Under the pieces are notes generated by a model that searched no databases, had not been told where the DNA came from, and saw only the letters and a list, made by a program, of their open reading frames with translations. Below are positions 1 through 64,000 of a DNA stretch of 64,000 nt, piece by piece. The translations under genes and the position numbers were made by a program. The stretch comes from an uncultured Candidatus Saccharibacteria bacterium. GTDB taxonomy: Bacteria; Patescibacteriota; Saccharimonadia; CAILAD01; BJGX01. The DNA lies in assembly GCA_964610335.1 (NCBI GenBank), contig CAZSVP010000001.1, forward strand, positions 223,442-287,441, in the 5' to 3' direction. How positions within the stretch are numbered: the first letter of the stretch is position 1; each line of letters opens with the position of its first letter.

Positions 1-853
1 TATTCATAGGTATAGTTTGGTCAAAGCTGATCGTAAGATCCTTGTGAGCAACTTGTCTCTTGGACTCAAAATCTTCACGAGAGAAGGCACCGATACTTGC
101 TGCAACTGTCCGCCCACTGGTGTTGTTTAGTAAGTAGTGGTTTAGCAACTCCATTCCCGAAGATGGCGATAACAAAACAGAGTATTCTGCGCTTGGTAGA
201 GTAGCTTTGTTCTCTAGGCGAGTGGCGTATTCACCGACTATTTTAAAGTTGTCGTTCTTGATGGCACTGGAATATTCGACCCCGGACTCATATGTGCCGA
301 GCTCACCATTGTAGTCAGCAAAACAACCGTAGCTGGTGCTACTAGAAGACATATAGACATCCTCAGAGTTGGCAAAAAACTTTTCCATATGTTGCACTTC
401 CACTTGGCCTTCGGTTGATTTCAATTTACTATCTAGGAGTTGTTTTTGAAGCGCGCTTATATCTTCTATTACCTTGTTTGGATGATTCTGGATGATATCA
501 AGCGTTGTCTCGCTCGCGAGTTTGATGGGTTTGAAATCTTTGGGAGGTTGAGCAAGCGGGATAAGCTCATTAACTGCAATGGTGTTAGCAAGTATGTGAT
601 TGGCAGCATCCGTGGGCGATGTGAACATAAATTGGTTAAAGCTACCATAACCCATTTGACCACCTTTGGTGATTGCCAAGTATTTAACTCGCTGGCCAAT
701 ATGATCTTGGATGGGTTGGTAAATGCCCCCGAGCTGATCATTCTGGAAGCCAGCTTTTAGGCTATGCACTGTATTGCTATATAGCTGAAACTCAGCAACT
801 TCTGAATGTTTTGCCAGCTCTGTGCTAAGTTGGGCTATGTAGTCGGATGTCAT
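1..853 (-). CDS. pmbA: PmbA/TldE-like metalloprotease modulator, partial. The N-terminal part is in the window and the gene continues past the window start
   Basis: Not in the ORF track because no stop falls in the window. A minus-strand ATG at 853-851 overlaps the tldD stop (ATGA). A manual translation of the open frame reads protein-like (MTSDYIAQLSTELAKHSEVAEF...GGQMGYGSFNQF...), consistent with the TldD/PmbA family. It is adjacent to tldD, as is usual. Confidence 0.5.
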   Translation of the reverse strand, partial: MTSDYIAQLSTELAKHSEVAEFQLYSNTVHSLKAGFQNDQLGGIYQPIQDHIGQRVKYLAITKGGQMGYGSFNQFMFTSPTDAANHILANTIAVNELIPLAQPPKDFKPIKLASETTLDIIQNHPNKVIEDISALQKQLLDSKLKSTEGQVEVQHMEKFFANSEDVYMSSSSTSYGCFADYNGELGTYESGVEYSSAIKNDNFKIVGEYATRLENKATLPSAEYSVLLSPSSGMELLNHYLLNNTSGRTVAASIGAFSREDFESKRQVAHKDLTISFDQTIPMN

Positions 854-2352
854 GCTATTGTCACCTCATCGGTTGGGGCAAACATAATAAACTCGTTGCC
901 ACCATCACGCACATGAGCCACTTGGTCACTTTTGCCACAGTATCCTCCTGGCTCAAATATGACATCACCAAAACCAGCGGTGATTGATTTGAGCGCTCCC
1001 AGAACGTTGCCCGAAAAAGACACTGGTTGTTTGGGTACAACTTTATCGCGTGTTACTTCGTAGACAAACCCTGTGCCAAACATAAAAGTACCATTGGCTG
1101 GATTAACCATACCTCCAGTCATTTGCTGAAGGTAGTACACAACAGGATGTTCATCCAATATGCCTTCTTTAAGTAGCAATGCTTGTAGGGCAGTCGGGCT
1201 ATTACTATGGTCAAATTCAGTGGTATCAACTTCTTTGGTGTCGCTAACACTCACATAAGTATTGGACATGCGAGGTATGGCAGGGGCCCAGTAACCTTCG
1301 GAGCGCTCGCAGTTCTTGTTTTCTACACCAGTCTTGGAAGCTGTAAATACGTCACTGATTGATTCTCTCAGCACGCCGCGATCGATAATGGTTACAGGTT
1401 GACGCGCATTGCCAAAGGCACCATATGGATGGAAGCCGTGTGTAAGATTTGGCTCATGGTCAATGATGCTAACTATAGGCGAGGCAACTTTATCGCCAGC
1501 TTTGTATCGACCTTGGTTGGTAGTTAGAACACTGTTGTTGGTGACTACAGCATCAGATTCAGCTGGATGACCAAGCGCTTCGTGCGCAATCATACCGACA
1601 AGGTTGCTGTCTAGGACAAGTGGGTAGTGGCCAGCTTTGATGCTATCAGCGGTTATTTGATCTTTAAGTAGTTTGTAAGCATGCTTTAAGTCCTTGGTAT
1701 ATAGATTTATGCCCTTGAACAACTCTGTTGGTGTAGTATCGAAGAAACGAGCAGCTGTCGAGCTGCTAGCTGAATCCTTCTTGAGTGTCATCTGTACCAT
1801 AAGTCGAGTTTTTGGATTACTCCAATCTACATCGGTTCCATCAGATCGAATTATACGCCACTGATCGAGCTCAAAGTTGAACCTAATAAGCGACGTAAGT
1901 GCCTTGTCTATTACTATTAACTCATTGTGAATAACACTCAGTTTTTGATCGAGTTCAACAATATCAATATCAGCAGCATCAAAATGCATGTAGTGTAAGT
2001 CGTCTTGACCTATGTTTGGTTGCTTTGGAAGATCATATATTTCTGCAGCCGTAGCCAATCCGGCTTTGGCATTGGTTTCGGCAATATTTGCTAAGCGGTT
2101 GTACAACTGAGTAACGCTCTCTTCAGATAAGTTATTGGTTGAGCCAAATCCGACATGCCCAGACTTGGTAAACACGTACATACCGCAACCCACATCGATA
2201 TCAGTTCGTGCCTTGTAAATATTGCCGACCTTGTACTCGGCCTCAAAGAAGTCGTGCTGATGAAATCTCAAAACAACATACATACTATCCTGCTTAGCAC
2301 TTTCAAGAATCATGTTGGCAATATTGTCATACTGTTGTAGTAGCTTGCTCAT
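850..2352 (-). CDS. tldD: TldD family zinc metalloprotease
   Basis: 500 aa. Has the HEALGH motif and TldD/PmbA-like C-terminal region (GGYCGKSDQ...FMF). Paired with a pmbA-like gene. Confidence 0.8.
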   Translation of the reverse strand: MSKLLQQYDNIANMILESAKQDSMYVVLRFHQHDFFEAEYKVGNIYKARTDIDVGCGMYVFTKSGHVGFGSTNNLSEESVTQLYNRLANIAETNAKAGLATAAEIYDLPKQPNIGQDDLHYMHFDAADIDIVELDQKLSVIHNELIVIDKALTSLIRFNFELDQWRIIRSDGTDVDWSNPKTRLMVQMTLKKDSASSSTAARFFDTTPTELFKGINLYTKDLKHAYKLLKDQITADSIKAGHYPLVLDSNLVGMIAHEALGHPAESDAVVTNNSVLTTNQGRYKAGDKVASPIVSIIDHEPNLTHGFHPYGAFGNARQPVTIIDRGVLRESISDVFTASKTGVENKNCERSEGYWAPAIPRMSNTYVSVSDTKEVDTTEFDHSNSPTALQALLLKEGILDEHPVVYYLQQMTGGMVNPANGTFMFGTGFVYEVTRDKVVPKQPVSFSGNVLGALKSITAGFGDVIFEPGGYCGKSDQVAHVRDGGNEFIMFAPTDEVTIA

Positions 2353-2419
2353 AGTAGCTCATTATAACCTGGCTACCGTCAATTTCCAACCTGGACAAGC
2401 CAAGCGTATAATAAAGATC

Positions 2420-3829
2420 ATGAAGAAATGGTGGTGGCTGGCGATTGGCGCGACAGCAAGCTTGGTGCTAGTGTTGGCTTTGATTCTGTCATGGTACTTA
2501 TTGGGTCATCGTACCAAACCAGCTGTAGTCGCAAAACCAGTGTTGATACTACGCATCGATGATAGTTTGAGCACCGAGCGGAAAGCTACCATTACCAAGG
2601 TCATAACCGACTATATGGAGCAAAATGGCAAGTTACTGAAACTAGATAATCAAGCAAACGAACCGGATCTGACAATTTGGTCGCAATCAGGTGCGCGCAA
2701 CGAGCAACCGATTGAATTTGCCGACCAACCACAGCCACAGCAGTTAAGTGGGGGCGAGGTAGTTAAAAGTACAAAAACCCCAATTCTTTTTATGTCCTAT
2801 GCTGACTCGGCTTCAGCGAAATCGCTTAGCCAATTCGATGTAGGTCAACTCTCAGCCACTTTGCAAGATCGGCTTAAACATAGTGCCCAATCTTGGACTC
2901 TCAATGCGGTGGGCGACATCATCATCGGTCGTACTGTTTACGAGCAAGAGATGAAGCGGAATGATTTCACAAGCAGTTTTGTCAAGGTGGCAGACTTTTT
3001 GAAAAGTGCTGATCTTACGGTTGCTAACAATGAAAGTACCTTGGCCGATGGTATACCTTACCCGTTGGCTGGCTTGAGCTTCGCAGCACCAGCCCGAGCG
3101 ATTGACGGACATGTATTTGCGGGGATCGATGCAGTGGGGCTAGCTAACAACCATGCCTTCAATGGCGGCGCCGACGCTTTTTTACAAATGATCGATAATT
3201 TTCACAAACGAGGTATCCAGACCTTTGGTGGTGGTGCCAACGACACCGAGGCTCGCAAACCAGCTATTATTGATGTCAAAGGCACCAAGGTAGCGCTATT
3301 GGCCTACGACACCATACCAGGCAATGGTCGGGCTACTGCTACTAGTGCTGGTCAACCATTTATATCTATGGCGCCGTGGGGTCCATTTAGTGAGGCGGAT
3401 GTTGCTCAAATGGAAACGGATATCAAAGCTGCCAAAACTCAAGCCGATGTAGTGTTGCCGTATTATCACTGGAGTGAAGAGTATACTCACCAAGCCAATG
3501 AACAGATGCGCATAGTGGCACACCGTGCGATCGATGCCGGCGCTACTATGGTGATTGGCAGCCATCCGCATTGGGTGCAAGGCATCGAGTGGTACAATGG
3601 CCACCTTATAAGCTATAGCCTAGGTAACTTCGTGTTTGATCAGGAACAAATGCTCAAGACCAAGCAGGGATTGATACTTAGCGCTACATTTAACGGCCCT
3701 AACTTGGTATCAGCCAAATATACTCCTATTCAGATTGAACAGTATTTTCAACCACATTTACTTGAAGGGGCGCCTGCTAGCCAAGTACTTAACGACGTAT
3801 TCACTCATAGCTGGTGGTCAATTAGATAA
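2420..3829 (+). CDS. CapA family (poly-gamma-glutamate synthesis / metallophosphoesterase-like) membrane-anchored protein
   Basis: Start chosen at MKKWWW with an N-terminal TM helix. Carries CapA-like motifs (GNHAFNGG, HWSEEY, GSHPHWVQG). Divergent from tldD. Confidence 0.65.
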   Translation: MKKWWWLAIGATASLVLVLALILSWYLLGHRTKPAVVAKPVLILRIDDSLSTERKATITKVITDYMEQNGKLLKLDNQANEPDLTIWSQSGARNEQPIEFADQPQPQQLSGGEVVKSTKTPILFMSYADSASAKSLSQFDVGQLSATLQDRLKHSAQSWTLNAVGDIIIGRTVYEQEMKRNDFTSSFVKVADFLKSADLTVANNESTLADGIPYPLAGLSFAAPARAIDGHVFAGIDAVGLANNHAFNGGADAFLQMIDNFHKRGIQTFGGGANDTEARKPAIIDVKGTKVALLAYDTIPGNGRATATSAGQPFISMAPWGPFSEADVAQMETDIKAAKTQADVVLPYYHWSEEYTHQANEQMRIVAHRAIDAGATMVIGSHPHWVQGIEWYNGHLISYSLGNFVFDQEQMLKTKQGLILSATFNGPNLVSAKYTPIQIEQYFQPHLLEGAPASQVLNDVFTHSWWSIR

Positions 3830-3853
3830 GCATTAGTAATATGTGATAAAATA

Positions 3854-5386
3854 GTGGCAATGAAGAAAACAGTAAAAAGTAACGTCAGAAAAACTAGTCG
3901 TAAACAATCTAGTAAGATTAAAACATGGCAAGCAGTACTAGCTATTGTGGTAATTGCGAGTGTGGGCATTCTGATAGTTTATCGGAGCTTTGCTAGTACT
4001 GACTTTGTGTATAAAAAAAGCTACAAGAATGTGGATACAAAGGTTTTACAAACCAAAGACACACAACAAGCTATGTCGACTGGAGGTGCTAAGAAAGTTC
4101 CAGTAGTGCAACTGAAATCAGATGGTAAGTTACCAAATCCCAACAAAAATGCAGTCAGTTATCACTTCACTTTGCCGGTTGGGGAGTATAAGCTTTGTCA
4201 GAAGGGGCAAGTCTTAAGTGATACTGCAACGCTTGAGATTGGCTTGCTTGCCAATGGTGCTGATGCCACTGCAGGAACTGATAGTAAGACATTCAATAAG
4301 AATGAGAATATAGCGGAATTGCTCTGCGCAGAATTTAGTATCCCGCTTGATCTGCCTAAGAACGCAGGTGAAGTGGAATACATTGTTAGAGTGCCTCAGG
4401 ATCCTGCTAAGCCAGATGCGATTTCTTATATTAATCTGAGCAGTTTCGATATTTACGTCCAAAATGACATTAATGTAGGTACAGGCACAAGAAATAATGA
4501 ACAGCATATCGGACATACCTGTAATGGCAGTAGGGTTATTAAAGGTCAGATAACTGATCAATTGGGTGGCCCAGTGCCGGCACAAATAGGAATTGATTTT
4601 CACTATCCCGACAACTATACGGGTAGTAAAGAACAGGATACTAGTACTGGTTATGAAAGGCTAGTTTACTTAAACATTACTGACCCCCAAGAGAAGAATA
4701 AAAATTGGTGTGCCAATATTCCGGCAGGGGTAGATAGTGTTTCAATAGAGTCGTATTCGAGAACTGTTTATGATCATGCCGGACAGTTGGTTAACAACGC
4801 ATTAATGTTTGGGGATTCCCAAAACCATAGTATAGACTTACCAAGCACTGGTAATAAAACACAAAATCTAGTTTTACCAAATGTGTGTGGTACTCTGGGT
4901 ATCCCTGATTCGAACAGTACTGGTTCGGTCACGATGGAGAGTGTAAGAATTAACGGCGATCTACAAGACATTACACCTAATCCGAACGATCAGGCAAGTA
5001 ATAAAATATGGAGGAGTGTGGCTTGGTCAAGAAACTTAGATCCTGGTCAGACTATAGCGGGCTTTGGTGGAGTGAATGTTAAACACAAGGGTGAGCAAAA
5101 CGCCAATGTGCTTGATCGGCTTGCTCCTAAACAGAAATATTTAACCAAGTTCTTTGTGATTCGAGGCAACCACCAATATAAATTTGAGATTCCAGGTGTT
5201 TATGTAACAGGATGTGGTGATACACGACTGAGAGTAGCGATTAACGATAGCCAATTCGGCCACTACAACAGTACAGTATCGGGTTTTGCTAATGTGTATT
5301 TACCAGGTGGAGATCCAAACAATCCACAAAAGATTGACTTTTCTTCCATCGTTGAAGAGCCAGCCGAACAACTTATTATTCAGTAG
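3854..5386 (+). CDS. Hypothetical secreted or surface protein with an N-terminal signal anchor
   Basis: 510 aa with an N-terminal K-rich segment and TM helix, then an N/G/T/S-rich body. No recognisable domain. Confidence 0.5.
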   Translation: MAMKKTVKSNVRKTSRKQSSKIKTWQAVLAIVVIASVGILIVYRSFASTDFVYKKSYKNVDTKVLQTKDTQQAMSTGGAKKVPVVQLKSDGKLPNPNKNAVSYHFTLPVGEYKLCQKGQVLSDTATLEIGLLANGADATAGTDSKTFNKNENIAELLCAEFSIPLDLPKNAGEVEYIVRVPQDPAKPDAISYINLSSFDIYVQNDINVGTGTRNNEQHIGHTCNGSRVIKGQITDQLGGPVPAQIGIDFHYPDNYTGSKEQDTSTGYERLVYLNITDPQEKNKNWCANIPAGVDSVSIESYSRTVYDHAGQLVNNALMFGDSQNHSIDLPSTGNKTQNLVLPNVCGTLGIPDSNSTGSVTMESVRINGDLQDITPNPNDQASNKIWRSVAWSRNLDPGQTIAGFGGVNVKHKGEQNANVLDRLAPKQKYLTKFFVIRGNHQYKFEIPGVYVTGCGDTRLRVAINDSQFGHYNSTVSGFANVYLPGGDPNNPQKIDFSSIVEEPAEQLIIQ

Positions 5387-5424
5387 ACACCTGTTTTAGA
5401 TTAGTTTTGTAATACAATTGAGCC

Positions 5425-5838
5425 ATGGAAGATCACGCGGTACTGGTAATACAGCAAAGCGGTAAGTGTTTGTTTGTACAGCGCTCCATGCAAAAGAAAC
5501 ATTTGCCAGGAGCTTGGGCGTTTGCCTCTGGCACTGTTGAGGATGGAGAATCATTGGAAGATACTGCTAAACGTGAGGCAGTTGAAGAATTTGGGGTGCA
5601 AGTACGTCCGGTGCGAGTATTTGCGAAGTACGAGCTCGAAGATGTGTCTATCCGTCTACACTTCGTACTATGCGAACTCGTGAGTGGCGAACCGGAAGTG
5701 AAGGATCCAGCTGAAGCGGAACAGCTGGCCTGGTTGAGCATGAAAGATTTATTTGCCAAGTACCCAGACGATCAGATTGGACATGGTCTGCGCTGGCTGC
5801 GTGCTAATCCGGCTGTTTGGCAAAGTATAGGTTTATAA
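5425..5838 (+). CDS. NUDIX hydrolase
   Basis: Nudix box GTVEDGESLEDTAKREAVEEFGV. Confidence 0.8.
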   Translation: MEDHAVLVIQQSGKCLFVQRSMQKKHLPGAWAFASGTVEDGESLEDTAKREAVEEFGVQVRPVRVFAKYELEDVSIRLHFVLCELVSGEPEVKDPAEAEQLAWLSMKDLFAKYPDDQIGHGLRWLRANPAVWQSIGL

Positions 5839-5839
5839 A

Positions 5840-5895
5840 AACACGATGACCGGCGTGGAGGCTCCCGAAGAAGCTCCCACACCGGCCTGGTCATC
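5840..5895 (+). terminator. Imperfect GC-rich stem-loop immediately after the NUDIX stop
   Basis: acgatgaccggcgtgg...ccacaccggcctggtcatcgt inverted repeat. Confidence 0.4.
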
Positions 5896-5899
5896 GTGA

Positions 5900-6181
5900 C
5901 TACTCGTCCTCTTCGCGCCCCCAGAGGAGCAGACCGACGTCGGCCGAAACCGAGCACCGATGTAGAGGAAGAGTATGAACATCGCGAAGATCCAGAGCCC
6001 AGTCAACCAGCCAGTATCCAAACGAGGTATGGCTACACAGCCAGCAACAGGTAAGACGGGCGTCCACGAACTCCACGACCCCAGCTACAGCCTCAGCCCA
6101 CCAAGGGACGTAGGCCACAGAGAGCTCGTATGAGTACGGCTCATCACCTTCGTGATGTTGATGTACAGACCACGTACGCAT
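5900..6181 (-). CDS. Small Trp/Cys-rich hypothetical ORF in a high-GC islet. Coding status uncertain
   Basis: 93-aa ORF downstream of the FMN reductase on the same strand. GC-rich, with a gaaagg-like RBS. Overlaps an alternative 62-aa TTG ORF at 5833..6021, so the frame assignment is uncertain. Confidence 0.25.
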   Translation of the reverse strand: MRTWSVHQHHEGDEPYSYELSVAYVPWWAEAVAGVVEFVDARLTCCWLCSHTSFGYWLVDWALDLRDVHTLPLHRCSVSADVGLLLWGREEDE

Positions 6182-6296
6182 GTTGGTGCCTTTCAGGCCG
6201 CCCTCCGGGGTGGAGGGCTAGAGCCTCTCAGGCGCGCCGTTCGATCCCATCTCGTCTCCTTTCGGTAGACAGTACGATGACAGCTAGATATTATTC

Positions 6297-6851
6297 CTAC
6301 AAACTGAGGTTGTCAACCAAGCTGTCGAGATCGCGCACCATGCCGGCTACCATGTCTGCCAAGTAAGTAGCTTCAGTCTTACCCATCTGATCAATCACAT
6401 CTTGAGCCTTGCCGATACTAATGGCTGTTGATAGTGAATGCATACCTAGGTGATTTACCACTGGGAGTAGATGTTCGATCACGCGAGCGCCACCGACTGG
6501 GCCGGTAGAATAACTTACAAACCCAACTGGTTTGTTGTACCACTCAGGGTATAGCCAATCCAGCCCATTCTTGAGTGCGGCAGGGTAGCCATGGTTGTAC
6601 TCGGCCGTAACTATGATGTAAGCATTACAGCTAGATACAGCTTCCGACCATTTTGTCACTTCGTCGTGGTTGTATTTCCGCTCGGCATTGTGTGGCTCAA
6701 CAGCCATATCAAGCAGGGGCAAGTCGTAGTCTTTGATATCAAGCACGGTATACTCGGTCTGTAGATTACCAAGCTCAGTAATCAACCATTGTGTTACTCG
6801 GTCAGCCAATCGCCCCTCACGCACACTTCCTACTATTATTCCTAAATTCAT
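6297..6851 (-). CDS. NADPH-dependent FMN reductase (flavodoxin-like fold)
   Basis: Start at MNLGIIVGSVREGR with a GGGAG RBS. Typical FMN_red family N-terminus. Confidence 0.75.
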   Translation of the reverse strand: MNLGIIVGSVREGRLADRVTQWLITELGNLQTEYTVLDIKDYDLPLLDMAVEPHNAERKYNHDEVTKWSEAVSSCNAYIIVTAEYNHGYPAALKNGLDWLYPEWYNKPVGFVSYSTGPVGGARVIEHLLPVVNHLGMHSLSTAISIGKAQDVIDQMGKTEATYLADMVAGMVRDLDSLVDNLSL

Positions 6852-6862
6852 ACTTACTCCCG

Positions 6863-7258
6863 TTAATTTGTAAATATTGTTCGAACCCATGCAATTGCAA
6901 ATAGTATGAACATAGGGCCGTGAACAATGACTCCTAGCCAGCTAATAAGCCCTTGCAATGCTGCCACTGTGAGAAACACTGCCAAGAAACCATGAAAGAA
7001 TGTGAGTGTTGCAATCGGGACTAACCACTTCTGATCGCGGCCAACTTTGCCGTACTCTATCACAGAGTAACCGCTAAGTAATGCCATACTAAGTGCCATT
7101 ACACCGACAATTCGAAACAGTATGGCTGGCTCCTGTGTATGCACAAGTGTTTGAAACATGCTCGGAGCTATTAGCAGTAGTGAGCCGAGTACTAGCTGTA
7201 CTGCAGTGTTGAGGTTTAGTGCATAGTATTCGTACTTATGGCTAAGCTGCATAAGCAT
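6863..7258 (-). CDS. Hypothetical integral membrane protein (4 TM)
   Basis: 131 aa and hydrophobic. Confidence 0.5.
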   Translation of the reverse strand: MLMQLSHKYEYYALNLNTAVQLVLGSLLLIAPSMFQTLVHTQEPAILFRIVGVMALSMALLSGYSVIEYGKVGRDQKWLVPIATLTFFHGFLAVFLTVAALQGLISWLGVIVHGPMFILFAIAWVRTIFTN

Positions 7259-7302
7259 ATTGTAGCATTATTGGTGGTGTTATAAGTGATACAATGTAGC
7301 CA

Positions 7303-7776
7303 ATGGATACCATCAAGCCGGTAATTGTAATAATCTTGGGCATAGTTCTTCTTGTGGTGTTACTTGGTATGCTCTACGGTACGTTTGTAACTTGGCGCGT
7401 GGAACATGCTAGCCAGCAGGCTGAGTTCCGAGCTGGCACACTACCAACTGAACTTCCGGATGGGGCATATGATGGTACTAGCCCGGATTTGGAACGCCGT
7501 AGTTGGCATGGCAAAAGTTTTGATAGGGCCAAATCAAGTGGCCTGAATCGGATAGGAAACGAAGAGAAATACCCATTTGTTATGAGTTTTGGCAGTGGTT
7601 TGCGAGATCCAATCAAAGTAATTACTATCGACTACAATCTGCCAGAAAATCCATGGTGGTTACGGCTTGTTACAGATGAAATCGTTCAAACAAGCCCAGA
7701 TCAATTTTTGGGTAAAGTTCATGTGCACATATTAGGTTTAACCTTTTCGATCGGATACTTCGAACTACAAAAATAG
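7303..7776 (+). CDS. Hypothetical membrane-anchored protein
   Basis: 157 aa with an N-terminal TM helix. Confidence 0.5.
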   Translation: MDTIKPVIVIILGIVLLVVLLGMLYGTFVTWRVEHASQQAEFRAGTLPTELPDGAYDGTSPDLERRSWHGKSFDRAKSSGLNRIGNEEKYPFVMSFGSGLRDPIKVITIDYNLPENPWWLRLVTDEIVQTSPDQFLGKVHVHILGLTFSIGYFELQK

Positions 7777-7777
7777 C

Positions 7778-8161
7778 TTACTTTTTCTTGAGGTCAAGGG
7801 CACAAGAGTTGATACAATATCGTTTTCCAGTTGTTTCGGCTGGTCCATCCTCAAACATATGGCCAAGGTGAGCACCACAATTGCTGCATACTACCTCTGT
7901 ACGCTCCATACCATGACTATGGTCGATAACCAATTTGGTTGAGCCAGGAATCGCCTGATCAAAGCTAGGCCATCCAGTATCACTATCAAACTTGGTACCA
8001 CTCTCAAAGAGCTTTTGGCCGCATACGGTACAGTGGTAACTCCCATCGGCATGCTCATTTACATATTTGCCCGTAAAAGCTGGCTCAGTGCCTTTCTCTT
8101 GAGTAACTTCGTATGTCATCGAGTCGAGCTTTTGTTTTAGTTCGTTCTTGTCTACTTTCAT
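7778..8161 (-). CDS. msrB: Peptide methionine (R)-S-oxide reductase MsrB
   Basis: Two CxxC pairs and the CGAHLGHMFEDG active-site motif. Confidence 0.85.
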   Translation of the reverse strand: MKVDKNELKQKLDSMTYEVTQEKGTEPAFTGKYVNEHADGSYHCTVCGQKLFESGTKFDSDTGWPSFDQAIPGSTKLVIDHSHGMERTEVVCSNCGAHLGHMFEDGPAETTGKRYCINSCALDLKKK

Positions 8162-8170
8162 AATTATCTC

Positions 8171-9205
8171 CTAGTTTAAAGCTTCATTTATGTGTGCAGC
8201 AATTTTTTTGGCTTGACGTTGGCCTAGGGCATGGGTCTCTCCGGGGAGTAACTCCAGTCTTACTCGTTGGCGCATTACCTGACTGAGCTGTTGTTTGTAG
8301 AGCTTCATTATTGCTTCTGGGTTACTGATGCGGCTTTCTGTACCGTATATCAGTGTTATTTTGAGTCGTTCTTGGCTACCAAGCGCCATCATCATATCGT
8401 CTGCTAGATTACCCTTGGCCATTGCCCGGGTATAACTAAGGAAGTTGGTATCAAAGCCTTGACGGGCTAGTGATGCAAAGAATTTGATAGTATCTACAAT
8501 TGTGTCATTTTCTGTGTATCTAGGGTCGTGAGAAAGCTCGTTGTAACGCATCAGGTTTGGGTTCTCTCCCACAAAGTCCTTTGTTAGCCGAGCTAAGCTA
8601 CGATCCTCCATACCTGGTGGATCGATTAGTATAAGTGAATCTATATCTATGCCGTATCTGCTTGCATTGGCAGCGAGGCTTGCAGCTATGCGAGCTCCCA
8701 TGGAGGTACCCTCCAGACTAGCTCGATTTATTCCTTGTGTTTTTAGGGCTGATAACAAGGGGTTGGCAAGTGCTTCGAAACCACTGCCATGCTTCAACTC
8801 CTCGCGCTGCTCTTTTGAAAGTTTGTCACCGAATGCGCTAGTATTGGGGTTGTTTATTATCCACATCGGTCGGCCGGTCTGAATAGCAGTTTGTTCGGCC
8901 TCGTAGTTTGTACCTTCATGTTGGGTATTGATGCTCCAAGCTAGAGTCATAATAACGGGGTCGCCCTCCGCATCTCGATTGAGATGGAGGACCTCAAAAC
9001 TTTGACCTGTTTCAGGATCGGTTATAAGCATGGTATCTTCTAACTCGCGTTGCAGCTCAGCAGACGGTATCAACTCTTCGGCTGGTTTGAGATCAGTTTC
9101 AACTCCAGGCCTAAGCTGAAAATCGGGATTATTTCCGGTTATATTCAGGTTAAACTGTGCAATTGGATTTTGATCCATCGGAGTGTTTGGCTGCTTCTCA
9201 GACAT
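8171..9205 (-). CDS. Alpha/beta hydrolase family protein
   Basis: GTSMG nucleophile elbow. 344 aa. Confidence 0.6.
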   Translation of the reverse strand: MSEKQPNTPMDQNPIAQFNLNITGNNPDFQLRPGVETDLKPAEELIPSAELQRELEDTMLITDPETGQSFEVLHLNRDAEGDPVIMTLAWSINTQHEGTNYEAEQTAIQTGRPMWIINNPNTSAFGDKLSKEQREELKHGSGFEALANPLLSALKTQGINRASLEGTSMGARIAASLAANASRYGIDIDSLILIDPPGMEDRSLARLTKDFVGENPNLMRYNELSHDPRYTENDTIVDTIKFFASLARQGFDTNFLSYTRAMAKGNLADDMMMALGSQERLKITLIYGTESRISNPEAIMKLYKQQLSQVMRQRVRLELLPGETHALGQRQAKKIAAHINEALN

Positions 9206-9239
9206 AAGCATATTGTATCACGTGTGATATGATTGTCAG

Positions 9240-10025
9240 ATGGAGAAGGAGAGGGTTAGAACTCGTGTAGATAATCAAGAAGACGATGCTATTGATGCTG
9301 GTATGCGCAAGCGGTTGCGACAATTGCGTGCCGTAATGTTGGCCACTGGCATTACGCTTAGTGGTATGGCTTATCGAGAGGCACAGAGTTCTGCACAGCC
9401 TCCACCTAAGGTCAATGTAGCTTCGGCAAATGTTGTACATCGACCAGCTGAAGTAGCTACTCCAATGCCAAATCAATCAGAGTCGGAGCACAATGCCACG
9501 TCTGCAGTTGAGCCGATGGGTTGGCTGCCGGAGGAAGTAGTGCAAGAATGGCCTTTGATAGAGAAGTACGCTATACAGAACGACATTGATCCCAGGTTTT
9601 TGGCTGTTGTGATTACTGAAGAATCATTGGGACAGAATCTTCAAAATCCAAGTGGGGCATCAGGCCCAGCGCAAGTAATGCAATCAACAGCAGACGGACT
9701 AGCCACTTACTATAAAAGTGATCATCAGATTGACACAACAACTGTGGAAGGCAGTATCGAGGCTGGCGCGCTGGCCATGCGCTACATAAAAGAGCGGTAT
9801 CTGGACAAACTACCAATAGAGCCATACTCGAATGAATGGATCTACCTTATGACAATAGGGTATGGCGATGGTGAACCCGCGCTACTAAACTATTTTGCTC
9901 ACGGCACCCTAAGTCAGCAAGCTCAAAACGTAGCCCCAATCTGGATAAACATGTGGAATGAACGAAATCATAATACAAGCGTCACGCTACAAAACTCGCG
10001 AGGTATAAGACTAAATGACCAGTAA
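9240..10025 (+). CDS. Lytic transglycosylase (SLT domain) protein
   Basis: SLT-like motif EES..N.SGASGPAQVMQST. N-terminal basic region and TM helix. Confidence 0.6.
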   Translation: MEKERVRTRVDNQEDDAIDAGMRKRLRQLRAVMLATGITLSGMAYREAQSSAQPPPKVNVASANVVHRPAEVATPMPNQSESEHNATSAVEPMGWLPEEVVQEWPLIEKYAIQNDIDPRFLAVVITEESLGQNLQNPSGASGPAQVMQSTADGLATYYKSDHQIDTTTVEGSIEAGALAMRYIKERYLDKLPIEPYSNEWIYLMTIGYGDGEPALLNYFAHGTLSQQAQNVAPIWINMWNERNHNTSVTLQNSRGIRLNDQ

Positions 10026-10605
10026 AGAGTTTACAAAGTCCGAGCGTCAATTTACGGCAAACACACTTAGTAAGCTCACTCCATCCCAATGGCAGGATGA
10101 TTCACTTTGTGAAGGCTGGACTGTGGAAGATGTCGCTGCACACTTGATAGTTCGTGAGGGACTAATTGCTCCTATTGGCATAGTCTTTCATAGTTTGCAC
10201 AAGATTCATGACTACGCCATTAGAAGGGTGGAGAACAAAGGCCACGACTATATTATTGCGCGGGTACGCAAATGCCCATGGTATATGCCTGCAGGAGCAA
10301 ATGTGGCAGAGTTCTATGTTCATAATGAAGACATACTACGTGGCGGGCTGCATATTCATAGGCCTATTCCGACTGGAGAATCTGCAGTGCTTTTGTGGAA
10401 CAGCCTCAAAGGTATAGCCAGAATACGGCCAAAACTGGTATCGGATCTGGGAGAGGTAACACTAGTAAACAAACAGACGGGTCAAGAACTTCATGTCAAA
10501 GCTAAGGATGGCGATAAATCTACAACTATCACAGGAGACCCTGGTGAATTGTTATTATACTTTTATGGTCGTCGATCGGCTGCTAAAGTAACAATTATTG
10601 ACTAG
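10015..10605 (+). CDS. DinB_2 / maleylpyruvate-isomerase N-terminal-domain family protein (actinobacterial-type TIGR03083-like)
   Basis: The N-terminal WTVEDVAAHL motif is typical of the MDMPI_N/DinB_2 fold. 196 aa. Confidence 0.4.
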   Translation: MTSKEFTKSERQFTANTLSKLTPSQWQDDSLCEGWTVEDVAAHLIVREGLIAPIGIVFHSLHKIHDYAIRRVENKGHDYIIARVRKCPWYMPAGANVAEFYVHNEDILRGGLHIHRPIPTGESAVLLWNSLKGIARIRPKLVSDLGEVTLVNKQTGQELHVKAKDGDKSTTITGDPGELLLYFYGRRSAAKVTIID

Positions 10606-11257
10606 TATCTCGGCTAACCTTTTTGGCATTCTCAATAAGATCGTTGAGATTGGTTGGAATTGGGTTATCAGCAAGTAGCTGCGCCATATAAATAGTGTTG
10701 GCTACCATGTATCTAGTAGTTTTGTTGGTGTAGAGGTGTTGTTCTCCACCGGCCTCGACATAGCTTGGGCCAGGGCCAGCATCGCCTACCCAATAGGTAT
10801 CCACATTTGGTGGTACAGTGCAGCCCAGGTGGGTAAGGTTATAGAGTGTATTGGCGCAAACATTGTGTGTACCATCTTCATTACCTGTTACAATACAGCC
10901 GGCTACTTTGTTGTAGAGAGGAAACTGTCCAGTAGATTCATCACCTTCAGCATATGTCCCATCGAGCCGCTCCATTACCATCTGACAAACGCTGCTGCGC
11001 ACTCCAAACCAGATAGGGCTTGCCATGATCAGTATGTTGCAGGCTTTGATCTTCTGGAGAATCTCTGGCCATTGGTCACCGTGTCCCTCATCGGAACTTA
11101 TACCAAAACGGACCTTGTAATCTACTACTCGTAGTACTTCAGTTTCTACACCCCGTTCTTCATATAGCTCAACAGCTTTCTGTATTAATGCATCAGTATT
11201 TGACTTGTTAGGTGATGGCTTGAGTGTGCAGTTTAGTATAAGGGCTTTTAGCGCCAT
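10595..11257 (-). CDS. NAD(P)H-dependent FMN reductase / flavodoxin-like oxidoreductase
   Basis: Flavodoxin-like fold sequence (LILNCTLKPSP..., LIMASPIWFG). Confidence 0.7.
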   Translation of the reverse strand: MALKALILNCTLKPSPNKSNTDALIQKAVELYEERGVETEVLRVVDYKVRFGISSDEGHGDQWPEILQKIKACNILIMASPIWFGVRSSVCQMVMERLDGTYAEGDESTGQFPLYNKVAGCIVTGNEDGTHNVCANTLYNLTHLGCTVPPNVDTYWVGDAGPGPSYVEAGGEQHLYTNKTTRYMVANTIYMAQLLADNPIPTNLNDLIENAKKVSRDTSQ

Positions 11258-11278
11258 GTTGTTCTCCTATTAATTCTA

Positions 11279-11920
11279 TTGAATATTCTAACATGGTTGT
11301 ATAATGCAGTTATGAGTAACGGCGAGGGCAGTGGCCCACATGATCCAACAGACCAAGACAAACCAACAGAGGGTGAACTTCGGGCTGCAGATGAATGGGA
11401 GGGGCGTGAACGGCGCATGGTAGAGGAATTGCACGACCAAGATGTTGCGCGCCTAGAAGCCGAGGAAGCACGCCAGCAGCAGGCAATTCTAGCACAACTC
11501 GATCAGGCAGACCAAGCAGTGGCCGATAGTATCGAAAGTGCACAACGAGATGCTGTACTAGCCGAGGAGGCACGACGGGATCAAGAAAAGCTACGACAAT
11601 TACGCAAAGAGCAACAGGGCATACGAGCTATGAAGTGGGAGCAAGAGCGTATGTTGCAAGAGCAACGGGAAATAATTGCAGAGCGATTTCGTAAATTGGT
11701 TGGTGGACAGGAGCCAAGTGAAATTGATGAAAACCTTCAATCAGATGATCCAGAAGTTAGAATGCGAGCGTATCGTGATATGGTTGATAAGATCCGGCTA
11801 AAGCAAGGGTTACCATTGAGAAGATCTAATGTAGACACCAGTAATTCTGAGCCTGAAGTGTCAAGTAATCGAGTAGATAAGCATCAAGCTATGAGAGACA
11901 GAGCAGCAGATAGTATTTAG
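11279..11920 (+). CDS. Hypothetical charged coiled-coil protein (E/R/Q-rich)
   Basis: 213 aa of low complexity with charged repeats. Confidence 0.45.
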   Translation: MNILTWLYNAVMSNGEGSGPHDPTDQDKPTEGELRAADEWEGRERRMVEELHDQDVARLEAEEARQQQAILAQLDQADQAVADSIESAQRDAVLAEEARRDQEKLRQLRKEQQGIRAMKWEQERMLQEQREIIAERFRKLVGGQEPSEIDENLQSDDPEVRMRAYRDMVDKIRLKQGLPLRRSNVDTSNSEPEVSSNRVDKHQAMRDRAADSI

Positions 11921-11933
11921 TATAAGGAGGGTT

Positions 11934-12413
11934 ATGGCAAAGCAACTTGAACTAGCGGATTTTGGAGGTGGGTGCTTTTGGGGAGTGGAAGAAGTTTTTC
12001 GCACAGCCAAGGGAGTAGTTAAGACCCAAGTAGGCTATGAGGGTGGCCATGTTGCCAATCCCACATATGAGCAAGTAAGTAGTCACACTACAGGTCACGC
12101 CGAAACAGTGCAAGTCTCGTTTGATCCTGACAAAATTAGCTACACAGAGTTACTAGACTTATTTTTTGACCATCACGATCCTACTCAGGTAAATGGGCAG
12201 GGTCCAGACATAGGTGAAAATTACCGTAGTGTGATATTCTACCGCAGCGACGAGCAAAAGAAGCAAGCTGAAGCTAAGATTGTCGAGCTTGATAAATCAG
12301 GTAAATTTAGCAAGCCAATAGCCACTATGGTAGTACCGGCTAGCAATTTTTGGTTAGCCGAAGATTATCATCAACAATATCTACATAAACGAAATCTTGA
12401 TGTTTGTTATTAA
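11934..12413 (+). CDS. msrA: Peptide methionine (S)-S-oxide reductase MsrA
   Basis: GGGCFWGVEEVF active-site motif. RBS aaggaggg. Confidence 0.85.
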   Translation: MAKQLELADFGGGCFWGVEEVFRTAKGVVKTQVGYEGGHVANPTYEQVSSHTTGHAETVQVSFDPDKISYTELLDLFFDHHDPTQVNGQGPDIGENYRSVIFYRSDEQKKQAEAKIVELDKSGKFSKPIATMVVPASNFWLAEDYHQQYLHKRNLDVCY

Positions 12414-13069
12414 CGACTGAGCTTGGTTAGTATCTCTAAGTCAAGCTCATCAAAACTATCAATAATCATGTCTGCCTCGTGCAGGTCTTCAACTGTATTG
12501 AAGCCGTTGTGGTAGCCCACAGCTGTCATGCCGGCAGCGTGGGCGGCAGCAATTCCAGATGCGGCGTCTTCTACTACCACACAATGGCTTGGTGAGATGC
12601 TAAGTTTATGAGCGGCTGTGAGGTATATATCGGGCGATGGCTTGCCATGGACTACATCATCAGCCGTAACAACCTCTTTGAAGAACGGTGTGAGCTGATT
12701 CTTGCGTAGTAACACCTTGGCAACAGAGCGTTTAGAACCTGTGGCCACGGCCATTGGTACACCTTGGTCATATAGTGAGCTAAGAAGTTGAGGAAGTTGC
12801 TTGCTCATGAGTAACTCATGCTTCTGGTAGTATAGGTCACGTTCTAATTTAATCTGGTTGGCAAGCTTGGTGTTGTCTATGTTGACTCCAAACTGGCTTT
12901 CAAACACCTTCACTACGTCGTCAAACTCCATGCCGAGTATTTGTTGGAAAGCATGCTTGGAGAGTTCTATACCACTCTCATGCAAGTAGCTATGCCATAG
13001 TTTGTAGTTGAACGGTATTGTGTCCACAAGTACACCGTCCATATCAAATATGACTGCTAGTTTCTTCAT
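12410..13069 (-). CDS. HAD-superfamily hydrolase (beta-phosphoglucomutase-like)
   Basis: DMDGVLVDT motif I. 219 aa. Confidence 0.8.
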   Translation of the reverse strand: MKKLAVIFDMDGVLVDTIPFNYKLWHSYLHESGIELSKHAFQQILGMEFDDVVKVFESQFGVNIDNTKLANQIKLERDLYYQKHELLMSKQLPQLLSSLYDQGVPMAVATGSKRSVAKVLLRKNQLTPFFKEVVTADDVVHGKPSPDIYLTAAHKLSISPSHCVVVEDAASGIAAAHAAGMTAVGYHNGFNTVEDLHEADMIIDSFDELDLEILTKLSR

Positions 13070-13178
13070 AAGTCATATTATACCTCAATCTAAAGATACT
13101 AATGGTTAGCTTTTGCGAGACGGTTTGATATACTTACGGCGGAACTGTACACCTTGAGAATTGGGGAGGTGAACCCCC

Positions 13179-13574
13179 ATGCTACGAACCAAGTGTATCT
13201 TTGCCGAAGCTGAGCCCGATGACGGGTTGAGGATATCGGTGATGAGTCGGCACACGCTCGATGACGGGGTTACCCCAGACTTGCGCATCACTGTCGACTC
13301 GTTCGACTACCACTGGACGGTGTACGCGCCCAATCCTCAGTTGATCGGGAGCTACCTGCGCGACGAGGTCGACTGGACTGAATTTGACCAGCAATATCGC
13401 CAGGCGCAGCGCATGCCCGAACAAGTCGAGAAGCTCTGGACACTGATTCAGTGGGCAGAGGAGCGCAACATCACACTGCTGTGTAAGGAGGCCACTCCCG
13501 AACAGTGCCATCGTCGACTGTTAGCCGAAGAATGTCAGCTGCTCGACCCAACCCTGCAAGTCCATATCGCCTGA
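13179..13574 (+). CDS. DUF488 family protein (high-GC islet)
   Basis: The C-terminal ITLLCKEATPEQCHRRLLAEE matches the DUF488 signature. Strong RBS ggggagg and GC-rich codons. Confidence 0.55.
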   Translation: MLRTKCIFAEAEPDDGLRISVMSRHTLDDGVTPDLRITVDSFDYHWTVYAPNPQLIGSYLRDEVDWTEFDQQYRQAQRMPEQVEKLWTLIQWAEERNITLLCKEATPEQCHRRLLAEECQLLDPTLQVHIA

Positions 13575-13587
13575 AGGAGGCACCGCA

Positions 13588-13911
13588 ATGCCCGACATCA
13601 AACACCCTGGTCTATACAGTCTGTGGCTGTATGTTGACCGTGACAACGGTGCTCGTTTCACCTTCGTGGAGGTGACGGAGACCAGCACGTACGGTGCACC
13701 AGATGGCCATGTGGGAATGAAGTGGTACTCACTCAATGGTTGCACCGACAACCGAGAGTATGTGCACCGCGAAATTCCCGAAGAGATCCGGCGCCTCACC
13801 ATCGTCAAGTTCTGGCAGCTGGTGGATGAGCGCAAACTCATCTTCCTGAAGGAGCACCCTGGTGAGCACTTCGCGCCTGAGCCGATCTTGCAAGTCGGCG
13901 ACAAGGTCTGA
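13588..13911 (+). CDS. Hypothetical protein (high-GC islet)
   Basis: 107 aa. RBS aaggagg. No recognisable domain. Confidence 0.45.
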   Translation: MPDIKHPGLYSLWLYVDRDNGARFTFVEVTETSTYGAPDGHVGMKWYSLNGCTDNREYVHREIPEEIRRLTIVKFWQLVDERKLIFLKEHPGEHFAPEPILQVGDKV

Positions 13912-13927
13912 ACCCCAAGGACAACCC

Positions 13928-14086
13928 ATGCATGACCACCCCAACCCCTGTGAGAAGTGCAAGGAGCTCGGCGCGCCCACCGAGGGCATGACCAAGATGT
14001 GCCGTCACTGTGCCGGCAACTTCTGCTTCGGCCACATCACGGCTCACGAAGAGCAATGCGATGGGCCGATGAACCGCGACGACTGA
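13928..14086 (+). CDS. Small zinc-ribbon protein (high-GC islet)
   Basis: 52 aa from ATG 13928 (in frame with track ORF 13862..14086). Cys pattern CEKC...CRHC..C..H. Confidence 0.4.
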   Translation: MHDHPNPCEKCKELGAPTEGMTKMCRHCAGNFCFGHITAHEEQCDGPMNRDD

Positions 14087-14215
14087 GCACGGTTCGAACA
14101 CCGTCTGGGAGACTGCCCAGGCGGCTCCCTTCCAAGTGCTCAACCGGTTGAGTGTTTAGAAGGAAGCAACGCGATGCTATAATGCCCTTAAGCTAACATA
14201 AGGACTATAAAAATT

Positions 14216-14638
14216 ATGCGCATGAAGTATCGTTCGCTACTATCGATCTTGCTACTCAACATCATTACTCTCGGGCTATACCAGATCTACTGGTACTTCA
14301 TAACCAAAACCGAGATGAACACGTTAAACAAACGTGAATTGAAAGTGCCATTCTTTCTATGGTTTTTTATACCAATCATCAATATCTGGTGGTTTTGGCG
14401 ATGGGCTAAGGCGATTGAGGCTACCACCAAAGGCTTGATCGGTAGATGGGCAGCCTTTCTGGCGCCGTTTGTGATTGCGCTGGCTGTAAGCGTATTCTTC
14501 GGAATTACCGGACCGTTCAATATATATACCGACTCACTAACAAGCACACATTTCTTGCTTCAGGTGGCATTTGCCAACATCATTATCTTGCTGCCAGTTT
14601 TTTACTATCAATCCAATCTCAACAAAGTAGCTCGCTAG
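14216..14638 (+). CDS. DUF4234-like small membrane protein
   Basis: 140 aa, 4 TM, LGLYQIYWYF-type motif. Confidence 0.45.
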   Translation: MRMKYRSLLSILLLNIITLGLYQIYWYFITKTEMNTLNKRELKVPFFLWFFIPIINIWWFWRWAKAIEATTKGLIGRWAAFLAPFVIALAVSVFFGITGPFNIYTDSLTSTHFLLQVAFANIIILLPVFYYQSNLNKVAR

Positions 14639-14665
14639 AAACCACAAATAAGTTACAATAGGGCA

Positions 14666-15913
14666 ATGAATAGTCCGCAAAATCATCAAGCAATCATTTT
14701 GGCACGTGGCGGGGGCGGAGGCTCTAGCTCTGGCGGTGGAGGAGGTGGTGGTAGTAGCAGTAGTAGCCATAGCTCAAGTTATTCGAGTTCTGGCTCGGGG
14801 TCTGGCTCTAGTGCTCCTGGATGGGTTACGTGGCTATTCATTTTTGGCTTTGTCGGTATATGGATACTAATTATGGTGTTTTCCGCAAGAGCTAAGAAAA
14901 AGTCAGGCTCGACCCCACCAGCTGGCTTTGTTGATGCTAAGGATCTAGAAAATGAAGATCAAAAAGCTTTGGCTTCACGCGCCAATGATGTTTTTATGAA
15001 GTTTCAACAGGCATGGATGGAATTTGATCTTACTACTATGAAGAAAGTTACTTCACCAAGCTATTATGCCAAGATGGCGCTAGAGCTCAATGTACTCAAA
15101 AACTATCAACGCAAGAATTTGATGGAGAATACAGAGATACTAGGAACTTATATAGGCCAAAGCGAGAGTTACACAGATGAGTTTAGGGTGTTCTTTCGAG
15201 CTAAGTCCAACGATAAACTGATTGATACCAAAGAAAATAAGGAAATATTTACAGATAACAGCGAGTTTACGGAGATTTGGAATTTTGTAAAAGTAGGCAA
15301 GGAGTATGTACTGGATCGTATCGATCAGACTACAGCTGATGCAAGTAAGTTCGATGAGGGTATAGCTCAGTTTGCTAGCTCCAACAATTACTTTTATGAC
15401 CCCGACTTTGGTTGGCTGATGATGCCAACCCGAGGTGCAATATTTGGTCCGACTGGTTTTGGGAATGCCGACATCAACAATCATGTGATAGGTAGTTATG
15501 GCAAGGCAAATAAACAAAAGATTGTAGAGTTCTACAGTTATGAGCCCAAGGCTGGCATGGGTATGTCGCCCATCACGGTAGCTCAGGCCATACTACCTAA
15601 ACACTACGACGATATTTTGGTGACAGAAAAGAGCTGGTATAGATTCAAGCCTAAGGGCAAAGGCTTGGAGAAGGTTGAGACAGAGAGTGTGGAGTATAAC
15701 AAAAAGTTCGCAGTGTGGGCTGCTAAACCAGATAGAGCAACCAGTTTTGAGCTGCTAGCTACTAACTTCATGGAGCGGATTTACAAACTCGACTTCGAAG
15801 TGAACATAGAGGTGGTGGACAACGTGTTGTATTTGTATAGCCCCGACCACAAGCCAAACTATGCTGAGATGCAGGAGGTATTGAGCTGGGCATTTGAGGA
15901 GATGAAGTTGTAA
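14666..15913 (+). CDS. Tim44-like domain protein with a Gly/Ser-rich N-terminus and one TM helix
   Basis: GS low-complexity stretch followed by a TM helix. The C-terminal region resembles the bacterial Tim44-like domain (WMEFD...FTEIW). Confidence 0.55.
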   Translation: MNSPQNHQAIILARGGGGGSSSGGGGGGGSSSSSHSSSYSSSGSGSGSSAPGWVTWLFIFGFVGIWILIMVFSARAKKKSGSTPPAGFVDAKDLENEDQKALASRANDVFMKFQQAWMEFDLTTMKKVTSPSYYAKMALELNVLKNYQRKNLMENTEILGTYIGQSESYTDEFRVFFRAKSNDKLIDTKENKEIFTDNSEFTEIWNFVKVGKEYVLDRIDQTTADASKFDEGIAQFASSNNYFYDPDFGWLMMPTRGAIFGPTGFGNADINNHVIGSYGKANKQKIVEFYSYEPKAGMGMSPITVAQAILPKHYDDILVTEKSWYRFKPKGKGLEKVETESVEYNKKFAVWAAKPDRATSFELLATNFMERIYKLDFEVNIEVVDNVLYLYSPDHKPNYAEMQEVLSWAFEEMKL

Positions 15914-15915
15914 CG

Positions 15916-16176
15916 ATGGTCAAACGAAGTCAAAACAAGCTAATAGGCGAGGTGGTTGGGTGGTATGGCACGGCAGCAATAATAAGTGCCTACGCGCTAG
16001 TAAGCTTTAATATCATATACGCCGATTCGGTAGTCTATCAGTTATTAAACCTAACAGGCGCGGTTGGGATAATAGTAATCTCGGTAATCAAAGGGCTACG
16101 CCAAACAGTTGTACTAAATGTGTTTTGGCTAATAATAGCTATTGTGGCGCTTGCAAGGATACTGTTAATAAGATGA
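15916..16176 (+). CDS. Small membrane protein (2-3 TM)
   Basis: 86 aa and hydrophobic. Overlaps the next gene start. Confidence 0.4.
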   Translation: MVKRSQNKLIGEVVGWYGTAAIISAYALVSFNIIYADSVVYQLLNLTGAVGIIVISVIKGLRQTVVLNVFWLIIAIVALARILLIR

Positions 16177-16799
16177 GTGATAACTTTGATATTACCAAAC
16201 TGTTTCCCAGGCTTTACAAGGCCGATCCCAAGGAGCCTGTACTCATACACGTGCCAGCGCTCCGAGTGTTAGCAATCTCTGGTGAAGGCGATCCCAATAC
16301 TGAGTCGTTCCAACATGCAGTGGAGGCATTATACAGTACGGCATATGGTATCAAGTTTATGCCTAAGCGTGGTCCTGTACCCGAAGGTTTTGTAGACTTC
16401 AAAGTATCGCCACTCGAAGCTTTGTGGAGCATGAAAGATGGCAAAGAGTTCGACGCAAGTAAGCCTGATCAGTGGCACTGGGAGGCATTCTTGGTGGTCC
16501 CAGGGTTTGTTACACAGAATTTGGCACAAAACGCTGCTAAAGCCATGTCTGAAAAGCATCCTAACCCACAGTTTGATAACTTACACATCAAAACCCTAGA
16601 AGAAAAGCAGGCTGTACAAATCATGCATGTAGGCTCATACAAGAACGAAACTGCCGACATCGCCCTCATGCGTTCGTTTATGGAAAGTCATGATCTTAAG
16701 CCATCTTCTGCTCACCATGAGATATATTTGAGCGATCCGCGTCGAGTTGCTACCTCGCGGCTCAAGACTATCTTGCGTCAACCCGTGATTAAGAAGTAG
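16173..16799 (+). CDS. GyrI-like small-molecule-binding domain protein
   Basis: Start at MSDNF. Composition and length are GyrI-like. Confidence 0.5.
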   Translation: MSDNFDITKLFPRLYKADPKEPVLIHVPALRVLAISGEGDPNTESFQHAVEALYSTAYGIKFMPKRGPVPEGFVDFKVSPLEALWSMKDGKEFDASKPDQWHWEAFLVVPGFVTQNLAQNAAKAMSEKHPNPQFDNLHIKTLEEKQAVQIMHVGSYKNETADIALMRSFMESHDLKPSSAHHEIYLSDPRRVATSRLKTILRQPVIKK

Positions 16800-16840
16800 T
16801 TTCTTTGCATCAGATTTAGTAAAACTGTTATGCTATATGT

Positions 16841-18064
16841 ATGTCAGAAATACCTAGATCTCCTCTTGAAGACGATGAAACAACTACAAGCCGCTCGCCA
16901 AAGCCGAGTAAGGCTAAGCGAATTCTAACAACCGGCGCTGTGCTGGCTAGCTTACCTGGAGTAGCACATGCCACCACAACCGAACAAGGCCAGGTTCAGA
17001 CTGCTACTCCAAGAGTAGAGTTTGTGCAGACTCCAGTAGTTCAACATACAACAGCTCATGAATCAGCTAGCGTGAGTGTACCACAGGCAGAAATCTATGC
17101 GCGCGGATTCTCTCAAGATCCAAATGCTGGCAAGACGGTCAACCCGAACTCAGTTACTGAGACAATTAACACACTTAGGCAGCAGATCCCTGCAGAATCA
17201 ACAATAACAAATATACAGGTTACAGGAGGTGCTTCGGCTGAAGATGAGCATCACGATGATTTGGGTGGTGTCCAAGAACCTAGTGAGCCAAATCGACTGT
17301 TGGCAGAAACACGGGCCAATGTTTATGTTACTGAGTTTGATCCTCGTCTTCGACAAGAATTGACGAGTAAGGGAGTTGAAATACCAGACAATGTTGAGAC
17401 TAAAGTCGATGCTGTGGAAGATTTTTTGAAAGACAATGAGGTGTTGAGTATAAATGAGGTCATTGCCAGTACGGGCTATCATGGTACAGTCAATGATCTT
17501 TTAGAACAGTACAATACTGGTCAAACAATACCTTCAGAGGCCAAGATACTACTTGACCACTTCATACGCGACCGTCGCAAAGTGACAGTAACAGTTGATT
17601 TTAGCAGGCCAGTAGATCAGGCGGTCCAAGCTTATGTATATAAACCGGTTTTAAGATTGGAAACCACCACTGTACCAACTGAAAGGCCAGTAGAAAGAAC
17701 AGTATTGACCACCAATGAGCTAATTGGTTATAAGCCAGATAGCCCCGAGCCTGTTAAGCGAATTGACACAGATAGTACGGAGTCTGATCCACGAATTCAA
17801 CGTGGTGTACCAACTGTTGTAGATACCACCGGGAGAACGCCAATTGTTGAACCACCACCTCCACCACCTCCACCTCCACCTGGAGAACGCAGCTATGATG
17901 TATATGCCGGTAGAAGAGCTCAAAACCCTCATAGCTCCAGACCTAGCCAGGCGTTTGAACGAATCAAACAACCAAATACATCGAATTTTGAGCGAGCCAA
18001 AGGTTTAAGGGACAGAAAAGGTCGTGAGACAAAGTCCTCGTACCGTGGCCAAAAGCGTGGCTAG
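16841..18064 (+). CDS. Secreted proline-rich protein (contains a PPPPPPPPPPG run)
   Basis: N-terminal signal-like region AVLASLPGVAHA. Poly-Pro at about 17857-17890. Confidence 0.5.
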   Translation: MSEIPRSPLEDDETTTSRSPKPSKAKRILTTGAVLASLPGVAHATTTEQGQVQTATPRVEFVQTPVVQHTTAHESASVSVPQAEIYARGFSQDPNAGKTVNPNSVTETINTLRQQIPAESTITNIQVTGGASAEDEHHDDLGGVQEPSEPNRLLAETRANVYVTEFDPRLRQELTSKGVEIPDNVETKVDAVEDFLKDNEVLSINEVIASTGYHGTVNDLLEQYNTGQTIPSEAKILLDHFIRDRRKVTVTVDFSRPVDQAVQAYVYKPVLRLETTTVPTERPVERTVLTTNELIGYKPDSPEPVKRIDTDSTESDPRIQRGVPTVVDTTGRTPIVEPPPPPPPPPPGERSYDVYAGRRAQNPHSSRPSQAFERIKQPNTSNFERAKGLRDRKGRETKSSYRGQKRG

Positions 18065-18070
18065 GAGTTA

Positions 18071-18454
18071 CTAGTCTACAACTCGATCGTGAGTATTTGT
18101 ATCCGACTTGGCTTTCTTCTTGTTGGGATTACCAGTTGCGAGAGCAATAATTAGAATTCCAACTAGCATAATCAGTACTGGCTCAAGCACACTTACTTGC
18201 TTGAATACACCAAGACGACCGAGCGTCAGTACAAATCCTAATCCAATCAGTCCGAGCGGGAAGCCCATATGGTCTTTTGATGTCCCGAGTGTGAATAAGC
18301 CTACAAATATCAGGATTACAGGCCAATACATACCAAGTGTGGAATTGAGAGTCAGCTGATTGCCCAGCATGCTCAGGAAGTATAACCCCATTATGATAAT
18401 AAATGCGCCCAGCAAAAATGAAGCAAGTTTTGATTTCATAGCATAATAATACAC
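18071..18454 (-). CDS. Hypothetical integral membrane protein
   Basis: 127 aa, 4 TM. Confidence 0.5.
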   Translation of the reverse strand: MYYYAMKSKLASFLLGAFIIIMGLYFLSMLGNQLTLNSTLGMYWPVILIFVGLFTLGTSKDHMGFPLGLIGLGFVLTLGRLGVFKQVSVLEPVLIMLVGILIIALATGNPNKKKAKSDTNTHDRVVD

Positions 18455-18484
18455 CTTTGGAACAGATAGCGCTAGAATAGTAAT

Positions 18485-19426
18485 ATGCTCAAACCACCAG
18501 CTCGATTTAGTGAAGTGTTTATACTTGGTGTGGGCCGTAGTGGCACCACATTACTAAGAACTATACTCAATGGCCACAGCAAACTATATGTTACTCCCGA
18601 GGCTCACTTTGTGTTACCACTACTCAAGTATAAGAAACATTACGATGTGGCAACAGGATTTGATAAAACTCGCTTCTCGCAAGATCTAATGCAGGCGGGG
18701 AGTTTTACACATTGGCACATGGGTAGCAAAGATATCAACAAAGCATTCTCAGGTGCAGCAAACACCACAGATGCCATTGCCAGACTGTATTGTTACTATG
18801 CAGCTTTGCAAGGTAAGCAAATTGCGATCGACAAGACGCCATCACTTACTCAGCATATTGGTTTTATACTCAAGAACTATCCTAATGCTCGTTTTGTACA
18901 TTTGATTCGAGATGGACGTGATGTAGCAGTATCGCAGTATTCGGCCGGTTGGACTAAATCTGTTGATGAAGCGGCAGTGGACTGGTCGGTGCGAACCAAG
19001 CTTGCACAAAAGGATGGAGTAAAGCTTGGTAAGAAACACTATCTAGAAATTCGCTATGAAGACTTGGTGACTAAGCCAAAAATACAGGTTAAGGCATTAT
19101 GTAGCTGGCTAGGAGTAGCATACGAGCCAAAGATGTTGAAAGATACAAGCTCAAATGCCAAGCAACTACTCGGGAGTGTTTACCAGCCGAATCTTCACAA
19201 CAATTTATTGCAACCTATCAAACCACAAAAGCCCAAAGGAACTGCCGAGCAACGTCGACGTGTGGAACAGATCTCTGCGAAACAGTTGCAGTTGTTGGGC
19301 TATACAACTGTTGATGCATCAAACGCTCAATCAATGTTTACTTATAGTTATCTGCTAACTCGAAAATTTGGTGTTGCAGCACTGCGGCAACTGAGCTGGA
19401 GGTGGCGATTACCAAGAAACTATTAG
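18485..19426 (+). CDS. Sulfotransferase family protein
   Basis: 5-prime PSB motif GVGRSGTTLL and a 3-prime PB-like RDGRDVAVS. Confidence 0.65.
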   Translation: MLKPPARFSEVFILGVGRSGTTLLRTILNGHSKLYVTPEAHFVLPLLKYKKHYDVATGFDKTRFSQDLMQAGSFTHWHMGSKDINKAFSGAANTTDAIARLYCYYAALQGKQIAIDKTPSLTQHIGFILKNYPNARFVHLIRDGRDVAVSQYSAGWTKSVDEAAVDWSVRTKLAQKDGVKLGKKHYLEIRYEDLVTKPKIQVKALCSWLGVAYEPKMLKDTSSNAKQLLGSVYQPNLHNNLLQPIKPQKPKGTAEQRRRVEQISAKQLQLLGYTTVDASNAQSMFTYSYLLTRKFGVAALRQLSWRWRLPRNY

Positions 19427-19845
19427 GGTTTTGCTATTGCTTGGTAAAAACAAAGTTTGTATCGGTCTGGATCGCGTAGTACAAACTCACGATTTCCCCA
19501 AGGCCAATCACGCGGTTCTGAGCTAGGCTCGTAGCCTTTGTCGAGTAATCCTTGGTGAAACCCATCGATATTATCCACATTGATGTATATGTACATACCG
19601 GCGCCTTTTTGCTCGGCAAAAGCATCGTGCTCAAACTCAGAGTTACCCTTGGCAGTGGCTTGATTGACTAACCAAAGTTTAAAGCCATTGATATCAACTA
19701 TAGCCATATCGTCACCTGAAAATGTTTCTTTAAATCCCAAGGATTCATAAAACTCCGCCGATTTCAGGTGGTCAGCAACATATAGAGTTATAATATCGAT
19801 TTTCTGAATCATCTTGTTTGTATTATATTCGGTTTGAGTAGTCAT
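19423..19845 (-). CDS. VOC / glyoxalase-bleomycin resistance family protein
   Basis: Glyoxalase-fold sequence (ITLYVADHLKSAEFYESLGF). Confidence 0.6.
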   Translation of the reverse strand: MTTQTEYNTNKMIQKIDIITLYVADHLKSAEFYESLGFKETFSGDDMAIVDINGFKLWLVNQATAKGNSEFEHDAFAEQKGAGMYIYINVDNIDGFHQGLLDKGYEPSSEPRDWPWGNREFVLRDPDRYKLCFYQAIAKP

Positions 19846-19874
19846 TTCAACTTTAAAGTGTTCAAAATATCTGA

Positions 19875-19890
19875 CTGGCTATTTATAGCC
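19875..19890. promoter_or_regulatory. 16-bp perfect palindrome tggctat-tt-atagcca in a divergent intergenic region
   Basis: Seen directly between the start of the minus gene at 19845 and the plus gene at 19913. Confidence 0.35.
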
Positions 19891-19912
19891 ATACTATGCT
19901 AGCATAAGCATA

Positions 19913-20440
19913 ATGACCAGATCAAAAACTCATCACAACCAACATACGTGGCTATTTATTATTGTCGCTATCGTGTTAGTTGGTATTGTCGGTGCTTCTT
20001 TGTACTTTGTCACACAAAGCAAAAAACAACCAACTTACTTCTCAAGCAATGAGGTGAAGCTACTCGAGTTTGATAGTAGCACGGGACCAGTTAGCCCCGA
20101 GTACCAAGAGAGTAAGACTCTGATAATCACTCCTACTACATGTAGCTATACATTTACGAAGATACAGCCACAGAGTACAACTACAACAAGTTGTGTCATG
20201 ACTGAAACTATTTGGAATACTATTGTAGGGGATTTTGAAAGTAACAAGGTCAAATCAATCTTGGAATCAGCGCCTCAAAGTTCTGATCTTTTAGGTGGGC
20301 CACAAAAGCAGTTCACTGCAGTTTACGCCAATGGTGATACTTATAAAGCATTTATAAATGATTCTGTAAAAGAAAAGCTGCAAAGCTTCTTACAACAAGT
20401 TCAAGCTCAAGTACCAGATCTTAGTAACATTAGTTACTAG
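19913..20440 (+). CDS. Hypothetical membrane-anchored protein
   Basis: 175 aa with an N-terminal TM helix. Confidence 0.45.
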   Translation: MTRSKTHHNQHTWLFIIVAIVLVGIVGASLYFVTQSKKQPTYFSSNEVKLLEFDSSTGPVSPEYQESKTLIITPTTCSYTFTKIQPQSTTTTSCVMTETIWNTIVGDFESNKVKSILESAPQSSDLLGGPQKQFTAVYANGDTYKAFINDSVKEKLQSFLQQVQAQVPDLSNISY

Positions 20441-21506
20441 TTTTGGCCGACATCTTGCGTGATTTACTACCATTCTTGTAGTGCGGCAGGTTTGCATCGA
20501 GCAGTTCGTTGATAACTATTTGGGCTACTCCCACCAGTGGAACTGCAATAAGTGCGCCTAATACTCCAGCCAATGCGCTACCAATAATTACTGCAATAAA
20601 ACTAAGAAGTGGTGAAATATAGACCATTTTCTTGTATATGACAGGCGCTAGAACGTTGTTTTCTATTTGTTGGTAAACAATCAAGAACAAAATTGCTGGC
20701 AAGACTAGTTGAGGCGCGGTTAGGCCAAGAATAATAGCAACTATAATAGCACCAATCCCGGCTCCTACCAGTGGGATTAGATCACAAATAGCCACTACAA
20801 CTGATAATACAAAGGCAAATGGCGCATTGATCAACAACATAAACAGAAGCGTAGTCGAACCAGCAATTCCCGATATCAAGAAGTTGCCACCAATATAGCG
20901 AGCTATCACGCTTGTAGTGTGATCTGCAAGCTCGGCATAGTAACTCCTGGTTTTTGGGTACAGCGTGGCCTTGAGGAAGTTAGCAATTTTTGCACCTTCC
21001 AGTAGGAAGAAGAAACTCAATCCAATCATCATGCCTAGAGATACTAGGTTACTACTAATTTGTTTAAGTAGACTAAACAGTGAGGAACTGAGGGTAGCTA
21101 TTCCTCCAATTATCATTTGCTTGCTGGAAGAATCAATATTACTACTTAGTATGTTATTGATACTTTTTCCTATCCCACTATCGGATTGTAAAAAACTATC
21201 CAGTGTTGTGGGAAGATTTTGGGCTAGTTGACCCGCTTGGCCTACCAGTGGTGCCAATACAACTGCAATCAGAAACAGGCTAACTGCAATTACAATCGCA
21301 TAAGTGCACAAAGTTGCCAGAAGCCTACTATTACGAGGCATCCTAGGGAGTAGCCAATCAGTAATTGGGTTGAGAACAACGGCAAGAAAGGCTGCAAGGG
21401 TTATCATCCCGATTTGAGCTCGAAGTTTCCAGAATAAAAAGCCACCAACCACAAATATGGTGACAATTAACAAATATTTAGTAAAGTCTCGAAGTTTGAG
21501 AGGCAT
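20430..21506 (-). CDS. AI-2E family transporter (UPF0118)
   Basis: 358 aa, multi-TM, family-typical topology. Confidence 0.7.
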   Translation of the reverse strand: MPLKLRDFTKYLLIVTIFVVGGFLFWKLRAQIGMITLAAFLAVVLNPITDWLLPRMPRNSRLLATLCTYAIVIAVSLFLIAVVLAPLVGQAGQLAQNLPTTLDSFLQSDSGIGKSINNILSSNIDSSSKQMIIGGIATLSSSLFSLLKQISSNLVSLGMMIGLSFFFLLEGAKIANFLKATLYPKTRSYYAELADHTTSVIARYIGGNFLISGIAGSTTLLFMLLINAPFAFVLSVVVAICDLIPLVGAGIGAIIVAIILGLTAPQLVLPAILFLIVYQQIENNVLAPVIYKKMVYISPLLSFIAVIIGSALAGVLGALIAVPLVGVAQIVINELLDANLPHYKNGSKSRKMSAKTSN

Positions 21507-21553
21507 TTGCGATATTATAAACTAATAGTATGAAAAGTCAATATTAATAGCTA

Positions 21554-22738
21554 CTATTGTTCTTCAAAAAGCTTTAGCCTCCTTAGCTTGTTTGGAAGAA
21601 AGCCTTCTGGGTGTTTAAAGCCACTTTCCCACTTAGTACCCTTTTGGTAGCCTAAGTCTTTCATGAGCTTGGTAGGGGCATTACGTAAGTGTAGGGGGAC
21701 AGGTTCATCCGGATGCTCACTTGCTGCTTTGAGGGCGCGCGCCATGGCATCGGCTGTGGTACGAGACTTCTTGCTTTTGGCCAGAACAATTGCACATTCA
21801 AAAAGTGTGAGTTGACATTCTGGCAAGCCAATCCGCTCTACCGCCAAAAATGCACTAACAGCTAGATTCAGCGCTGCAGGAGCACTTAACCCTATGTCTT
21901 CACTTGCAAAGATAATATTGCGGCGCGCAATAAACTTGGGATCCTCACCTCCTCGCAGCATTCGTGCCAGATAGTAAAGAGTGGCATCTACATCGCTGCC
22001 ACGCATGGATTTGATATAGGCTGATATGAGATTGTAGTGGTATTCGCCACCCTTGTCGTATTTGGCTGTAACTACTTGCATAGCTTGCTTAACATCATCA
22101 GCCCCAACCTCCTTGTTAGTGATTGCCGCCGCCTCAAGTCCATTGATAGCCATACGAGCATCACCACCACTTAGTTCTGCCAATAGTTCTATTGCCTCTG
22201 CTTTGAGCTGCTTGTTTTTTAGCTCTCCACTGGCTCGGTTCAATATATCAACAATATTTTCTTTGCTAAGAGGTTCTAGCACTACCACGCGCGAACGGCT
22301 AAGTAGTGGGCCAATTACTTCAAAGCTTGGATTCTCAGTCGTGGCACCTATAAGAACAATAGTGCCAGATTCTACATGTGGGAGGAATGCATCTTGTTGA
22401 GCTTTGTTGAAGCGATGAATCTCATCGACAAATAGTACTGTTTTACGCCCTTGTGATAAGTCTGCTTGTGCTTGGGCAATAACTTTCTTCACTTCGGCTA
22501 GGCCAGCAGCTACTGCCGATATCTCTTGATACTCAAAATCCCCAGAATGGGCGATGATCCTAGCCAGTGTAGTCTTACCACTACCTGGCGGTCCCCACAG
22601 TATCATACTAACTGGCTGGCCTTTTTCTATAACAGTTCGCAAAAACTGATTTTTTCCGATCAGATGATCTTGGCCAACCATTTCAGCTAGATTCTTAGGA
22701 CGTTGTTGGTCAGCAAGAGGCTGGAGAACAGGTTTCAT
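21554..22738 (-). CDS. rarA: Replication-associated recombination protein A (AAA+ ATPase)
   Basis: Walker [10 protein letters not shown], Walker [11 protein letters not shown] and the MgsA C-terminal domain. Confidence 0.85.
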
Positions 22739-22771
22739 GTCCCCAGTATATCAAACAGTTACCGAACAGAG

Positions 22772-23092
22772 CTATTTTTTGTTCTTGCGTTCTTGTTGGC
22801 GCTGGTATATGCGCAAAACAATTGCTCTGGCAAGTGCTAGGAACACTGTTATGCCGATGATGACGTAGAAGATCGTAAATAGTTTTCCCAAATCAGTTTT
22901 TGGAACAATATCACCATAGCCTACAGTAGCTAGAGTTATTACGGTGAAGTAAAAGGAATCTAGCCAACGTAGGTTTTCAACATAGTGGTAGAATGTTGCA
23001 CCAACCACAATTAACCCCAAAGCGACTACAATGATTTTGTTGACAGTCTTATTGTTGTTGTAAAGATCTGCTATATCGTATTTTTTGGCCAT
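22772..23092 (-). CDS. Minimal 2-TM potassium channel
   Basis: Selectivity filter TVGYGD. 106 aa. Confidence 0.8.
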   Translation of the reverse strand: MAKKYDIADLYNNNKTVNKIIVVALGLIVVGATFYHYVENLRWLDSFYFTVITLATVGYGDIVPKTDLGKLFTIFYVIIGITVFLALARAIVLRIYQRQQERKNKK

Positions 23093-23097
23093 TTGTT

Positions 23098-24117
23098 TTA
23101 CTTCTTATGGCTACTGTGGGTTTGATGAGCGGTCGAGGTCTTGTGTGAGCGTTTTTTAATCTGTTGTTGAACCAGTGTTGTGCCTCGAGCTATTACGTCA
23201 AAACGGTACAGTAAGTACAACACTAATCCCACCAAGAGTAAGAAGAAGCCGTATGGTCGGGTGAGAGTGAAGTAAGTGTTGATTATGTCAGCGGTAGCTT
23301 GGTTGAGAGTATTGCCAATTACTTGATCAGTGCTTTGTGGCACAAACAAAAGTGTGATTGGCGCAAACATCCATGATCCTATAGTGACAATTAGGCCGGA
23401 TATCCCTAGTGTAAGCCCTGTAGTCCGTAGGATTGCTCGGTAGTTTCGGAAGTTGAGAGCTACGATACCGGCTAAGCTAAGGATTATTACCCACCATAGA
23501 ACTGTTACCAGCGTATTCAACTTCTGGAATGCCATTCGTAGCTTAACCATCATGAGCAGCGGGCTATCAGGATTCTTTTGCCCATCGACTACTGTAATGT
23601 CTCCTGGTACCGAGTTGATTAGCGAATTTAGCGGTTCGCTCAATACTGGTGGTAGCTTGGAATCACTTACAAACTTGCTTGCTTGAGCTTTGTATTTTCC
23701 GGATTCAATTACGACATTGTTGTTCTTGATCTGGGCATCAGCCTTGTCTGCAACCTTATAGGTAGTAGTTAGAATAGGCTCAGCTACTTTGGCAACGTTC
23801 TCAGGTGTTACTATCACATCAAGTAGTTTTTGGGCCAAGGCGTTTTGCAAGAAGTTGTCTTTAACTGATGAAGGTAGATTCTCAGATACCTCTGCTTTTA
23901 TCGCTGAAGATATGTGCACAAAAGTATTGGCATTGCGCATAAATACTACTAGCTTGGCAGCTGTGGCAAAATTATCGCGCAGGACTGTGCTGTAGGTACA
24001 AACCAAGATAGCCACTGCAGCTACTATCGCTAAAACGCGAGTCCAGCCGTGATGCTCCTTGCTCTTAGTGTTGGTTTCTGTCTGTTTGTGAGTATGTGTG
24101 GGCATGTTTCTCTCCAA
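23098..24117 (-). CDS. Hypothetical membrane protein
   Basis: 339 aa with N-terminal and C-terminal TM segments. Confidence 0.5.
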   Translation of the reverse strand: MERNMPTHTHKQTETNTKSKEHHGWTRVLAIVAAVAILVCTYSTVLRDNFATAAKLVVFMRNANTFVHISSAIKAEVSENLPSSVKDNFLQNALAQKLLDVIVTPENVAKVAEPILTTTYKVADKADAQIKNNNVVIESGKYKAQASKFVSDSKLPPVLSEPLNSLINSVPGDITVVDGQKNPDSPLLMMVKLRMAFQKLNTLVTVLWWVIILSLAGIVALNFRNYRAILRTTGLTLGISGLIVTIGSWMFAPITLLFVPQSTDQVIGNTLNQATADIINTYFTLTRPYGFFLLLVGLVLYLLYRFDVIARGTTLVQQQIKKRSHKTSTAHQTHSSHKK

Positions 24118-24206
24118 ATATTTTAAAAGTTACCTTGATTGTAGCTGGATGGCTTATCAAAATGCAAATATTCTTGTGCTTGTGAAAACTACAGTATAAT
24201 AGGATT

Positions 24207-24866
24207 ATGCAACAAGTTTGGGCAATACTACCATTTGCCATAGGCTCTGCGGTGAGCCCTCTTATCTTAACGGCTTCGATTTTAGCAATCTCTCAGCCGA
24301 AGCGACCATTGGCCAAGGCACTAGCATTCTTAGCCGGAGCGGCGATCTCAATTACAGTAATTGGCAGTTTTATTATATTGCTCAACCTTGGAGCCAAAAA
24401 AGCTTCATCTCAACCTAGCTTGGTAGATGCTGAGTTCCAGCTGGTTGCCGGTGTGGCATTGATAATATTTGCGCTTCGTAGATTATTGAAAAAGCGTACC
24501 AATACTAGTCAACATAGTGCCAAAGCTACCTCGGTTTGGAAGTACTTTGTATTGGGTATCGGCCTTATGGCGGTCAATACATCTACCATATTCCTCTACT
24601 TTCCAGCGGCCGTAGTGCTTACCAAAGAGTCAGCTACTGTGTCGGCCCGAGTGTTAGCGCTTGGTGTCATGATCCTATTTAGTTTACTACCAGCTATTGT
24701 CGCACCATTGTTGCTAGTAGTATTGGGCAAACATGCCCAACCAGTTTTGAGAAAGTTATCTGTCTTCGTTGAGCGATTTGGGCCGGCTATAATTGCTGTA
24801 CTGTTTGGTTTGATCGGAGTATTCTTGCTAATCAAGTCAATACTTGATCTAATGGCTTTGAGGTAA
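24207..24866 (+). CDS. Hypothetical integral membrane protein (6 TM)
   Basis: 219 aa and hydrophobic. Confidence 0.5.
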   Translation: MQQVWAILPFAIGSAVSPLILTASILAISQPKRPLAKALAFLAGAAISITVIGSFIILLNLGAKKASSQPSLVDAEFQLVAGVALIIFALRRLLKKRTNTSQHSAKATSVWKYFVLGIGLMAVNTSTIFLYFPAAVVLTKESATVSARVLALGVMILFSLLPAIVAPLLLVVLGKHAQPVLRKLSVFVERFGPAIIAVLFGLIGVFLLIKSILDLMALR

Positions 24867-24869
24867 CTA

Positions 24870-25121
24870 TTGGTGAGCTCCAGAAAATCATCTCAACAAA
24901 CTAGCCGTTGTGAACACCCCGAGAGTCGTATGCGTTCGGTTGTTAAAGCCATCGTTTATAGGTGTCTAATCATAGTTTCTATATTTGCTATAACTTACTT
25001 CGAAACCGGTAAGTTACAAGATGCATTGTCAATCACTGGTATTACGGCAGTGACTGGCACTATCATTTACTACTTACACGAGAGAGTTTGGAGCAGTATT
25101 AGTTGGGGGAGAACAAAATGA
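24870..25121 (+). CDS. DUF2061-like small membrane protein
   Basis: YYLHERVW motif. 83 aa. Confidence 0.45.
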   Translation: MVSSRKSSQQTSRCEHPESRMRSVVKAIVYRCLIIVSIFAITYFETGKLQDALSITGITAVTGTIIYYLHERVWSSISWGRTK

Positions 25122-25738
25122 GTAACTTCAAGGGCGAACTGAATAGCCACATATCAACTGCTCGAATCGAAGCGTTGAGTGATGGGGTGTTTGCTATTGC
25201 TATGACTCTTTTGGTACTCGATTTAAATGTACCAAACTTAGCTGGCACGGTTAGTAATCAACAGTTGTCGCAGGCTTTGTGGCAAATCTGGCCAAATGTA
25301 TTCGCATTTGTCCTAGCATTCTTACTACTTGGTAATGCTTGGGCCGTACATCATCGTCAGTTTGCACTAATCCAGAAATGGGACGATCGTTTTGTGATGA
25401 TCAATACACTTAGGCTACTGATAGTTGTGTGTATCCCATTTACAACATCACTAATTGCGCACTATGGCAATCTAACCAGTGGGGCATTGCCATTTGCGAC
25501 CAATTTCTTCTTACTAGCCATGGCTTCATACTGGCAGTGGGACTATGCTATCAAACACAATCTAATTGGATCGGTTTCGGCTCGAAGTAAGAAACTTGGT
25601 CGGCAAAAGAGTCTGTTTGCTGCGCTTGTGGCAATACTAGCTATGTTAACTTCGCTAGTCGCACCCGCCATATCACCAGCTGTATTTATGTTAAACTTTA
25701 TGGCTGAACCTGTATTGGAAAAAATCAATCATGAGTGA
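25118..25738 (+). CDS. TMEM175/DUF1211 family potassium channel
   Basis: RIEALSDGVFAIAMTLLVLDL signature. RBS ggggag. Confidence 0.7.
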   Translation: MSNFKGELNSHISTARIEALSDGVFAIAMTLLVLDLNVPNLAGTVSNQQLSQALWQIWPNVFAFVLAFLLLGNAWAVHHRQFALIQKWDDRFVMINTLRLLIVVCIPFTTSLIAHYGNLTSGALPFATNFFLLAMASYWQWDYAIKHNLIGSVSARSKKLGRQKSLFAALVAILAMLTSLVAPAISPAVFMLNFMAEPVLEKINHE

Positions 25739-25997
25739 ATTACCAAACCAGTCGGAACCAGCCCCAGACCCTGAGATTGCCAACTTATTTGATGTGATCA
25801 AAGGCGCACGCTATGAAAATTCACAAGATGGATCTATTTGGGTGTTGAATGGTGTATCCAATAATAGCCAAGGCCGCCAAGATAGTGACTATTCGCTTGA
25901 ATTTGTGAACAAAGACCAAGGGATATTAATCAAACCAGCCAAGAATTTTATTGCTGAGATACATCGTGGCGATTGGAAGCCTTATGCTGAGCAATAA
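25731..25997 (+). CDS. Hypothetical protein
   Basis: 88-aa ORF overlapping its neighbours. Confidence 0.4.
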   Translation: MSELPNQSEPAPDPEIANLFDVIKGARYENSQDGSIWVLNGVSNNSQGRQDSDYSLEFVNKDQGILIKPAKNFIAEIHRGDWKPYAEQ

Positions 25998-26733
25998 AAC
26001 TATTGCAAACTTACGCAGTGAGCTTAGATCACACGCCGATTCAGTTCGTGCCAAACATAGCCAACGTTTTTTCAAAACTGGACCGGGCGAATACGGGCAC
26101 GGCGACGTATTCTTGGGTGTTACCGTTCCTGTACAGCGCCAGATAGCCAAGAGCTACTATCACTTGAGCTTACATGACATAGAACAACTGTTACAAAGCA
26201 ATGTACATGAGCAACGATTGACGGCAATTATTATACTAGTCGCTCAGTTTAAGAAGGGTGATGCCACTACTCGTAAGTCAATCTACGATTTCTACCTAAA
26301 AAATACGAAGTATATCAACAATTGGGACATTGTTGACAGCTCCGCGCCATATATTGTTAGCGTTTACTTGTGGGATAACTATGCTCAAACCAGCTCGCCG
26401 TCGGTAGAAACTATCAAGATATTATCCAAGTTGGCAAGGTCTAAGTCTGTTTGGGATAGGCGGATCGCGATAATGTCCACTGCATACTTCATACAACAAG
26501 GGGACATCAATGAAACATTTGCAATTGCTGAAATTTTACTACACGACGAGCACGATTTGATTCAAAAGGCGGTTGGTTGGATGCTACGTGAAGTTGGTAA
26601 TAGCGTGGGGATAGAAAATGAAGAAGGATTTCTGAAAAAGCATTACAAAACAATGCCTCGCACCATGCTGCGCTATGCGATCGAAAAGTTTCCAGAAGCC
26701 AAGCGACAAGCTTATCTCAAGGGTGCCATCTAG
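25984..26733 (+). CDS. DNA alkylation repair protein (AlkD-like HEAT-repeat)
   Basis: HEAT-like repeats. Sequence resembles the DNA alkylation repair enzyme family. Confidence 0.65.
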   Translation: MLSNKTIANLRSELRSHADSVRAKHSQRFFKTGPGEYGHGDVFLGVTVPVQRQIAKSYYHLSLHDIEQLLQSNVHEQRLTAIIILVAQFKKGDATTRKSIYDFYLKNTKYINNWDIVDSSAPYIVSVYLWDNYAQTSSPSVETIKILSKLARSKSVWDRRIAIMSTAYFIQQGDINETFAIAEILLHDEHDLIQKAVGWMLREVGNSVGIENEEGFLKKHYKTMPRTMLRYAIEKFPEAKRQAYLKGAI

Positions 26734-26795
26734 ACTTTTTATCTGTAATTGTTTATAATCTGGCTCCAAGTGTCAACACAAAAGAGGGGGTACCT

Positions 26796-27041
26796 ATGAA
26801 GAAGGCACTTGTAATCTTGATCGTTCTTGGCGCAGTAACCACATGGTTGTTGCGCAAGTTTTCCATGACGCTTCCGTGCCCTGTGTGCCAGTGTCCTGCT
26901 GAGTACTCCGAGGAGAACTATGGCTATGTCTGCACCAACTCACGTTGCAGACACGTTGAGCGCAATCCCATGATGATGCGCCAAGATGTGCGGTCGGTAC
27001 GTTCAGCTCAGCCACCGCTTCACGGAGCTGGTAGCTCATGA
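26796..27041 (+). CDS. Mini-protein with a TM helix and a zinc-ribbon knuckle (high-GC islet)
   Basis: 81 aa. Hydrophobic N-terminus then CPVCQC...(17)...YVCTNSRC. RBS agaggggg. Confidence 0.45.
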   Translation: MKKALVILIVLGAVTTWLLRKFSMTLPCPVCQCPAEYSEENYGYVCTNSRCRHVERNPMMMRQDVRSVRSAQPPLHGAGSS

Positions 27042-27271
27042 AGGTTGTGCACAGATATCCACGAGCCATCAACCTGGCGGTTGTAGTAGGTTTGGTGGCA
27101 GTCATAGTGGTTCGTCACATCGATGGAGTCACTTGTCCCAAGCATGGAGTGGTCTTGTATCGTGACGGTCTGTTCAGTGGTCGTCGCTACTGTCCGATTG
27201 GAAGTTGCAACCACGAGTCGACGCGCGAGTACCGCCAATCGTTGCGCCAAGAACTCTCTGATCAGTTCTGA
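27038..27271 (+). CDS. Mini-protein with a TM helix and a zinc-ribbon knuckle, paralog-like (high-GC islet)
   Basis: 77 aa. ATGA overlap with the upstream ORF. CPKHG...(17)...YCPIGSC. Confidence 0.45.
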   Translation: MKVVHRYPRAINLAVVVGLVAVIVVRHIDGVTCPKHGVVLYRDGLFSGRRYCPIGSCNHESTREYRQSLRQELSDQF

Positions 27272-27295
27272 GCCGAGCCATAAGGAGGTGAAGAC

Positions 27296-27379
27296 ATGAA
27301 GAAGATCGCAGTGTTCGCGATCGTCGCGGCAGGGGGCTACGCCTTCTACCGCAAGTACTGGGGGCCGAACGCCATCTGA
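27296..27379 (+). CDS. 27-aa single-TM peptide (high-GC islet)
   Basis: MKKIAVFAIVAAGGYAFYRKYWGPNAI. RBS aaggagg 5-6 nt upstream. Below the track length cutoff. Confidence 0.3.
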   Translation: MKKIAVFAIVAAGGYAFYRKYWGPNAI

Positions 27380-27459
27380 GGCGTTTCCACAGAACAACAC
27401 ACGGCCTTGCGCCTCGGATTCGTCCGGAGTGCAGGGTCGTTGTTCGTTATAGGGAGTTA

Positions 27460-28068
27460 TTATATCTGTTCGAAGAACATCAGGCGACGACGCTCGTTGT
27501 TGCTTCCGTTGCAGGTAAGTAGTACTACTGTAGGTACCTCGCTTTGGCGGCTAAATATCTTCACATCGTCAGGTTCTACAAACTTGTCACTAACAAAACG
27601 CCATTTGGTAATCCTACCATCTGAGTGTGTTAGCAGCAGAGAGTCGCCACGTTGAATAGACGTCGTCTTGCCTAGAACAGCATCGGTGTTATGGCCATAA
27701 ATAATTGAAGTATTAGTGTCTTGAGCAGGCAAGCTCGACAAGGTTGCAAAAAAAGCATTCTTATCATCTATATACCAGTCATCAAGTGACTTATTGAAGC
27801 TACCCATCAATATTGACAAGTCAATCTGTTGGCGTGGTAACTGAAGCCTAATTGGTGCCTGGGTTAACGCGCTCTTTGACGCTTCTATCTCTGGATTCTT
27901 TAATACTGAGGTAGCTTGAGCTGATCGGTCAAGTAACTTGGGTGAGACCACAAAAGTAGCTATACCAAAGCCTATCGCCAAGCCTATCAAAAGCGCAAAA
28001 ACGACCCGGTGAATTTGATGTGGGTCGATTTGATTGATTCTAGATCTGAGTAGATGGAGAGTTTTCAT
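27460..28068 (-). CDS. Sortase family transpeptidase
   Basis: VVLLTCNG catalytic Cys motif and an N-terminal TM anchor. Confidence 0.75.
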   Translation of the reverse strand: MKTLHLLRSRINQIDPHQIHRVVFALLIGLAIGFGIATFVVSPKLLDRSAQATSVLKNPEIEASKSALTQAPIRLQLPRQQIDLSILMGSFNKSLDDWYIDDKNAFFATLSSLPAQDTNTSIIYGHNTDAVLGKTTSIQRGDSLLLTHSDGRITKWRFVSDKFVEPDDVKIFSRQSEVPTVVLLTCNGSNNERRRLMFFEQI

Positions 28069-28198
28069 AATGTATAGTCACCCTCCAGTAACGGCGCTAG
28101 TCTAACATGGCCTTCTTGGTAAGTCAATTGATCTGTGGAAAATACCTCTCTTATCTGGTAGTATTAGCAACCAAGTACCTCGACGAAGGGAATATGGT

Positions 28199-28393
28199 AT
28201 GTCAGCTACAAAGCTCAAGAAGTTGGTGGAGAAGCATCCGACGGCGAGCAATCTCGTGCTCATTGACCTCCCAGATGGTGAGTTCATGGCGCGCTTTTGC
28301 TTATCACCCAGCTCCACGGCGCCCCACGTCTATGGTTTCGGGGCTACTCCAGATACAGCCGCTCAAGATGCAGCTGATTGGTTCAATGGTTGA
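28199..28393 (+). CDS. Hypothetical small protein (high-GC islet)
   Basis: 64 aa with an aaggga RBS. Confidence 0.4.
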   Translation: MSATKLKKLVEKHPTASNLVLIDLPDGEFMARFCLSPSSTAPHVYGFGATPDTAAQDAADWFNG

Positions 28394-28396
28394 GCC

Positions 28397-28495
28397 ATGA
28401 TCGAACTGCTTGGCAAATCCATCGGCATCAGTCTCTATGGCGTCTGGCTGATCTTCAACAAGCTTCGTGATATAGTTCGAAGCGAAGGAGCATAG
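28397..28495 (+). CDS. 32-aa single-TM peptide (high-GC islet)
   Basis: MIELLGKSIGISLYGVWLIFNKLRDIVRSEGA. The start lies 3 nt after the previous stop. Confidence 0.25.
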   Translation: MIELLGKSIGISLYGVWLIFNKLRDIVRSEGA

Positions 28496-28496
28496 G

Positions 28497-28673
28497 ATGC
28501 GCAAGTCAATCCTGATAGCAAGTGGCATGTTGGTGGCATTCTCACTTTGGCGTTGGCATCGTGGAAATGTGCGGGTGGCGAATGGTTGCTGTCGGGCTTG
28601 TGGTAGCACGATTCACCCAGATCCTGTAGAGATGCATGTCTACTGTCCAGGTTGCAAGAAGTACATCTACTAG
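28497..28673 (+). CDS. Mini-protein with a TM helix and a zinc ribbon (third paralog-like member)
   Basis: 58 aa: MRKSILIASGMLVAFSLW...CCRACGS...(17)...YCPGCKK. RBS gaaggag. Start 1 nt after the previous stop. Confidence 0.4.
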   Translation: MRKSILIASGMLVAFSLWRWHRGNVRVANGCCRACGSTIHPDPVEMHVYCPGCKKYIY

Positions 28674-28735
28674 GTATGTACAAATATGCTCAATTGTTGT
28701 ACAATCTTGCCACCTCGATAAGAAAGGGGCTCGAT

Positions 28736-29098
28736 ATGGAGCCAACCAATAGTGCAGCGGATTTTTGGGGTCACATACACGCGCTCGAAGAGATGGTCAA
28801 CATCATTGAGGGTTGCAGTGACTTCCATTTCGGCTTTGTCGACAACGGTCCGGCGGATTGCTGGTTCGAGATCAGCTGGATTGATGCCACCCTCGAGGGT
28901 GGCGCGGTCAAGCTGACCAACCCCAACCATTTCCGGTTGATCGACGATGCCTACAAGTTGTTCACCGACCAGCATCGTGGCAGTTGGGACAGCTTCTCTA
29001 GGTTGTCGTCGCGTTACACCACGGCCGAGACCACAGCGCTGCGCGAGCGTGGCCGCAACAGCTGGCGTTCGCAGGTGACCTTCGGGGTGGGGACGTGA
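28736..29098 (+). CDS. Hypothetical protein (high-GC islet)
   Basis: 120 aa from the internal ATG (track ORF 28652..29098) with an agaaagggg RBS. Confidence 0.45.
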   Translation: MEPTNSAADFWGHIHALEEMVNIIEGCSDFHFGFVDNGPADCWFEISWIDATLEGGAVKLTNPNHFRLIDDAYKLFTDQHRGSWDSFSRLSSRYTTAETTALRERGRNSWRSQVTFGVGT

Positions 29099-29168
29099 GT
29101 CTCCACCCCGCGAGGGGAATCTTAGTTTGTTCTAGATATACCAGCTATGTTTAAAACAAGTTTAGATA

Positions 29169-30692
29169 TTATTGGGAAGTAGGAGTAGCAGTTTGGGCTT
29201 TTACAAAGTCATCACCAACTGTGATCTCAAAATCAGCCACAGGGTACTTAACCGGTGTTGCCGGAGGGGTTGGTTTGACGCCTACCAGTTTCTCGAGGTA
29301 TGCAGCTGTGTTTGGTTTGGCACCGTTTGTGTAGTCTATTATTGAACTTGTAGCATTATTACGTGTTTTGGCATTGCCAATGCTGAGTATTTGAATAACA
29401 TCACCATCGTTATTGATCTTGGTACTTAACTTGCCGGCAGCCCCCGCAGTAGCAGTACCGTTGAGTATTACTATCTTTGGCTCTTCCTTCCAAATTGGCC
29501 CAAGCACAAATACGTTTTTGATAAATGCTTGAATGTCATCAAAGTTACCGCCGATAGGCAACAGGTCGGAGCTTGAACTATCTGTTTTCAAGAAGCCTCC
29601 TGGTTTGATTGAGAAGACTACGTTTATTATGTTTTGGTTACTGAGGTCCTTGGTGAGCTCGCGAAGTCGTAGTATATTCTTGATACTTAAGTCAGTTTTG
29701 ATGTTGTTGGCAGCTGTTTGGATCAGGCTAGTAACCTTGCTTGGGTCAGAAAGAGTTTGGATGCTCAAGGCTTTTTCGCGCACTTTTTGTAGCACTTCTT
29801 GTTGTCGGAGAGCACGCCCAAAATCATCCCCACAAGTTCCTTTGCGGCAGCGTGCGTATTTAAGAGCCGTCGCACCATCCATATGCTGCTGACCTTTTAG
29901 TATACGTATGCCGCAGCTGCGGTATTCGTTCTTCTCACATGGATACTCAGTGTCTATAAGATCTTCTTTAACGTCTACATCTATGCCTCCTACCGCATCG
30001 ACAGCTTGTTTGAGACCGCTGAAGTTAGCGCGTACATAGTAATGAATTGGTATGCCTAAGGTATTCTCAACAGTTTTCTTTGCCAAATCAATACCTTTGC
30101 CACCTTGGTATAGCTCACCATCGGCATGGGCGTTATTAATCTTGTTGTAGCCAAAACCAGGTATCTGCACTCGCGTATCTCGCGGGATACTGATCATAGC
30201 AACTTGGTTGGTCTTGGTGTTAAGGCTTACTACCATGTTGGTGTCAGCCAGTGTTTCGCCATCATGTCCTGGATCGCCCACACCTAATAGTAATATGTTG
30301 ACCCTACCATCGTCTTCGCCTTTGAGTTTATCAGTAAGACTAAAAGGATTGGTACTTACAGAACTAAGGTTCATAAACAGGTATACAAAGTAGCCAATAA
30401 GGGCTAAAAAGCCAAGTAATGCAAAACAAAACAGTACTACTTTCCAGCGCTTCTTTTTGGGCTTTGGGTTGTTTAGATTGATTATCTCGGTATCCATGGC
30501 AGAATCTTTCTTGGATTTCTTTGTGTCAACTACAGCATCACCATGGCCGCCCTTGGTAGATATGTCATTTTGTGGTCGAGCTTTGGGCTTGTCTCGCTTG
30601 GGCGAGTAAACAAAGTCAATCGCTCGCTTGCCGGCCTTTTTCTTATCCTCGACTGGATCGTAGGTGAAGTCCGGCTGCTGACTCTTTTTCAT
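29169..30692 (-). CDS. LCP family (LytR-Cps2A-Psr) cell-wall polymer transferase
   Basis: N-terminal basic region and TM helix. LCP domain region (NTDTMMVVSLN-like: DTNMVVSLNTKTN). Confidence 0.8.
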   Translation of the reverse strand: MKKSQQPDFTYDPVEDKKKAGKRAIDFVYSPKRDKPKARPQNDISTKGGHGDAVVDTKKSKKDSAMDTEIINLNNPKPKKKRWKVVLFCFALLGFLALIGYFVYLFMNLSSVSTNPFSLTDKLKGEDDGRVNILLLGVGDPGHDGETLADTNMVVSLNTKTNQVAMISIPRDTRVQIPGFGYNKINNAHADGELYQGGKGIDLAKKTVENTLGIPIHYYVRANFSGLKQAVDAVGGIDVDVKEDLIDTEYPCEKNEYRSCGIRILKGQQHMDGATALKYARCRKGTCGDDFGRALRQQEVLQKVREKALSIQTLSDPSKVTSLIQTAANNIKTDLSIKNILRLRELTKDLSNQNIINVVFSIKPGGFLKTDSSSSDLLPIGGNFDDIQAFIKNVFVLGPIWKEEPKIVILNGTATAGAAGKLSTKINNDGDVIQILSIGNAKTRNNATSSIIDYTNGAKPNTAAYLEKLVGVKPTPPATPVKYPVADFEITVGDDFVKAQTATPTSQ

Positions 30693-30758
30693 ATTGGTTT
30701 ATTATAACCGAAATCAGCCGAGTCTGTGACTAGAATGCTTAGGCTATTTGGCGTATAA

Positions 30759-31502
30759 TTGCGAGCTATGTTTCTACCTGTACAAAGTTTTGTTATGGCA
30801 GTGTTGGCATTTGTGAGCACCTGTGCTGGGGGTGGCTTAGCATACATTTTTCAAGATAAGCTGCACCGAGTACTAGGCTTCTCGGCGGGGTTTATATTAG
30901 GGCTACTGTTTTTTGATTTATTTCCAGAAGTTTTTGGACAATCACAAACACTTTGGCCTGCGGTTGGTGTGGCGGCAGGATTCTTGGGTTTTCATATAGT
31001 TGAGAAACTGGTTGCTGTGCATGGTAATCATGAACACGAGTACAGCCAACATAGTCATGCTGTGGTTGGTAAGTTTGCAGCCGGCGCGTTGATTGTGCAT
31101 AGCTTGCTTGATGGTATAGCGATTGGGGCGAGTTTCTTAATCAGTTCAGCCGCAGGTCTGAGTGTCTCACTAGCCATATTGGCCCACGATTTTACAGATG
31201 GTATGAACACAGTGGCTATTATGCTGCGACATCGTGACAAACCTCGTAACACATTTGGCTTTCTGCTGCTTGATGCAGTTGCCCCAATTGTGGGTGTGGC
31301 TATAAGTCTTTGGCTACATCCATCGGAGCAGGTATTACAGATGATAGTTGCAGTATTTGCAGGATTTCTGCTATATATCGCTACAAGTGACATTTTGCCA
31401 GAAGCTCATAGTAAACATCCCTCTAAGCTTACGTTGGTGTTTACAATTTTAGGTTTATTGCTGGCATTTGTTATTTCGATGTTACTTAGGTCTATAGCCT
31501 AA
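30759..31502 (+). CDS. ZIP family metal (zinc) transporter
   Basis: His-rich loop HGNHEHEYSQHSH and HSLLDGIAIG motif. Confidence 0.8.
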   Translation: MRAMFLPVQSFVMAVLAFVSTCAGGGLAYIFQDKLHRVLGFSAGFILGLLFFDLFPEVFGQSQTLWPAVGVAAGFLGFHIVEKLVAVHGNHEHEYSQHSHAVVGKFAAGALIVHSLLDGIAIGASFLISSAAGLSVSLAILAHDFTDGMNTVAIMLRHRDKPRNTFGFLLLDAVAPIVGVAISLWLHPSEQVLQMIVAVFAGFLLYIATSDILPEAHSKHPSKLTLVFTILGLLLAFVISMLLRSIA

Positions 31503-31541
31503 GGCTGATTATTGTTACAATACAAATAGTCCGCTAGATCC

Positions 31542-32015
31542 ATGGGAGGATCCGTGAACCTCGACACAGCATTGCAAGAAGTTCGAAGTATCTTCGACAA
31601 TGACGATCGGCCTGACGATGCTGGATACGTCAGTGTTGAAGTAGCCGCCAGACAGTTCGTAGCGGGCTTGGATCAACAAGCCTTCTGGAAAGTCTTTCAG
31701 CAAGCCAGTACTGACCCGATCATCAAGGCCGAGGCGGGTACAGTCACGGTGACGAGCAGCATGCTTGTAGACGTGCCAGCATGTACGCTCAAGTTGATGC
31801 TGACCCAGTTGCTGCGCTGCGATGCCAAGCTTTGTCAGTTGGAGGAGGAGCGCCATCAGGAGGCCCGCGACTTGGGCATGTTGCCCAGGGTTGTTAAACG
31901 GCCAAACGGCAGTAGCGCAATCGTTTATGGGCCACACAGAAGTTCGAAACCGATCGATGATGCGAGCTTCTGGGATCAGCGAAGGGCCCAACAAGCTCAG
32001 CTTGCAAGCAGGTGA
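31542..32015 (+). CDS. Hypothetical protein in a GC-rich segment. Strand choice tentative
   Basis: 157 aa. The plus-strand frame has more protein-like composition than the overlapping minus ORF. Confidence 0.35.
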   Translation: MGGSVNLDTALQEVRSIFDNDDRPDDAGYVSVEVAARQFVAGLDQQAFWKVFQQASTDPIIKAEAGTVTVTSSMLVDVPACTLKLMLTQLLRCDAKLCQLEEERHQEARDLGMLPRVVKRPNGSSAIVYGPHRSSKPIDDASFWDQRRAQQAQLASR

Positions 32016-32095
32016 CAATCAGCCCATCGAGGCGAGCCAGAGGGGGCCCGCCTCGGCGGGTTCCCTACAGTTATTATTTACAGAAGGACAAATTA

Positions 32096-32538
32096 TGAGC
32101 AAAACTAGCCATGCTCGACACGAGCACAAGAAACACGCTAAATCCAGTGCAGCTATGGGGGACCATATTGATACAAGTTTTCACGAGCCCTCAGTATGGG
32201 TAGACGCCGGCATTGTGATCTGTTTACTTAGCCTGGCATTTTTCTTTATTGTGCCATTTGCAAGTTTTATGTCCACCAATCTAGTGCTAATAATGTTGGC
32301 GTTATTTTCTATCGTGATTGTAGTATTTATGGCTATGGTGTGGCGAAATCGCCCAAGTCAAAGTAGTCACCCACGCCACATAGAAGCAGGGCATGTTACT
32401 TATCTAGCGGCTATTGGGCTACTTAGTATAGCAATCGTTTTTCAGGTTATTAGGCATGAACTCGATGTATGGCTAGTTGTGATACTAGTCATACTAGTTC
32501 TGTTACATGCTATTTATCGAAGATCTGGGCGAAGGTAG
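32096..32538 (+). CDS. Hypothetical membrane protein
   Basis: Internal start MSKTSHARHEHKK with a His/Lys-rich N-terminus, then 4 TM. Confidence 0.45.
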
Positions 32539-32542
32539 GTAT

Positions 32543-32938
32543 ATGTCTGAAGAACAAATCAAACAAACTGCAGTCATCAAAGCCCCCGCGCAGGCTGTAT
32601 ATGATGCGCTTATGAACAGTAAACAACATGCCGAGTTTACTCGAGCTGCTGCAAATATTGAGAACAAGGTTGATGGTGAATTTAGTGTATGGGATGGCTA
32701 TGCAACTGGCAAGAACCTGGAGCTAGACCCTGGCAAGAAGATAGTGCAGTCATGGCATGCTAGCGATTGGCCAGATGGAGTGGAGAGTACTGTTATTTAT
32801 GAGCTTAGTGAGAAAGATGGAGCTACCACTATTAACCTTACTCAAATTGGTGTGCCTGAAGAGTTTGTAAATGATGTAGCGCAGGGTTGGCAAGACTATT
32901 ATTGGGAGCCGTTGCAGCAATATTTCGATAAGGGCTAG
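32543..32938 (+). CDS. SRPBCC / Aha1-like (activator of Hsp90 ATPase homolog) domain protein
   Basis: Length and sequence fit AHSA1/SRPBCC small proteins. Confidence 0.6.
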   Translation: MSEEQIKQTAVIKAPAQAVYDALMNSKQHAEFTRAAANIENKVDGEFSVWDGYATGKNLELDPGKKIVQSWHASDWPDGVESTVIYELSEKDGATTINLTQIGVPEEFVNDVAQGWQDYYWEPLQQYFDKG

Positions 32939-32940
32939 CT

Positions 32941-33369
32941 ATGAAGATAGTATTGTTTATACATATGTTCTCACTAGTGTTGGCATATGGTGCAGTTTTA
33001 CTAGTTGATTGGGCAGGACTATGGTTTGTAGTAGGTCAAAAACCCAAAGAAGACCTACTTAAGCTCAGCCGGACTGCGCAGCCACTAATATGGCTTGGGC
33101 TTATTGGCTTAATTGTCTCAGGAATATTTCTGCATCCACATCTCAACAAGCCCATAACACAACTTAAGATGATATTAGTTCTAATAATATTTTGTAATGG
33201 TATCAATCTGCATTTTGTACAGCGTGCCATGTCATCTGAAAAGGTTGAGTCGTTTTGGCAACTACCTAGTAAGCTTAAACTATGGAGCGCTATTTCTATA
33301 ACACTATCTCAACTGGCATGGCTGGGAGCTATGATCATTGGATTTGTAAACACGGCAAGCCGATTTTAG
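32941..33369 (+). CDS. Hypothetical integral membrane protein
   Basis: 142 aa, 4 TM. Confidence 0.5.
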   Translation: MKIVLFIHMFSLVLAYGAVLLVDWAGLWFVVGQKPKEDLLKLSRTAQPLIWLGLIGLIVSGIFLHPHLNKPITQLKMILVLIIFCNGINLHFVQRAMSSEKVESFWQLPSKLKLWSAISITLSQLAWLGAMIIGFVNTASRF

Positions 33370-33428
33370 GTTTGAAGAGGTAGTTAGATCTGGAAATTAC
33401 CTAGTTTTTAAGATATAATTCCACCATC

Positions 33429-34337
33429 ATGAGTAAGCCAATATATGTATTGTTGTACTACAAGTTTGTCGATGTTGCGGATGCCAGGTTTGAGGTAATG
33501 CAGCATAAATTGGTGTGTGAGGGAATTGGCTTAAAAGGCCGTATTTTGATTGGCGAAGAGGGGATAAATGGCACCGTTGCTGGGCCACGACACTTGCTCA
33601 AAGCTTATACTCGGTATATGGATGGACACCCATTGTTTAAGGGGATCGTATTTAAGTGGAGTCCTGCCGGCAAGATGCCGTTTCCAAAGCTAATTGTCCG
33701 ATACCGCACTGAGATTGTAACATTAGGTAAAAATGTGGACATGAACAAAACCGGTAAGCGCTTAAGCCCAGAACAGTTTCACGAGATGTTGTCGAACGAG
33801 CAAGATATTGCGATTGTTGATATGCGTAATAATTATGAATACGAGGTAGGACGGTTTGAGGGGGCAATCCAACCAGACACCACTAAATTCTACGAGCTAC
33901 CTCAAAAAGTGAAAAACTTAAAACTAGACCCTAAGAAGAAAGTGCTTACTTATTGTACTGGTGGAATTCGCTGCGAAAAAGCAACTGCGCTACTGGCTGA
34001 AGAGGGGTTTGAGGATGTTTACCAACTAGAAGGTGGTATAGTGAAGTATCTTGAGAAATTTCCTAATGGCTACTTCAAGGGTAAAAATTTTGTATTTGAT
34101 GATCGTATGGTAACCAATACCGACACTCCAAGTGGCGGAGTTGTATTGGGTGAGTGCGCGCACTGCAAAGCTGCTTGTGATCGCTACATAGATTGTGCCA
34201 AGCCCGATTGTCATCAGCTTTTTATTTGCTGCAAAACATGTGAATCCGACTATAAGGGGCTGTGCCCAGTAGCTGTAAAAGATGGCACAAAGCACAAGCC
34301 ACTAAAAAAGAAGCATACTGTCAATTCAAGCGGTTAG
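33429..34337 (+). CDS. trhO: Rhodanese-domain tRNA uridine(34) hydroxylase TrhO/YceA family (UPF0176)
   Basis: N-terminal YYKF...GRILIGEEGINGT, rhodanese Cys loop CTGGIRCEKA, and C-terminal Cys cluster. Confidence 0.75.
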   Translation: MSKPIYVLLYYKFVDVADARFEVMQHKLVCEGIGLKGRILIGEEGINGTVAGPRHLLKAYTRYMDGHPLFKGIVFKWSPAGKMPFPKLIVRYRTEIVTLGKNVDMNKTGKRLSPEQFHEMLSNEQDIAIVDMRNNYEYEVGRFEGAIQPDTTKFYELPQKVKNLKLDPKKKVLTYCTGGIRCEKATALLAEEGFEDVYQLEGGIVKYLEKFPNGYFKGKNFVFDDRMVTNTDTPSGGVVLGECAHCKAACDRYIDCAKPDCHQLFICCKTCESDYKGLCPVAVKDGTKHKPLKKKHTVNSSG

Positions 34338-34343
34338 CGCTTG

Positions 34344-35666
34344 CTAAAGTTTTTTCAGTTCTTCACGTACAACTTTACGATCGTCCCATGGTTTTGATTT
34401 GCCATCGATCACAATAGTCTGTTCGGCACCTTTGCCAGTAATAAATACTAAATCGCCCTTGTTGGCTAACTCTAGGGCCTTGTGTATGCCAGCACGACGA
34501 TCTTCTATCAAGAAGAGATCTTTGTCGCGTTTTTTGCTAGCTTTCTCTGTGCCCTTTGCTATGTCTTCTATGATAGGCATTGGGTCATCTTCGTATGGGT
34601 CGACGTTACTGATCACAACATAGTCGGCAACTTTGCCAACAATTTCACCCATGATAGGGCGCTTTTTCCTGTCACGGCCACCGCCTTCGGCACCAAGTAG
34701 TACTATGATTTTCAATGATTTTGACTTCATGGCTTGGGCGCTTTCCATCAAGGCCTGCATACCAGCTTCCTCATGTGCATAGTCTACAAACACAGTAAAG
34801 CTTTGGCCTTCGTCAATTGGCTCCATTCGGCCTGGTATTGATTCAAGATTGCGAAAACCCTGCTCGATTTGTCCTGGCAGCACACCTAGCTCTCGAGCTA
34901 CAGCAACCGCTGCAGTTGCATTGGCAACATTTACAGGACCGACTATGTTTATGTGGTAATCAACATCGCGAACTACAAAGTCAGTACCTTCTTTGCTTGC
35001 CTTGATACTGCTAGCTTGGTAATCACTATCAGCCTTAATGCTGTAACCAACCTTCTTCTTGATGGGAAAGTTGGTGTAGGCAGCCGCGTGCTCACTGTCG
35101 ACATTTGCCACTATCATTGGTTCTATTTTCTTACCAGCTATTATCTTAGGTTTTTGACGAGCTGTTTGTGAGAACACACGCTTATTGTGCTTGTGTAGTA
35201 TATCCATTCGAAAGTTGTGCGGAGCCATGAGTTCTTCGGTAACATTGGTAAATACTAAAACATCAAAATGAATACCAACATGTCGATACTGAGTTTGGCC
35301 TTCCGATGGAACTTCCAAGACAACGTATTTACAGCCAGCTGCCACCATTTCTGAAAACAGCTTTTGTAATACAAAAGCACCCGGCATGGTTAGGTGGTAA
35401 GGGTTAAGCCTCTCTTGCTGACCTATTCTGATGTTGGCGGTACCTATTAGGCCAGCTTTAGCACCAGATGCTTGAAGTGTTGACCAAATCATGTTGGCAG
35501 TGGTTGTTTTGCCCTTGCTTCCAACAATACCAATTACAATTAAGCTAGTTGTAGGGTCACGATGGATAAACTGTGCAGTCCGTGATTCGCCATAGTGGAA
35601 GGCGTTCATAAGTGGCTTAGGCGTCAGTGGGCGCAGTCGTTTTTTGATAGTTTTGGTAAGCTTCAT
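34344..35666 (-). CDS. Mur ligase family protein (MurE-like, short N-terminus)
   Basis: P-loop GSKGKTTT, FDVLVFTNV, GRME, DYAHEEAGMQAL and GGRDRKKRP motifs. Confidence 0.65.
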   Translation of the reverse strand: MKLTKTIKKRLRPLTPKPLMNAFHYGESRTAQFIHRDPTTSLIVIGIVGSKGKTTTANMIWSTLQASGAKAGLIGTANIRIGQQERLNPYHLTMPGAFVLQKLFSEMVAAGCKYVVLEVPSEGQTQYRHVGIHFDVLVFTNVTEELMAPHNFRMDILHKHNKRVFSQTARQKPKIIAGKKIEPMIVANVDSEHAAAYTNFPIKKKVGYSIKADSDYQASSIKASKEGTDFVVRDVDYHINIVGPVNVANATAAVAVARELGVLPGQIEQGFRNLESIPGRMEPIDEGQSFTVFVDYAHEEAGMQALMESAQAMKSKSLKIIVLLGAEGGGRDRKKRPIMGEIVGKVADYVVISNVDPYEDDPMPIIEDIAKGTEKASKKRDKDLFLIEDRRAGIHKALELANKGDLVFITGKGAEQTIVIDGKSKPWDDRKVVREELKKL

Positions 35667-35758
35667 AGACCTAAGTATAGAGTTGATAGTTGAAACTATC
35701 CAGACTTGCTCATGGGACTTTGTACTTTTTTCTTATTACTTATATGATGTGTAGTATG

Positions 35759-36661
35759 CTAAAAATTATTCAAGCTTGTACTAACCTAGGTAGTGACAAT
35801 GCCGGCACTGAGAAGGCTCCACCCTATATATTAGACAAAAGCCTTAGAGCTGGGTTGGAACACAACTCTATAGCATACGCTGAGGCTCCAGCTGTACATG
35901 ACCCTGTAGATATTGTAGAGAACAAAACCACAAATCTGCATAACCATGCAGCCGTTCTAGAGTTTAGCAAGAATCTCAATCAAACTATTTTGGATGCAGT
36001 TGAGGCTGATGATATCGCACTAACTATAGGTGGCGATCACTCAGTAAGTATTGGGTCGTTTTTTGCCACTAAAGCAAATTATGAAAATGCTTGTATACTG
36101 TACATCGATGCACATCCAGATTGCACTACACCATCAACAACATTGACTGGGAATATCCATGGCATGCCAGTTTCGACAGTGCTTGGTGATGCTCTATACA
36201 TAGAGTTTGGTTTGCCCAAGTATAACTATGACGAAGTATTTATGATCGGTGTTAAAGATATCGATCCGGCGGAGACGGAATATCTTAACAAGCACTCAAT
36301 TGTGTATAAAACAATCGATAATATTACCCACGATGGTATTGGCCCGACTCTAGACGCATTACTAAAGCTTATCGGCAATCGTCCGCTACATGTTAGTCTG
36401 GATATAGATGGGGTAGATATCAGTGAGGCTCCAGGAACTGGCATACTCAACAAGGGTGGTCTTAGCTATCGAGAAGTTAGTTACATTTGTCGCGCTGTGG
36501 CCCAGAGTTGTAACATAGTGGCAATTGACCAAGTAGAAGTAAATCCTGATCGTGATGTTGATAACAAAACTACAGAATTGGCAGCAGAATTATTAGTAAG
36601 CTTACTTGGCGGCAACTGGGATGCATATACAAGGTATATAGAACTTCAGAAACAACGCTAA
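35759..36661 (+). CDS. Arginase/agmatinase/formiminoglutamase family hydrolase
   Basis: GGDHSVSIGS, DAHPD and SLDIDGVD manganese-binding motifs. Confidence 0.75.
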   Translation, partial: LKIIQACTNLGSDNAGTEKAPPYILDKSLRAGLEHNSIAYAEAPAVHDPVDIVENKTTNLHNHAAVLEFSKNLNQTILDAVEADDIALTIGGDHSVSIGSFFATKANYENACILYIDAHPDCTTPSTTLTGNIHGMPVSTVLGDALYIEFGLPKYNYDEVFMIGVKDIDPAETEYLNKHSIVYKTIDNITHDGIGPTLDALLKLIGNRPLHVSLDIDGVDISEAPGTGILNKGGLSYREVSYICRAVAQSCNIVAIDQVEVNPDRDVDNKTTELAAELLVSLLGGNWDAYTRYIELQKQR

Positions 36662-36694
36662 AGCATAGCCATTTTGAGTACTTGTTTGGTATAA

Positions 36695-37954
36695 TTGTCC
36701 TTAACTATGCCAGATCCAGACAATACATTTCCTATACCGCCACTTTCACCAAAAACCGATGGGACAAGTGCGGCCACGCCGGGAATGCCACCACAGCCAG
36801 GGGCCACACCACCCGGCCCTATGCCAAGCAATGATTGGGTTGCACCTTCTCAGCCTGCTGCAGCTACGCCTCCTCCAGTGGCACCACCAGTCATGGACCA
36901 ACCTGCACCTGCACCCATGTCTGCTCAACCAGCACCAGCGCCGATCACACCCGCCCAACCTGCACCTGCCCCAGTGCCACAACCAACGCCAATCCCTCAG
37001 CCAAGCATTCCAGTCGACGATGGACTAGGCGCACCACCACCAGGGGCGCCCGTTTCTGGCCAACCAGCACCAGCTCCAGTGCCGCAACCAATACCGCCCG
37101 CTGAAGCCACTGTTCCTATGCCACCACCAACCACAGAACCTACCAACATGCTTGATCTATCAGCTTCAGCAAATGCTGGGGTACCAAACCAACCAGTTCC
37201 ACCACCGGGCATGAGCCCAGCAGGCACTGGCCTACCAACTGACATGAACACCGATCTTATGGCTGCTGACGCCGCTATGTTAGGTACTGATGTAGCAGTG
37301 GAGCAACCCAAAAAGAGTAAGCTCAAAATCGTAATAATTGTGGCCCTTGTGTTTGTTGGTCTTATCTTGGTATTGAGTTTAGTTTTGTATCTCACTGGTC
37401 GATCAAGCCGTAAACCAGCCATAGAGCTAAACGAGACGCAGAATACCCAACAAACTCAAACTCAACCAGCCACCGATCCAAACGCTCCAGCTGCCATCCC
37501 AGAGGGCTTTGTGAAGATTACTCGTGATTGCTACAGTTTTGGGTTTCCAGCCGATAACACTATTCCTCCAGCTGAAAAATCCTGTTCTCTAAACGCCAAG
37601 ATCGGCAAGCTTGGACTTGGTAGTATGACGGTTGTTCCGAGCACAAACGTGGTTAACAACCTCGATGATTTGTTGGCAGTCGCCAAAAGCTCCAACAAAG
37701 TGCTAAGTGAAGAAGATACTAAGATCAATGGCGTTGCTGCCAAGAAATTGGTGATAGATGGAGGTGCTTCCGGCCAGTCAGTGAAATACTTGGTAATTGT
37801 GAAGGACAAGGGTTATACGCTCAATGGCAAGCCAGTCCAAAGCTTTGATATTACTATCTCTACTGGCCAAGACTTTTTCAAGAAAGTCGCCGATACAGCA
37901 ATTAGCACTTGGCAATGGGCTACTACGACACCTGCCGCAGCAACAACTCCATAA
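36695..37954 (+). CDS. Pro/Ala-rich membrane-anchored protein
   Basis: Long PAPAP low-complexity N-terminus, a central TM helix and a C-terminal domain. Confidence 0.5.
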   Translation: MSLTMPDPDNTFPIPPLSPKTDGTSAATPGMPPQPGATPPGPMPSNDWVAPSQPAAATPPPVAPPVMDQPAPAPMSAQPAPAPITPAQPAPAPVPQPTPIPQPSIPVDDGLGAPPPGAPVSGQPAPAPVPQPIPPAEATVPMPPPTTEPTNMLDLSASANAGVPNQPVPPPGMSPAGTGLPTDMNTDLMAADAAMLGTDVAVEQPKKSKLKIVIIVALVFVGLILVLSLVLYLTGRSSRKPAIELNETQNTQQTQTQPATDPNAPAAIPEGFVKITRDCYSFGFPADNTIPPAEKSCSLNAKIGKLGLGSMTVVPSTNVVNNLDDLLAVAKSSNKVLSEEDTKINGVAAKKLVIDGGASGQSVKYLVIVKDKGYTLNGKPVQSFDITISTGQDFFKKVADTAISTWQWATTTPAAATTP

Positions 37955-38042
37955 CTTCTCTATTGTTGTAATTAGCTCATAAATATGATATTTTTGTTCA
38001 ATCCGTGACAAGAGGTAACGGATTGAGACCCCTAGGAGACGT

Positions 38043-38399
38043 ATGCAAGCTCTGTCATATTCGGAGCGAGCAGAACTGGAAGCGGAAGCATCCAAAGTGC
38101 TCGACAGACACCTAGAAGAAAGGGAGGAACTCAAGCAACTGGTGCCAGACAGCAGTCACCCTGCCTATGAGGATGCAGTTGGCTACTTGGTCCACAACTT
38201 CAGCTCGCAGTACAAGGGCGGTCGGCGTACCGGCTTCATCATGAGTACTCAGCTCAGAAGTGGACTGGAGACCCACTTGCGTAATCGAGCTGCTCGACGC
38301 TTCATCGAGGCAGAAGCAGCCGGTCGTACGCATCATCGCTTTCACAAAGGCAAGACACGTGAAGGTCAGCAGATCCGGCGGCGGAGTGGCAGACGGTGA
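38043..38399 (+). CDS. Hypothetical basic protein (high-GC islet, gene 1 of 2)
   Basis: 118 aa. RBS aggagacgt. Stop overlaps the next start (GTGA). Confidence 0.4.
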   Translation: MQALSYSERAELEAEASKVLDRHLEEREELKQLVPDSSHPAYEDAVGYLVHNFSSQYKGGRRTGFIMSTQLRSGLETHLRNRAARRFIEAEAAGRTHHRFHKGKTREGQQIRRRSGRR

Positions 38400-38695
38400 G
38401 CTCGGCGCAGCGACACAAGGTCGCAACTCAGCTTGCTGAAGCCATGTCTGGCAATCCCATGTATCAATCAGTAGTAGAGAAGTTTGGTTTCGATGCTGTC
38501 GTCGGTGAGCTCACATCTCGTATGGGCAACCGGCAACGGCTGCAGCCCAGTGAGATCGAGACCTTCTTGACCAACACGTTGCCTCGTCGAGGTGACAACA
38601 TGGTCAACGATGCGCTTCGGATCAGTCATTCTCGTGGAGGTCGGCGTGCTCCGGCACGTCGTTTGGGACAGACCCCATCCTGGTTTGCCCCATGA
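38396..38695 (+). CDS. Hypothetical protein (high-GC islet, gene 2 of 2)
   Basis: 99 aa. GTG start overlapping the upstream stop. Confidence 0.4.
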   Translation: MSSAQRHKVATQLAEAMSGNPMYQSVVEKFGFDAVVGELTSRMGNRQRLQPSEIETFLTNTLPRRGDNMVNDALRISHSRGGRRAPARRLGQTPSWFAP

Positions 38696-38724
38696 ATTGA
38701 GGGAGGTTCCTCAAGTCGCGGAAT

Positions 38725-38770
38725 CAGCCGTCTGCACAGCGTTGTGCGGACGGCTGTTCCAATTTGTAGC
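38725..38770 (+). terminator. Stem-loop terminator after the two-gene islet
   Basis: 14-bp stem cagccgtctgcaca/tgtgcggacggctg with one G-U pair, followed by a T-rich tail. Confidence 0.5.
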
Positions 38771-38785
38771 CATAATATTGTAAGC

Positions 38786-38821
38786 TTGATACTTCGTACC
38801 TGATAAGTGATACTTGGTAAC
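38786..38821 (+). promoter_or_regulatory. Putative leaderless promoter of dnaG: TTGATA-N17-GATACT-N7-ATG
   Basis: Read directly. The same architecture occurs upstream of fpg. Confidence 0.4.
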
Positions 38822-40561
38822 ATGAACGATGTTGAAGAAGTAAAGAACAGACTTGATATTGTTGAGGTGGTTGGTGGTTATGTACCGCTCAAACAGGCCG
38901 GGCGTAATCACAAGGGTTTAAGCCCGTTCAAGACCGAGAAAACACCTAGTTTTATGGTAAGTGCTGAGAAGGGCATATGGCACGATTTCAGCACTGGCAA
39001 GGGCGGCGACGTAATAAGTTTTGTTATGCTGATGGAGGGCTTAGAGTTTCGCGACGCGCTAGAAATGTTGGCTAAGCGCGCTGGGGTACAGCTAAAACCT
39101 CGATCAAAGAATGCTTCTGTCAATCAATCCAAAAAAGTTCGATTGTATGAAGCTGTTGAGCTGGCTATGCGCTATTATCACTACTGTTTGGGCCGCAATA
39201 AGACAGCATTTGACTACTTCACTAAACAGCGGCGACTTAAACCGTCAACAATTAAGAACTTCAAGTTGGGTTATAGCCCCGATGGGTGGGAGAATCTCAA
39301 GAATTTCTTGATCAAAAAGGGATTTACACAAACAGAGATTAAGGAAGCTGGGCTTGCTACCAACAAGCCGGGCAGCAACTCATACTACGATGTTTTCCGT
39401 GGCAGAGTAATGTTTCCGGTGTTTGATGCACAGAATCGACCAATCGGCTTTTCGGCCCGAATATTGGGGGATCAGAAAGCGGCCAAATACATCAATTCTC
39501 CTCAATCGCTGATTTACGACAAGTCCACAGCTATTTATGGTTATGCCCAGGCCAAAGAAGCCATTCGGGTGCAAGAAAAAGCAGTGATAGTAGAGGGAAA
39601 CATGGATGTGCTAGCACTGCATGATGCTGGGTTTCAAAACGTTGTTGCATGTAGTGGCACAGCATTGACCGCCCAACAGATTAAGACACTTAGTTATCTG
39701 ACTCCCAATATTTTCCTATGTTTTGACAATGACGAGGCTGGCTTCAATGCCACATTGCGCGCCATCGAGGTAGCAGCAGATCTAGACGTACGATTGTTTG
39801 TCATTACTCTAGATGGTGTTAAAGATCCTGGAGAGCTCAAGCAAATAAAGAAAGAATGGCCTAAGTCAACAGCGGCAGCACTATATGCGCCAGATTATAT
39901 ACTTTCATGGGTACGCACCAAGTTTGACCTGACTACTGCATTGGGCAAGCGTGATGCTACTACTCCATTGGTTTCTATGCTTGAAAGACTAGATGATGAT
40001 ATAGAACGCTCGCACTATTTGAAGAAATGTAGCCAGTTACTTGATGTGTCAGAAGCACAGCTACTGAATAAGCTTGGTTCACAAAAGACTCAGCCAAAAG
40101 CTTTAGAAAGTGAGCCAGTCGATCAAGCCCCAGTCAGTCAACCTTTGAGTCGACAGCAGCAGCTTGAGTTAAGTCTTTTTGAGCTACTACTAGTTCAACC
40201 ACAGGTACGTGATGTTGTGTTGGAACTGGACCTTTCAAAAGTGAGTGAGCGGTTTCGGCCATATATGCAGGTATTGTCGGAGCATCTTACTGCCAACCTG
40301 GAAACCATAGCAAAAGCCTTGCCAGATAAGGAAAATGCTGTTAAAATTGCTGCATTACGTGGGGAACAAGAATACTCCGACTTATCGGAGCATGACGCAA
40401 GGCTCGAAGCCTATACCCAATTGCATCGTTTGCAGCATTATTACGTACAACTCAATAAACATCAGTTGGCACATGCCATAGCCGAAGCCGAGGCAGCTGG
40501 TGAGCACAAACAGGTCAAAAAACTATTGGCCGAATACCAACAGCTTCTAAATCAAGAATAA
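38822..40561 (+). CDS. dnaG: DNA primase
   Basis: Start at MNDVEEVKNRLDIVEVVGGYV (zinc-binding N-terminus), TOPRIM region (EGNMDVLALHDAG) and a C-terminal helicase-interaction domain. Confidence 0.85.
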   Translation: MNDVEEVKNRLDIVEVVGGYVPLKQAGRNHKGLSPFKTEKTPSFMVSAEKGIWHDFSTGKGGDVISFVMLMEGLEFRDALEMLAKRAGVQLKPRSKNASVNQSKKVRLYEAVELAMRYYHYCLGRNKTAFDYFTKQRRLKPSTIKNFKLGYSPDGWENLKNFLIKKGFTQTEIKEAGLATNKPGSNSYYDVFRGRVMFPVFDAQNRPIGFSARILGDQKAAKYINSPQSLIYDKSTAIYGYAQAKEAIRVQEKAVIVEGNMDVLALHDAGFQNVVACSGTALTAQQIKTLSYLTPNIFLCFDNDEAGFNATLRAIEVAADLDVRLFVITLDGVKDPGELKQIKKEWPKSTAAALYAPDYILSWVRTKFDLTTALGKRDATTPLVSMLERLDDDIERSHYLKKCSQLLDVSEAQLLNKLGSQKTQPKALESEPVDQAPVSQPLSRQQQLELSLFELLLVQPQVRDVVLELDLSKVSERFRPYMQVLSEHLTANLETIAKALPDKENAVKIAALRGEQEYSDLSEHDARLEAYTQLHRLQHYYVQLNKHQLAHAIAEAEAAGEHKQVKKLLAEYQQLLNQE

Positions 40562-40631
40562 AATACAATTACATACCAATTATTGAGATTATTCTCAAGC
40601 TGTAGTTATTATTAAACAACAAGGAACTCTC

Positions 40632-41864
40632 ATGCCCCAAAAAGCCAAGCCCAAGGCCGCTAAACCAGCAAGTAAACCTACTAAGGCCACTAAGCCAGCT
40701 AGCAAGCCAAAGCCTAAACCAAAAGCCAAGCCCGCCAAGGCTGTAAAAGCTACAAAGAAGGCTACCAAAGGTGGTAAGCCAGTAGAACCAACCATCGAGA
40801 TTACTCCAGAGATAGAAACACTGGTTATGAAGGGTCGAGAACAGGGCTTTGTGACCCAACAAGAAGTTATGATTGCCATGCCGCAAGCTGAAGATGATGT
40901 GGAAGCACTTGATGACTTGTATAGCCATTTGATCGACCAAGGCATCGAAGTAGTTGACCAGAAGGACAAACTGATATGGCAGACTGAGCCAGAAGAGGAT
41001 GTTGAAAACGCTGTCAGCGAAGACTATATCAAAGATATTGCCGACGACTCTGTCCGGTTGTATTTGCGAGAGATTGGTAAGATACCACTTATCAAGGCTG
41101 AAGACGAAGTAGCACTAGCCAAACGTATTGAGAAGGGCGACAAAGCTGCTAAGGATGCTCTTGCTGAGGCCAATATGCGCTTGGTTGTGAGTATTGCCAA
41201 GAAGTACATTGGTCGTGGACTTGACCTATTGGATCTGATCCAAGAGGGGAACACTGGCCTTTTGCGAGCTGTAGAGAAATTTGACTACACCAAGGGGTTT
41301 AAGTTTAGCACTTACGCCACGTGGTGGATTCGACAAGCCATCACTCGTGCCATTGCCGATCAAGCTCGTGTGATCCGTATACCGGTTCATATGTTTGAGA
41401 CTATCAACAAGCTTATTCGCTTGCAGCGTCGCATGACCCAGGAACTCGGCCGAGAACCAACCTCTGAAGAGCTTGGTAAGGAGATGGAGATGGACGTGGA
41501 GAAGGTCAATCACATCCTCAAGATCAGCCAAGACACCACTAGTCTGGATGCTGCTGTTGGTGAAGATGAAGACAGTAGCCTTGGTGATTTTATCCAAGAC
41601 GAAGATTCTGTAAGCCCCGAGGAAGCTGCTACTTATGAGCTACTCAAGGAGCACATCAACGAAACTCTCGATCTTCTAACTCCGCGTGAGCAGAAGATAC
41701 TACGTATGCGATTTGGGCTCGAAGATGGTCGTATGCACACGCTTGAAGAGGTGGGGCAGGAGTTTGGTGTCACGCGTGAGCGTATTCGTCAGATTGAAGC
41801 CAAAGCGCTTACCAAGCTACGCAAGAATCGTGATAGCAAGAAGCTTGAAGATTATTTGAGCTAG
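40632..41864 (+). CDS. rpoD: RNA polymerase sigma factor RpoD (sigma-70) with a K/A/P-rich N-terminal tail
   Basis: Regions 2-4 conserved ([27 protein letters not shown]). RBS aaggaa. Confidence 0.9.
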
Positions 41865-41876
41865 AATAACTACAAG

Positions 41877-41910
41877 AAAAAGACCCTTTTTTGAAAGGGT
41901 CTTTTTCTTT
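41877..41910. terminator. Bidirectional rho-independent terminator
   Basis: aaaagaccctttt-ttgaa-agggtcttttt, flanked by an A-run and a T-run, between convergent genes. Confidence 0.7.
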
Positions 41911-42214
41911 ATAGGTTTACATCTGGGTATTTGTCTCTGGCTTCATCAAGCTTAGCTCGTGCCTCGGCAAAGCTAGCACGTACTTTGGCGCGCTCGGCAT
42001 CTTTGGCATTAGCTCTAGACTCTGGGTCCACCCCATGACCTTGATCAATTGCAGCCTCGCTTGGCGATCTTTCTGGCTGAGCAGCAAGCCTAGCTGCATG
42101 CTCAGACGCCAGCCTGGCTTGCTCAGCCCTACGTGCAGCTGCCTCATCAGTCAGCTCGGCACGCGCCTTGTCGGCCGGTGTTTGGTTGAACAAATTTCCT
42201 TGTTCTACAGTCAT
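41909..42214 (-). CDS. Hypothetical Ala/Arg/Glu-rich protein
   Basis: About 101 aa from the internal Met (track ORF 41909..42274). Low complexity. Confidence 0.35.
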   Translation of the reverse strand: MTVEQGNLFNQTPADKARAELTDEAAARRAEQARLASEHAARLAAQPERSPSEAAIDQGHGVDPESRANAKDAERAKVRASFAEARAKLDEARDKYPDVNL

Positions 42215-42258
42215 GTATACATTATACATCGTATCTGACAACAGGTATAATGTAGCTA

Positions 42259-45080
42259 TGACCAAACGCTCCAAATTCGTTATATTTGATGGCCACGCAC
42301 TACTTCACCGTGGCTTTCATGCTATTCCTTACCTTACCAACAAGGAAGGTTTGCCTACCAATGGAGTGTATGGCTTTGTGCAGATGATGCTCAATGCCTT
42401 ACGTGAGCTCAAACCCGAGTACGTTGCAGTAGCTTGGGATATGCCAGGTAAGACATTCCGTCACGATAAGTACGAGGCCTACAAGGCTACTCGCAAAGAG
42501 ACCGATCCAGACTTGGTGGCGCAGTTTGATACTACTCGTGAGCTAGTAGCGGCATTTAATATCCCATTGATTGGAGTAGAGGGTTATGAGGCTGATGATG
42601 TGATTGGCACCTTGGTAGAGCAGTATCAAGCCAAACACGATGTAGTGGTTGTCACGGGCGACATGGATGAGCTGCAGCTAGTGAGCCCAACCACCAAGAT
42701 CTACACATTGCGCAAGGGATTTAGCGATACAGTCATATACGATGAAGCCGCAGTGATGGATAAGTACGGAGTGAGTCCTCAGGAGTTTATAGTTTACAAG
42801 GCGCTCAAAGGCGACAGCAGCGATAATATCCCAGGTGTAGCTGGCATCGGCGACAAAACAGCTACAGAATTGGTTTCAGCCTACCATAGCCTTGATAACA
42901 TGTATAAAAATCTTGATCAAATCAAGCCAGCTGTAGCGCGCAAGCTTGAGGCTGGTCGCGAACTGGCCTATATGAGCGAAGATCTGGCTACAATTGAGCG
43001 CAATGTCCCAATCGAGTTTGATATGAAAAACGCCGTAATTCACGACTATGACAAACAGAAGGTATTTGATCTGTTTCACAAACTAGAGTTCAAGAGTTTG
43101 CTCAACCGTTTGCCTGCCCACATGGTTGGGGATAGTAAGTTTGTAGCTGAAGATCCTACTATTCAAGAGAAAACTTTCAACCGCAAGCATCTAGACACAT
43201 CGCGCTATCATGGAGTGACCTCCGAGTCGGAGTTGGATAGTTTGGTGGCTTTGCTATCCAAACAGAAGATCATCGCCTTTGACACTGAGACAACCTCCGA
43301 AGACCCAATCGACGCGCGGTTAGTTGGTATGAGCTTTGCTACGAAAGAGGGGGAAGCTTATTACATACCACTCACTCATGTCAAAGCCGACAACTTGGTC
43401 AAGGCGACGAAGGCCAAACAGACCAGTTTGCTGGAGCGAGAAGATGGCGACTTTGAGCTAGCCGAGGGGCAGTTGTCGGTGGCGACAGTGATAGATAAGC
43501 TCAAGCCGGTACTTGAGTCATCTAAGATTGGCAAGGTAGGTCACAATATCAAGTACGACTATGTGGTGATGCGCGAGCATGATATTACACTTGCTCCAAT
43601 TGTGTTTGACACTATGGTAGCCGCATACTTAGTCAACCCCAACGGCCGAGCACAAGGGCTGAGCCAGCTGGCCTATAGTGAGCTTGGTATAAGCATGATC
43701 GATATCGAGGAGTTGATAGGTAAGAAAGGGCGTGGCCAGCTGTGCTTTGATTGTGTACCAGTTGCAGATGCTATCAAATACGCCGCTGAAGATGCCGACA
43801 TCACACTACGGCTGTACAACAAACTTGTCCAACAAATCACTACTGAACCTACTGGCAGCAAAATGTTGGCTAAATTGGCTGACGTAGCCGAATGGCCGCT
43901 CATACCTGTGCTGGGTGAGATGGAATTGGCAGGTATTAAGCTAGATACAGATTTTCTGGCCAAACTATCAATCCAATACGACAAGCAGATCGATGCTGTG
44001 CAACAAAAAATCTGGAAGTACGCTGGCGGACAGTTCAACATTAGCTCACCTGCACAGGTACAAGAAATATTATTTGATACCCTCAAGATAGACTCGTCGG
44101 GGCTCAAGAAGACCAAGACTGGTATAAGCACCGCAGCTAGTGAGCTTGATAAACTACGCGGCAAACATCCGGTGGTGGATTTGATGTACGAGTATCGTGA
44201 GCTCACCAAGCTCAAAAGCACTTATATCGACGCGCTGCCACTGTTGGTCAAAGATGATGGTCGACTGCATACTAGCTTTAATCAAACCATTGCTCAAACT
44301 GGTAGGCTTAGCAGCACCAATCCAAATTTGCAAAACATACCCATACGTACCGAATTGGGTCGTGAGATTCGCCAAGCCTTTGTGGCTGAGCCAGGTAAGG
44401 TATTGGTAAGTGCCGACTACAGTCAGATTGAACTGCGATTGGCTGCTGAGCTCAGTGGCGACAAGCCTATGATTGAGGATTTTAAGAGTGGCACGGATAT
44501 TCATACTCTTACTGCTGCCGAGATGTTTGAGGTTGAGCCAGACAAGGTCACTAGTGAGCAGCGTAGGGCTGCCAAGACCATCAATTTTGGAGTTCTATAT
44601 GGTATGAATCCGCATGGGTTGTCAGTAGCGACCGGCTTTGACTATGCTCAAGCCAAAGAATTTATTGATCGCTACTTTGAGCTGCGTGACGGTGTGGCTG
44701 CCTACATAGCCAAGCTCAAGAAGCAGGCACATGACCAGCAATATACCGAGACTTACTATGGCCGCCGTCGGCCATGTCCAGATGTAAGGTCGAGTAATTT
44801 TGCTATTCGAGCTGCCGCCGAGCGCGCCGCGGTAAACATGCCGCTTCAGGGTACGGCCGCGGATATGATGAAGCTTGCCATGGTGTCTATAGCTCCCCAG
44901 CTACCAGAAGGTGCTAAGCTGTTACTACAGATACACGACGAACTTATCGTGGAGTGTGACAAAAAACTTGCCAAGCAAGTAAGTGAGCTGATGGTAGCTG
45001 AGATGAAGGCAGTTGCGCCGAAGTTTAGTGTGCCGATCGAGGTAGATACTGAGGTCGCAACCAACTGGGGTGAGCTGTAA
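42259..45080 (+). CDS. polA: DNA polymerase I
   Basis: Start MTKRSKFVIFDGHALLHRGFHA (5-prime nuclease). Also has the 3-prime-5-prime exo region and the polymerase motifs RRAAKTINFGVLYG and QIHDELIVE. Confidence 0.9.
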
Positions 45081-45103
45081 GATTGTATTAATTTTTCTTG
45101 AAT

Positions 45104-45156
45104 GCTCTCCCAAAAACCTAATGTTTTAGATCTTAGGGAGAGCGACAATCACGACG
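45104..45156. repeat. Stem-loop element CTCTCCCAAAA...GGGAGAGCGACAATCACGACG (copy 1)
   Basis: 8-bp stem gctctccc/gggagagc with a 24-nt loop that contains an inner hairpin. Related to the copy at 46248. Confidence 0.5.
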
Positions 45157-45192
45157 TTTCGGACGGCCCCTCTCCTTGTTTGTCATGGGTGA

Positions 45193-45378
45193 CTAGGCCA
45201 TGAACCCGGTGAGAACGAATGCGATGCCGATTGGCATCATGAAGTTGCCAGCCGCCGCTGGGGCGAGCCACTCTGCCTTGAAGTGGTTCTCGGTCAGCAT
45301 GAGTCGGCCAATCTGCCATTGCAGACGTACTCCTTCTGTGAACAGCAACACGCCGAATACCGCGAACATGAGTCTCAT
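45193..45378 (-). CDS. Small membrane protein (high-GC islet)
   Basis: 61 aa and hydrophobic. ATGA overlap with the upstream gene. Confidence 0.4.
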   Translation of the reverse strand: MRLMFAVFGVLLFTEGVRLQWQIGRLMLTENHFKAEWLAPAAAGNFMMPIGIAFVLTGFMA

Positions 45379-45752
45379 GACTCATCTCCTTTCGAGCGCT
45401 CCACGATCTTGACGTGACGTGGTTGGTGGTGGCGACGCGGAGAATCGTGGTGCGGGCGGGTTTGCTTGGGCGTCGGGCGCAACGGCTCGTCGTTCCATCG
45501 ACGGTAGATGTTGTCTACCTGGCGTGGGCAGTCGTTGAGTAGATCATTGGCGATGTAGAAGCTGATGGCGCTGACCGGGGTCATGAGCACCTTCAGCCAC
45601 ACCGGCCAGTCGAGAGCTCCGAACCAGGCGAGTGGCGCGGTGGCCGCCACGATTCCGAACAGCACGATCGGAAACCACAAGATCAGATGTGCACCCGTCA
45701 CGTAGCAGTACCAGCTGATCTCACCGATCACTTCGTTGAACTTGCTCTTCAT
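45375..45752 (-). CDS. Membrane protein with a basic Pro/His/Arg-rich tail (high-GC islet)
   Basis: Start MKSKFN with an aggagg RBS. The track ORF extends further upstream as a low-complexity artefact. Confidence 0.45.
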   Translation of the reverse strand: MKSKFNEVIGEISWYCYVTGAHLILWFPIVLFGIVAATAPLAWFGALDWPVWLKVLMTPVSAISFYIANDLLNDCPRQVDNIYRRWNDEPLRPTPKQTRPHHDSPRRHHQPRHVKIVERSKGDES

Positions 45753-45760
45753 GTGTCCTC

Positions 45761-45910
45761 CTAGCGGACTGTTGTGGTTTGCTGTCCGACCCCACCGGGA
45801 TTGAACGGCTTTGGCGGGGTTGGTTGTTGAGCTGCGATCCAGGTCACTATCACCGTGCAAATGAGCCCGATGACGATAAACCAGATGAATCCTCTGAGGC
45901 AGCCTTTCAT
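45761..45910 (-). CDS. 49-aa single-TM peptide (high-GC islet)
   Basis: MKGCLRGFIWFIVIGLICTVIVTWIAAQQPTPPKPFNPGGVGQQTTTVR. ATGA overlap with the upstream gene. Derived by hand. Confidence 0.3.
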   Translation of the reverse strand: MKGCLRGFIWFIVIGLICTVIVTWIAAQQPTPPKPFNPGGVGQQTTTVR

Positions 45911-46146
45911 GGGCCATACTCCTGGTAGGTGGAAGGTGAGTGTGGCTTACGGCTTTCGATAACGAACATCGTGGCCATAAATACCACGAGCAGACCAGCA
46001 AGCAAACCAAACGACAACTTGCGAAGTCGTATGGCCCGCTTGGTCTGACTGCAATATGCCCAGATTGTTACACCGAGCATTCCCATCCACCCTAACATAG
46101 AGACCAATCCAATGGTCCCCAGAGCTATGTTTGTCTCTGTGACCAT
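45907..46146 (-). CDS. Small membrane protein (high-GC islet)
   Basis: About 79 aa from MVTETNIALG, 2 TM. Confidence 0.35.
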   Translation of the reverse strand: MVTETNIALGTIGLVSMLGWMGMLGVTIWAYCSQTKRAIRLRKLSFGLLAGLLVVFMATMFVIESRKPHSPSTYQEYGP

Positions 46147-46247
46147 CGGGTATCCCTTCTTGTCGTGATTGTCGAGGTGTTCGCAAACCCAAAAAAATCC
46201 AGATTCGCGATCTGGCCAACTATACCATAATTTGTTCAACTTGTCTA

Positions 46248-46299
46248 CTCTCCCAAAACGTTCAAACCTTGAACACTTTGGGAGAACGACAACCAACTG
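46248..46299. repeat. Stem-loop element CTCTCCCAAAACGTTCAA-ACC-TTGAACACTTTGGGAGAACGACAACCAACTG (copy 2)
   Basis: 15-bp imperfect inverted repeat. Shares its 5-prime CTCTCCCAAAA and 3-prime GGGAGARCGACAAYCA with the copy at 45104. Confidence 0.5.
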
Positions 46300-46370
46300 T
46301 TGTGTCCTCGCCCGGCCAGTATCTTATCGCGGCCGGTATGGGGGATGTTAGCAGTACTTTCTTGTTTCTG

Positions 46371-46949
46371 CTAGCACGTTTGGCCTGGTCGCGTGGTCGA
46401 TGTGCCGTATGGAAGGCACATGTTGTCGACCTTGCCCTGTCGCTGCGTCGTGGTCGGAGCCAGGCAGCTGTCGGGCTGCACTACCACGATGGCTGAAATC
46501 GTGCCATTTGGATCCATCGATTGGATGGTGTTCTGTGTGCATGGATCAGCCTTGTACGCTTCGGCCGGCGTTGGGATCTCGGGCTGAACATCTGGCACTG
46601 GGCACTTCCCGGTTGGAACCGTGAACTTTGGTAGTTCGTGGTTCCAACCGTCAATGAATGCCGTGTCGGCCAGGTATCGGAACCTGATCTTGCAGGTACC
46701 ATTGTCCAACAGGCCTTGGATCTCGGCGAGCGCCAACGTCATACCACTCACCTGGTAGCTCGGTGGCTTTTCGCAGCCGCTGGGGCCACACCCTTTTTCT
46801 TGGGGAGGGACCAACGGGTTGTTGAGCGGCGATTGCGAGTCACCGATGGTGGTCGGGCTCTTCACGGCGTCGTCGTTGGCAGCGGGCTGGCCGTTGCACG
46901 CGGTGCACACGAAGAACAGAGTGGACAGGACTAGGATGAGCCGTTTCAT
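46371..46949 (-). CDS. Secreted protein or lipoprotein, Cys/Pro/Thr-rich (high-GC islet)
   Basis: Signal peptide MKRLILVLSTLFFVCTAC. GC-rich codons. Confidence 0.5.
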   Translation of the reverse strand: MKRLILVLSTLFFVCTACNGQPAANDDAVKSPTTIGDSQSPLNNPLVPPQEKGCGPSGCEKPPSYQVSGMTLALAEIQGLLDNGTCKIRFRYLADTAFIDGWNHELPKFTVPTGKCPVPDVQPEIPTPAEAYKADPCTQNTIQSMDPNGTISAIVVVQPDSCLAPTTTQRQGKVDNMCLPYGTSTTRPGQTC

Positions 46950-46970
46950 GGCTCACCACCTTTCATTTTT

Positions 46971-46983
46971 GTTGGTTGTCGTT
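46971..46983. repeat. Inverted copy (GTTGGTTGTCGTT) of the 13-mer AACGACAACCAAC found at 46285-46297
   Basis: Exact 13-nt reverse-complement match. The two copies flank the lipoprotein gene. Confidence 0.5.
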
Positions 46984-47078
46984 GTGGGGTGCTTGCTGGT
47001 TACCTGTTGGATAGGGAAATCAACAAACGCCAATATGTTATCATAATTTATACAATTTGTCAAGTACATTACACTCCA

Positions 47079-47115
47079 CTTGATACTTCTGTCTTGATAC
47101 TTAATACTTGATAGC
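47079..47115 (+). promoter_or_regulatory. 2.6 tandem copies of CTTGATACTT with 14-bp period, forming a TTGATA-N17-AATACT-N7-ATG leaderless-type promoter for fpg
   Basis: Read directly: cttgatacttctgt / cttgatacttaata / cttgatagc, then ATG. Confidence 0.45.
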
Positions 47116-48006
47116 ATGCCAGAACTACCAGAAGTAGAAATAGTTCGTCAGGGTTTGCAGCAGTATACTGCTGGCAAGCAGATTAAGGCTATCAAATCAG
47201 ATTGGCCGAAGTCGTTGCCGGTAAGCGATGTTGATGCGAAAAAGCATATAGTAGGTGCTAACATCAAATCTGTAGATAGACGAGCCAAGGTGCTCTTGAT
47301 ACATCTGAATAATGGTTATACCCTCATGTGTCATCTCAAGATGACCGGGCAGCTAGTGTTTGTAAGCAAGACCGAGCACTTTGGTGCTGGTCACCCCAAC
47401 GACAGCTTAATAGCCAAGCTTCCAGATCGCTCGACGCGGGTAAATATTACCTTTACAGATAGTAGCCACCTGTATTTCAACGACCAGCGCAAGTTTGGTT
47501 GGATTAAGCTAGAAAAGACTGAGGGGATAGATGATCGAGTAGATTTTTTGCGCAAGCTAGGCCCCGAGCCCATCTCCGAACAATACAACTTTGATGCTTT
47601 CAAAGCAGCTCTTCAGCGTCGGTCACGCACCACTATCAAAGCTGCAATTCTAGATCAGACAGTGATAGCCGGGGTAGGCAACATCTATGCCGACGAGGGT
47701 CTGTTTGCGGCTCGGATCCATCCGGCTACCAAGGTTGCAGATGTGAGTACCATCAAGCTCAAACGTCTCTTCGAAGCTTTGCGCGAGGTGATGTTACTTA
47801 GTATCAAACATGGTGGCAGTAGTGACCGTAATTATGTGAATGCCAAGGGAGAGAAGGGGAGTTATCTACGCTTTGCCAAGGTGTTTCGTCGCGAGGGTCA
47901 ACTATGCCCGGAATGTGGTGGTGAGATTGTGAAGATTCGCGTAGCTGGCCGTGGTACTCATATCTGTCCAAAGTGTCAAAAGCTGCCGAGAGGTAGCAAG
48001 AAATGA
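47116..48006 (+). CDS. mutM: Formamidopyrimidine-DNA glycosylase
   Basis: N-terminal MPELPEVE and a C-terminal zinc finger CPECGG...CPKCQ. Confidence 0.9.
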   Translation: MPELPEVEIVRQGLQQYTAGKQIKAIKSDWPKSLPVSDVDAKKHIVGANIKSVDRRAKVLLIHLNNGYTLMCHLKMTGQLVFVSKTEHFGAGHPNDSLIAKLPDRSTRVNITFTDSSHLYFNDQRKFGWIKLEKTEGIDDRVDFLRKLGPEPISEQYNFDAFKAALQRRSRTTIKAAILDQTVIAGVGNIYADEGLFAARIHPATKVADVSTIKLKRLFEALREVMLLSIKHGGSSDRNYVNAKGEKGSYLRFAKVFRREGQLCPECGGEIVKIRVAGRGTHICPKCQKLPRGSKK

Positions 48007-48935
48007 TCCTGTACTACTACGGCGACAATGAGTTTGGAATTGCCCAGGGCGTAAGAGAGTTGCGGCAAAAGTATATCGACAAGGTCGGTGATGAGTTGGA
48101 GTACGAGCGATTTGATGTAGCAGCAGCAGGGATACATAGTTTGCTCGATATGATAGCAACAGTGCCGATGTTTGCCACCAGTCGGCTAGTAGTTGTAGAC
48201 AATTTGAGCGCCGCCAAGCCAGAAGATGCCCAGCTCAAGACATTGATAGCCAGTGCCGACGCCACTACGGTGATAGTGGTGGTCGATCCAAACCCAGATA
48301 AGAGAAGCCGAGTCTACAAACAATTGAGCAAGCTCAAAGGTGCCAAGGCTTATCACAAGCTATCTCGGCCACAGCTAGTCAAGTGGCTACAAGCTACGGC
48401 TCAGCACAATGGAGCCGAGCTAGATCCAGCCACAGCCTCGTACCTGGTTGATTGGGCTGGCGATGATCAGTGGAAGCTTTACAATGAACTGCTTAAGATT
48501 GCAGCCAATACCACTGGTATCGACAAAAAGCTGATTGAACAACTTGTCAGTCCAAGTGTGGAAGCAAGTGGGTTCAAGATGCTTGATGCCTTATTTATGC
48601 CAGATGTATCTAAGCTGCTGGCGGAGTATGATCGTATGCTTGCAGATTCACAGAGTGATCAGCAGACTATCGGCCTGCTCAATTGGCAATTGAGGGTATT
48701 GGCGCTGGCACGAGAGGGTATGGAGTCTGGTAACAGTGATTGGATCAAAGATAACCGCATAGCACCATTTGTGGCCCAAAAGGCTCAGGCGTATGCGAAG
48801 AAGCTTACGATGCACCAGATCACTGATGCCTACGATTTACTTGTACAAGCTGACTTTGCGATCAAATCCAAGGGTTTGCCAGCCGAATCTACTGTGCGAC
48901 AGGCACTACTAGAACTGCATAGTTTGCTAAATTAG
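48003..48935 (+). CDS. holA: DNA polymerase III delta subunit
   Basis: 310 aa, ATGA-coupled to mutM. Sequence is HolA-like. Confidence 0.65.
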   Translation: MILYYYGDNEFGIAQGVRELRQKYIDKVGDELEYERFDVAAAGIHSLLDMIATVPMFATSRLVVVDNLSAAKPEDAQLKTLIASADATTVIVVVDPNPDKRSRVYKQLSKLKGAKAYHKLSRPQLVKWLQATAQHNGAELDPATASYLVDWAGDDQWKLYNELLKIAANTTGIDKKLIEQLVSPSVEASGFKMLDALFMPDVSKLLAEYDRMLADSQSDQQTIGLLNWQLRVLALAREGMESGNSDWIKDNRIAPFVAQKAQAYAKKLTMHQITDAYDLLVQADFAIKSKGLPAESTVRQALLELHSLLN

Positions 48936-49017
48936 TTGCAATGGTGGCTGTCACAGATCGTCGTTGTAATCGTACAATAGATTTAAGCCGACCACTGGTA
49001 GTTGGCTTCGACGTCGA

Positions 49018-49263
49018 TTGGGGGAGTACGTGCTTTCTTGGAAGGTTAAACGAAATCGAGTGACGCGCGTACACTCTGGTTTTGATGAAAGTGGTGTGTT
49101 TAGTGCGCGCATTGTACAGGAGCGCAGTAGCAAGGTGACCAACCTCAAGCTATTTTGCCCGCCGACTCGACTTGTTCAGACATTCGAGTACCGAGATGTG
49201 GCTCGGGCAAGGCGTTGCGCAGAAGAGTTTCTGGCCAACAGTGGCAATCGGAGGGGAGGGTAG
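49018..49263 (+). CDS. Hypothetical small protein (high-GC islet). Start codon uncertain
   Basis: 81-aa ORF with a TTG or GTG start. Confidence 0.3.
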   Translation: MGEYVLSWKVKRNRVTRVHSGFDESGVFSARIVQERSSKVTNLKLFCPPTRLVQTFEYRDVARARRCAEEFLANSGNRRGG

Positions 49264-49264
49264 T

Positions 49265-49492
49265 GTGTTTAGCTTGGTGCCATCCGAAGAAGGTGTTGTC
49301 CCGGCCCATTTCAGTTTTTACTACCAAGGAGAACTGGCAGGAGTGATCAACGTACTGGGGCACGGTGTTTACGATGCAATAGCACATGGCGATGGGCTAC
49401 CAGTTCAACTCAACCAAGACGGGCCAGTCACTCTTAGTGAAGCCCGACAACTGTTGCAAGTCTGGGCGACAGGACACAGTCGACAGAAGTAG
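49265..49492 (+). CDS. Hypothetical small protein (high-GC islet)
   Basis: GTG start preceded by ggaggggaggg. About 75 aa. Confidence 0.35.
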   Translation: MFSLVPSEEGVVPAHFSFYYQGELAGVINVLGHGVYDAIAHGDGLPVQLNQDGPVTLSEARQLLQVWATGHSRQK

Positions 49493-49500
49493 GGCTCGGG

Positions 49501-49530
49501 GAAGGACCTCCGGGTCCTTTCTCATTTAGC
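49501..49530 (+). terminator. GC-rich hairpin aggacc-tccg-ggtcct followed by a T-rich tail
   Basis: Read directly. Confidence 0.4.
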
Positions 49531-49609
49531 CTATGCTTGTAGTGATTGATTAAACCAGGCATTATTAGTAAGACCAATCATCCGTCAAAGTCACCAAGGA
49601 GGTGTAATA

Positions 49610-49936
49610 GTGCACGGATGGAGTACCAAATACAAAGCCGATGAGCCACACAGTTTCCAGTTGCACCTTCTCAATCGGTGCCAGACTGACGGGAGAGATC
49701 GACACGACGGCTGTGTGGTAGAGATGGAGCAAACTGGTCGTTTCTACCCCATGACATCATGGGGCTACATGCTGCCAGACGACTCGTGGTTGGAGGGGCC
49801 AGATGCCTTGGCTGTAGCCAAGCAACTGGTGGAGAAGGCACATCAGGCGACTTGTGATGGCCTGACAGAATCGGAAGCGGTGGAATTTGCCCTTCAAGTC
49901 GTTGCTCACGAGCCGCACCAAAACGCATCCAAGTAA
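49610..49936 (+). CDS. Hypothetical protein (high-GC islet)
   Basis: GTG start with an aggaggtg RBS. 108 aa. Confidence 0.4.
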   Translation: MHGWSTKYKADEPHSFQLHLLNRCQTDGRDRHDGCVVEMEQTGRFYPMTSWGYMLPDDSWLEGPDALAVAKQLVEKAHQATCDGLTESEAVEFALQVVAHEPHQNASK

Positions 49937-49972
49937 CAACCAGCTATGCAATGCTGGTCAGTGAATGAGGTT

Positions 49973-50009
49973 CGAGAAGGGGTCCTTCTCGGGCCTCTTC
50001 TTGTTTTTT
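49973..50009 (+). terminator. Rho-independent terminator cgagaagg-ggt-ccttctcg followed by a T-run
   Basis: Read directly. Confidence 0.55.
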
Positions 50010-50048
50010 ATGGCAACTAAAAAACCATCTAAAAATATCAACTATGTC

Positions 50049-50069
50049 ATGCCGGACTCGATCCGGCAT
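50049..50069 (-). terminator. Hairpin atgccgga-ctcga-tccggcat just downstream of the GIY-YIG gene
   Basis: Followed on the minus strand by a T-rich stretch. Confidence 0.45.
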
Positions 50070-50070
50070 C

Positions 50071-50361
50071 TCAAGCTATTTTTGGGTATAGGTCTTGGTA
50101 ATTTGGGTTATCTTTCTCTATAAGTTCTTGTTTCCAGGATCTATGCCATCGCTTCAATTTCTTTTCCCTAAGAATTGCATTCTTAGGGTCATCAAAAACC
50201 TCAAGATATACCAACTTTGTGACATTGTATTTATCTGTAAAACCCTCGACAAGGTGGTTTTTGTGTTCGTAAGTACGACGGACAAGATTGCTTGTGATAC
50301 CAACGTACAAAACAGAATTTCTAGAGTTGGAAAGAATATAGACGTAATAGTTTTTCTTCAT
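50071..50361 (-). CDS. GIY-YIG nuclease family protein (UPF0213-like)
   Basis: YVYIL..VLYVGIT.NL.RR..EH motifs. 96 aa. Confidence 0.75.
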   Translation of the reverse strand: MKKNYYVYILSNSRNSVLYVGITSNLVRRTYEHKNHLVEGFTDKYNVTKLVYLEVFDDPKNAILREKKLKRWHRSWKQELIEKDNPNYQDLYPKIA

Positions 50362-50371
50362 ATTACAAAAG

Positions 50372-50392
50372 ACCCCGGATCAAGTCCGGGGT
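50372..50392 (-). terminator. Hairpin accccgg-atcaagt-ccggggt downstream of rpsT
   Basis: Followed on the minus strand by cttttgt. Confidence 0.45.
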
Positions 50393-50398
50393 GACAAT

Positions 50399-50758
50399 TT
50401 ATTTCTTGGCTGTGGGTTTTTTGGTAGCTGGCTTCTTGGCGGCAGCTTTCTTAGTAGTGGCCTTCTTGGCTGTGGCCTTGCCGGTGCCGTAGGCAGCTGG
50501 AGCAGCGCCGTTGTAGGCTAGCGTTAGGCGAGATTTGCGTCGGGCAGCGGTGGATTTGTGTAATACACCTTTTTTGACCGCGCGGTCAATCTCAGAGATA
50601 GCAGCGACTAGCTCAGCCTCGGTCTTGATAGTACCGGCGGCTATAGCATCACGTACTGCTTTGGTCTTCTTGTGTACCGCAACCTTCACGTTTGTGTTGT
50701 AAACGCGGTTTTTCTGGGCTTGGCGGTTGCGCTTGATAGCTGACTGAATAATTGGCAT
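50399..50758 (-). CDS. rpsT: 30S ribosomal protein S20 with a K/A/T-rich C-terminal tail
   Basis: MPIIQSAIKRNRQAQKNR N-terminus. Confidence 0.85.
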   Translation of the reverse strand: MPIIQSAIKRNRQAQKNRVYNTNVKVAVHKKTKAVRDAIAAGTIKTEAELVAAISEIDRAVKKGVLHKSTAARRKSRLTLAYNGAAPAAYGTGKATAKKATTKKAAAKKPATKKPTAKK

Positions 50759-50879
50759 AGGGCTCATCATAGCTTATTTACCCTGGTTTGTAAAGGGTTT
50801 TGCAGTGATGTCGCAATGGTACTATACTGTCCATAAGCTTTTGTGAGCTTGGAAGTACAAAGTAGTGGAGCCTTCTTGG

Positions 50880-51900
50880 CTCAGTTGATCACGAAACGCA
50901 CTTCCGGGTGTTGTTCACAATCAAGCTTGCCTGCTGTGCCCCCGCGTCGAGCGGGGATAGATCCGAAGCAGTAGGTACCGCACCGCGACAACGTTGAAAG
51001 GGGGTATCCATGGTCGCCATCCGTGGATCCACCGCAGCCGTCGCTTCCATCACCGCAGCCAAGAAGAAGAGCTGCACCGGGAGCGCCCGTCCCTGATCCG
51101 CCCGACGACAACCAGGGGGAACCTCATGGTTCGTGACCGCGCATCGCCTGCGTGATCTGTAGGCTCCGGCCTGCAAACCGGCCGCTCCGGCGGTCCACAG
51201 GTGCACTGGGTGCCTCAAGGGGAAAATGGTAAGTAGGTGCTTGCACCGACGCCTCACCAGCCCGCAAGACCAGGCCCAATACCAGCCTGGCACATTCGAG
51301 CCGCACTCACAGCGGCATGTGCCGGCGAGCCCCAGGGTTCGCCGGCACAGCTCGTTATTATCGACAAATTGGTGTTTTTGCGCTATATTTCGGCTACGGC
51401 TCTTTTGCAACTGAAAGCGGTAGGGAAAGCAATCTGATGGGATCGAGCACCTATTAGAAACGCAATCCCAAACCACGATTTACTAGTGCCTGATCACTTA
51501 CTTCCCTACATAGTAAGTGATGATGCGCGGCATCGCGTCCGTGTGGGTAGCTTCATATGTTTGTTGAGGGGTCCGCCGCCGCCGGATCGCGCTCCAGGCC
51601 TCTATGTAGTGTAGCTAGTAAGTCGCAGTTGCAACTGCCAAGACCAGATCGAGTGTCGGTAGGGAGCTGCTATACCCTACAGAAGTGAGACGAGCGGACA
51701 CGTGATGTTGTCTGACTCAGAGCATCCCAAAGCTCGCAGTCTCACCGATCGACTGGCATGCCCTCCGTGTAGCCGGAGGCAGATGCATGTGGTTCTATTG
51801 GGCCTCACCACCGCTGCATCATGATACCAAGGCTCATAATCGTGCCCTTAGTGTCAAACCTCGCCACCCGTAGCCGTCGGGTGGCGTTGTCCGTTATTAT
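50880..51900. other. About 1 kb GC-rich, hairpin-dense segment with no credible ORF. Candidate structured RNA or decayed foreign DNA
   Basis: No ORF of 60 aa or more in any frame across 51480-51940. The only long ORF (50889..51476, minus strand) translates to implausible composition. Many perfect hairpins are present, including ggcacat..gccgc-actcaca-gcggc..atgtgcc, gccggcga-N10-tcgccggc, atcacttact-N9-agtaagtgat and gcagttgcaactgc. Confidence 0.35.
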
Positions 51901-51939
51901 GTTGAAATGTTTTGACAGTAGTGGTAGTATAGGCACGAT

Positions 51940-52716
51940 ATGCAGATACTCGAATTAGCAGCCAAATTACAATCGATCGGATTGAGCGACAAACAGGCCA
52001 AGGTCTATGTAGCCGCTCTTTTTTTGGGCCCCAATTCAGCCCAGAAGATCTCCCAACAAGCCGATGTCAATCGCGCTACCACCTATGTAATACTCGAGGA
52101 ATTGATGGAGATGGGCTTAATTAGCCAAAGCTCAGTGGGTAAGAAGACTGTGTTTGTCGCCGAGGGCGCCGATGCCATCGATCGCCACATCGAGTCGGTC
52201 AAGAAAGAACTCGAGGCCCAACAACAAGAGCTCAAGACGATTGCCCCGGAACTTGAATCAATTGCCCGCAAAGATTCTGCTTCGGCTCCTCAAGTGTTTT
52301 TCTTCAAGGGCAAAGAGGGTATTGAACAGATCAACAGCTACTACTTCAAGAATAGTAAGCCCAAATCTACTAGCTATATATTCTCTGATCGAGACAAGGT
52401 TAAAGAAATTATTCCGCATGCTTTTGAGCAGCACAAAGCTAATCGCAAAGCCAAACAGATTGCGTCGCGTGGAATAGCATACGATTCTACAGGTGAGTTG
52501 GTCAACGTTAAGTCAGAGAAGAAAGAGCGCAAGCTAGTCGACATTCGTCCGGCCGCTGAGATCACTATGCAAGAAGACTTTGTGATGTTTGCCACTTACA
52601 ATACTCATGAGCATGTTAGTGTAGTACTGGAAAGTCCCGAGATTGCTGAGGCTTTGCGACAGATATTTGATCTTGCTTGGCAGGGTCTTCCAGCCACCAA
52701 GAAGTCAAAAAAATAA
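51940..52716 (+). CDS. TrmB family transcriptional regulator
   Basis: N-terminal wHTH (LGLSDKQAKVYVAALFLGPNSAQKIS...VNRATTYVILEELMEMGLI) and a C-terminal TrmB-like domain. Confidence 0.7.
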   Translation: MQILELAAKLQSIGLSDKQAKVYVAALFLGPNSAQKISQQADVNRATTYVILEELMEMGLISQSSVGKKTVFVAEGADAIDRHIESVKKELEAQQQELKTIAPELESIARKDSASAPQVFFFKGKEGIEQINSYYFKNSKPKSTSYIFSDRDKVKEIIPHAFEQHKANRKAKQIASRGIAYDSTGELVNVKSEKKERKLVDIRPAAEITMQEDFVMFATYNTHEHVSVVLESPEIAEALRQIFDLAWQGLPATKKSKK

Positions 52717-53157
52717 CACCTTGATTAGGTGTTATCTTTATAATAATTGCTCATACATCGATGTCTGCAGTAAATAGCAGCCCCAAAACATCGAGACCTC
52801 CGAGGCTCCAACGAATGTACGTCAGAGCAGTGAGGGTGTTTTTAGTATCCATCTGGGGATGGATTTGAGTCACTTGTTAGGTGATCTAATCACAGATGCA
52901 GTTAATCAGTCGTCAGCGCCCATGGTGGGCCCCTTTCGGTCTGAATAAACCAGCATAGTGACTGCGCTACTAGGTGGTAGCGTGCACTTGGCAGATCACG
53001 CAGCGGACAGGGACGGTGGTACTTCGGTTGTTGTGGTACATTTGAACGTCTCCCGGTGTCGGGTGGATGTGACTGTGACCAAAAGCATTGGCTTAAAGTC
53101 ACCTATATCATAACTCTTTGCATTATTTTGTCAATATTTATCGACATAAACGGAAGC

Positions 53158-53184
53158 GACCCTAGCCCAGTTAGGGCTAGGGTC
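53158..53184 (-). terminator. Hairpin gaccctagccc-agtta-gggctagggtc downstream of the Cys-rich gene
   Basis: Read directly. Confidence 0.45.
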
Positions 53185-53263
53185 GTGACCCCATGTACTC
53201 GCTTTTGGTAAAACGAGCTGCAAGAGACACATGGCTTCCTTGGACGGCTAGAGCTGATCAGGC

Positions 53264-53887
53264 TCAGTGCCCATTGCACCAGCCGTTGTTGCAGTTGCTG
53301 CACTTGCCACATCCGCTCTCGGAGTGTGAGCAACCGCTGGCCAGGATCTGGGCGACCTCGCGATTGGCGCCGTTGATGCCGGCCACCTGTAGCTCTGCTT
53401 CGTTGCTCACGCAGTTGAGTTCCGCAGAGGGTGCTGAACGTGAGCACTTGCCGTCGTTGCCACCACCACCTCGTGCGTCGCAGAAGGCGGTGGCCGTCCA
53501 CAACACGGGGTTGTAGCTGATGCCGTGCTTGTCCATGAAGGCAGTGGTGTCGCCGATGGTCATGCCGGAGCTGGGTTGCATTGGGTTGTCGGCTGGCTCG
53601 TGGTGGATGAACCGTCCGGCCACGCGCTGGCAGAAGCCGGCGTAGGCCTTGGTGTACAGGATGAAGGTGTGCCAACCGATGTCGACCGGCTTGCTTGGCG
53701 CGAAGTTCTGGTCGGGGTAGTCGGCGCACATCTTCAGGAACCCGAGGGCTCCATCGATGATCAGCTCAGCGGCTTCGCGGGTGACGCCTTCGTCGTCGAC
53801 CACGCGGTTGGCTAGCCGGTCGTAGAGGACCGGATGCACCAGCTCGCTGATAGGTGGGGTGGCCGTGATGGCCTCGTTGGTAAGCAT
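53264..53887 (-). CDS. Hypothetical 207-aa protein with a Cys/Gly/Ser/Asn-rich C-terminal tail (high-GC islet)
   Basis: Start MLTNEAI with an aggaga RBS (the track ORF extends to 53929). Ten Cys in the last 75 aa, ending GCSHSESGCGKCSNCNNGWCNGH. Confidence 0.5.
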   Translation of the reverse strand: MLTNEAITATPPISELVHPVLYDRLANRVVDDEGVTREAAELIIDGALGFLKMCADYPDQNFAPSKPVDIGWHTFILYTKAYAGFCQRVAGRFIHHEPADNPMQPSSGMTIGDTTAFMDKHGISYNPVLWTATAFCDARGGGGNDGKCSRSAPSAELNCVSNEAELQVAGINGANREVAQILASGCSHSESGCGKCSNCNNGWCNGH

Positions 53888-53980
53888 GATGCTCTCCTGG
53901 GGGTGTCTCTTGCTTGTGGGTGAACACACAAACTGTCATGTATCATCAACAGTATGTGATATGCGTATAATATAGTATCT

Positions 53981-54018
53981 TATACTATTTTGTCAATAAC
54001 TATTGACAAAATAGTATA
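53981..54018. promoter_or_regulatory. Perfect 18-2-18 bp palindrome (T)ATACTATTTTGTCAATA-AC-TATTGACAAAATAGTAT(A) containing back-to-back TTGACA -35 boxes of divergent promoters
   Basis: Read directly. Downstream -10 candidates are TAACAT on the plus side and TATTAT on the minus side. A related half-site TATTTTGTCAATA lies at 53124-53136. Confidence 0.55.
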
Positions 54019-54097
54019 CAACGCGTAACATACAGTTATCACTTTGGTAAATCCTTGGTGACCAGTCTCAACCTTTACATCGAAAAGAGGTAGCACA

Positions 54098-54190
54098 GTG
54101 CGAGACAGACCAGTCCTGGCAGAACCGCTGCCGTCTCCCACATCTCCACCGACAGATCCCGCAACCCCCGAAGATATTCCTTGGAAGTAG
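54098..54190 (+). CDS. 30-aa Pro-rich peptide ORF
   Basis: GTG start after aagagg. VRDRPVLAEPLPSPTSPPTDPATPEDIPWK. Coding status uncertain. Confidence 0.3.
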   Translation: MRDRPVLAEPLPSPTSPPTDPATPEDIPWK

Positions 54191-54231
54191 TATCCAAGAC
54201 ACTTCGGCCGACTACATAGAGAGGAGGGGAC

Positions 54232-54324
54232 ATGTCAGGAGGCGACAACGCCGATTCGGCGAACAGCACCGGCGGCAGCCAGAGCGGCAGCCAGCAGGGC
54301 AACGACACCGGTTGGGGCAAGTGA
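54232..54324 (+). CDS. 30-aa Gly/Ser/Asn-rich peptide ORF
   Basis: Strong RBS gaggagggg 4 nt upstream of the ATG. MSGGDNADSANSTGGSQSGSQQGNDTGWGK. Confidence 0.35.
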   Translation: MSGGDNADSANSTGGSQSGSQQGNDTGWGK

Positions 54325-54344
54325 TCCCAGCCGACACCAGCTGC

Positions 54345-54388
54345 TTGTGCGAGCCCCCGAAAGGGGGCCGCACAGGTGGCGATTTTTA
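54345..54388 (+). terminator. Rho-independent terminator gagccccc-gaaa-gggggc with a T-run
   Basis: Read directly, immediately after the peptide ORFs. Confidence 0.6.
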
Positions 54389-54471
54389 TGTAAGTAGTTG
54401 TTGGAGCTTGTAAAACCTTGACAAAAGAGCTTATGTCGGGTATAATTGCGCATTAACTAAATTATTGAGCT

Positions 54472-55506
54472 ATGCAAAACGATCTTACCCCAAAACAACA
54501 AGCCGTTGAGCTGATGCGACAAGCCAACAACATCTTGCTTGTCACCGGCCAGCAACCCACCCACGACCAGTTCGCGGCAGTGATTGCTATGCAAACTGTG
54601 CTAACCCGCTTGGGTAAGCGTGTCGATATGGTAGTAAGCGATACTTTTCCTCGTAGTGCCGAGCTGTTTCACACTGGCAAGGTCAGCCGTGATATCAGCG
54701 GTATTCGTGATTTCATCATCAAGCTTCGCATGGACGACGTTGAGGTAGAAAAGCTCAAGTATCAGGTAGAGAATCAATCTCTAGATATCATCATCACCCC
54801 ACACAACGGCAACTTCAGCCCTGAAGACGCCACTTTTAGCTACGGTGCTTATCAGTTCGACCTAGTAATTGCTGTGGGCGTGCCACAGATCACCAAGCTC
54901 GACAAGATCTTGGCCGACAATCCAACTATCTTCGATGGCTTGCATTTGATCAATATCGACTACCACCGTATCAACGAAAACTACGGTAGTGTTAATCTGA
55001 TCGACCCTCAAGCCACAGCTGTATGTGAGATGCTGATTAGCTTGTTTGAAAGCCTAGATGCTGGCATGATCGACGAATATGTCGCTACAGCCATACTGAC
55101 AGGCATCATGAGCGCCACAGCCAACTTCACTGCTCCTCAAACTACTGCCAAGGCCATGACTATGGCTGCCCAGATGGTAGCTGCTGGTGCCAAACAACAA
55201 GAGGTGGTACGTGTACTCGGTGGTGGCCGCAACTCACAGAGCAATGATCGCTCTAATAACTCTGGTAGATCCGATAAGAAAGATGAGCCCAAACAGGATT
55301 TTAAACCTGTAGAAAAAGCTGCTGAAGATAAGATTGAGCAGCCAAAAGAAGCTCCAGAGCCTAAGCCCAAAGCAGAAGAGGCTAATCCTGTCGAGCCCAA
55401 ATCTGATGCAGAAGACAAAGCCGTAGACCAGGTTGAACAAAAGATTGATACGGACACTGGATTTGCAGGATCTACTCCTATTATTTCACCAAGTCCTCTC
55501 GGTTAG
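54472..55506 (+). CDS. DHH/DHHA1 family phosphoesterase (NrnA-like) with degenerate metal-binding motifs and a K/E/P-rich C-terminal tail
   Basis: DHH-like region INIDYHRIN (DYH where DHH is expected). The N-terminal motif is THDQ rather than DxD. Confidence 0.6.
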   Translation: MQNDLTPKQQAVELMRQANNILLVTGQQPTHDQFAAVIAMQTVLTRLGKRVDMVVSDTFPRSAELFHTGKVSRDISGIRDFIIKLRMDDVEVEKLKYQVENQSLDIIITPHNGNFSPEDATFSYGAYQFDLVIAVGVPQITKLDKILADNPTIFDGLHLINIDYHRINENYGSVNLIDPQATAVCEMLISLFESLDAGMIDEYVATAILTGIMSATANFTAPQTTAKAMTMAAQMVAAGAKQQEVVRVLGGGRNSQSNDRSNNSGRSDKKDEPKQDFKPVEKAAEDKIEQPKEAPEPKPKAEEANPVEPKSDAEDKAVDQVEQKIDTDTGFAGSTPIISPSPLG

Positions 55507-55512
55507 ATACAC

Positions 55513-55541
55513 TTGACAATATAGTCAATATGTGGTAATAT
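55513..55541 (+). promoter_or_regulatory. Near-consensus sigma-70 promoter TTGACA-N17-TAATAT with an extended -10 TGG
   Basis: Read directly, about 70 nt upstream of ORF 55611. Confidence 0.5.
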
Positions 55542-55610
55542 GCTAGCCAGCAAGATTTATCTTGCGGCTCTCTCAAGTACATCCACAACCCCTAGCCCCT
55601 AGGAGGGGAC

Positions 55611-55865
55611 ATGACACATCCGGATCAGATCCGAATCAACGAATGGTGGCTAGCCGAAGGGCTCGGCGCCAGCGCCGACATCGGCTTGGCCGCCACACCT
55701 CGTGGTTCCAACCATTCGATGATGGTGGCAGATCGTGAGCGGGGCATCAAGTCCACCGCGGCTGCCAAAGCCGAGCTCGTCGCCGACGGTCTCATCGACG
55801 AGGCCGGCCGGCTCACCACCAAGGCCAAGGAGATGGGTCTGCGCATGCCGGAGCGACACCGGTAG
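55611..55865 (+). CDS. Hypothetical small protein (high-GC islet)
   Basis: 84 aa with an aggagggg RBS. Confidence 0.4.
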   Translation: MTHPDQIRINEWWLAEGLGASADIGLAATPRGSNHSMMVADRERGIKSTAAAKAELVADGLIDEAGRLTTKAKEMGLRMPERHR

Positions 55866-56073
55866 CAGAACACTTCTCAAGAGTACCTGCATGAGAGCCC
55901 TCCGACCCACCAAACCAAGTGGCTCGGAGCAGCTCCCAGACCAATCATATTGGTTGGCCTAGGAGCTGAACGAAGTTCAGCTATTGCTCCTTGCAATATA
56001 TTTGTGTTCGTCGATTTGTTTACAAACTGTAAGCAGTTTGACGGACACAAAACTACTGAAAGGAAAGACCGTC

Positions 56074-56640
56074 ATGCATACCGTTACATGGGTTGTAGTG
56101 GCGGTTTTTCCGCTCATCTTCTTGGCACTACAACTGGTGATTGGAGTTCGCTCCAAGACTCCACGTGCCGACGAGAAGTATCCAGCAGTACCGGCGGAAA
56201 TGATCCTGAGGATGTGTGCGCTGACATTCATGGTGCAATACATCACCTCAGGCAAGCCGTGGATAGGCGTGGAAATGCCTGCCGCGGTAGAACTCTTGGG
56301 TATCGGGGTGATCGTGGCAGGACTTATCTGGCTGATCCGTGCTCAGACGGTTCTGGGTCGTAACTGGGTGCCAGGTGTGGGGCTTCACAAGAAGCACCAA
56401 CTGGTGACAGACGGTCCATACCGAAGGGTGCGGCATCCGATCTACTCAGCGCTGGGGTTGTCCGTGATCGGGCTAGCCATAGCGTCAGGTGATCTGATGA
56501 TGTTGTTTGGTGGTGCCTGCCTCTTCGCGGCTCTTGCTGTCAGGATTCCTCACGAGGAAGCTCTGATGGCCAAGAAGTTCAAGAAGAAGTGGGATCGCTA
56601 CGCAGCAGCCACGCCGGCAGTGATTCCTCGGTGGAGGTGA
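56074..56640 (+). CDS. Isoprenylcysteine carboxyl methyltransferase (ICMT/PEMT-like) family membrane methyltransferase
   Basis: QLVTDGPYRRVRHPIYSALG motif, 5 TM. Start taken at the internal Met of track ORF 55984..56640. Confidence 0.65.
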   Translation: MHTVTWVVVAVFPLIFLALQLVIGVRSKTPRADEKYPAVPAEMILRMCALTFMVQYITSGKPWIGVEMPAAVELLGIGVIVAGLIWLIRAQTVLGRNWVPGVGLHKKHQLVTDGPYRRVRHPIYSALGLSVIGLAIASGDLMMLFGGACLFAALAVRIPHEEALMAKKFKKKWDRYAAATPAVIPRWR

Positions 56641-56808
56641 GACAAGCAAGGAGCGCCGGGGACTGCATCCGCTATCCAGCGGAATGTGGTCCTCACAGCT
56701 CCCGAGTTTCGAACACACATTCGAGATTCAGGAGCTGGAGAAATTTCAGCAAGCATTTTTACAATCTAAATAATCAGCCCACCACAACCACGCCATCAGG
56801 AGGCAACT

Positions 56809-57222
56809 ATGGGTATCAACTATGCAGTGAGTGACCTGGGTGATGCAGACGGCCTGATCGACGGCCCGATCGATCAGCGCACCATCGACCTCGCCGAGGC
56901 GCTCAAGATGTTCGTCGAGATCACGAACGACATGGGTGCGAACCTCTTCGTCAACATCATCCACGTCGACGAGGCCAGGGTGATGGTCTACTACAACTAC
57001 TACCTCGGCACGTCCCCGTCGTCGAATCCCATGCAACTGCGCGTCATCAACCCCTTCGGCTTCTTCTACCAGTTCGAGAAGGACCCAGAGGACAACCTCG
57101 ACACGTTCGACAAGTTCGTGTTCGCGGTGTCGTGCATCGTCAAGGCGGTGCCGTGGATCTGCTCCCAGCAGGTGCTGCGGCGTGTCGTTGGCGGCGACAA
57201 GCTGGCCTACCAGCCGGCCTGA
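56809..57222 (+). CDS. Hypothetical protein (high-GC islet)
   Basis: 137 aa with a ggagg RBS and very GC-rich third positions. Confidence 0.45.
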   Translation: MGINYAVSDLGDADGLIDGPIDQRTIDLAEALKMFVEITNDMGANLFVNIIHVDEARVMVYYNYYLGTSPSSNPMQLRVINPFGFFYQFEKDPEDNLDTFDKFVFAVSCIVKAVPWICSQQVLRRVVGGDKLAYQPA

Positions 57223-57230
57223 TCATCGTT

Positions 57231-57285
57231 GTGGTGGGAAAGTGGGGGTCCTTCGGGACCCCTACCACCACAGGCTGATTGTTTA
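57231..57285 (+). terminator. Large nested hairpin terminator gtggtgg..gggggtcc-ttcg-ggacccc..ccaccac
   Basis: Read directly after the stop at 57222. Confidence 0.55.
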
Positions 57286-57299
57286 GATATAATACATAT

Positions 57300-57947
57300 A
57301 TGAATATCCAAGAAGGAATTATTTTAATCAACAAACCGCGCGGGCGGAGTAGCTTTAGCATGGTGGCGCAGGTCCGCCGGCTTAGTGGTATCCGCAAGGT
57401 TGGTCATGCCGGCACACTAGATCCTGAAGCAGAAGGATTACTGATTGTGCTGGTAGGTAAAGAGTACACTAAGCAATCTGATAAGTTTCTCAAGCAAGAT
57501 AAAACCTACGAATTTGACCTGAAACTAGGTGAAACTAGTACTACTGGAGATATGGAAGGGAAGAAGAGTACTGTATCGAGCAATTCGCTGGCCAGCGAAC
57601 CCTCAAAAAAGGCCATTTTGGACGTATTGGAGTGTCTACAAGGCACGATTGAACAAACTCCGCCCATTTATAGTGCTATCAAGGTGGGTGGCCAGCGAGC
57701 CTACAAATTAGCCCAAAAGGGTGAAAAACCGGATCTCAAACCCCGAAAGATAACAATCAACAGTATTGAGCTCCTTTCGTATAAGTATCCAATTGTAAAG
57801 ATTCGAGCCGATGTGAGTAGCGGTACATATATAAGAAGCCTAGCCGAAACTATCGGTGAGCAGCTTGGCACTGGTGCTTATTGCACAACTATAGTGCGCA
57901 CGCGGATAGGTGAGTATCAATTGTCTGATGCTGTGGCACTTGATTAA
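57300..57947 (+). CDS. truB: tRNA pseudouridine(55) synthase
   Basis: GHAGTLDP catalytic motif. Confidence 0.85.
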   Translation: MNIQEGIILINKPRGRSSFSMVAQVRRLSGIRKVGHAGTLDPEAEGLLIVLVGKEYTKQSDKFLKQDKTYEFDLKLGETSTTGDMEGKKSTVSSNSLASEPSKKAILDVLECLQGTIEQTPPIYSAIKVGGQRAYKLAQKGEKPDLKPRKITINSIELLSYKYPIVKIRADVSSGTYIRSLAETIGEQLGTGAYCTTIVRTRIGEYQLSDAVALD

Positions 57948-57977
57948 GTCAGCGCGATCTGTTAGAATGGAGTAACT

Positions 57978-58244
57978 ATGTTGAGTACTACTGCTAAGCA
58001 AAAGCTTATCAAATCCCACAGCACCCACGAAGAAGACACGGGTAGCGCTGAGGTACAGATTGCGCTGTTCACTGAGAAAATAAATCAGTTGACAGATCAT
58101 CTCAAACTTCACAAGGGTGACAATCACAGTCGCCGAGGTTTGCTTGCTATGGTAAGCAAACGCCGTCGCTTGCTGGACTATTTGAACAAGAAAAGCCCAG
58201 AGCGGTATCAGGCTGTGTTGAAGAAGCTCAAGCTACGTAGATAA
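57978..58244 (+). CDS. rpsO: 30S ribosomal protein S15
   Basis: 88 aa. [10 protein letters not shown] and LKKHKKDHHSRRGLL-like motifs. Confidence 0.9.
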
Positions 58245-58396
58245 TTTAGTATACTCATACTAGTATTGAAAACTGTATAACTAAGGTACTCGATGTAGTT
58301 AGTAATAGAGTAAGCTGCTTAAAACTGTATAAGTTTTTGAGGTGCCCACTCTAGAACTAACATTATGAAAAAATCGAGTCCAGACAAGGAGAACAA

Positions 58397-60544
58397 ATGA
58401 ATATAATTCATCCATTTGGTGGCAAAACCGAATCAGTTGAGACTGAATTCGCTGGCACCAAACTAACTATGACCAGTGGAGACATGGCTTTTCGTGCCGA
58501 TGGCGCAGTACGCGTACAGTATGGTGACACTGTAGTGCTGGCTACTGCTGTGGTAGAGCCAAAGCCTCAGCCCGATACCGATTTCTTTCCATTACTAATT
58601 GACTACGAAGAGCGACTCTATGCTGCTGGTAAGATCAGCGGCAGTCGGTTTATGAAGCGCGAAGGCCGCCCAAGTGATCAAGCAGTACTTACCTCGCGCT
58701 TAATTGACCGTCCAATTCGACCACTGTTTCCTAAGGGTTATCGCAACGACGTACAGGTAGTTACTACCGTGCTAAGCGTTGATCTCGAGCACGAACCCGA
58801 TATCGTAGCTATCATAGCTGCCAGTACTGCTCTCATGCTTAGTGGAGCACCTTTTGAAGGCCCAGTAGCAGCTGCGCGCATAGGTTACATCAAACACAAA
58901 TTGGTGGCTATGCCTACAGTTACGGCCCAGAAAGAATCGAAGCTCAATCTAACTGTTGCCGGTACCGCCGAAGCTATCATGATGGTGGAAGCTGGTGCCG
59001 ATGAGATCGACGAAGATACCATGACCGAAGCACTCGATCTCGCTGTCAAAAGCTGGCAGCCAGTGATCAAGCTTCAGCAAGAGTTGGTTGAGAAGGTCGG
59101 CGTGGTAGCGAAGCCAGTTGATTTATTTACAGCTGAAGAAGAAGTGATCGACAAGGTAGCAGAGTACCTCAAAGATCGTTTGGGTGAGGCAGTTCGCAGC
59201 GAGAACAAGCAAGATCGTCATGAGGCTATTACTACGCTCCACGATGAGGTACTGGCCGAGTTTGGTTTGTTGCCAGAAGATGTTGAGCCAGATAGCAAAG
59301 AGCGCTATGGTCACCCGGATGTTGAAGTAGCTTTTGAGAAGGTAGTCGATCGCGAGCTGCGTCGCGCTATCTTGGAAGAGGGCATACGCCCTGATAATCG
59401 CAAAAATACTGAGATCCGACCAATTAGCTCACAAGTCGGCATACTACCACGTACCCACGGCTCAGCACTGTTCACGCGTGGTGCCACTCAGGCACTAACA
59501 CTCACTACTTTGGCTTCAGCCTCGGCAGCCCAGCTGATAGATACTATGGAAGAAGATGGTGAGAAGCACTACATCCACCACTACAACTTCCCGCCATTTA
59601 GTACTGGTGAAGCTCGTCCTATGCGTAGTACGGGCCGCCGCGAGGTAGGGCACGGCTACCTGGCCGAACGAGCACTTTATCCTATGATTCCTAAGATTGA
59701 GGATTTTCCATACACCATTCGCGTAGTGTCCGAGCTTCTGAGCAGCGCTGGCTCTACTTCGATGGCCAGTGTTTGTGGTAGCACCATGAGCCTGATGGAC
59801 GCTGGTGTGCCTATCAAAAAGCCAGTTAGCGGTATTGCTATGGGGCTTATGATCAATCATGACGACCCATCGCAGTACGTGATACTAAGTGATCTTCAGG
59901 ACGCTGAAGATTTTGCGGGCGACATGGACTTCAAAGTAGCAGGTACTGCCGATGGCATTACTGCCTTGCAAATGGATATCAAGATCAAGGGTTTACCACT
60001 CGAGATCATGGCAGCAGCGCTCAAACAAGCCAAAGAGGGTCGAGCCGAGATACTAGGCCACATGCTAGAGACTATCAAAGAGCCCCGCGCTGAGATGAGC
60101 CCATATGCACCACGTATTACTACCTTGCAAATCAATCCCGAGAAGATTCGCGAAGTGATCGGTAAGGGTGGCGAAACCATCCAGAGTATCATTGCTGAGA
60201 CTGGCGTGGAGATAGATATCAACGACGATGGGTTGGTAATGGTGGCATCAGCCGATCAGGCTGCTAGTAAATCAGCTATTGATTGGATCAACTCAATTGT
60301 ACAAGATCCTGAAATTGGCAAGGTTTATCAAGGTAAGGTTGTTCGTCTGATGGATTTCGGTGCTTTTGTCGAGATTCTACCGGGCCGAGAGGGCTTAGTG
60401 CACATCAGCCAGATTCGCGATGAACGGGTCGAGAAGATCACCGACGAGCTCGAAGAGGGTCAAGAAGTAGCTGTTAAACTTGTAGAGATCGATGACAAGG
60501 GTAGACTCAACCTATCCATGAAAGCTGCCAAATCCGATAAGTGA
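58397..60544 (+). CDS. pnp: Polyribonucleotide nucleotidyltransferase (PNPase)
   Basis: Two RNase PH domains plus KH and S1. 715 aa. RBS aaggaga. Confidence 0.95.
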   Translation: MNIIHPFGGKTESVETEFAGTKLTMTSGDMAFRADGAVRVQYGDTVVLATAVVEPKPQPDTDFFPLLIDYEERLYAAGKISGSRFMKREGRPSDQAVLTSRLIDRPIRPLFPKGYRNDVQVVTTVLSVDLEHEPDIVAIIAASTALMLSGAPFEGPVAAARIGYIKHKLVAMPTVTAQKESKLNLTVAGTAEAIMMVEAGADEIDEDTMTEALDLAVKSWQPVIKLQQELVEKVGVVAKPVDLFTAEEEVIDKVAEYLKDRLGEAVRSENKQDRHEAITTLHDEVLAEFGLLPEDVEPDSKERYGHPDVEVAFEKVVDRELRRAILEEGIRPDNRKNTEIRPISSQVGILPRTHGSALFTRGATQALTLTTLASASAAQLIDTMEEDGEKHYIHHYNFPPFSTGEARPMRSTGRREVGHGYLAERALYPMIPKIEDFPYTIRVVSELLSSAGSTSMASVCGSTMSLMDAGVPIKKPVSGIAMGLMINHDDPSQYVILSDLQDAEDFAGDMDFKVAGTADGITALQMDIKIKGLPLEIMAAALKQAKEGRAEILGHMLETIKEPRAEMSPYAPRITTLQINPEKIREVIGKGGETIQSIIAETGVEIDINDDGLVMVASADQAASKSAIDWINSIVQDPEIGKVYQGKVVRLMDFGAFVEILPGREGLVHISQIRDERVEKITDELEEGQEVAVKLVEIDDKGRLNLSMKAAKSDK

Positions 60545-60555
60545 CCCTAGACTAA

Positions 60556-60575
60556 CTACCAGCAAATGCTGGTAG
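60556..60575 (+). terminator. Hairpin ctaccagc-aaat-gctggtag after pnp
   Basis: Read directly. No strong T-run, so efficiency is uncertain. Confidence 0.4.
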
Positions 60576-60604
60576 TGAACTAGGCTCATTTGAGCCAATG
60601 GCTT

Positions 60605-61183
60605 ATGTCTGACAAAACAGATCAGCTAAACGTAGTAGCACAGCCAGTCTTAGACCGGCAAGTTGATATCGATATAGCTAAGAGCTGTCTCAATCCAGTA
60701 TTTGGAGAGGGCAGTGTCAATGCTGAGCTGATGTTTGTTGGCGAAGCGCCCGGCAAAGCTGAAGACGAGCAGGGAAGGCCCTTTGTGGGGGCTAGCGGCA
60801 AGTTTTTGCAGGAAATGCTTGAAAGCATTGGGTATAAGCGTGATGATGTGTATATCACCAACATCGTGAAGTTTCGTCCACCTAACAATCGTGATCCGTT
60901 TCGTGAAGAGATTGAGGCCTGCCTGCCATACCTTCTCAAACAAATCAAAGTGATCGATCCCAAGCTCATAGTATTGCTGGGGCGTCATAGTATGAACGTG
61001 TTCTTTCCAGAGCTTAAGATAAGCCAAGCACATGGGAAACCCGTCAGGAGGTCCGGCCGAGTATTCTTACCGCTTTATCATCCAGCCGCCGCGCTATACA
61101 ACGGCTCTATGCGACAAACACTGCACGATGACTTTCAGCTTATTCCAGAAATCCTAACAGCCATTGATAAACCAAGTAATTAA
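60605..61183 (+). CDS. Uracil-DNA glycosylase, family 4
   Basis: GEAPG...GRPFVGASG motif A and HPAAALYN motif B. Confidence 0.8.
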   Translation: MSDKTDQLNVVAQPVLDRQVDIDIAKSCLNPVFGEGSVNAELMFVGEAPGKAEDEQGRPFVGASGKFLQEMLESIGYKRDDVYITNIVKFRPPNNRDPFREEIEACLPYLLKQIKVIDPKLIVLLGRHSMNVFFPELKISQAHGKPVRRSGRVFLPLYHPAAALYNGSMRQTLHDDFQLIPEILTAIDKPSN

Positions 61184-61262
61184 GTTCGACAATTTGTATT
61201 AATTAACAATCAACCCGTCATCTTGAGACAAGTGAAGTACTTTCTAGTTCATTTATCTCAGG

Positions 61263-63455
61263 ATGACAATTAACCAAGGTGAATCTATCACTAACAAGGA
61301 GAACAAAACTAAAAACATGAATGACAAGATCAAAAGCCGACCACTAACTGCCGAGGATCTGGGCATGAGCGGCAGCAAAGCCAAACCAGCTACTCCAAAC
61401 CAAAGCAACAAACCGCGTCCGGTTACCAGTAAAACCGATGGTACAAATGCAGCCAAACCAAACAACCAGACACGAGCCGCTAAGCCAACTAGCCCAAATC
61501 AGCCGCGCAGCAGCAAACCTGCAGCTGGTGGTAGTCAAACCAACCAGAACCGCCCTCGACCAACGAAACCACCCTACAACAAGCGCGGCCCAGGCCAAGG
61601 TGGCGGTGGAGGACGAGGTGGCAATCGCAGCAATCCCAACAACATCCGTCGCGGTAACTCACCACGTCCTCGCGGCGGAGGTCGCCGTCCTACCACCTTT
61701 ATGAATGGTAGCTTCAATACTGGTAACAAGCCTAGTGCCAATGCCCAAAAGGTTGGTCTCACTAAAATTGATGCTGGAAAGCTCAAGATTGTGCCACTTG
61801 GTGGGTTAGGCCAGATTGGTAAGAATCTCATGGCCTTAGAATACGAGAACGACATTATTGTTATGGATATGGGTTTTACCTTTCCTGGTGAAGATCAGCC
61901 AGGTATTGACTTGATTGTCCCGGACATAACTTATCTAGAAGAGCGCAAGCACAAGATCCGTGGACACGTTATTACCCATGCACACGAAGACCATGTGGGT
62001 GGCATCCCTTTTCTATTACCCAAGATTCCGGCGCCGATTTATGCTGCACAATTTGCAATCAAGTTTATTGAACGCAAACTTGAAGAGTATCGACTAGATT
62101 TCAAGCCAGAGTTTCATACTATCGATCCAGAGAAACACGAGAAGATCCAGCTAGGCTGCTTTACGGTCGAATTTGTACGTATTACTCACTCTATCCCAGA
62201 CGCCTGTCTGTTAATTATTGATACACCAGTAGGTAAGATCGTAAATACAGGTGACTGGCGCTTTGAGCCAGATCCAGTCGATGGCAAACCGAGTGATATG
62301 GAGACTATCAAGAAACTTGGTAAAGAAAACGTATTAATGCTGATGTGTGATAGTACCAACTGTGAGGTTATTGGTTGGAGCCCGCGTGAAAAAGACATTA
62401 TGCACACACTAGATGATCTGTTTATCCGTAACTACAACAAACGCATTATTGTGGCTAGCTTTGCTAGTCAGGTCAATCGTATGCAATTAGTCATAGACGC
62501 CGCTGCCAAGGCCAAGCGTAAGCTTGTGGTGGTGGGGCGTAGTATGCTTAGCAACATGGAGCTAGCGGTTAAGCTTGGCTACATCAAGGTACCGACTGGG
62601 CTAATTATTAAGGCCACCGATATGAATCGCTTCCAGCCAGGAGAACTGCTGGTTCTATCAACTGGTTCGCAAGGTGAGGAATTTGCCGCTCTTAACCGTA
62701 TGGGTAAGGGTGAACACAAGGAAGTTAAACTCCAGAAAGACGATGTAGTAATTCTTAGTGCTTCAATTATTCCTGGCAATGAGAAAACAGTTTGGGCTAT
62801 GGTAGACAATCTATTTCGTTGGGGAGCTTATGTATACCAAACCTACACCAGTAAGTTCGATGAGCTTGGTGTAACACATACCACCGGGCATGCCTACTCC
62901 GAAGAAATCGAGGAAATGCTCAATCTGGTACAGCCACAATACTACCTGCCAATTCACGGTGAGTACCACCACTTGGTGCACAATAGTCGAATTGCCAAGG
63001 AAGTAGGTATCCCAGAAGATAAGATTTTTGTAATCGAAGATGGACAGACATTGGTTGCTGACTCTGCTGGAGTAAAGCTAGGGCCAAAAGTCCAGTCCGG
63101 TGAGATCTTGATTGATGGCGCGGGTATTGGAGATGTACAAGAGATAGTGCTCAAAGACCGCATAGCCATGAGTACCGATGGGGTATTTACTACTATAGTG
63201 ACTGTCAGTAAGAAGGACGGAAAGCTTCTCACTAGTCCAGACATCATCAGCCGGGGGTTTATCTATGTCAAAGACAATACTGAGCTGATTGAAAACGCTC
63301 GTAAGATCGTGCGCAATGTAATAGCTACGCGGCCACCCAATGTGCCTGTCGGCTCGCCAATCATCAAAGCTCGAATGCGCGATGAGGTAAGTCACTACCT
63401 GTACAAGATTACCCAACGTAATCCGATCGTGTTACCTGTGGTAATTGAGGTTTAA
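61263..63455 (+). CDS. rnj: Ribonuclease J (beta-CASP) with an N-terminal basic Gly/Arg/Asn-rich extension of about 170 aa
   Basis: HAHEDHVG metallo-beta-lactamase motif and beta-CASP region. The true start may be the internal Met at about 61318. Confidence 0.85.
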   Translation: MTINQGESITNKENKTKNMNDKIKSRPLTAEDLGMSGSKAKPATPNQSNKPRPVTSKTDGTNAAKPNNQTRAAKPTSPNQPRSSKPAAGGSQTNQNRPRPTKPPYNKRGPGQGGGGGRGGNRSNPNNIRRGNSPRPRGGGRRPTTFMNGSFNTGNKPSANAQKVGLTKIDAGKLKIVPLGGLGQIGKNLMALEYENDIIVMDMGFTFPGEDQPGIDLIVPDITYLEERKHKIRGHVITHAHEDHVGGIPFLLPKIPAPIYAAQFAIKFIERKLEEYRLDFKPEFHTIDPEKHEKIQLGCFTVEFVRITHSIPDACLLIIDTPVGKIVNTGDWRFEPDPVDGKPSDMETIKKLGKENVLMLMCDSTNCEVIGWSPREKDIMHTLDDLFIRNYNKRIIVASFASQVNRMQLVIDAAAKAKRKLVVVGRSMLSNMELAVKLGYIKVPTGLIIKATDMNRFQPGELLVLSTGSQGEEFAALNRMGKGEHKEVKLQKDDVVILSASIIPGNEKTVWAMVDNLFRWGAYVYQTYTSKFDELGVTHTTGHAYSEEIEEMLNLVQPQYYLPIHGEYHHLVHNSRIAKEVGIPEDKIFVIEDGQTLVADSAGVKLGPKVQSGEILIDGAGIGDVQEIVLKDRIAMSTDGVFTTIVTVSKKDGKLLTSPDIISRGFIYVKDNTELIENARKIVRNVIATRPPNVPVGSPIIKARMRDEVSHYLYKITQRNPIVLPVVIEV

Positions 63456-63500
63456 CTTAGTCTATGAATCATGACGATCACAAAGTAATCGGGGTAGAAA

Positions 63501-63758
63501 ATGATTGATGGCATCACCATACTTGGGCTGGTAGCTACCTTGTTTATCATTAGCGCGCAAATCCCACAGATATATAAAAGCTACATAACCAAAAGCACTG
63601 GTGATCTGTCGTTGTGGATGATCCTGTGGCTAATTACAGGCGTTGGTTTGTGGTTGCTATATGGGTTATTGCGTCCAGACTATGTAATAGTTATCTCCAA
63701 TACGCTTGGTGAGATAGCTTTGATAACCTTGTTGGCACTCAAGCTCAAATACAAGTAA
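63501..63758 (+). CDS. SemiSWEET (PQ-loop) sugar transporter, 85 aa
   Basis: IPQIYKSYITKSTGDLS PQ motif, 3 TM, C-terminal LKYK. Confidence 0.65.
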   Translation: MIDGITILGLVATLFIISAQIPQIYKSYITKSTGDLSLWMILWLITGVGLWLLYGLLRPDYVIVISNTLGEIALITLLALKLKYK

Positions 63759-63764
63759 ATATAG

Positions 63765-63793
63765 TTGACATATCAGGTATATTATGCTATTAT
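63765..63793 (+). promoter_or_regulatory. Consensus-like sigma-70 promoter TTGACA-N17-TATTAT
   Basis: Read directly, upstream of the GC-rich partial ORF at the window end. Confidence 0.45.
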
Positions 63794-63845
63794 AGTGCAA
63801 CTTCGAGAAGTCCTCGGAGAGAAGGCCAACAGGGAGGTTACTCAA

Positions 63846-64000
63846 TTGGCCAGCTCACATTACTATCCCGACAACGGCCCAGTGCCGGTTCGGATCCCGG
63901 GCACCCGGGAATGGACGTTGCGCGAGATCGAGCGTGATGCCAGGCGCTGCACCCAGTGCAAGGCTCGGCCACGCACGCTCTACTCGTACGACGACAGCTG
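63846..64000 (+). CDS. Partial GC-rich ORF at the window edge (start of another high-GC islet)
   Basis: Open frame to the window end. A TTG start lies 8 nt after agggagg. Hand-derived. Confidence 0.3.
   Translation, partial: MASSHYYPDNGPVPVRIPGTREWTLREIERDARRCTQCKARPRTLYSYDDS

Follow-up and report, generated by a model that had tools for sequence, protein, structure and literature searches.

The window analyzed here, a stretch of 64,000 nucleotides from an uncultured Candidatus Saccharibacteria bacterium, belongs to an environmental Saccharimonadales (Saccharibacteria) contig of soil origin, in agreement with the CPR-like character that the initial annotation had assigned to its backbone. 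The core gene order dnaG-rpoD-polA-fpg-holA-rpsT-...-truB-rpsO is conserved across Saccharibacteria, and its gaps are occupied in the window by GC-rich islets, 12 in 58 kb, each of 0.3–1.9 kb and together amounting to approximately 19 % of the sequence. The islets, together with the only nuclease gene of the region, are as follows:

5840–6290, minus strand: islet 1 (GC 0.59), with a 93-aa gene at 5900–6181
13179–14086, plus strand: islet 2, a three-gene operon for a DUF488 protein (13179–13574, 131 aa), a 107-aa orphan (13588–13911) and a 52-aa protein (13928–14086)
26796–27379, plus strand: islet 3, genes for 81 aa (26796–27041), 77 aa (27038–27271) and 27 aa (27296–27379)
28497–29098, plus strand: islet 4, a 58-aa ORF (28497–28673) and a 120-aa orphan (28736–29098, GC3 0.75)
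31554–32015, plus strand: islet 5, a 153-aa orphan with a GTG start, a GGAGG RBS and a TGA stop
38043–38695, plus strand: islet 6, 118-aa and 99-aa genes overlapping by GTGA, just upstream of the dnaG promoter
45193–46949, minus strand: islet 7, five genes between polA and fpg (GC3 0.57–0.77) at 45193–45378 (61 aa), 45375–45752 (125 aa), 45761–45910 (49 aa), 45907–46146 (79 aa) and 46371–46949 (192 aa)
49265–49936, plus strand: islet 8, 75-aa and 108-aa genes, both with a GTG start and a GGAGG/AGGAGG RBS
50071–50361, minus strand: AT-rich (GC 0.37) GIY-YIG nuclease ORF (Pfam PF01541, E = 4e-19), missed by the gene caller, which adjoins islet 8 and lies outside any islet
50835–51893, plus strand: islet 9, non-coding and conserved, GC up to 0.66, with a conserved core at 50960–51860
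52779–54324, minus strand: islet 10, with a PF27765 gene as its core (53264–53887, 207 aa, GC3 0.82)
54232–54324, plus strand: divergent 30-aa Gly/Ser/Asn/Gln-rich ORF, with 29 of 30 residues identical in contig L090
55611–57222, plus strand: islet 11, an 84-aa orphan (55611–55865), an ICMT/PEMT-family gene (56074–56640) and a 137-aa orphan (56809–57222)
63790–64000, no strand assigned: islet 12 (GC 0.60), cut by the window end

At least 12 GC-rich islets with GC-rich third codon positions had been proposed to punctuate an AT-richer backbone, and the computed profiles bear out this description. The pooled GC content of the 12 islets is 0.552 vs 0.450 for the remainder of the window, and every islet is elevated (range 0.51–0.60), including the two weakest ones, at 28.1–29.16 kb (0.518) and 48.95–50.06 kb (0.512). 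Log-odds segmentation recovers the 12 islets with scores of 17–43 nats, the chance expectation in 64 kb at score 17 being about 3e-3 (64000*e^-17). Median GC3 is 0.66 for the islet genes (span 0.47–0.89) vs 0.42 for the backbone genes (0.33–0.56; Mann–Whitney p = 1e-9), and median GC1 (0.61 vs 0.54) and GC2 (0.44 vs 0.37) are displaced as well, with pooled GC1/GC2/GC3 values of 0.60/0.44/0.68 for islet genes and 0.55/0.38/0.43 for backbone genes. Arginine is favored over lysine in the islets, K/(K+R) being 0.36 compared to 0.61 in the backbone. Base composition at every codon position, as well as amino acid usage, marks the islets as foreign; ordinary intergenic spacers are short and AT-rich (GC 0.21–0.43). 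Two further GC peaks, at 36.75–37.3 kb (a Pro/Ala-rich protein) and 41.9–42.2 kb (an Ala/Arg-rich ORF with a leaderless promoter), reflect amino acid composition and are not islets.

The signals for initiation and termination of translation separate the two gene classes along the same line. Strong Shine–Dalgarno (SD) sequences (GGAGG/AGGAG) precede 11 of the 19 islet genes vs 6 of the 58 backbone genes (p = 7e-5; random background 2.8 %), GTG starts are found in 5/19 vs 1/58, and TGA terminates 13/19 vs 7/58 (p = 6e-6), the resident genes ending mainly in TAA or TAG. Stop/start overlaps of the ATGA or GTGA type occur at 27038, 38396 and 45375. These counts confirm each of the details noted at first inspection, namely the AGGAGG-like ribosome binding sites, the GTG starts and the overlaps; the GC-rich hairpins said to follow islet genes were also found, with strong hairpins downstream. 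Conversely, a -10 box (TAnnnT) ends 6–9 nt ahead of the start codon in 23 of the 44 unit-initial backbone genes (background 6 %) vs none of 14 islet genes. The relatives repeat this division, with the -10 box in 26/52 backbone vs 0/22 islet genes and strong SD sequences in 6/52 vs 12/22. Judging from the placement of the -10 box, the resident genes appear to be largely leaderless. Between 45 and 58 kb, promoter-like sites (27 vs 11 expected) and terminator-like sites (24 vs 11.6 expected) are predicted in excess. The data support a shift of islet composition, residue usage, and start and stop signals toward a GC-rich Gram-positive-type genome.

Most of the islet ORFs are real genes under purifying selection, with dN/dS values of 0.04–0.37 and mismatches concentrated at third codon positions. 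Islet 1 is 96 % identical at the nucleotide level to its counterpart in L152, with mismatches distributed 1/1/9 over the codon positions and two amino acid changes, and the 52-aa Cys/His-rich micro-protein of islet 2 is likewise kept (4/1/9). In comparisons with L002, dN/dS is 0.17 for the 99-aa gene of islet 6 (71 % amino acid identity), 0.19–0.37 for the genes of islet 7, and 0.13 and 0.04 for the 75-aa and 108-aa genes of islet 8. The independent JGI contig L084 contains islet 3 at 99.7 % identity, a collinear islet 4 (where the stretch at 28.1–28.5 kb is weakly GC-elevated) and the 153-aa protein of islet 5 at 99.3 % amino acid identity. Islet 12 aligns to L087 at 72.5 % identity and its plus strand folds with z = -5.4; strong hairpins are further present in islet 7 (45960–46380, minus strand, z = -7.7) and islet 11 (55860–56090, z = -8.7), and terminator-like ones in islet 8 (49491–49518 and 49967–50003).

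Database searches found no family for about 15 islet ORFs, and most of the proteins have no detectable homologue outside the clade. The 93-aa product of islet 1 has no Pfam match, and no family matches were obtained for islet 4 or for the gene pair of islet 6. The overlapping pairs 26796/27038, 38043/38396 and 45193/45375 have no toxin, antitoxin or defense match in Pfam, NCBIfam or PADLOC; DUF488 alone weakly matches the PADLOC candidate systems PDC-M45/M19. The DUF488 gene and the adjacent 107-aa gene both have a GC3 of 0.70, AGGAGG/GGAGG binding sites and TGA stops. By inspection, the 81-aa and 77-aa products of islet 3, encoded by genes that overlap by ATGA, begin with a hydrophobic segment, after which come Cys pairs, and the SD-led 27-aa ORF is a short hydrophobic peptide; the 58-aa ORF of islet 4 combines a hydrophobic segment with CxxC pairs. 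An N-terminal hydrophobic segment together with Cys residues, seen by inspection, suggests a signal peptide in the 192-aa protein of islet 7. The product of 56074–56640 in islet 11 is a 188-aa ICMT/PEMT-family membrane methyltransferase. Its neighbor, the 137-aa gene (GC3 0.89), belongs to a family with 10 members among 5.8 billion proteins, none of them from Actinomycetota, which is located upstream of truB wherever context was retrieved (L085, L086, L087; GC3 0.79–0.84); the AF2 model of this protein (pLDDT 79.5) has no fold match in the PDB.

The islets are restricted to the window's own clade: backbone genes match 29–80 of 80 Saccharibacteria loci, and islet genes match L002/L003 alone or none. 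In other lineages, the gaps are either minimal, as in L007 and L012 (14–484 bp vs 1.2–2.0 kb in the window), or filled with inserts of backbone-like GC; the polA-fpg gap, for instance, has unrelated content of backbone-like GC in other Saccharibacteria. Islet turnover between close relatives takes the form of gain, loss or exchange of gene-sized units. L087 has an unrelated 119-aa gene in place of the ICMT gene of islet 11, additional GDSL-lipase and NUDIX cassettes are present in L090, L002 and L085, and the 107-aa gene of islet 2 is precisely absent in L152, through a 340-bp indel that runs from one ATG to the next. At this junction, the single one resolved at base level, there is 4-nt microhomology alone. 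The insertion of the islets between backbone genes proposed by the initial annotation thus stands, the islets being lineage-restricted and variable between close relatives. The suggestion of an unrecognized insertion mechanism is not upheld at the readable junction, which is a clean gene-sized indel with microhomology, and neither is that of recent, strain-specific import, because many islets are syntenic in relatives with saturated backbone synonymous sites and are under purifying selection. The JGI contig is 99.4 % identical across three islets, and the same junctions and pattern recur in the ENA contigs L090/L091, the Logan contigs L087/L152, the MFD contig L002 and the NCBI contig L085; this recurrence in independent assemblies excludes an assembly artifact.

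One islet departs from the description of small genes. No credible small gene was found at 50.88–51.9 kb, where islet 9 is non-coding and RNA-like: it is 79.5 % identical to its counterpart in L002, with blocks at 85–90 %, its indels are not multiples of three, and its mismatches show no codon periodicity. The 195-aa ORF called at 50889–51476 was rejected as a gene (dN/dS 0.68, no codon periodicity). On the plus strand, the RNAalifold energy is -292.7 kcal/mol and that of column shuffles -228 ± 8 (z = -7.9); compensatory pairs number 17 vs 6.9 ± 2.7 in the shuffles (shuffle maximum 11), and the minus strand folds with z = -3.6. The element is bracketed by a promoter-like site (50799–50828) and a hairpin (51878–51893), and is absent from the close relative L090. 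A search of 50780–51950 produced no Rfam match, with chance-level matches alone at E<=10, and the whole window has nothing in Rfam 15 at gathering score or at E<=1. Islet 9 is probably a structured RNA of ~0.9–1 kb on the plus strand, a candidate drawn from the comparison of two sequences, too few to establish its structure by covariation. Large bacterial non-coding RNAs, such as OLE, GOLLD and ROOL, are known from long GC-rich intergenic regions, and islet 9 resembles them in being long, GC-rich, conserved and intergenic with many predicted helices, as well as in its compensatory changes, strand bias and patchy, accessory-like distribution. Unlike these RNAs, it matches no Rfam family and is represented by two sequences only; it could be a new large non-coding RNA.

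Islet 10 provides the link to a GC-rich gene pool. Its 207-aa product belongs to Pfam family PF27765 (UCP032817-like, 'glycine-rich domain-containing protein'), and all 107 homologues detected contain this domain, the named ones coming nearly all from Actinomycetota, with 40–54 % identity between the 207-aa protein and the actinobacterial ones. Homologues are also present in IMG/VR predicted viral (prophage) contigs, where six of the seven loci with this family have 65–71 % GC, and in L089 the gene has 50 % GC within a genome of 34 % GC. The gene is flanked by palindromic TTGACA sites (53124–53149 and 53986–54011) predicted to be promoters. Downstream of it lies a conserved non-coding element of ~0.32 kb on the minus strand (52779–53100); the non-coding flanks of islet 10 are 91–98 % identical to L090 without codon periodicity, and its minus strand folds with z = -6.3.

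On balance, we lean toward the view that the islets are small, self-contained, moron-like accessory cassettes that were horizontally acquired from a GC-richer pool. Most cassettes comprise one to five short protein genes (27–207 aa), and for at least some of them separate hairpin terminators and promoter-like sites are predicted. The source pool would have roughly 60 % GC or more, with Actinomycetota or their phages as the best candidates. The high-GC actinobacterial or phage donor suggested by the initial annotation is favored by the PF27765 link and the foreign signals, but no donor sequence was found and the identity to the actinobacterial proteins is only 40–54 %. DNA may have entered by natural transformation, given that Saccharibacteria are naturally competent (PMC10633639); competence genes are absent from the window. 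Integration might have relied on microhomology, through illegitimate recombination, or else on related strains exchanging the flanking core genes by homologous recombination, and would have been followed by vertical inheritance and slow amelioration, the cassettes possibly being kept GC-rich by selection on SD-led structured mRNAs.

Several known classes of acquired DNA provide points of comparison. Genomic islands or 'islets' are recognized by atypical composition that subsequently ameliorates (the Lawrence and Ochman model). Like classical islands, the islets have atypical GC content and codon usage, lie between conserved core genes, are patchy among relatives and ORFan-rich, and some of their genes show GC-to-AT decay; unlike them, they are far smaller (1–5 micro-genes) and far denser, lack any tRNA target or integrase as well as direct repeats and mobility genes, and many, though old enough for synteny across synonymous-saturated species, are still GC-rich. 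Phage morons, as described by Hendrix and colleagues, are autonomous promoter-gene-terminator units between backbone genes, often of deviant GC. The islets share with morons the single gene or small operon placed between genes that are adjacent in relatives, the clean gene-sized boundaries, the differing composition and the ribosome binding sites of their own; promoter-like sites and hairpin terminators are predicted for at least some of them. Unlike in morons, the backbone here is a housekeeping chromosome (dnaG, rpoD, polA, fpg, holA, rpsT, truB, rpsO, pnp) and there are no phage genes nearby. Cultivated Saccharibacteria are epibiotic on Actinobacteria, and islands of horizontally transferred genes have been reported in Patescibacteria genomes (PMC10633639; PMC12455944). 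The present case resembles the host-epibiont transfers in that the recipient is a Saccharibacterium; the latter report found chiefly Patescibacteria-to-Patescibacteria transfers, along with larger islands of the IslandViewer type, unlike the dense micro-cassettes described here.

The alternative that survives best, although we regard it as rather unlikely, is that the islets are an endogenous, clade-specific class of genes and RNAs, GC-rich through selection and not by inheritance from a donor. Possible drivers are the structure or stability of SD-led mRNAs, codon choice in small proteins destined for the membrane or for secretion, RNA structure, and gene conversion biased toward GC in gaps prone to recombination. 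The base changes speak on both sides of this question. Among polarized substitutions in a first trio (window, L087 | L090), the backbone shows 121 AT-to-GC vs 114 GC-to-AT changes and the islet genes 30 vs 57 (8 vs 27 at third positions), an excess of GC-to-AT changes that lies in the two most GC-rich genes and argues for a GC-richer origin. The second polarized trio (window, L090 | L002) shows no decay in islet genes (34 vs 33), orf125, orf79 and orf108 showing none; combining the trios gives 64 vs 90 for the islet genes (p = 0.04), with only p = 0.08 for their contrast to the backbone. Furthermore, orthologous islet genes, among them those for the 137-aa protein, keep a GC3 of 0.79–0.89 where backbone synonymous sites are saturated, and synonymous divergence of the 137-aa gene is lower than that of the flanking genes. 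GC decay of the islets is slower than simple neutral amelioration predicts. That most families are orphan and clade-confined, and that some islets contain conserved non-coding DNA with structure, also fits an endogenous class. Against it, the shift extends to GC1, GC2 and Lys/Arg usage, stop codons, start codons and initiation mode differ as a package, and two unrelated genomes of low GC harbor the actinobacterial family PF27765 as a GC-rich alien. GC-biased conversion in bacteria, moreover, is usually described as moving GC3 by a few percent and not by ~25–45 points.

Less probable still, in our estimate, is that the islets of the window are cargo of an unrecognized mobile system, be it remnants of a Saccharibacteria phage or plasmid, integron-like cassettes or DNA captured while double-strand breaks cut by free-standing GIY-YIG endonucleases of the homing type were repaired. 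The candidate promoter-gene-terminator units between backbone genes would suit such cargo, as would the PF27765 homologues in predicted viral contigs. No integrase or transposase domains were found in Pfam lists or scans of the window, as the initial annotation had stated; the GIY-YIG ORF, the sole nuclease or mobility-type gene of the region, means that the absence of any mobility-type gene is not strictly true. This ORF lies beside islet 8, and homologous genes occur on both sides of truB, next to islets, in L085, but GIY-YIG genes share the AT-richness of the backbone and do not consistently neighbor islets. The window contains no tRNA; no repeats are shared among the islets or flank them, and the integron test detected neither IntI nor a conserved inverted-repeat (attC) family at cassette ends. 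The search against PHROG produced no matches of known function, two families of unknown function and no phage structural or replication genes, DUF488 is the sole source of a PHROG or PADLOC signal in the islets, and the 137-aa gene and the islet 9 RNA-element motifs are absent from IMG/VR.

There is little to recommend the notion that the islets consist chiefly of structured non-coding RNAs, like those of GC-rich intergenic regions in AT-rich genomes, with ORFs as by-products of low stop density. It is true that islet 9, like parts of islet 10, is conserved, non-coding and well folded, and that GC-rich DNA gives spurious ORFs, such as the rejected 195-aa call, but in most ORFs divergence depends on codon position, dN/dS is well below 1 and SD sequences are correctly spaced, there is one confident protein fold, and Rfam matches are lacking. 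As a general explanation, this is ruled out by dN/dS and codon periodicity, and it holds only for islet 9 and for the DNA flanking the PF27765 gene. An assembly or binning chimera that joined GC-rich reads of another organism into a CPR contig can be practically dismissed: no support for it was found beyond the labeling of the closest relative, the L002 contig, as Acidimicrobiales, which indicates that binning errors do occur, and junctions that are identical or homologous recur in assemblies made independently by several sequencing projects from separate samples.

CPR bacteria, the Saccharibacteria among them, live on bacterial hosts and have very small genomes, and the locus bears on how they gain new functions. 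It gives a picture of recombinase-free, gene-sized GC-rich inserts in nearly every gap of a housekeeping region, maintained by selection and passed between relatives. Should the cassettes come from actinobacterial hosts, they would be a record of which hosts uncultured lineages associate with, and a pool of candidate host-interaction micro-proteins.

A broader and tentative proposal, one that we would not rate as probable, is that two expression systems coexist in one small soil-Saccharibacteria genome: a leaderless AT-richer core, and dozens of SD-led GC-rich micro-cassettes, encoding micro-proteins and at least one new structured RNA of ~1 kb, that would be continually captured from actinobacterial hosts or their phages via competence-driven, integrase-free recombination, the difference being kept by selection, for example, for separate regulation of host-interaction genes. 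Genomes with a mixture of leaderless and SD-led genes are known from Actinobacteria and Deinococcus ('group C' in GeneMarkS-2). As in that group, a backbone with the -10 box 6–9 nt from the start, the signature of leaderless transcription, is found here beside SD-led genes; unlike in group C, the two modes, as read from sequence signatures, split almost perfectly by class, core vs GC-rich accessory. Our literature search found no description of dense micro-cassettes with an initiation mode unlike that of a leaderless core. The division prompts the question how a single ribosome copes with both modes. It also has a practical side, because gene callers trained on one class would miss the other: several genuine small genes and one nuclease were missed by the gene caller here, the islet ORFs being those of 93 aa (5900–6181, minus strand), 52 aa (13928–14086), 27 aa (27296–27379), 58 aa (28497–28673), 49 aa (45761–45910, minus strand) and 30 aa (54232–54324).

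The initial annotation had described short GC-rich islets in a CPR-like backbone, and both parts of this description hold. The Fpg protein of the window retrieved 573 relatives from a collection of species-representative genomes, with labels that are nearly all Candidatus Saccharibacteria or Saccharimonadales, and the backbone is that of an environmental Saccharimonadales chromosome of ~45 % GC. The window itself is 100 % identical to a Logan assembly of run SRR14932608. The 12 segments originally delineated have GC contents of 0.51–0.60 (pooled 0.552 versus 0.450 for the remainder), and an independent log-odds segmentation recovered the same islets with scores of 17–43 nats, far above chance for 64 kb. 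In the stored annotation of the assembly, normal spacers between genes are shorter than 150 bp, with GC of 0.21–0.43; the islets, which make up about 19 % of the DNA (12 in 58 kb), contain small genes with GC at third codon positions (GC3) of 0.47–0.89 as well as long GC-rich stretches without a called gene. The shift is not confined to third positions: pooled GC1/GC2/GC3 values are 0.60/0.44/0.68 for 18 islet genes versus 0.55/0.38/0.43 for 56 backbone genes, and the Lys/(Lys+Arg) ratio is 0.36 versus 0.61. Two further GC peaks were rejected as islets. The one at 36.75–37.3 kb reflects a Pro/Ala-rich protein with high GC2, and the one at 41.9–42.2 kb an Ala/Arg-rich ORF (GC3 0.41) that has a putative leaderless promoter and lies in a gap of constant size across Saccharibacteria. 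The former peak (36756-37275, 61 % GC, C-over-G skew of -0.36) belongs to the gene 36707-37954(+) for a 415-aa protein in which a long Pro/Ala/Gln-rich N-terminal region precedes a transmembrane segment, and the C-terminal portion is globular.

Chimeric assembly is excluded by the recurrence of the same junctions in related loci from independent assemblies, namely L084 (JGI), L090/L091 (ENA), L087/L152 (Logan), L002 (MFD) and L085 (NCBI); L084 is 99.4 % identical to the window over three islets. Self-comparison of the window (blastn, tblastx and a repeat finder) detected no sequence or terminal repeats common to the islets, ruling out a single mobile-element family. Nor are the islets known RNA genes, because scans of the whole window yielded no tRNA and no Rfam match, either at the gathering score or at E<=1.

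The islets occupy the gaps of an otherwise conserved gene order. The arrangement dnaG-rpoD-polA-fpg-holA-rpsT-(DHH-like gene)-truB-rpsO is kept in dozens of Saccharibacteria, with gaps of 14–484 bp in the most compact genomes (L007, L012), and the window carries one islet in each of the gaps polA-fpg, holA-rpsT, rpsT-trmB, trmB-DHH and DHH-truB. Backbone proteins match 29–80 of the 80 fetched loci; islet proteins match, among the same loci, only the closest relative, L002 (sometimes also L003), or none. Variable inserts are found in the same gaps in other lineages too, with backbone-like GC, and only in the clade of the window (the window, L002, L090, L087, L085 and, in part, L004 and L006) do the inserts exceed the backbone by 6–8 GC points.

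Most islet ORFs are genuine genes. Compared with L002, at a distance where backbone synonymous sites are saturated (pS 0.63–0.83), seven of them show dN/dS of 0.04–0.37. Additional ORFs that had been missed by the gene caller and are likewise genuine, and further micro-ORFs led by a Shine-Dalgarno (SD) site, are as follows:

5900-6181(-), missed ORF of 93 aa; mismatches 1/1/9 by codon position against L152
13928-14086, missed ORF for a 52-aa Cys/His-rich protein; mismatches 4/1/9 by codon position
54232-54324(+), missed ORF of 30 aa, Gly/Ser/Asn/Gln-rich; 29/30 residues shared with a called gene of L090
27296-27379, SD-led micro-ORF
28497-28673, SD-led micro-ORF
45761-45910(-), SD-led micro-ORF

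Only three recognizable families are represented among the islet genes, DUF488, ICMT/PEMT and PF27765; scans of about 25 ORFs against Pfam, PHROGs, NCBIfam and PADLOC added nothing except a GIY-YIG domain. The 137-aa product of islet 11 (gene GC3 0.89) yielded a confident AlphaFold model (pLDDT 79.5, pTM 0.75) for which a fold search found no significant match in PDB. A 107-aa gene was considered as a duplicate of the neighboring DUF488 gene and rejected (BLASTP E = 0.2). Three small islet proteins (26796-27041, 27038-27271 and 28497-28673) are similarly organized: a hydrophobic helix at the N terminus precedes Cys pairs of the CxxC type, an arrangement reminiscent of a membrane-anchored zinc ribbon. 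They are only 31–36 % identical to one another and may constitute a small paralogous family.

The most informative result is that the islet and backbone genes carry two different sets of gene signals.

Gene signals of islet and backbone genes (signal; islet; backbone; statistics)
Strong SD site (GGAGG/AGGAG) at correct spacing; 11/19; 6/58; Fisher 7e-5, random background 2.8 %
TGA stop; 13/19; 7/58; p = 6e-6
GTG start; 5/19; 1/58; p = 0.003
TAnnnT -10 box ending 6–9 nt upstream of the start codon in the first gene of a unit; 0/14; 23/44; background 6 % (p = 4e-17), Fisher 3e-4

Such a placement of the -10 box is the sequence hallmark of leaderless mRNAs, and we found no description of it for Saccharibacteria in the literature searched. 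The same division is seen in the relatives L085, L087, L090, L152 and L089 (the latter a genome of 34 % GC), in which the -10 box precedes 26/52 low-GC3 versus 0/22 high-GC3 genes (Fisher 9e-6), and a strong SD site 6/52 versus 12/22 (Fisher 2e-4). Very stable hairpins lie 3' of islet genes, and a GDSL-lipase cassette of L090 and L002 has its own AT-rich upstream region, ribosome-binding site and terminator. At the start of transcription units, most backbone genes lack an SD site and are preceded by a TATAAT-like -10 box, for example at 42235-42260 (polA), 11290-11314, 20430-21530(-) and 29169-30720(-). For the gene 8171-9211(-), the stored call starts at 9178, and TACAAT followed by 6 nt stands directly before another ATG farther upstream, at 9211; the true start is probably this leaderless ATG, which would give a protein of 346 rather than 335 aa. 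The promoters of dnaG and fpg conform to TTGATA-N17-(G/A)ATACT-N7-ATG, and so does that of holA in L002, apart from a 6-nt spacer. The word TGATACTT is repeated two to three times in these promoters (38786-38824 and 47080-47118 for dnaG and fpg, about 11665-11705 for holA of L002), and this design may represent the site of a common regulator of DNA replication and repair genes. All three are the first genes of the backbone to follow an islet.

Not all of the GC-rich DNA codes for protein. In the 50.88–51.9 kb islet (islet 9), the called 195-aa ORF was rejected as a gene: its dN/dS is 0.68, the GC periodicity is weak and changes frame, the mismatches to L002 are not phased by codon, and the indels measure 1, 2, 4, 9 and 20 nt. 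The islet is nevertheless 79.5 % identical to L002, with blocks of 85–90 %, despite the saturation of neutral sites between the two genomes. On the plus strand, RNAalifold gave -292.7 kcal/mol compared to -228 +/- 8 after column shuffling and re-folding (z = -7.9), with 17 compensatory pairs versus 6.9 +/- 2.7 in the shuffles (maximum 11); the signal on the minus strand is far lower (z = -3.6, 12 pairs vs 8). A pair-count test gave 17 pairs versus 8.5 +/- 2.1, and 0–2 pairs for slid partners; this control is circular, given that the structure comes from the same two sequences. All folding z-scores were computed on islets only. Many helices are predicted in the element, which lies between a promoter-like site at 50799-50828 and a hairpin at 51878-51893. 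No Rfam family was matched with the cutoff relaxed to E<=10, and two conserved motifs of the element had no matches in IMG/VR. We regard 50835-51893(+) as a candidate for a new structured RNA of ~0.9–1 kb, predicted from a comparison of only two sequences.

The PF27765 gene of islet 10, 53264-53887(-), is also flanked by non-coding pieces, 52778-53227 and 54128-54307, the latter including the 30-aa ORF. Both are 91–98 % identical to L090, lack periodicity and are conserved above the neighboring coding DNA. The minus strand of the first piece folds well (z = -6.3). Within this piece, a ~0.32 kb stretch, 52779-53134(-), separates the trmB-like gene from the convergent PF27765 gene and has a promoter-like TTGACA-16-TATGAT on one side (53134-53107) and a terminator-like hairpin on the other (52798-52779). 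Only the promoter-proximal part of this stretch could be aligned in the L087 lineage (L142). The PF27765 gene is divergently paired with the conserved 30-aa ORF, and perfect palindromes, TTGTCAATA..TATTGACAA, with TTGACA on both strands of each, lie on either side of it.

Comparison of close relatives, with backbone nucleotide identity of 77–91 %, revealed differences in whole cassettes. Islet 9, present in the window and L002, is missing from L090, where 144 bp replace ~1.1 kb; L087 has an unrelated 119-aa gene in place of the ICMT gene; and fpg and holA, which are separated by the GC-rich lipase cassette in L090 and L002, are joined by an ATGA overlap in the window. The best-resolved case is the 107-aa gene (13588-13911), which is precisely absent from L152, a locus reached through the DUF488 representative search that covers the first half of the window. 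The missing 340-bp unit extends from the ATG of this gene to the ATG of the next ORF, with a 4-nt microhomology (ATGC) at the breakpoints and an imperfect direct repeat (TGCAAGTC...TGA...AAGGA) at both ends. A metagenome scan with the LytR-family protein detected only relatives of <=39 % identity. NUDIX genes with backbone-like GC also vary in presence after polA and at 5.4 kb, and therefore gene-sized turnover is not confined to GC-rich cargo; the copies observed are 5425-5838(+) in the window, after a 508-aa gene, and those after polA in L090 (14716-15135) and L085 (192-623).

As the initial annotation had noted, no integrase or transposase is encoded in the window, and att-like repeats are absent as well. 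The sole nuclease-type gene is an uncalled GIY-YIG ORF, 50071-50361(-), of 96 aa (Pfam E = 4e-19), located between islet 8 and rpsT, where the DNA is AT-rich; related genes lie on either side of truB in L085 (12192-12488 and 13186-13473).

With regard to origin, the PF27765 gene has a GC3 of 0.82 and 107 homologs; those with names are almost all from Actinomycetota (Streptomyces, Amycolatopsis, Actinomadura, Micromonospora, Mycobacterium), at 40–54 % identity, and Saccharimonadales or unclassified MAGs account for a few. Of the seven IMG/VR loci with PF27765, six have 65–71 % GC, and in L089 the homolog is a GC-rich alien (50 % GC in a 34 % GC backbone). The predicted viral contig L145 (IMGVR_UViG_3300021406_000019; 47 % GC, many small ORFs) has a homolog of 57 % GC at 5001-5399, the same pattern of a GC-rich gene in an AT-richer context as in the window; this contig may be either a phage of CPR bacteria or a CPR fragment that was misclassified. 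The protein of the window ends in a Cys-rich tail of ~50 aa (…CSHSESGCGKCSNCNNGWCNGH); actinobacterial homologs are typically shorter (~156 aa). The 137-aa family, in contrast, has only 10 members among 5.8 billion proteins and no matches in IMG/VR; its gene lies upstream of truB wherever context was retrieved (L085, L086, L087), with GC3 of 0.79–0.84 in L085 and L087. Homologs of the DUF488 subfamily in the representative search carry no organism names, and tblastn of DUF488 and ICMT against plasmids gave distant matches only, with no actinobacterial bias.

Polarized substitutions in the window and L087, with L090 as the outgroup, were counted for the backbone and for the two orphan genes of islet 11 (55611-57222(+)), orf84 and orf137.

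Polarized substitutions (gene set; AT-to-GC; GC-to-AT)
Backbone; 121; 114
orf84 + orf137, all sites; 30; 57
orf84 + orf137, third positions; 8; 27

The GC-to-AT excess in the two orphan genes is a signature of amelioration, for which the overall evidence is only moderate: three other islet genes in a more divergent trio (window and L090, outgroup L002) gave 34 AT-to-GC versus 33 GC-to-AT changes, and the two trios combined 64 versus 90 (p = 0.04; contrast with the backbone, p = 0.08). The test is conservative because parsimony errors would bias the counts towards AT-to-GC in GC-rich DNA.

Taken together, the evidence best supports an origin of the islets as moron-like cassettes acquired by horizontal transfer from a pool richer in GC. 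The joint shift of GC1, GC2 and Lys/Arg with GC3 is expected from long residence in a genome of ~60 % GC or more and is not easily produced by a purely local process at synonymous sites. An alternative that retains appreciable weight is that the islets are an endogenous class whose GC-richness is selectively maintained: very high GC3 persists in islet orthologs across saturated divergence, which argues that selection or some bias also helps to keep these genes GC-rich. A mixed history is likely. As acquired cassettes, the islets would integrate without a site-specific recombinase, be kept by purifying selection and be exchanged among related strains. These steps are inferred, and natural transformation would be a plausible entry route. 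The window contains no com genes, the searches yielded no donor, and a single junction was resolved. Natural competence in Saccharibacteria depends on comEC, and the cultivated members of the group live on Actinobacteria (PMC10633639); islands of horizontally transferred genes have been documented in Patescibacteria (PMC12455944).

The islets are a variant of such islands and of morons rather than a new kind of element, and stand out by their density (12 in 58 kb), small size and the absence of any integration machinery. Two further features are conspicuous: the near-perfect partition, in a CPR genome, between a predicted leaderless core and SD-led accessory genes, and the presence of at least one uncharacterized large RNA-like element. 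In the literature searched, we found no description of such a micro-insert density, the missing integration machinery, the leaderless/SD partition or the large RNA-like element.

Finally, L002 (CAVPRT010000011.1), a 218-kb contig with clear Saccharibacteria synteny, was deposited in a MAG labeled Acidimicrobiales (Actinomycetota), probably through mis-binning, which, if driven by co-abundance, could hint at an actinobacterial host. Among the other loci, L019 and L038 also carry non-Saccharibacteria labels, Verrucomicrobiia and Limnocylindrales, respectively.

Follow-up and report, generated by a model that had tools for sequence, protein, structure and literature searches.

Two GC-rich islets of membrane micro-proteins with predicted zinc modules flank a sortase gene in Candidatus Saccharibacteria

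Layout of the sortase locus

Two GC-rich islets of small open reading frames (ORFs) flank a sortase gene in the chromosome of a Candidatus Saccharibacteria bacterium, in a neighborhood of AlkD-like, sortase, LCP and ZIP genes, with no phage, integrase or toxin gene nearby. Positions are given in the window, the whole stretch of 64,000 nucleotides that was analyzed. A sequence-only reading of this DNA had listed five of the small ORFs, and its coordinates for them are correct, all five lying on the forward strand. The sortase assignment, which Pfam confirms, upholds its placement of islets on both sides of that gene. The first islet holds three genes on the forward strand: A (26796..27041) encodes an 81-aa single-pass protein with a predicted zinc ribbon and a variable C-terminal tail, B (27038..27271) a 77-aa single-pass protein with a Cys/His domain and a conserved C-terminal helix, and p27 (27296..27379) a 27-aa single-helix peptide of the form MKK-TM-YRKYWGPNAI. 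The sortase gene (27460..28068, reverse strand) separates this islet from the second, whose operon opens with D (28199..28393), a 64-aa soluble protein, and continues with p32 (28397..28495), a 32-aa single-helix peptide, and F (28497..28673), a 58-aa single-pass protein with a predicted zinc ribbon. G (28736..29098), a 120-aa soluble orphan protein, closes the islet. These three ORFs and G again lie on the forward strand; the soluble genes D and G had been absent from the earlier list.

The genes are tightly packed. A and B overlap by ATGA, D and p32 are separated by 3 nt, and p32 and F by 1 nt, so that the stop/start gaps of 0-3 nt described earlier are found among D, p32 and F but not between B and p27, which lie 24 nt apart. 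Ribosome-binding sites precede A (GAGGGGG) and F (GAAGGAG, within the end of p32), and that of p27 is strong: AAGGAGGTGA. A consensus scan places a promoter-like site, TAGACT-17-TATAAT, upstream of A (26731..26759, forward strand), and its TATAAT is kept in alignment with the related loci L015, L013, L011 and L012. The same scan finds TGTACA-17-TACAAT upstream of G (28677..28705, forward strand). Between the convergent p27 and sortase genes lies a hairpin (27393..27448) with a predicted RNA folding energy of -35.6 kcal/mol (z = -4.3; 0 of 200 shuffles equally stable), conserved in L012, L014 and L015, which is probably a bidirectional terminator. The second unit has no significant terminator, only the promoter-like site before G. 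These features predict that A-B-p27 and D-p32-F are each transcribed as one unit, while G probably has a promoter to itself. In the predicted units a single-helix micro-protein is co-transcribed with the zinc proteins, p27 with A and B and p32 with F, and p32 would also be translationally coupled to D and F. A search for Rfam families over 24000-32000 gave no matches. Inspection of the A promoter by eye for an SOS/Cheo box (GAAC-N4-GTTC), prompted by small SOS-induced division inhibitors encoded downstream of a DNA-repair gene, showed none; the terminator hairpin 3' of p27 has a GAACAAC/GTTGTTC pair as its arms.

The islet genes are compositionally foreign. Their GC content of 51-61% and GC3 of 0.54-0.89 bear out the enrichment noticed earlier and stand against 43-44% GC and GC3 of 0.36-0.48 in the flanking core genes. 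p32 is the exception in overall GC (47%, with GC3 0.58). Annotation of the small ORFs is inconsistent among the related loci: p27 is called in none of the loci read, and p32 and F only in some.

Architecture and metal sites of A, B and F

The common architecture proposed for A, B and F stands up to closer inspection: each begins with an N-terminal hydrophobic helix, a stretch of 15-16 residues, and continues into a knuckle–hairpin–knuckle metal site. The ligands, identified in the sequence and verified in relatives, are C28-x2-C31-x14-C46-x4-C51 in A, C33-x2-H36-x15-C52-x4-C57 in B (within a domain C-x2-H-x15-C-x4-C-x-H) and C32-x2-C35-x14-C50-x2-C53 in F. The “17-residue spacer” of the sequence-only reading is right if counted from the first ligand to the third (17, 18 and 17 in A, B and F) and wrong otherwise, and the extra Cys in the “CQC” of A is not conserved in relatives. 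A paired-knuckle pattern occurs in 7 of the 595 window ORFs of 30-130 aa, and in only 4 of the 595 does it go with an N-terminal hydrophobic segment. Since three of these four are A, B and F, within 1.9 kb of each other, the architecture is non-random; the remaining one runs antisense within a larger gene.

The ligands of all three proteins are invariant in relatives while the surrounding residues change. In A orthologues the invariant residues are C28, P29, C31, G43, Y44, C46, N48 and C51; six B sequences share 31 invariant columns and a C-terminal helix ESTREYRQSLRxE; and the F orthologues in L018 and L013 keep CCRxCGS…DP.E…YCP.C.KYI. Odd Cys counts, together with the conserved His in B, argue for metal binding over disulfides in these modules. 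AlphaFold2 models of A (helix 2-24, then strands; pLDDT 60) and B (helix 9-28, hairpin 41-51, helix 63-76; pLDDT 61) agree in outline but are of low confidence, with pLDDT about 60, and Foldseek searches with them against PDB and BFVD returned generic zinc-finger noise only (E > 0.4). A, B and F are single-pass membrane proteins with a predicted zinc ribbon or treble clef in their C-terminal 30-45 residues.

Do they form one family? The sequence-only reading had called them paralogs, for which the comparisons give no support: there is no BLAST similarity among them, HMMs do not cross-match, and profile-profile comparison by hhalign is weakly suggestive at best for A against B (31% probability, P = 5e-4), confined to the TM helix for A against F, and reaches 0.6% for B against F. 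No additional copies of A, B, F or p27 emerged when their HMMs were run over the window and 57 kb of related loci.

Likenesses to known zinc modules are partial. A and F share with small zinc ribbons a rubredoxin-like C-P-x-C…C-x2-4-C knuckle pair around a 14-residue hairpin, but these ribbons belong to soluble proteins and lack the TM helix found at the N-terminus of A and F. The best matches of A are all sub-threshold (Lar, IBR, NUDIX zinc ribbon and Trm112/UPF0434); for Lar (PF14354) A scores 18.4 bits (E = 0.0026), short of the gathering threshold of 28.6 bits, and Lar-like sub-threshold matches recur in three of five A-family members. B resembles the DUF723/CapR/DUF4379 repeats of phage T5orf172/HNH homing endonucleases, with their C-P-x-H-G-hydrophobic knuckle, a hairpin of about 10-15 residues ending in S-G-x-x, a second Cys pair and then a helix. 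By hhalign B matches four DUF723-type repeats of the IMG/VR contig L017 at 89% (P = 2e-6), a comparison biased by the picking of one repeat through its CPKHGVV pattern; the protein that hosts them, a viral homing endonuclease, matches DUF723 at 5.5e-13. Repeats of the DUF723/CapR type are regarded as DNA-binding zinc fingers (PMC10448857). B differs from them in being a single rather than a tandem module, in its second knuckle (C-x4-C instead of C-x2-C), in its N-terminal TM helix and in having no nuclease domain, and the Pfam DUF723, CapR and DUF4379 models match none of six B-family members, even at E <= 10.

Conservation, allele exchange and orphan status

Syntenic orthologues of islet ORFs exist in the Saccharibacteria relatives L011, L013, L014, L015 and L018, and all the ORFs are kept in frame in relatives, with pS of 0.6-0.88 against pN of 0.2-0.45. 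A has orthologues in all five, its pS being 0.69-0.79 and its pN 0.21-0.44; for B, pS is 0.73-0.88 and pN 0.20-0.33. Synonymous sites are saturated while the proteins are conserved, so the ORFs are genes. The syntenic orthologues, the excess of pS over pN, the conserved ribosome-binding sites and TATAAT and the terminator hairpin that follows p27 agree with the earlier suggestion of real small genes, and all of the genes are under purifying selection. The most conserved piece is p27, nearly invariant across five lineages. p32 is intact in L018 despite about 15% nucleotide change (pN 0.11, pS 0.31), and in L013 a positional TM-ORF counterpart follows D. Orthologues of D are found in L013 (45%) and L018 (94%), those of F in L018 (with a TTG start) and L013 (relocated upstream of D), and those of G in L013 (61%) and L014 (82%). 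D-p32-F is absent from L014, where homology resumes at 28667. The islets evolve modularly, with D-p32-F deleted or reshuffled in relatives.

In L013, A, B, p27 and G show 54-70% identity, much like the 63-75% of the AlkD, sortase and LCP genes beside them, which points to an old rather than a recent acquisition; the islet genes were already present before at least four of the sampled lineages diverged. On this old background some genes diverge far more than their neighbors. Against L014 the window sortase is 96% identical at the amino acid level (pS 0.38) while A is 39% (pS 0.79) and B 61% identical (pS 0.88); against L018 the sortase is 100% (pS 0.09) and G 41% identical (pS 0.63), and the flanks of this G allele are 95% and 90% identical in nucleotides. 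A, the TM half of B, and G exist as alleles that have diverged deeply and that recombination exchanges among strains nearly identical elsewhere. p27 and the sortase, on the other hand, are inherited as one near-identical block. The locus keeps its position beside sortase and LCP in every sampled lineage, although the sampled relatives are close (69-95% nucleotide identity) and their synteny carries little weight.

The sequence-only reading knew of no described family with this pattern, and the searches agree. Scans of all seven small proteins against Pfam, PHROGs, NCBIfam and PADLOC gave nothing above threshold, the PADLOC anti-phage defense models having no match to any of the seven at E <= 1, and PDB profile searches with A, B, D and G found nothing. 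Each protein has one to three homologue clusters in 5.8 billion sequences, and an exhaustive HMMER search of 1.84 billion representatives with the B profile returned only its own cluster and P0007, a repetitive junk protein. No relatives turned up for A and G in phage GenBank by tblastn, for A, F, D and G in IMG/VR scans, or for G and B in scans of metagenome contigs. In none of the searches run did any of the seven proteins match a homologue with a known function; a by-eye impression of D as HicB/UPF0150-like found no search support and was dropped. As far as these comparisons go, the islet genes are lineage-restricted orphans that evolve fast, a local oddity and not demonstrably a new system.

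Possible roles of the islets

The foreign composition of the islets and the swapping of their alleles suggest that they are accessory cassettes of a conflict type, built of moron-like units. Our tentative preferred account is accordingly that these are old accessory cassettes, foreign in composition, whose zinc-finger micro-proteins are tethered to the membrane and may have a role in conflict or at the envelope. In such cassettes the islet pieces would form small membrane complexes held together by their transmembrane helices. The zinc modules would serve as heads that bind a protein or nucleic acid, probably on the cytoplasmic side in A and F, whose charge is more positive after the helix. 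Keeping out phage or foreign DNA, or an envelope-level interaction with the host bacterium, would be examples of what they might do. A phage moron is a unit within a prophage that has its own promoter, gene and terminator and an atypical composition. Like morons and superinfection-exclusion proteins, the islets encode small, strain-variable membrane proteins of atypical GC; A-B-p27 comes with a promoter-like site and a terminator hairpin of its own, and the second unit has the promoter-like site before G. Unlike morons, they do not lie in a prophage, phage collections contain no homologue of them in the searches run, and their position between core genes is fixed. The sole likeness to phage or defense proteins is at the level of a motif, between B and the DUF723/CapR zinc fingers found in homing endonucleases of phages. 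The toxin/immunity-like or phage-derived origin raised by the sequence-only reading fits to the extent that foreign GC and allele swapping are consistent with a conflict or mobile origin, and a housekeeping regulatory role for the islets appears less likely. The fixed place beside sortase and LCP, however, fits an envelope housekeeping role just as well.

Could the micro-proteins serve the envelope enzymes next to which they are encoded? p27, and perhaps A, B, p32 and F, might be modulators of envelope biogenesis, acting as SafA-like membrane partners of the sortase and/or LCP, which we consider possible though on the unlikely side. The actinobacterial protein SafA, 52 aa long and single-pass, uses a short aromatic motif on the exoplasmic side to bind the TM helix of the sortase and protects the enzyme from signal peptidase (PMC9282373). 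p27 is likewise a tiny single-pass protein beside a sortase, with an N-terminal MKK, one hydrophobic helix (residues 4-18) and, just outside the helix, an aromatic/proline mini-motif, WGP, which is invariant (YWGP in four of five lineages) and placed like the FPW of SafA. The sortase itself starts with a TM helix followed by an A-x-A-like “SAQAT”. A-B-p27 adjoins the 3' end of the sortase gene in every sampled lineage and G lies between sortase and LCP, an arrangement that joins the strong conservation of p27 and its co-inheritance with the sortase in favoring a partnership, with the closeness of the relatives taking weight from it. The parallel is loose, however: p27 is only half as long as SafA and shows no similarity to it in sequence, carrying MKK instead of PGP before the helix and WGP instead of FPW after it. 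While safA lies immediately downstream of a class E housekeeping sortase gene in the same orientation, p27 is convergent with a sortase that Pfam recognizes (E = 4.8e-13) and that fits no sortase class, class E included, in NCBIfam. Nor does p27 match a named family above threshold: its residues 2-21 align with positions 1-20 of the 38-position model of DLW-39 (NF038356), a family of Actinobacteria, at E = 9e-5, but the 22.2 bits fall under the cut-off of 24 and reflect essentially one hydrophobic helix, p27 having neither the C-terminal half nor the DLW motif. Deep divergence of A and B alleles beside an invariant sortase would also be unexpected for a fixed partner.

Alternatively, and with rather little probability, the proteins could be exported to the surface as uncleaved signal anchors (N-in, C-out) whose metal- or disulfide-stabilized ectodomains diversify through contact with hosts or phages. 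Their N-termini (MKK or MRK, then a hydrophobic stretch) do look like signal sequences, A is hypervariable outside its fixed Cys scaffold, and cell-surface enzymes are encoded nearby. B has three positive charges before the helix against a net +1 after it in three of four homologues, whereas A and F are more positive after the helix than before, which speaks against export; such counts leave the topology of all three ambiguous, favoring neither side for B. The odd Cys counts and conserved His favor zinc sites of the intracellular type, and no signal-peptidase or LPXTG motif is present in the islet proteins.

The preferred account and the SafA parallel can also be combined. The islets would then encode an undescribed CPR membrane micro-complex of zinc heads tethered by single helices, whose specificity-determining parts persist as deeply divergent, recombining alleles and provide diversifying recognition or exclusion at the envelope, while p27 guards the sortase in the manner of SafA, a combination we regard as unlikely. 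A, B and p27 would act together in it, and F and p32 separately; the zinc heads would come from DNA- or protein-binding modules of mobile elements, and their targets would be phages, foreign DNA or host contact.

It is more doubtful still that the proteins are membrane-tethered regulators, anti-sigma-like or with a CapR-like repressor head, whose zinc domains hold a cytoplasmic transcription factor, or bind DNA, at the membrane. Their architecture recalls single-pass anti-sigma factors in that, as in ZAS proteins, one TM helix is paired with a small Cys/His metal site, and the likeness of B to DNA-binding DUF723/CapR fingers points the same way. Classical anti-sigma factors, however, have their cytoplasmic zinc domain N-terminal to the helix, while the metal sites of A, B and F lie C-terminal to it, in reversed domain order. 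The anti-sigma-like role suggested in the sequence-only reading is also unsupported given the lack of an H-x3-C-x2-C ZAS motif in all three proteins and of a sigma-factor or regulator gene in or beside the islets (no sigma domain occurs in 20 kb of called genes around them), and Pfam gives no match.

It is very improbable that p27, p32 or both act as membrane peptides like type I toxins, with the remaining genes as unrelated passengers. Both are very short, hydrophobic and single-helix, and p27 combines its very strong ribosome-binding site with unusually conserved nucleotides and a position under possible antisense read-through from the convergent sortase gene; but the two peptides are predicted to be co-transcribed with other genes, p32 with translational coupling, rather than standing alone with an antisense RNA, and neither an Rfam match nor similarity to known toxins was found. 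Chance ORFs, which shortness and the greater frequency of Cys codons in some GC-rich frames might have produced, are refuted by the conservation data, since frames, start sites and ligands are kept across lineages with saturated synonymous sites and the pattern is rare in the window.

What the analysis provides is a well-documented set of orphan small genes, not a new mechanism. ORFs of under 100 and even under 35 aa, often missed by annotation pipelines, are here under selection, organized in structured operons and diversified at the level of alleles beside essential envelope enzymes. Saccharibacteria are bacteria of very small genome that live fixed to other bacterial cells, and genes that are kept and yet diversified are candidates for their poorly understood interface with hosts and phages. 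Should a function be found, whether in sortase protection, phage exclusion or host recognition, the islets would add a micro-protein layer to the cell-surface biology of the CPR.

Small genes flanking the sortase

An AlkD-like DNA-alkylation-repair gene (25951-26733) and a minus-strand LCP gene (29169-30692) bracket seven small ORFs on the plus strand, which a minus-strand sortase gene (27460-28068) divides into two islets. Islet 1 holds A (26796-27041, 81 aa), B (27038-27271, 77 aa), which shares an ATGA overlap with A, and p27 (27296-27379, 27 aa), with the ribosome-binding site AAGGAGGTGA upstream. Islet 2 holds D (28199-28393, 64 aa), p32 (28397-28495, 32 aa), F (28497-28673, 58 aa) and G (28736-29098, 120 aa). 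The sequence-only reading had listed A, B, p27, p32 and F but overlooked D and G; the tight gaps that it reported are found at D/p32 (3 nt) and p32/F (1 nt), but B and p27 are 24 nt apart. Promoter-like sequences precede A (TAGACT-17-TATAAT) and G (TGTACA-17-TACAAT), and p27 and the sortase gene, which converge, have a 56-nt hairpin between them (−35.6 kcal/mol, z = −4.3). Just past the LCP gene, roughly 2 kb away from the genes of the zinc-finger proteins, a zinc transporter of ZIP/ZupT type is encoded (30759-31502, plus strand).

Near the N-terminus of each of A, B and F, a hydrophobic segment of 15-16 residues starts at residue 4-10; it precedes two predicted metal-binding knuckles with the ligand patterns C-x2-C-x14-C-x4-C (A), C-x2-H-x15-C-x4-C (B) and C-x2-C-x14-C-x2-C (F). 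A regex scan of all 595 window ORFs of 30-130 aa found the knuckle pair in seven, only four of which also have the N-terminal hydrophobic segment; A, B and F make up three of these four, a rarity that upholds the layout described from sequence alone and sets it apart from chance. AF2 models, of low confidence (pLDDT ~60), place a β-hairpin after the TM helix and, in B only, a C-terminal helix; fold searches with these models returned no significant match. The charge balance of A (2-4 K/R after the helix versus 1-2 before) and of F (4 versus 2) favours cytoplasmic zinc domains; B has three positive charges before the helix and a net +1 after it in three of four homologues. Odd cysteine counts, together with the conserved histidine of B, argue for metal binding rather than disulfides in these predicted domains.

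Are these ORFs genes? Logan contig L001 matches the window at 100% identity, and many metagenomes contain near-identical strains; the more distant relatives compared were L013, L011, L014, L015/L016, L012 and L018, of which L013 is a Candidatus Saccharibacteria MAG whose sortase is 73% identical to that of the window. A-B-p27 stands at the sortase 3' end in all recovered distant relatives, and G lies between sortase and LCP in L013, L014 and L018. Against L013, L014 or L015, the window shows essentially full saturation at synonymous sites (synonymous difference, pS, 0.6-0.88; nonsynonymous, pN, 0.2-0.45), and the ligand residues of A, B and F are invariant while those around them vary. Ribosome-binding sites and TATAAT are kept, p27 is nearly invariant (MKK..V......GGYAFYRKYWGPNAI), the frame and length of p32 are intact in L018 despite ~15% nucleotide change, and L013 has a TM-ORF in the position of p32, 3' of D. 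By these marks of conservation the small ORFs of both islets are judged to be real, selected genes, as first proposed, and chance ORFs are ruled out.

Relation to one another and to known families

A single family made up of A, B and F, as proposed, is not demonstrable. BLAST finds no similarity among them, and HMMs of each protein, searched against the window and 57 kb of related loci, recover only their own orthologues. In hhalign, A and B align over the helix and both knuckles (31% probability, P = 5e-4), which makes an origin by tandem duplication plausible, if unproven; A and F align in the helix alone, and B against F gives 0.6%. With similarity this weak or absent, the common architecture may be convergent, or inherited from one ancestor with the signal since eroded by rapid change.

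That no described family fits is borne out: none of the seven small proteins is matched at threshold by any Pfam, PHROGs, NCBIfam or PADLOC model, and PDB sequence searches are empty. Each has one to three homologue clusters among 5.8 billion sequences, labelled 'hypothetical' in every source, and when the B profile was run through HMMER against all 1.84 billion cluster representatives, the only matches were B's own cluster and a single repetitive artefact. Below threshold, A best matches generic zinc ribbons (Lar, IBR, NUDIX ribbon), and p27 matches the actinobacterial DLW-39 model over its helix half. The one lead concerns B: scanning IMG/VR by pattern led to L017, a 583-aa HNH/homing-endonuclease protein in which a C-(P)-x-H-G-x-F…S-G-x-G-C-P-x-C unit occurs four times. 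Pfam places these repeats in DUF723; its CapR and DUF4379 'treble clef' models match them more weakly. Such repeats are regarded as Zn-finger DNA-binding modules, used by the satellite repressor CapR and by T5orf172 homing endonucleases of phages (PMC10448857). The B family aligns with the four repeats at 89% hhalign probability, a match weakened on three counts: one repeat was picked by the CPKHGVV pattern, Pfam's own DUF723, CapR and DUF4379 models do not match B, and the second knuckle of B is C-x4-C whereas that of the repeats is C-P-x-C. B is thus treated as probably the same kind of zinc module, its membership unproven. The seven are new, undescribed orphan small proteins. Their kind is a generic one and already known: small zinc-finger proteins anchored in the membrane, and micro-proteins made of one helix.

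Mosaic alleles and GC islets

Between L013 and the window, A, B, p27, D and G are 45-70% identical, close to the 63-75% of AlkD, sortase and LCP, and the islets are GC-rich in L013 as well, so they are not recent insertions. Closer strains reveal a mosaic. Window and L014 flanks are 84-88% identical in nucleotides and the sortases 96% in amino acids (pS 0.38), whereas A (39% aa, pS 0.79) and B (61% aa, pS 0.88) cannot be aligned as DNA. L014 (315-1550) has also lost D-p32-F, carries an inserted TfoX_N (competence-regulator domain) gene and 51-aa TM peptide between AlkD and the A-type gene, and has an added 39-aa p27-like TM peptide between B and p27. L015 is 91% identical in nucleotides from 27131 (mid-B) onward; upstream nothing aligns except 78% over the promoter and start of A, which is 48% identical in amino acids. 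In L018 the flanks are 95% and 90% identical in nucleotides and G (6300-6659) only 41% in amino acids, conserved at its N-terminus (MEPT.SAA), centre (GG.V.L..P…LIDDA.K.F) and C-terminus (VTFGVGT). In L013, F lies upstream of D.

The block 27274-28239 (p27, terminator hairpin, sortase) hardly differs in nucleotide sequence between strains in which the synonymous sites of A and B are saturated, with recombination boundaries near 27131 (inside B) and at 27274. The p27 C-termini differ between L011 (3538-3624, …AAWYYGHKRIWGPDAP) and L013 (reverse complement 9377-9460, …GGYAFYRKYWGPNAI, identical to the window's) beside nearly identical A and B, which suggests exchange between lineages by gene conversion. 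In the closest comparisons small-protein pN is 0.03-0.11 versus 0.003-0.017 in neighbours, the faster replacements falling mainly in the TM helices and the tail of A. Together, these patterns indicate that the cassettes are modular, with deeply divergent alleles swapped by recombination.

The small genes have a GC content of 51-61% and a third-position GC (GC3) of 0.54-0.89, p32 excepted (47% overall, GC3 0.58); adjoining core genes have 43-44% and 0.36-0.48. The entire window is a mosaic in which ~20 islets with a GC content of 52% or more (maximum 63%) stand in a ~43% background, among them 5601-6500, 13101-14300, 31501-32200, 36601-37400, 45101-47100, 50701-51900, 53001-54600 and 55401-57500, and most hold orphan small ORFs of GC3 0.6-0.9. 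The sortase-flanking islets are therefore one case of a genome-wide pattern. Another islet encodes a Cys/His-rich, zinc-ribbon-like 74-aa ORF without a TM helix (13862-14086, plus strand; CEKC…CRHC…C..H). In a further one, ORFs 31515-32018 (minus strand, 167 aa) and 31542-32015 (plus strand, 157 aa) overlap almost totally, and gene callers picked the latter.

Possible functions

A-B-p27 and D-p32-F each appear to be co-transcribed, with G probably on its own promoter, and p32 is translationally coupled with D and F. A, B and F combine single-pass helices with conserved Cys/His sites of zinc-ribbon/treble-clef type. The helices would associate into membrane micro-complexes, in which the zinc modules may bind a partner. 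An accessory or conflict role is our best guess, a tentative one, because of the foreign composition, the exchange of alleles, the autonomous promoter-like sites and the terminator hairpin that follows p27. Comparisons with protein families, PADLOC models and phages turned up nothing (homologue, defence model or phage context) that pointed to a specific activity.

Could the micro-proteins act on the envelope instead? In Actinobacteria, the gene directly downstream of the sortase encodes SafA, a single-pass protein of 52 aa, which shields the sortase from signal peptidase through an exoplasmic FPW motif (PMC9282373). Like SafA, p27 adjoins the sortase, and it has an invariant WGP just outside its helix; the sortase N-terminus is a TM helix followed by '…RSAQATS', whose A-x-A-like SAQA brings to mind actinobacterial SrtA, which signal peptidase can cleave and SafA protects (PMC9282373). 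However, p27 is convergent with the sortase, is half of SafA's size and has neither the PGP nor the FPW motif, and the sortase falls outside class E (NCBIfam gives it no class assignment). A SafA-like modulator would be a less likely, rival reading. Other rivals are exported Cys/His surface mini-proteins, membrane-tethered regulators and type I toxin-like peptides. An anti-sigma-like role, also raised earlier, fails on motif and on partner. The earlier interpretation is partly supported overall, with a phage or toxin origin as one possibility.

The accessory or conflict reading accords with the modular, allele-swapping behaviour of the cassettes, which is typical of such genes. While their function is putative only, it is the behaviour of these small genes at the population level that makes them interesting.

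Follow-up and report, generated by a model that had tools for sequence, protein, structure and literature searches.

The block of small genes between polA and fpg raises the question of whether it is a piece of mobile or recombined DNA bounded by repeats, as proposed in a first-pass annotation of the window (the whole 64,000-nt stretch of DNA analyzed here), or something of another kind. The polA-fpg interval holds two minus-strand units: A, a four-gene operon, and B, a lipoprotein gene. We read these as two paralogous transcription units, not one mobile cassette. Since their layout is conserved and co-evolves in relatives, they most likely yield mRNAs with pairing ends that govern the use of the mRNA, rather than representing DNA that jumps. 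Read along the minus strand, each unit has the order promoter, 5′ arm, gene or genes, 3′ arm, and a hairpin (CTCTCCC…GGGAGAG), with zero gap between the last two. From unit B to unit A, the features are:

47035–47063, minus strand: predicted promoter of unit B (TTGACA, 17-nt spacer, TAACAT, TG extension; consensus scan)

46971–46983, minus strand: 5′ arm of unit B, sense AACGACAACCAAC, the exact complement of 46285–46297

46371–46949, minus strand: unit B cargo, a 192-aa Cys-rich predicted lipoprotein (MKRLILVLSTLFFVCTAC…; signal peptide and Cys read by eye), GC3 0.73

46312–46336, minus strand: conserved 3′UTR hairpin of unit B (CCGGCC, 13-nt loop, GGCCGG)

46285–46297, minus strand: 3′ arm of unit B, sense GUUGGUUGUCGUU, abutting hairpin 2

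46249–46285, minus strand: hairpin 2, sense UCUCCCAAAG … UUUUGGGAGA

46219–46247, minus strand: predicted promoter of unit A (TAGACA, 17-nt spacer, TATAGT, TG extension; consensus scan)

46190–46215, minus strand: small leader hairpin plus U7, CCAGAUCGCGAAUCUGG AUUUUUUU, a terminator-like match just past promoter A

46162–46174, minus strand: 5′ arm of unit A, sense CGACAAUCACGAC, the exact complement of 45143–45155, 2 nt before the Shine-Dalgarno sequence

45193–46146, minus strand: unit A cargo, four small predicted membrane proteins of 79, 49, 125, and 61 aa, GC3 0.58–0.77 (ORF check: 45193–45378, 45375–45752, 45761–45910, and 45907–46146)

45143–45155, minus strand: 3′ arm of unit A, sense GUCGUGAUUGUCG, abutting hairpin 1

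45104–45143, minus strand: hairpin 1, sense CUCUCCCUAAG … UUUUGGGAGAG, at the convergent junction with polA

The coordinates first given, including those of the two palindromic elements (45104–45156 and 46248–46299), were all reproduced. The four membrane-protein genes said to overlap at ATGA are indeed open reading frames on the minus strand, but the overlap is found at two of the three operon junctions, not at all of them. None of the five cargo proteins has a match in Pfam, PHROGs, or NCBIfam; the cargo of both units is without a known family, and homologues of the unit B lipoprotein form only three clusters among 5.8 billion proteins. GC3 is 0.58–0.77 in the block versus 0.48–0.51 in its neighbors rpoD, polA, fpg, and holA, and 0.56–0.83 across lineages versus about 0.35–0.6 for neighboring genes. 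A search of the whole window against Rfam gave no family at the gathering threshold, and only sub-threshold microRNA look-alikes in this region.

The two predicted promoters have a 23-nt related stretch in common. That of unit B is of a type found at the same position in every relative read, and the 5′ arm of this unit lies about 45–57 nt past the putative start site, a few nt ahead of the Shine-Dalgarno sequence. The predicted promoter of unit A is kept in function in all relatives. The leader hairpin with its U7 run is found in the window and in the L016, L004, L011, L018, and L028 types (L numbers designate related lineages). In the leaders of L017, L031, and L032 its place is taken by another hairpin, which no U run follows.

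The 13-mer AACGACAACCAAC at 46285–46297 and its exact reverse complement at 46971–46983 flank the lipoprotein gene, just as the first-pass annotation had it. A second exact 13-nt pair, absent from that annotation, brackets the four-gene operon: CGACAATCACGAC at 45143–45155, with its reverse complement at 46162–46174. These two pairs compare with a mean of 0.034 in 3000 dinucleotide shuffles of 45081–47115, counting exact inverted pairs of at least 13 nt that lie at least 100 nt apart; 18 of the 3000 shuffles reached two. Arms A and B have a CGACAAYCA core in common and differ in a matched fashion (UCACGAC:GUCGUGA in unit A versus CCAAC:GUUGG in unit B). Just upstream of the 5′ arms are the conserved sequences GCGAACACCU (unit A, 46175–46184) and GCACCCCAC (unit B, 46984–46992). 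In all lineages, the 5′ arms of both units lie 0–6 nt upstream of the Shine-Dalgarno sequence, and the 3′ arms directly adjoin the hairpin, without a single intervening nucleotide. Between the two units, promoters, arms, and hairpins are clearly paralogous.

Within the hairpins, CTCTCCCAAAA has just two exact matches, at 45105 and 46248, and so does GGGAGARCGACAAYCA, at 45136 and 46280 (0.08 expected). Folding, which had been suggested as a check, gave z-scores of about -5 for both on the minus strand: hairpin 1 (arms 45104–45121 and 45126–45143) has a predicted energy of -26.9 kcal/mol (z -5.12; -19.3 on the plus strand), and hairpin 2 (arms 46249–46265 and 46269–46285) one of -27.7 kcal/mol (z -5.05). 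The upper stem of hairpin 2 changes in nearly every lineage with its pairing retained and its base conserved, while the base of hairpin 1 co-varies in L026 (UUCCCCC/GGGGGAA). Compensatory changes are found at 6 of 15 pairs, and one G·U pair is retained in 10 of 11 copies. Counted over whole-hairpin rows (that of L017 hairpin 2 being partial), each hairpin has 1–3 G·U pairs when read on the sense strand versus 0–1 on the antisense. Since their tops co-vary, these sequences appear to act as folded single strands; judged by this pattern, the hairpins are real single-strand structures of the gene-sense strand. Strong as they are, a terminator scan called neither, and the window has no clear U tract after either one, which leaves the true 3′ ends uncertain; hairpin 1 is followed by a run of four U in L018 and L031 and by UUU in L032, with none in the window. 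The CCGGCC hairpin is present in every lineage that carries unit B, in L018 with a sense-strand U·G pair, and its region (46300–46339) has 0.85 identity across relatives.

The block is retained between polA and fpg in ten related lineages, and its best-conserved parts are the arms, with an identity of 0.89–0.97, and the bases of hairpins 1 and 2, with 0.82–0.94, versus 0.53–0.75 in coding sequence and 0.29–0.60 in most other non-coding sequence (up to 0.72 in the promoters). In unit A, the 5′ arm and its flank (46162–46184) have an identity of 0.94, versus 0.45 in the adjoining Shine-Dalgarno spacer, and the 3′ arm 0.97. In unit B, the 5′ arm and its flank (46971–46992) have 0.89 in five relatives, versus 0.46–0.49 for the remaining 5′UTR, and the 3′ arm 0.92.

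Complementarity between partner arms is likewise maintained, in a comparison that spans lineages with 69–93% fpg identity. It covers 11–15 nt in unit A in 10 lineages, and 11–13 nt in unit B in five of seven, being broken (6–8 nt exact) in L018 and L028. Where arms differ from those of the window, they often do so together. Those of unit B have changed jointly in L017 (CCATACT:AGTATGG), and those of unit A are shortened in step in L026 (CACC:GGTG), where they surround an unrelated 76-aa gene. The unit A pairing is lengthened to 15 bp in L004 and shifted by one register in L018, where it is still 13 bp. Unit B shows partial co-variation in the form of matching triplets past a bulge, CUG:CAG in L011 and CUA:UAG in L028. 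In L031 and L032, another gene has taken the place of the lipoprotein unit, and both B arms are gone together.

The best reading of these data, to which we would give about an even chance, is a long-range pairing of 5′UTR and 3′UTR RNA, stacked on the terminal hairpin. The 13 nt upstream of the Shine-Dalgarno sequence would pair, as RNA, with the 13 nt directly 5′ of the terminal hairpin. This might happen within one mRNA, as in Bacillus subtilis hbs and Staphylococcus aureus icaR; alternatively, a stable 3′-end fragment consisting of arm and hairpin might pair with new transcripts of its own unit, as do OppZ and CarZ of Vibrio cholerae. The 13-bp duplex, at about -20 kcal/mol, would stack on the 17–18-bp hairpin to give a helix of ~30 bp beside the ribosome binding site. 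If, as we infer, the start sites and 3′ ends are where they are placed here, and both arms are carried on one RNA and pair in vivo, the likeliest effect would be that completion of a transcript feeds back on further translation initiation or on decay, either by covering the region where ribosomes land, by forming a substrate for a double-strand RNase, or both.

Several observations argue for this. There are two exact pairs, of unlike sequences, at homologous positions in adjacent units. The placement of the arms is constant among lineages, their conservation and that of the hairpin bases exceeds that of the rest of the block, the hairpins show the marks of single-strand folding on the gene-sense strand, and hbs, icaR, and OppZ/CarZ provide precedents. 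The joint changes of partner arms across lineages, and the joint loss of the B arms in L031 and L032, are what maintenance of pairing would be expected to produce. In co-folding, the arm duplex lies flush on the hairpin, with a predicted gain of 12–17 kcal/mol. (RNA duplex energies calculated on long UTR pieces were uninformative, since these allow huge interior loops, and were replaced by short-segment duplexes and co-folds.) Two further ideas were inconsistent among lineages and were dropped: that the conserved ACCUC ahead of the unit A arm acts as an anti-Shine-Dalgarno sequence, and that GGGAG and CUCCC form an alternative pairing within the 3′UTR of unit A.

One argument against RNA pairing comes from L018 and L028, where the mismatches, at position 5 of unit B and at the terminal unit A position, are A·C on the sense strand, and would be G·U if read on the antisense strand; the unit B duplex is also weak in these two lineages, at -15 to -17 kcal/mol. 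Pairs of the G·T type on one strand would fit a folded single-stranded DNA substrate equally well. Ribosomes on the 0.6–1 kb between the arms could impede intramolecular pairing. Finally, the arms are near-invariant beyond what a pure pairing constraint would require, which hints at an additional sequence-specific reader.

Elsewhere in the window lies a third GC-rich gene (56809–57222), unrelated to those of the block. Its 5′UTR can pair with the sequence on either side of the gene's 3′ hairpin, by way of different sequences. A third unit with different arm sequences favors a pairing requirement, and disfavors a single recombinase site. A 26-nt inverted repeat at 53124 and 53988 was rejected as a further flanked gene, as it reflects similarity between promoter regions, and 10-nt complementarities between the 5′ and 3′ sides of rpoD and other genes are within chance expectation.

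Among the alternatives to end-pairing mRNAs, one that we consider quite unlikely is that a recombinase flips each unit between a fixed promoter and hairpin, for on/off phase variation of surface proteins. The geometry is suggestive: the inverted repeats enclose all of a unit's coding sequence, the promoter lies beyond one end and the hairpin beyond the other, and a lipoprotein and membrane proteins are typical phase-variable products. The core common to arms A and B could be read by one enzyme, and the strong conservation of the arm sequences agrees with recognition by a protein. Known invertons have inverted repeats of 10–30 bp around segments of some hundreds of bp, up to a thousand, close to genes for surface proteins (PMC11892184, PMC11602134). 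The block resembles these in that inverted repeats, here two exact 13-bp pairs, flank a segment; it differs in that the promoter is outside and a whole gene inside, and in arms that accept bulges and register shifts. Such tolerance of bulges and indels (L011 and L028) and of shifted registers (L018 and L004) also tells against a recombinase site as such. The block-carrying contigs that were compared, from many samples, all have a single orientation, although assemblies hide minority orientations, and neither a second orientation nor an invertase was found among the assembled contigs, the block genes, and their immediate neighbors; no recombinase gene lies in or beside the block. A metagenome scan for the inverted unit A junction gave 0 matches, in a collection that did not return this lineage at all. 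Inversion, moreover, leaves the zero-nt hairpin junction and the constant proximity to the Shine-Dalgarno sequence unexplained, and the arms of the third unit are unrelated to those of the block.

As another possibility, which we rate as distinctly improbable, the arms and hairpin bases might be sites for one sequence-specific protein, either as a DNA-looping pair of operators or on RNA, with complementarity a by-product. This would account well for the near-invariance of the arms, of their outer flanks (ACCU ahead of the 5′ arm in unit A, CACCCCAC ahead of that in unit B), and of CUCUCCC at the base of the hairpins. However, the A and B arms differ, yet each fits its own partner, and the changes in L017 unit B and L026 unit A strike both partners of a single unit. 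An asymmetric 13-nt site present once in each orientation, 0.7–1 kb apart, would be an unusual operator layout, and the co-varying hairpin tops speak for folded single strands.

In the reading from which this work began, the block is a cassette that is mobile or was captured site-specifically, and the hairpins and 13-mers are the ends of the element or the sites of recombination (of MITE, IS200/IS605-like, or att/attC-like type). This now seems very improbable. A weaker form of it stands: the polA-fpg gap is a variable spot where lineages swap GC-rich genes, and the composition of the block is foreign in every lineage. The search of relatives for empty sites between polA and fpg came close to one in L022, which has a single small ORF there (68% fpg identity). 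In L026, different genes surround one unit of the same design, which has an A-type frame; L017 has an additional methyltransferase unit in the gap; and L031 has an unrelated gene where the lipoprotein unit would be. A second type of frame carries the methyltransferase in L017 and a 199-aa protein in L031, so that untranslated frames of one type enclose unrelated cargo. Hairpins with conserved bases and variable tops recall attC sites in style, and lipoprotein genes with linked IS605-type stem-loops are known in Borrelia (PMC2775950).

What does not stand is the part assigned to the repeats. Breakpoints between lineages fall at promoter B, at the base of hairpin 2, or at the border of CDS and UTR, and not at the 13-mers. 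The dispersed copies that a MITE or IS-derived element should have left were not found in the window, in the fetched loci, or in an exact-pattern scan of genome representatives. Exact and mismatch searches of the window returned two copies of the element only, and a covariance model (R1) the same two, plus the homologous copies in relatives. The exact pattern of hairpin plus CGACAA had one unrelated match, in Flavobacteriales, among 185,579 species representatives, and a metagenome scan for the unit B 3′ element had one chance match in an unrelated coding region, in a collection from which this lineage was not returned. Neither the block nor either unit ends in direct repeats or target-site duplications, the block genes and immediate neighbors include no transposase or integrase, and no tRNA or tmRNA gene usable as an att site was found. 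Block position and orientation are identical in all of the fetched loci that carry it, and the units have separate promoters. The repeats, as the best-conserved part of the block and co-varying partners, also fit such an element poorly.

The block does share with integron cassettes and attC sites its co-oriented units, hairpins with conserved bases and variable tops, inverted repeats around an ORF, and strain-variable cargo. Unlike integrons, it has no visible integrase, has a promoter for each unit, and forms an array whose position does not change among relatives. Its arms also misfit attC geometry: the exact partner of the hairpin-side arm lies 0.7–1 kb away, before the gene, and not across the same hairpin, past which local pairing amounts to only 5 nt (GACAA) for hairpin 2 and none for hairpin 1. 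The unit A arm GTCGTGA misfits GTTRRRY, and the unit A arms are outside the R″ (RYYYAAC)/R′ consensus.

A functionless relic, in which a duplicated regulatory frame (the paralogy of promoters, arms, and hairpins in A and B being clear) carries inverted 13-mers by chance or as a mutational by-product near hairpins, is close to refuted by the exact pairs, the shuffle test, conservation that is the highest in the block, and coordinated changes of partner arms over lineages with 69–93% fpg identity.

Returning to mRNAs with pairing ends, a broader idea can be put forward, though we think it unlikely to hold as stated: that in this lineage of Patescibacteria, accessory GC-rich genes, probably acquired, sit in conserved UTR frames whose RNA ends pair and stack on the terminal hairpin, and which would serve as reusable plug-in modules for expression and feedback while the cargo is exchanged. 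It would explain the A-type frame around unrelated genes in L026, the two cargos of the second frame, and the end-pairing of the third unit. In a bolder version, the inverted arms would also be the sites of cargo exchange, a natural form of recombinase-mediated cassette exchange. Conserved untranslated frames around fast-changing GC-rich cargo for surface proteins would bear on how an episymbiont renews its envelope proteins.

Few cases of end-to-end pairing in bacterial mRNAs have been experimentally dissected. Here two adjacent units have the same design, a third and looser case lies 10 kb from them, and there is co-variation over ten lineages, in an ultra-small bacterium of the candidate phyla radiation (placed by way of named fpg relatives), a group in which post-transcriptional control is almost unexplored. 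If the pairing is real, it defines a compact module (13-nt arm, Shine-Dalgarno sequence, and 13-nt arm fused to a hairpin), and would provide a search pattern for closed-end mRNAs in other genomes.

Among the nearest known systems is B. subtilis hbs, in which a 14-bp pairing of 5′ and 3′UTR has been shown experimentally; it modulates cleavage by RNase Y, and links mRNA decay to translation initiation (PMC5737220, Braun, Durand and Condon 2017). In both cases, a leader and 3′UTR form a duplex of similar length (14 bp in hbs, 11–15 bp here) near the ribosome binding region. In contrast to hbs, the 3′ arm is always joined to a terminal hairpin here, and the block has two tandem copies of the design; the two systems are unrelated in sequence, and the pairing here is a predicted one.

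In S. aureus icaR, the mRNA's own 3′UTR pairs with its 5′UTR, blocking initiation and making a substrate for RNase III (PMC3868564, Ruiz de los Mozos et al. 2013). The block has a comparable 3′UTR element, complementary to its own 5′UTR near the ribosome binding region. The icaR element (UCCCCUG) covers the Shine-Dalgarno sequence itself, while the arms described here are 0–6 nt upstream of it, with a predicted duplex extended by hairpin stacking.

If instead a 3′ fragment acts in trans, a close parallel would be with OppZ and CarZ of V. cholerae, autoregulatory sRNAs derived from 3′UTRs, which are released by RNase E, depend on Hfq, and act in negative feedback (PMC7398697, Hoyos et al. 2020). 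The target here would be the leader of the first cistron, unlike that of OppZ and CarZ. What the two arrangements have in common is a putative seed just upstream of the terminal hairpin, complementary to the translation initiation region of its own operon.

The gap between polA (plus strand, ending at 45080) and fpg (plus strand, starting at 47116) is occupied by two minus-strand units: B, a single lipoprotein gene, and A, an operon of four genes. Read in the direction of their transcription, the features are:

47063-47035, minus: promoter B, sigma-70-like with a TG extension (promoter scan)
46971-46983: 5′ arm B, exact reverse complement of the 3′ arm
46371-46949, minus: protein of 192 aa, signal peptide of lipoprotein type (ORF reading)
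46285-46297: 3′ arm B, the 13-mer AACGACAACCAAC
46249-46285: palindrome, hairpin 2
46247-46219, minus: promoter A, sigma-70-like with a TG extension (promoter scan)
46190-46215, minus: 6-bp hairpin followed by U7, directly after the promoter A -10 element
46162-46174: 5′ arm A, exact reverse complement of the 3′ arm, the pair enclosing the four-gene operon
45193-46146, minus: four small proteins, all hydrophobic, with 79, 49, 125, and 61 aa (ORF reading)
45143-45155: 3′ arm A, CGACAATCACGAC
45104-45143: palindrome, hairpin 1

On the minus (gene-sense) strand both units have the order promoter, leader with 5′ arm, coding sequence(s), 3′UTR, 3′ arm, hairpin. Since this order is shared, the stem-loop repeats and both inverted-repeat pairs are one repeated design, not the ends of one cassette. 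The first-pass annotation, which had proposed such a cassette, was right about both palindromes and about their common ends: in the window, CTCTCCCAAAA matches exactly only at 45105 and 46248, and GGGAGARCGACAAYCA only at 45136 and 46280 (0.08 expected). Its reverse-complementary 13-mer pair around the lipoprotein gene is exact as well, and it overlooked that unit A has a like pair; two such inverted pairs are observed, vs. a mean of 0.034 when the 2-kb region is dinucleotide-shuffled 3000 times. The four small-protein genes are co-directional as it described, with ATGA overlaps at two of the three junctions. Promoters A and B have a related 23-nt stretch in common, absent elsewhere in the window. 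In the window, 2 nt separate the 5′ arm of unit A from the Shine-Dalgarno sequence downstream of it, and 6 nt that of unit B; the 3′ arm runs into the hairpin with a spacer of 0 nt, the hairpin base being CUCUCCC…GGGAGAG in both units.

Contigs from nine further lineages (designated by L numbers) were found through homologues of the lipoprotein, fpg, and the 125-aa protein; the window corresponds to a Logan contig, and as the fpg relatives found in the protein homologue search include Patescibacteria-named proteins, its source is probably a member of the candidate phyla radiation. The block is kept, in one orientation, in lineages with 82-93% fpg identity (L016, L010-15, L017, L004-9, L018-21, L028-30, L031-34), bordered by fpg on one side and by polA, alone or with a NUDIX gene, on the other. 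Despite this fixed position, the gap content differs between lineages. L017 (fpg 87%) has an additional methyltransferase unit; L011 and L017 (93 and 87%) have an additional small ORF immediately 3′ of the unit A 5′ arm; and in L031 and L032 (87%) the lipoprotein unit is swapped for an unrelated 199-aa gene, whose product is probably cytoplasmic. Among relatives with lower fpg identity, L026 (69%) has different genes, the first a 76-aa ORF unrelated to every block protein but in an A-type frame (the untranslated ends around a cargo gene), and L022 (68%) lacks arms and has just one 76-aa ORF, which ends in an ordinary terminator. In all lineages the block genes have GC3 values of 0.56-0.83, vs. 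about 0.35-0.6 in flanking housekeeping genes. The hairpin at 46190-46215 and its U7 are kept in most lineages, with a different hairpin there in L017, L031, and L032; it looks like an intrinsic terminator at the start of the unit A leader, and could be a stop for unit B read-through, or a 5′ stem-loop or attenuator.

Four features together suggest RNA-RNA pairing: complementarity preserved through co-ordinated change, arms specific to each unit, a 5′ arm always near the ribosome binding site, and an invariable zero-nt junction of the 3′ arm with a sense-strand hairpin. Judged from sequence, there is about an even chance that the leader and 3′ end of one transcription unit pair as RNA. In a six-lineage alignment (mean identity of five relatives to the window), values are 0.97 for 3′ arm A, 0.94 for 5′ arm A plus the upstream 10 nt, 0.92 for 3′ arm B, and 0.89 for 5′ arm B plus the upstream 9 nt; hairpin bases have 0.82-0.94, coding sequences 0.53-0.75, hairpin tops 0.51-0.74, Shine-Dalgarno spacers about 0.45, and the flank after hairpin 1 0.29. 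Arm partners co-vary across lineages: the L017 unit B arms are CGACAACCATACT / AGTATGGTTGTCG (window …CCAAC / GTTGG…), and those of L026 unit A are CGACAATCACC / GGTGATTGTCG (window …CACGAC / GTCGTG…). Unit A pairing is lengthened to 15 bp in L004, while in L018 an outer pair is lost and an inner one gained, leaving 13 bp; unit B in L011 and L028 has 11 nt or 4+6 nt, a bulge, and beyond it a matching triplet that is specific to the lineage (CTG/CAG, CTA/TAG). Differences between the paralogous arms A and B are also compensated, and L031 and L032 lack the two B arms jointly, with a same-style hairpin retained.

Both hairpins fold, and more stably as minus-strand RNA (hairpin 1, -26.9 vs. -19.3 kcal/mol for the plus strand; hairpin 2, -27.7 vs. 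-23.2 kcal/mol), because of G·U pairs on the minus strand; hairpins extracted in full have 1-3 of these each on the sense strand vs. 0-1 on the antisense. Across lineages, double-sided changes occur at 6 of 15 hairpin pairs, one G·U pair found in 10 of 11 copies is G-C in the remaining one, and in L026 the hairpin base (UUCCCCC/GGGGGAA) differs by two compensatory pairs. The hairpin 2 top differs in nearly all lineages (by an insertion of ~75 nt in L017). The 3′UTR of unit B has a conserved hairpin of its own (CCGGCC), in which L018 shows a sense-strand U·G variant. One-strand G·T pairs would equally fit a folded single-stranded DNA substrate.

Other observations count against pairing. The invariance of the arms exceeds the need of pairing alone, the only two arm mismatches seen (L018, L028) are both A·C when read on the sense strand, and the hairpins in the window are without clear U tracts. 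The main rival is DNA inversion at the arms, which is unlikely. Gene tables of the contigs examined include no flipped unit A or B, and a flipped-junction scan gave zero matches, in a collection seemingly without this lineage.

Ranked next, and slightly less probable, is that the arms are a protein site. A third unit in the window uses complementary sequences of its own, with no relation to arms A and B: the orphan gene at 56809-57222 (plus strand, 137 aa, GC3 0.89) has a leader segment (56772-56788; AATCAGCC overlapping CCCACCACAAC) complementary, at the window locus alone, to the stretches on either side of its own 3′ hairpin (57228-57238 and 57273-57280; hairpin -34.9 kcal/mol). As read from sequence, this supports a pairing requirement over one protein site.

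A mobile or captured cassette is less probable again. A covariance model of arm plus hairpin, run on the window and ~100 kb of relatives' flanking sequence, detected no additional copy, the exact motifs do not recur in the window, and scanning species-representative genomes yielded a single match, an unrelated one; no direct repeats flanking the units were found, and neither the block nor the adjoining genes include a mobility gene. Within the reach of the data there are no copies elsewhere, an outcome that the first-pass annotation had named as counting against its proposal, and the MITE, IS, or att origin first proposed is not supported. Gap content does vary among lineages, but the variation is not tied to a repeat-bounded element: breakpoints fall near the promoter B -35 element, the hairpin 2 base, or the CDS/UTR border rather than at the 13-mers, and the presence/absence polymorphism belongs to a variable intergenic stretch flanked by two genes that are conserved. 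Least probable is a functionless relic, a reading that is nearly excluded.

Several features of the cargo and its surroundings may be recorded here. The lipoprotein evolves very fast relative to its neighbors, with 46% identity in one lineage where fpg has 83%; in L018 (4939-5493) and L028 (4008-4553) it aligns with the window protein (46371-46949) over about the first 87 residues only, the surrounding 5′UTR arm and 3′UTR structures being retained. The extra membrane ORF (56 aa; 71 aa as annotated in L017) of L011 (5297-5467) and L017 (4791-5006), missing from the window, has GAAGGGA-type Shine-Dalgarno sequences at both junctions, suggesting possible gain or loss via recombination between ribosome binding sites. 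A second type of frame is found in the UTRs of the L017 methyltransferase (5975-6120, 6900-6990), homologous to those of the L031/L032 199-aa gene (L031 2686-2822 and 3416-3520); there is a 7-8-nt complementarity between its Shine-Dalgarno region (ACCCTGGAG) and TCCAGGGT in its 3′UTR, and a hairpin in the style of hairpins 1 and 2, CCTCCCCTAAG…TTTAGGAGAG, closes the frame.

Elsewhere in the window (47% GC; housekeeping GC3 0.40-0.51), GC3-rich (0.65-0.89), mostly family-less islets lie at 13179-14086, 28652-29098, 50889-51476, 53264-53929, 55611-55865, and 56809-57222, the only Pfam match being that of 13179-13574 (DUF488); they suggest repeated acquisition or a separate gene class. The three-gene cluster at 13179-14086 is followed by a hairpin (GCTCCCTTCCAAG…TTTAGAAGGAAGC, 14124-14167) like hairpins 1 and 2, with a pyrimidine-rich 5′ base and AAG…UUU; no leader segment complementary to this hairpin region was seen. 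A perfect 18+18-nt palindrome (TATACTATTTTGTCAATA/TATTGACAAAATAGTATA, 53981-54018) in a divergent promoter region has a 26-nt, 88% inverted copy (53124-53149) 840 nt away, past gene 53264-53929; these look like a common promoter or operator motif and were rejected as gene-flanking arms. Also rejected was a 10-nt complementarity flanking rpoD (40601-40610/41865-41874), the 3′ copy touching a terminator palindrome (41874-41909), as its length is within chance expectation for the window.

To return to RNA pairing, the 5′ arm in the leader would pair with the 3′ arm of its own transcription unit, either intramolecularly or through a processed 3′ fragment, with translation repression, RNA protection, or triggered cleavage as possible outcomes. 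Computed arm duplexes have about -19 to -22 kcal/mol, and in co-folds the duplex sits flush on the hairpin, making a stacked helix of ~30 bp with a gain of 12-17 kcal/mol. Negative feedback on initiation would be the favored outcome, because the modeled duplex abuts the Shine-Dalgarno sequence.

Units A and B would be a predicted variant of known regulation, marked by tandem duplication, fusion with the terminal hairpin, co-variation support, and occurrence in Patescibacteria, with the conserved frames around fast-changing, GC-rich cargo an added interest. Known systems operating by leader/3′-end pairing of the kind proposed are hbs, with a 14-bp interaction between 5′ and 3′ ends (PMC5737220); icaR, whose 5′ and 3′ ends also pair (PMC3868564); and the autoregulatory 3′-end small RNAs OppZ and CarZ (PMC7398697).
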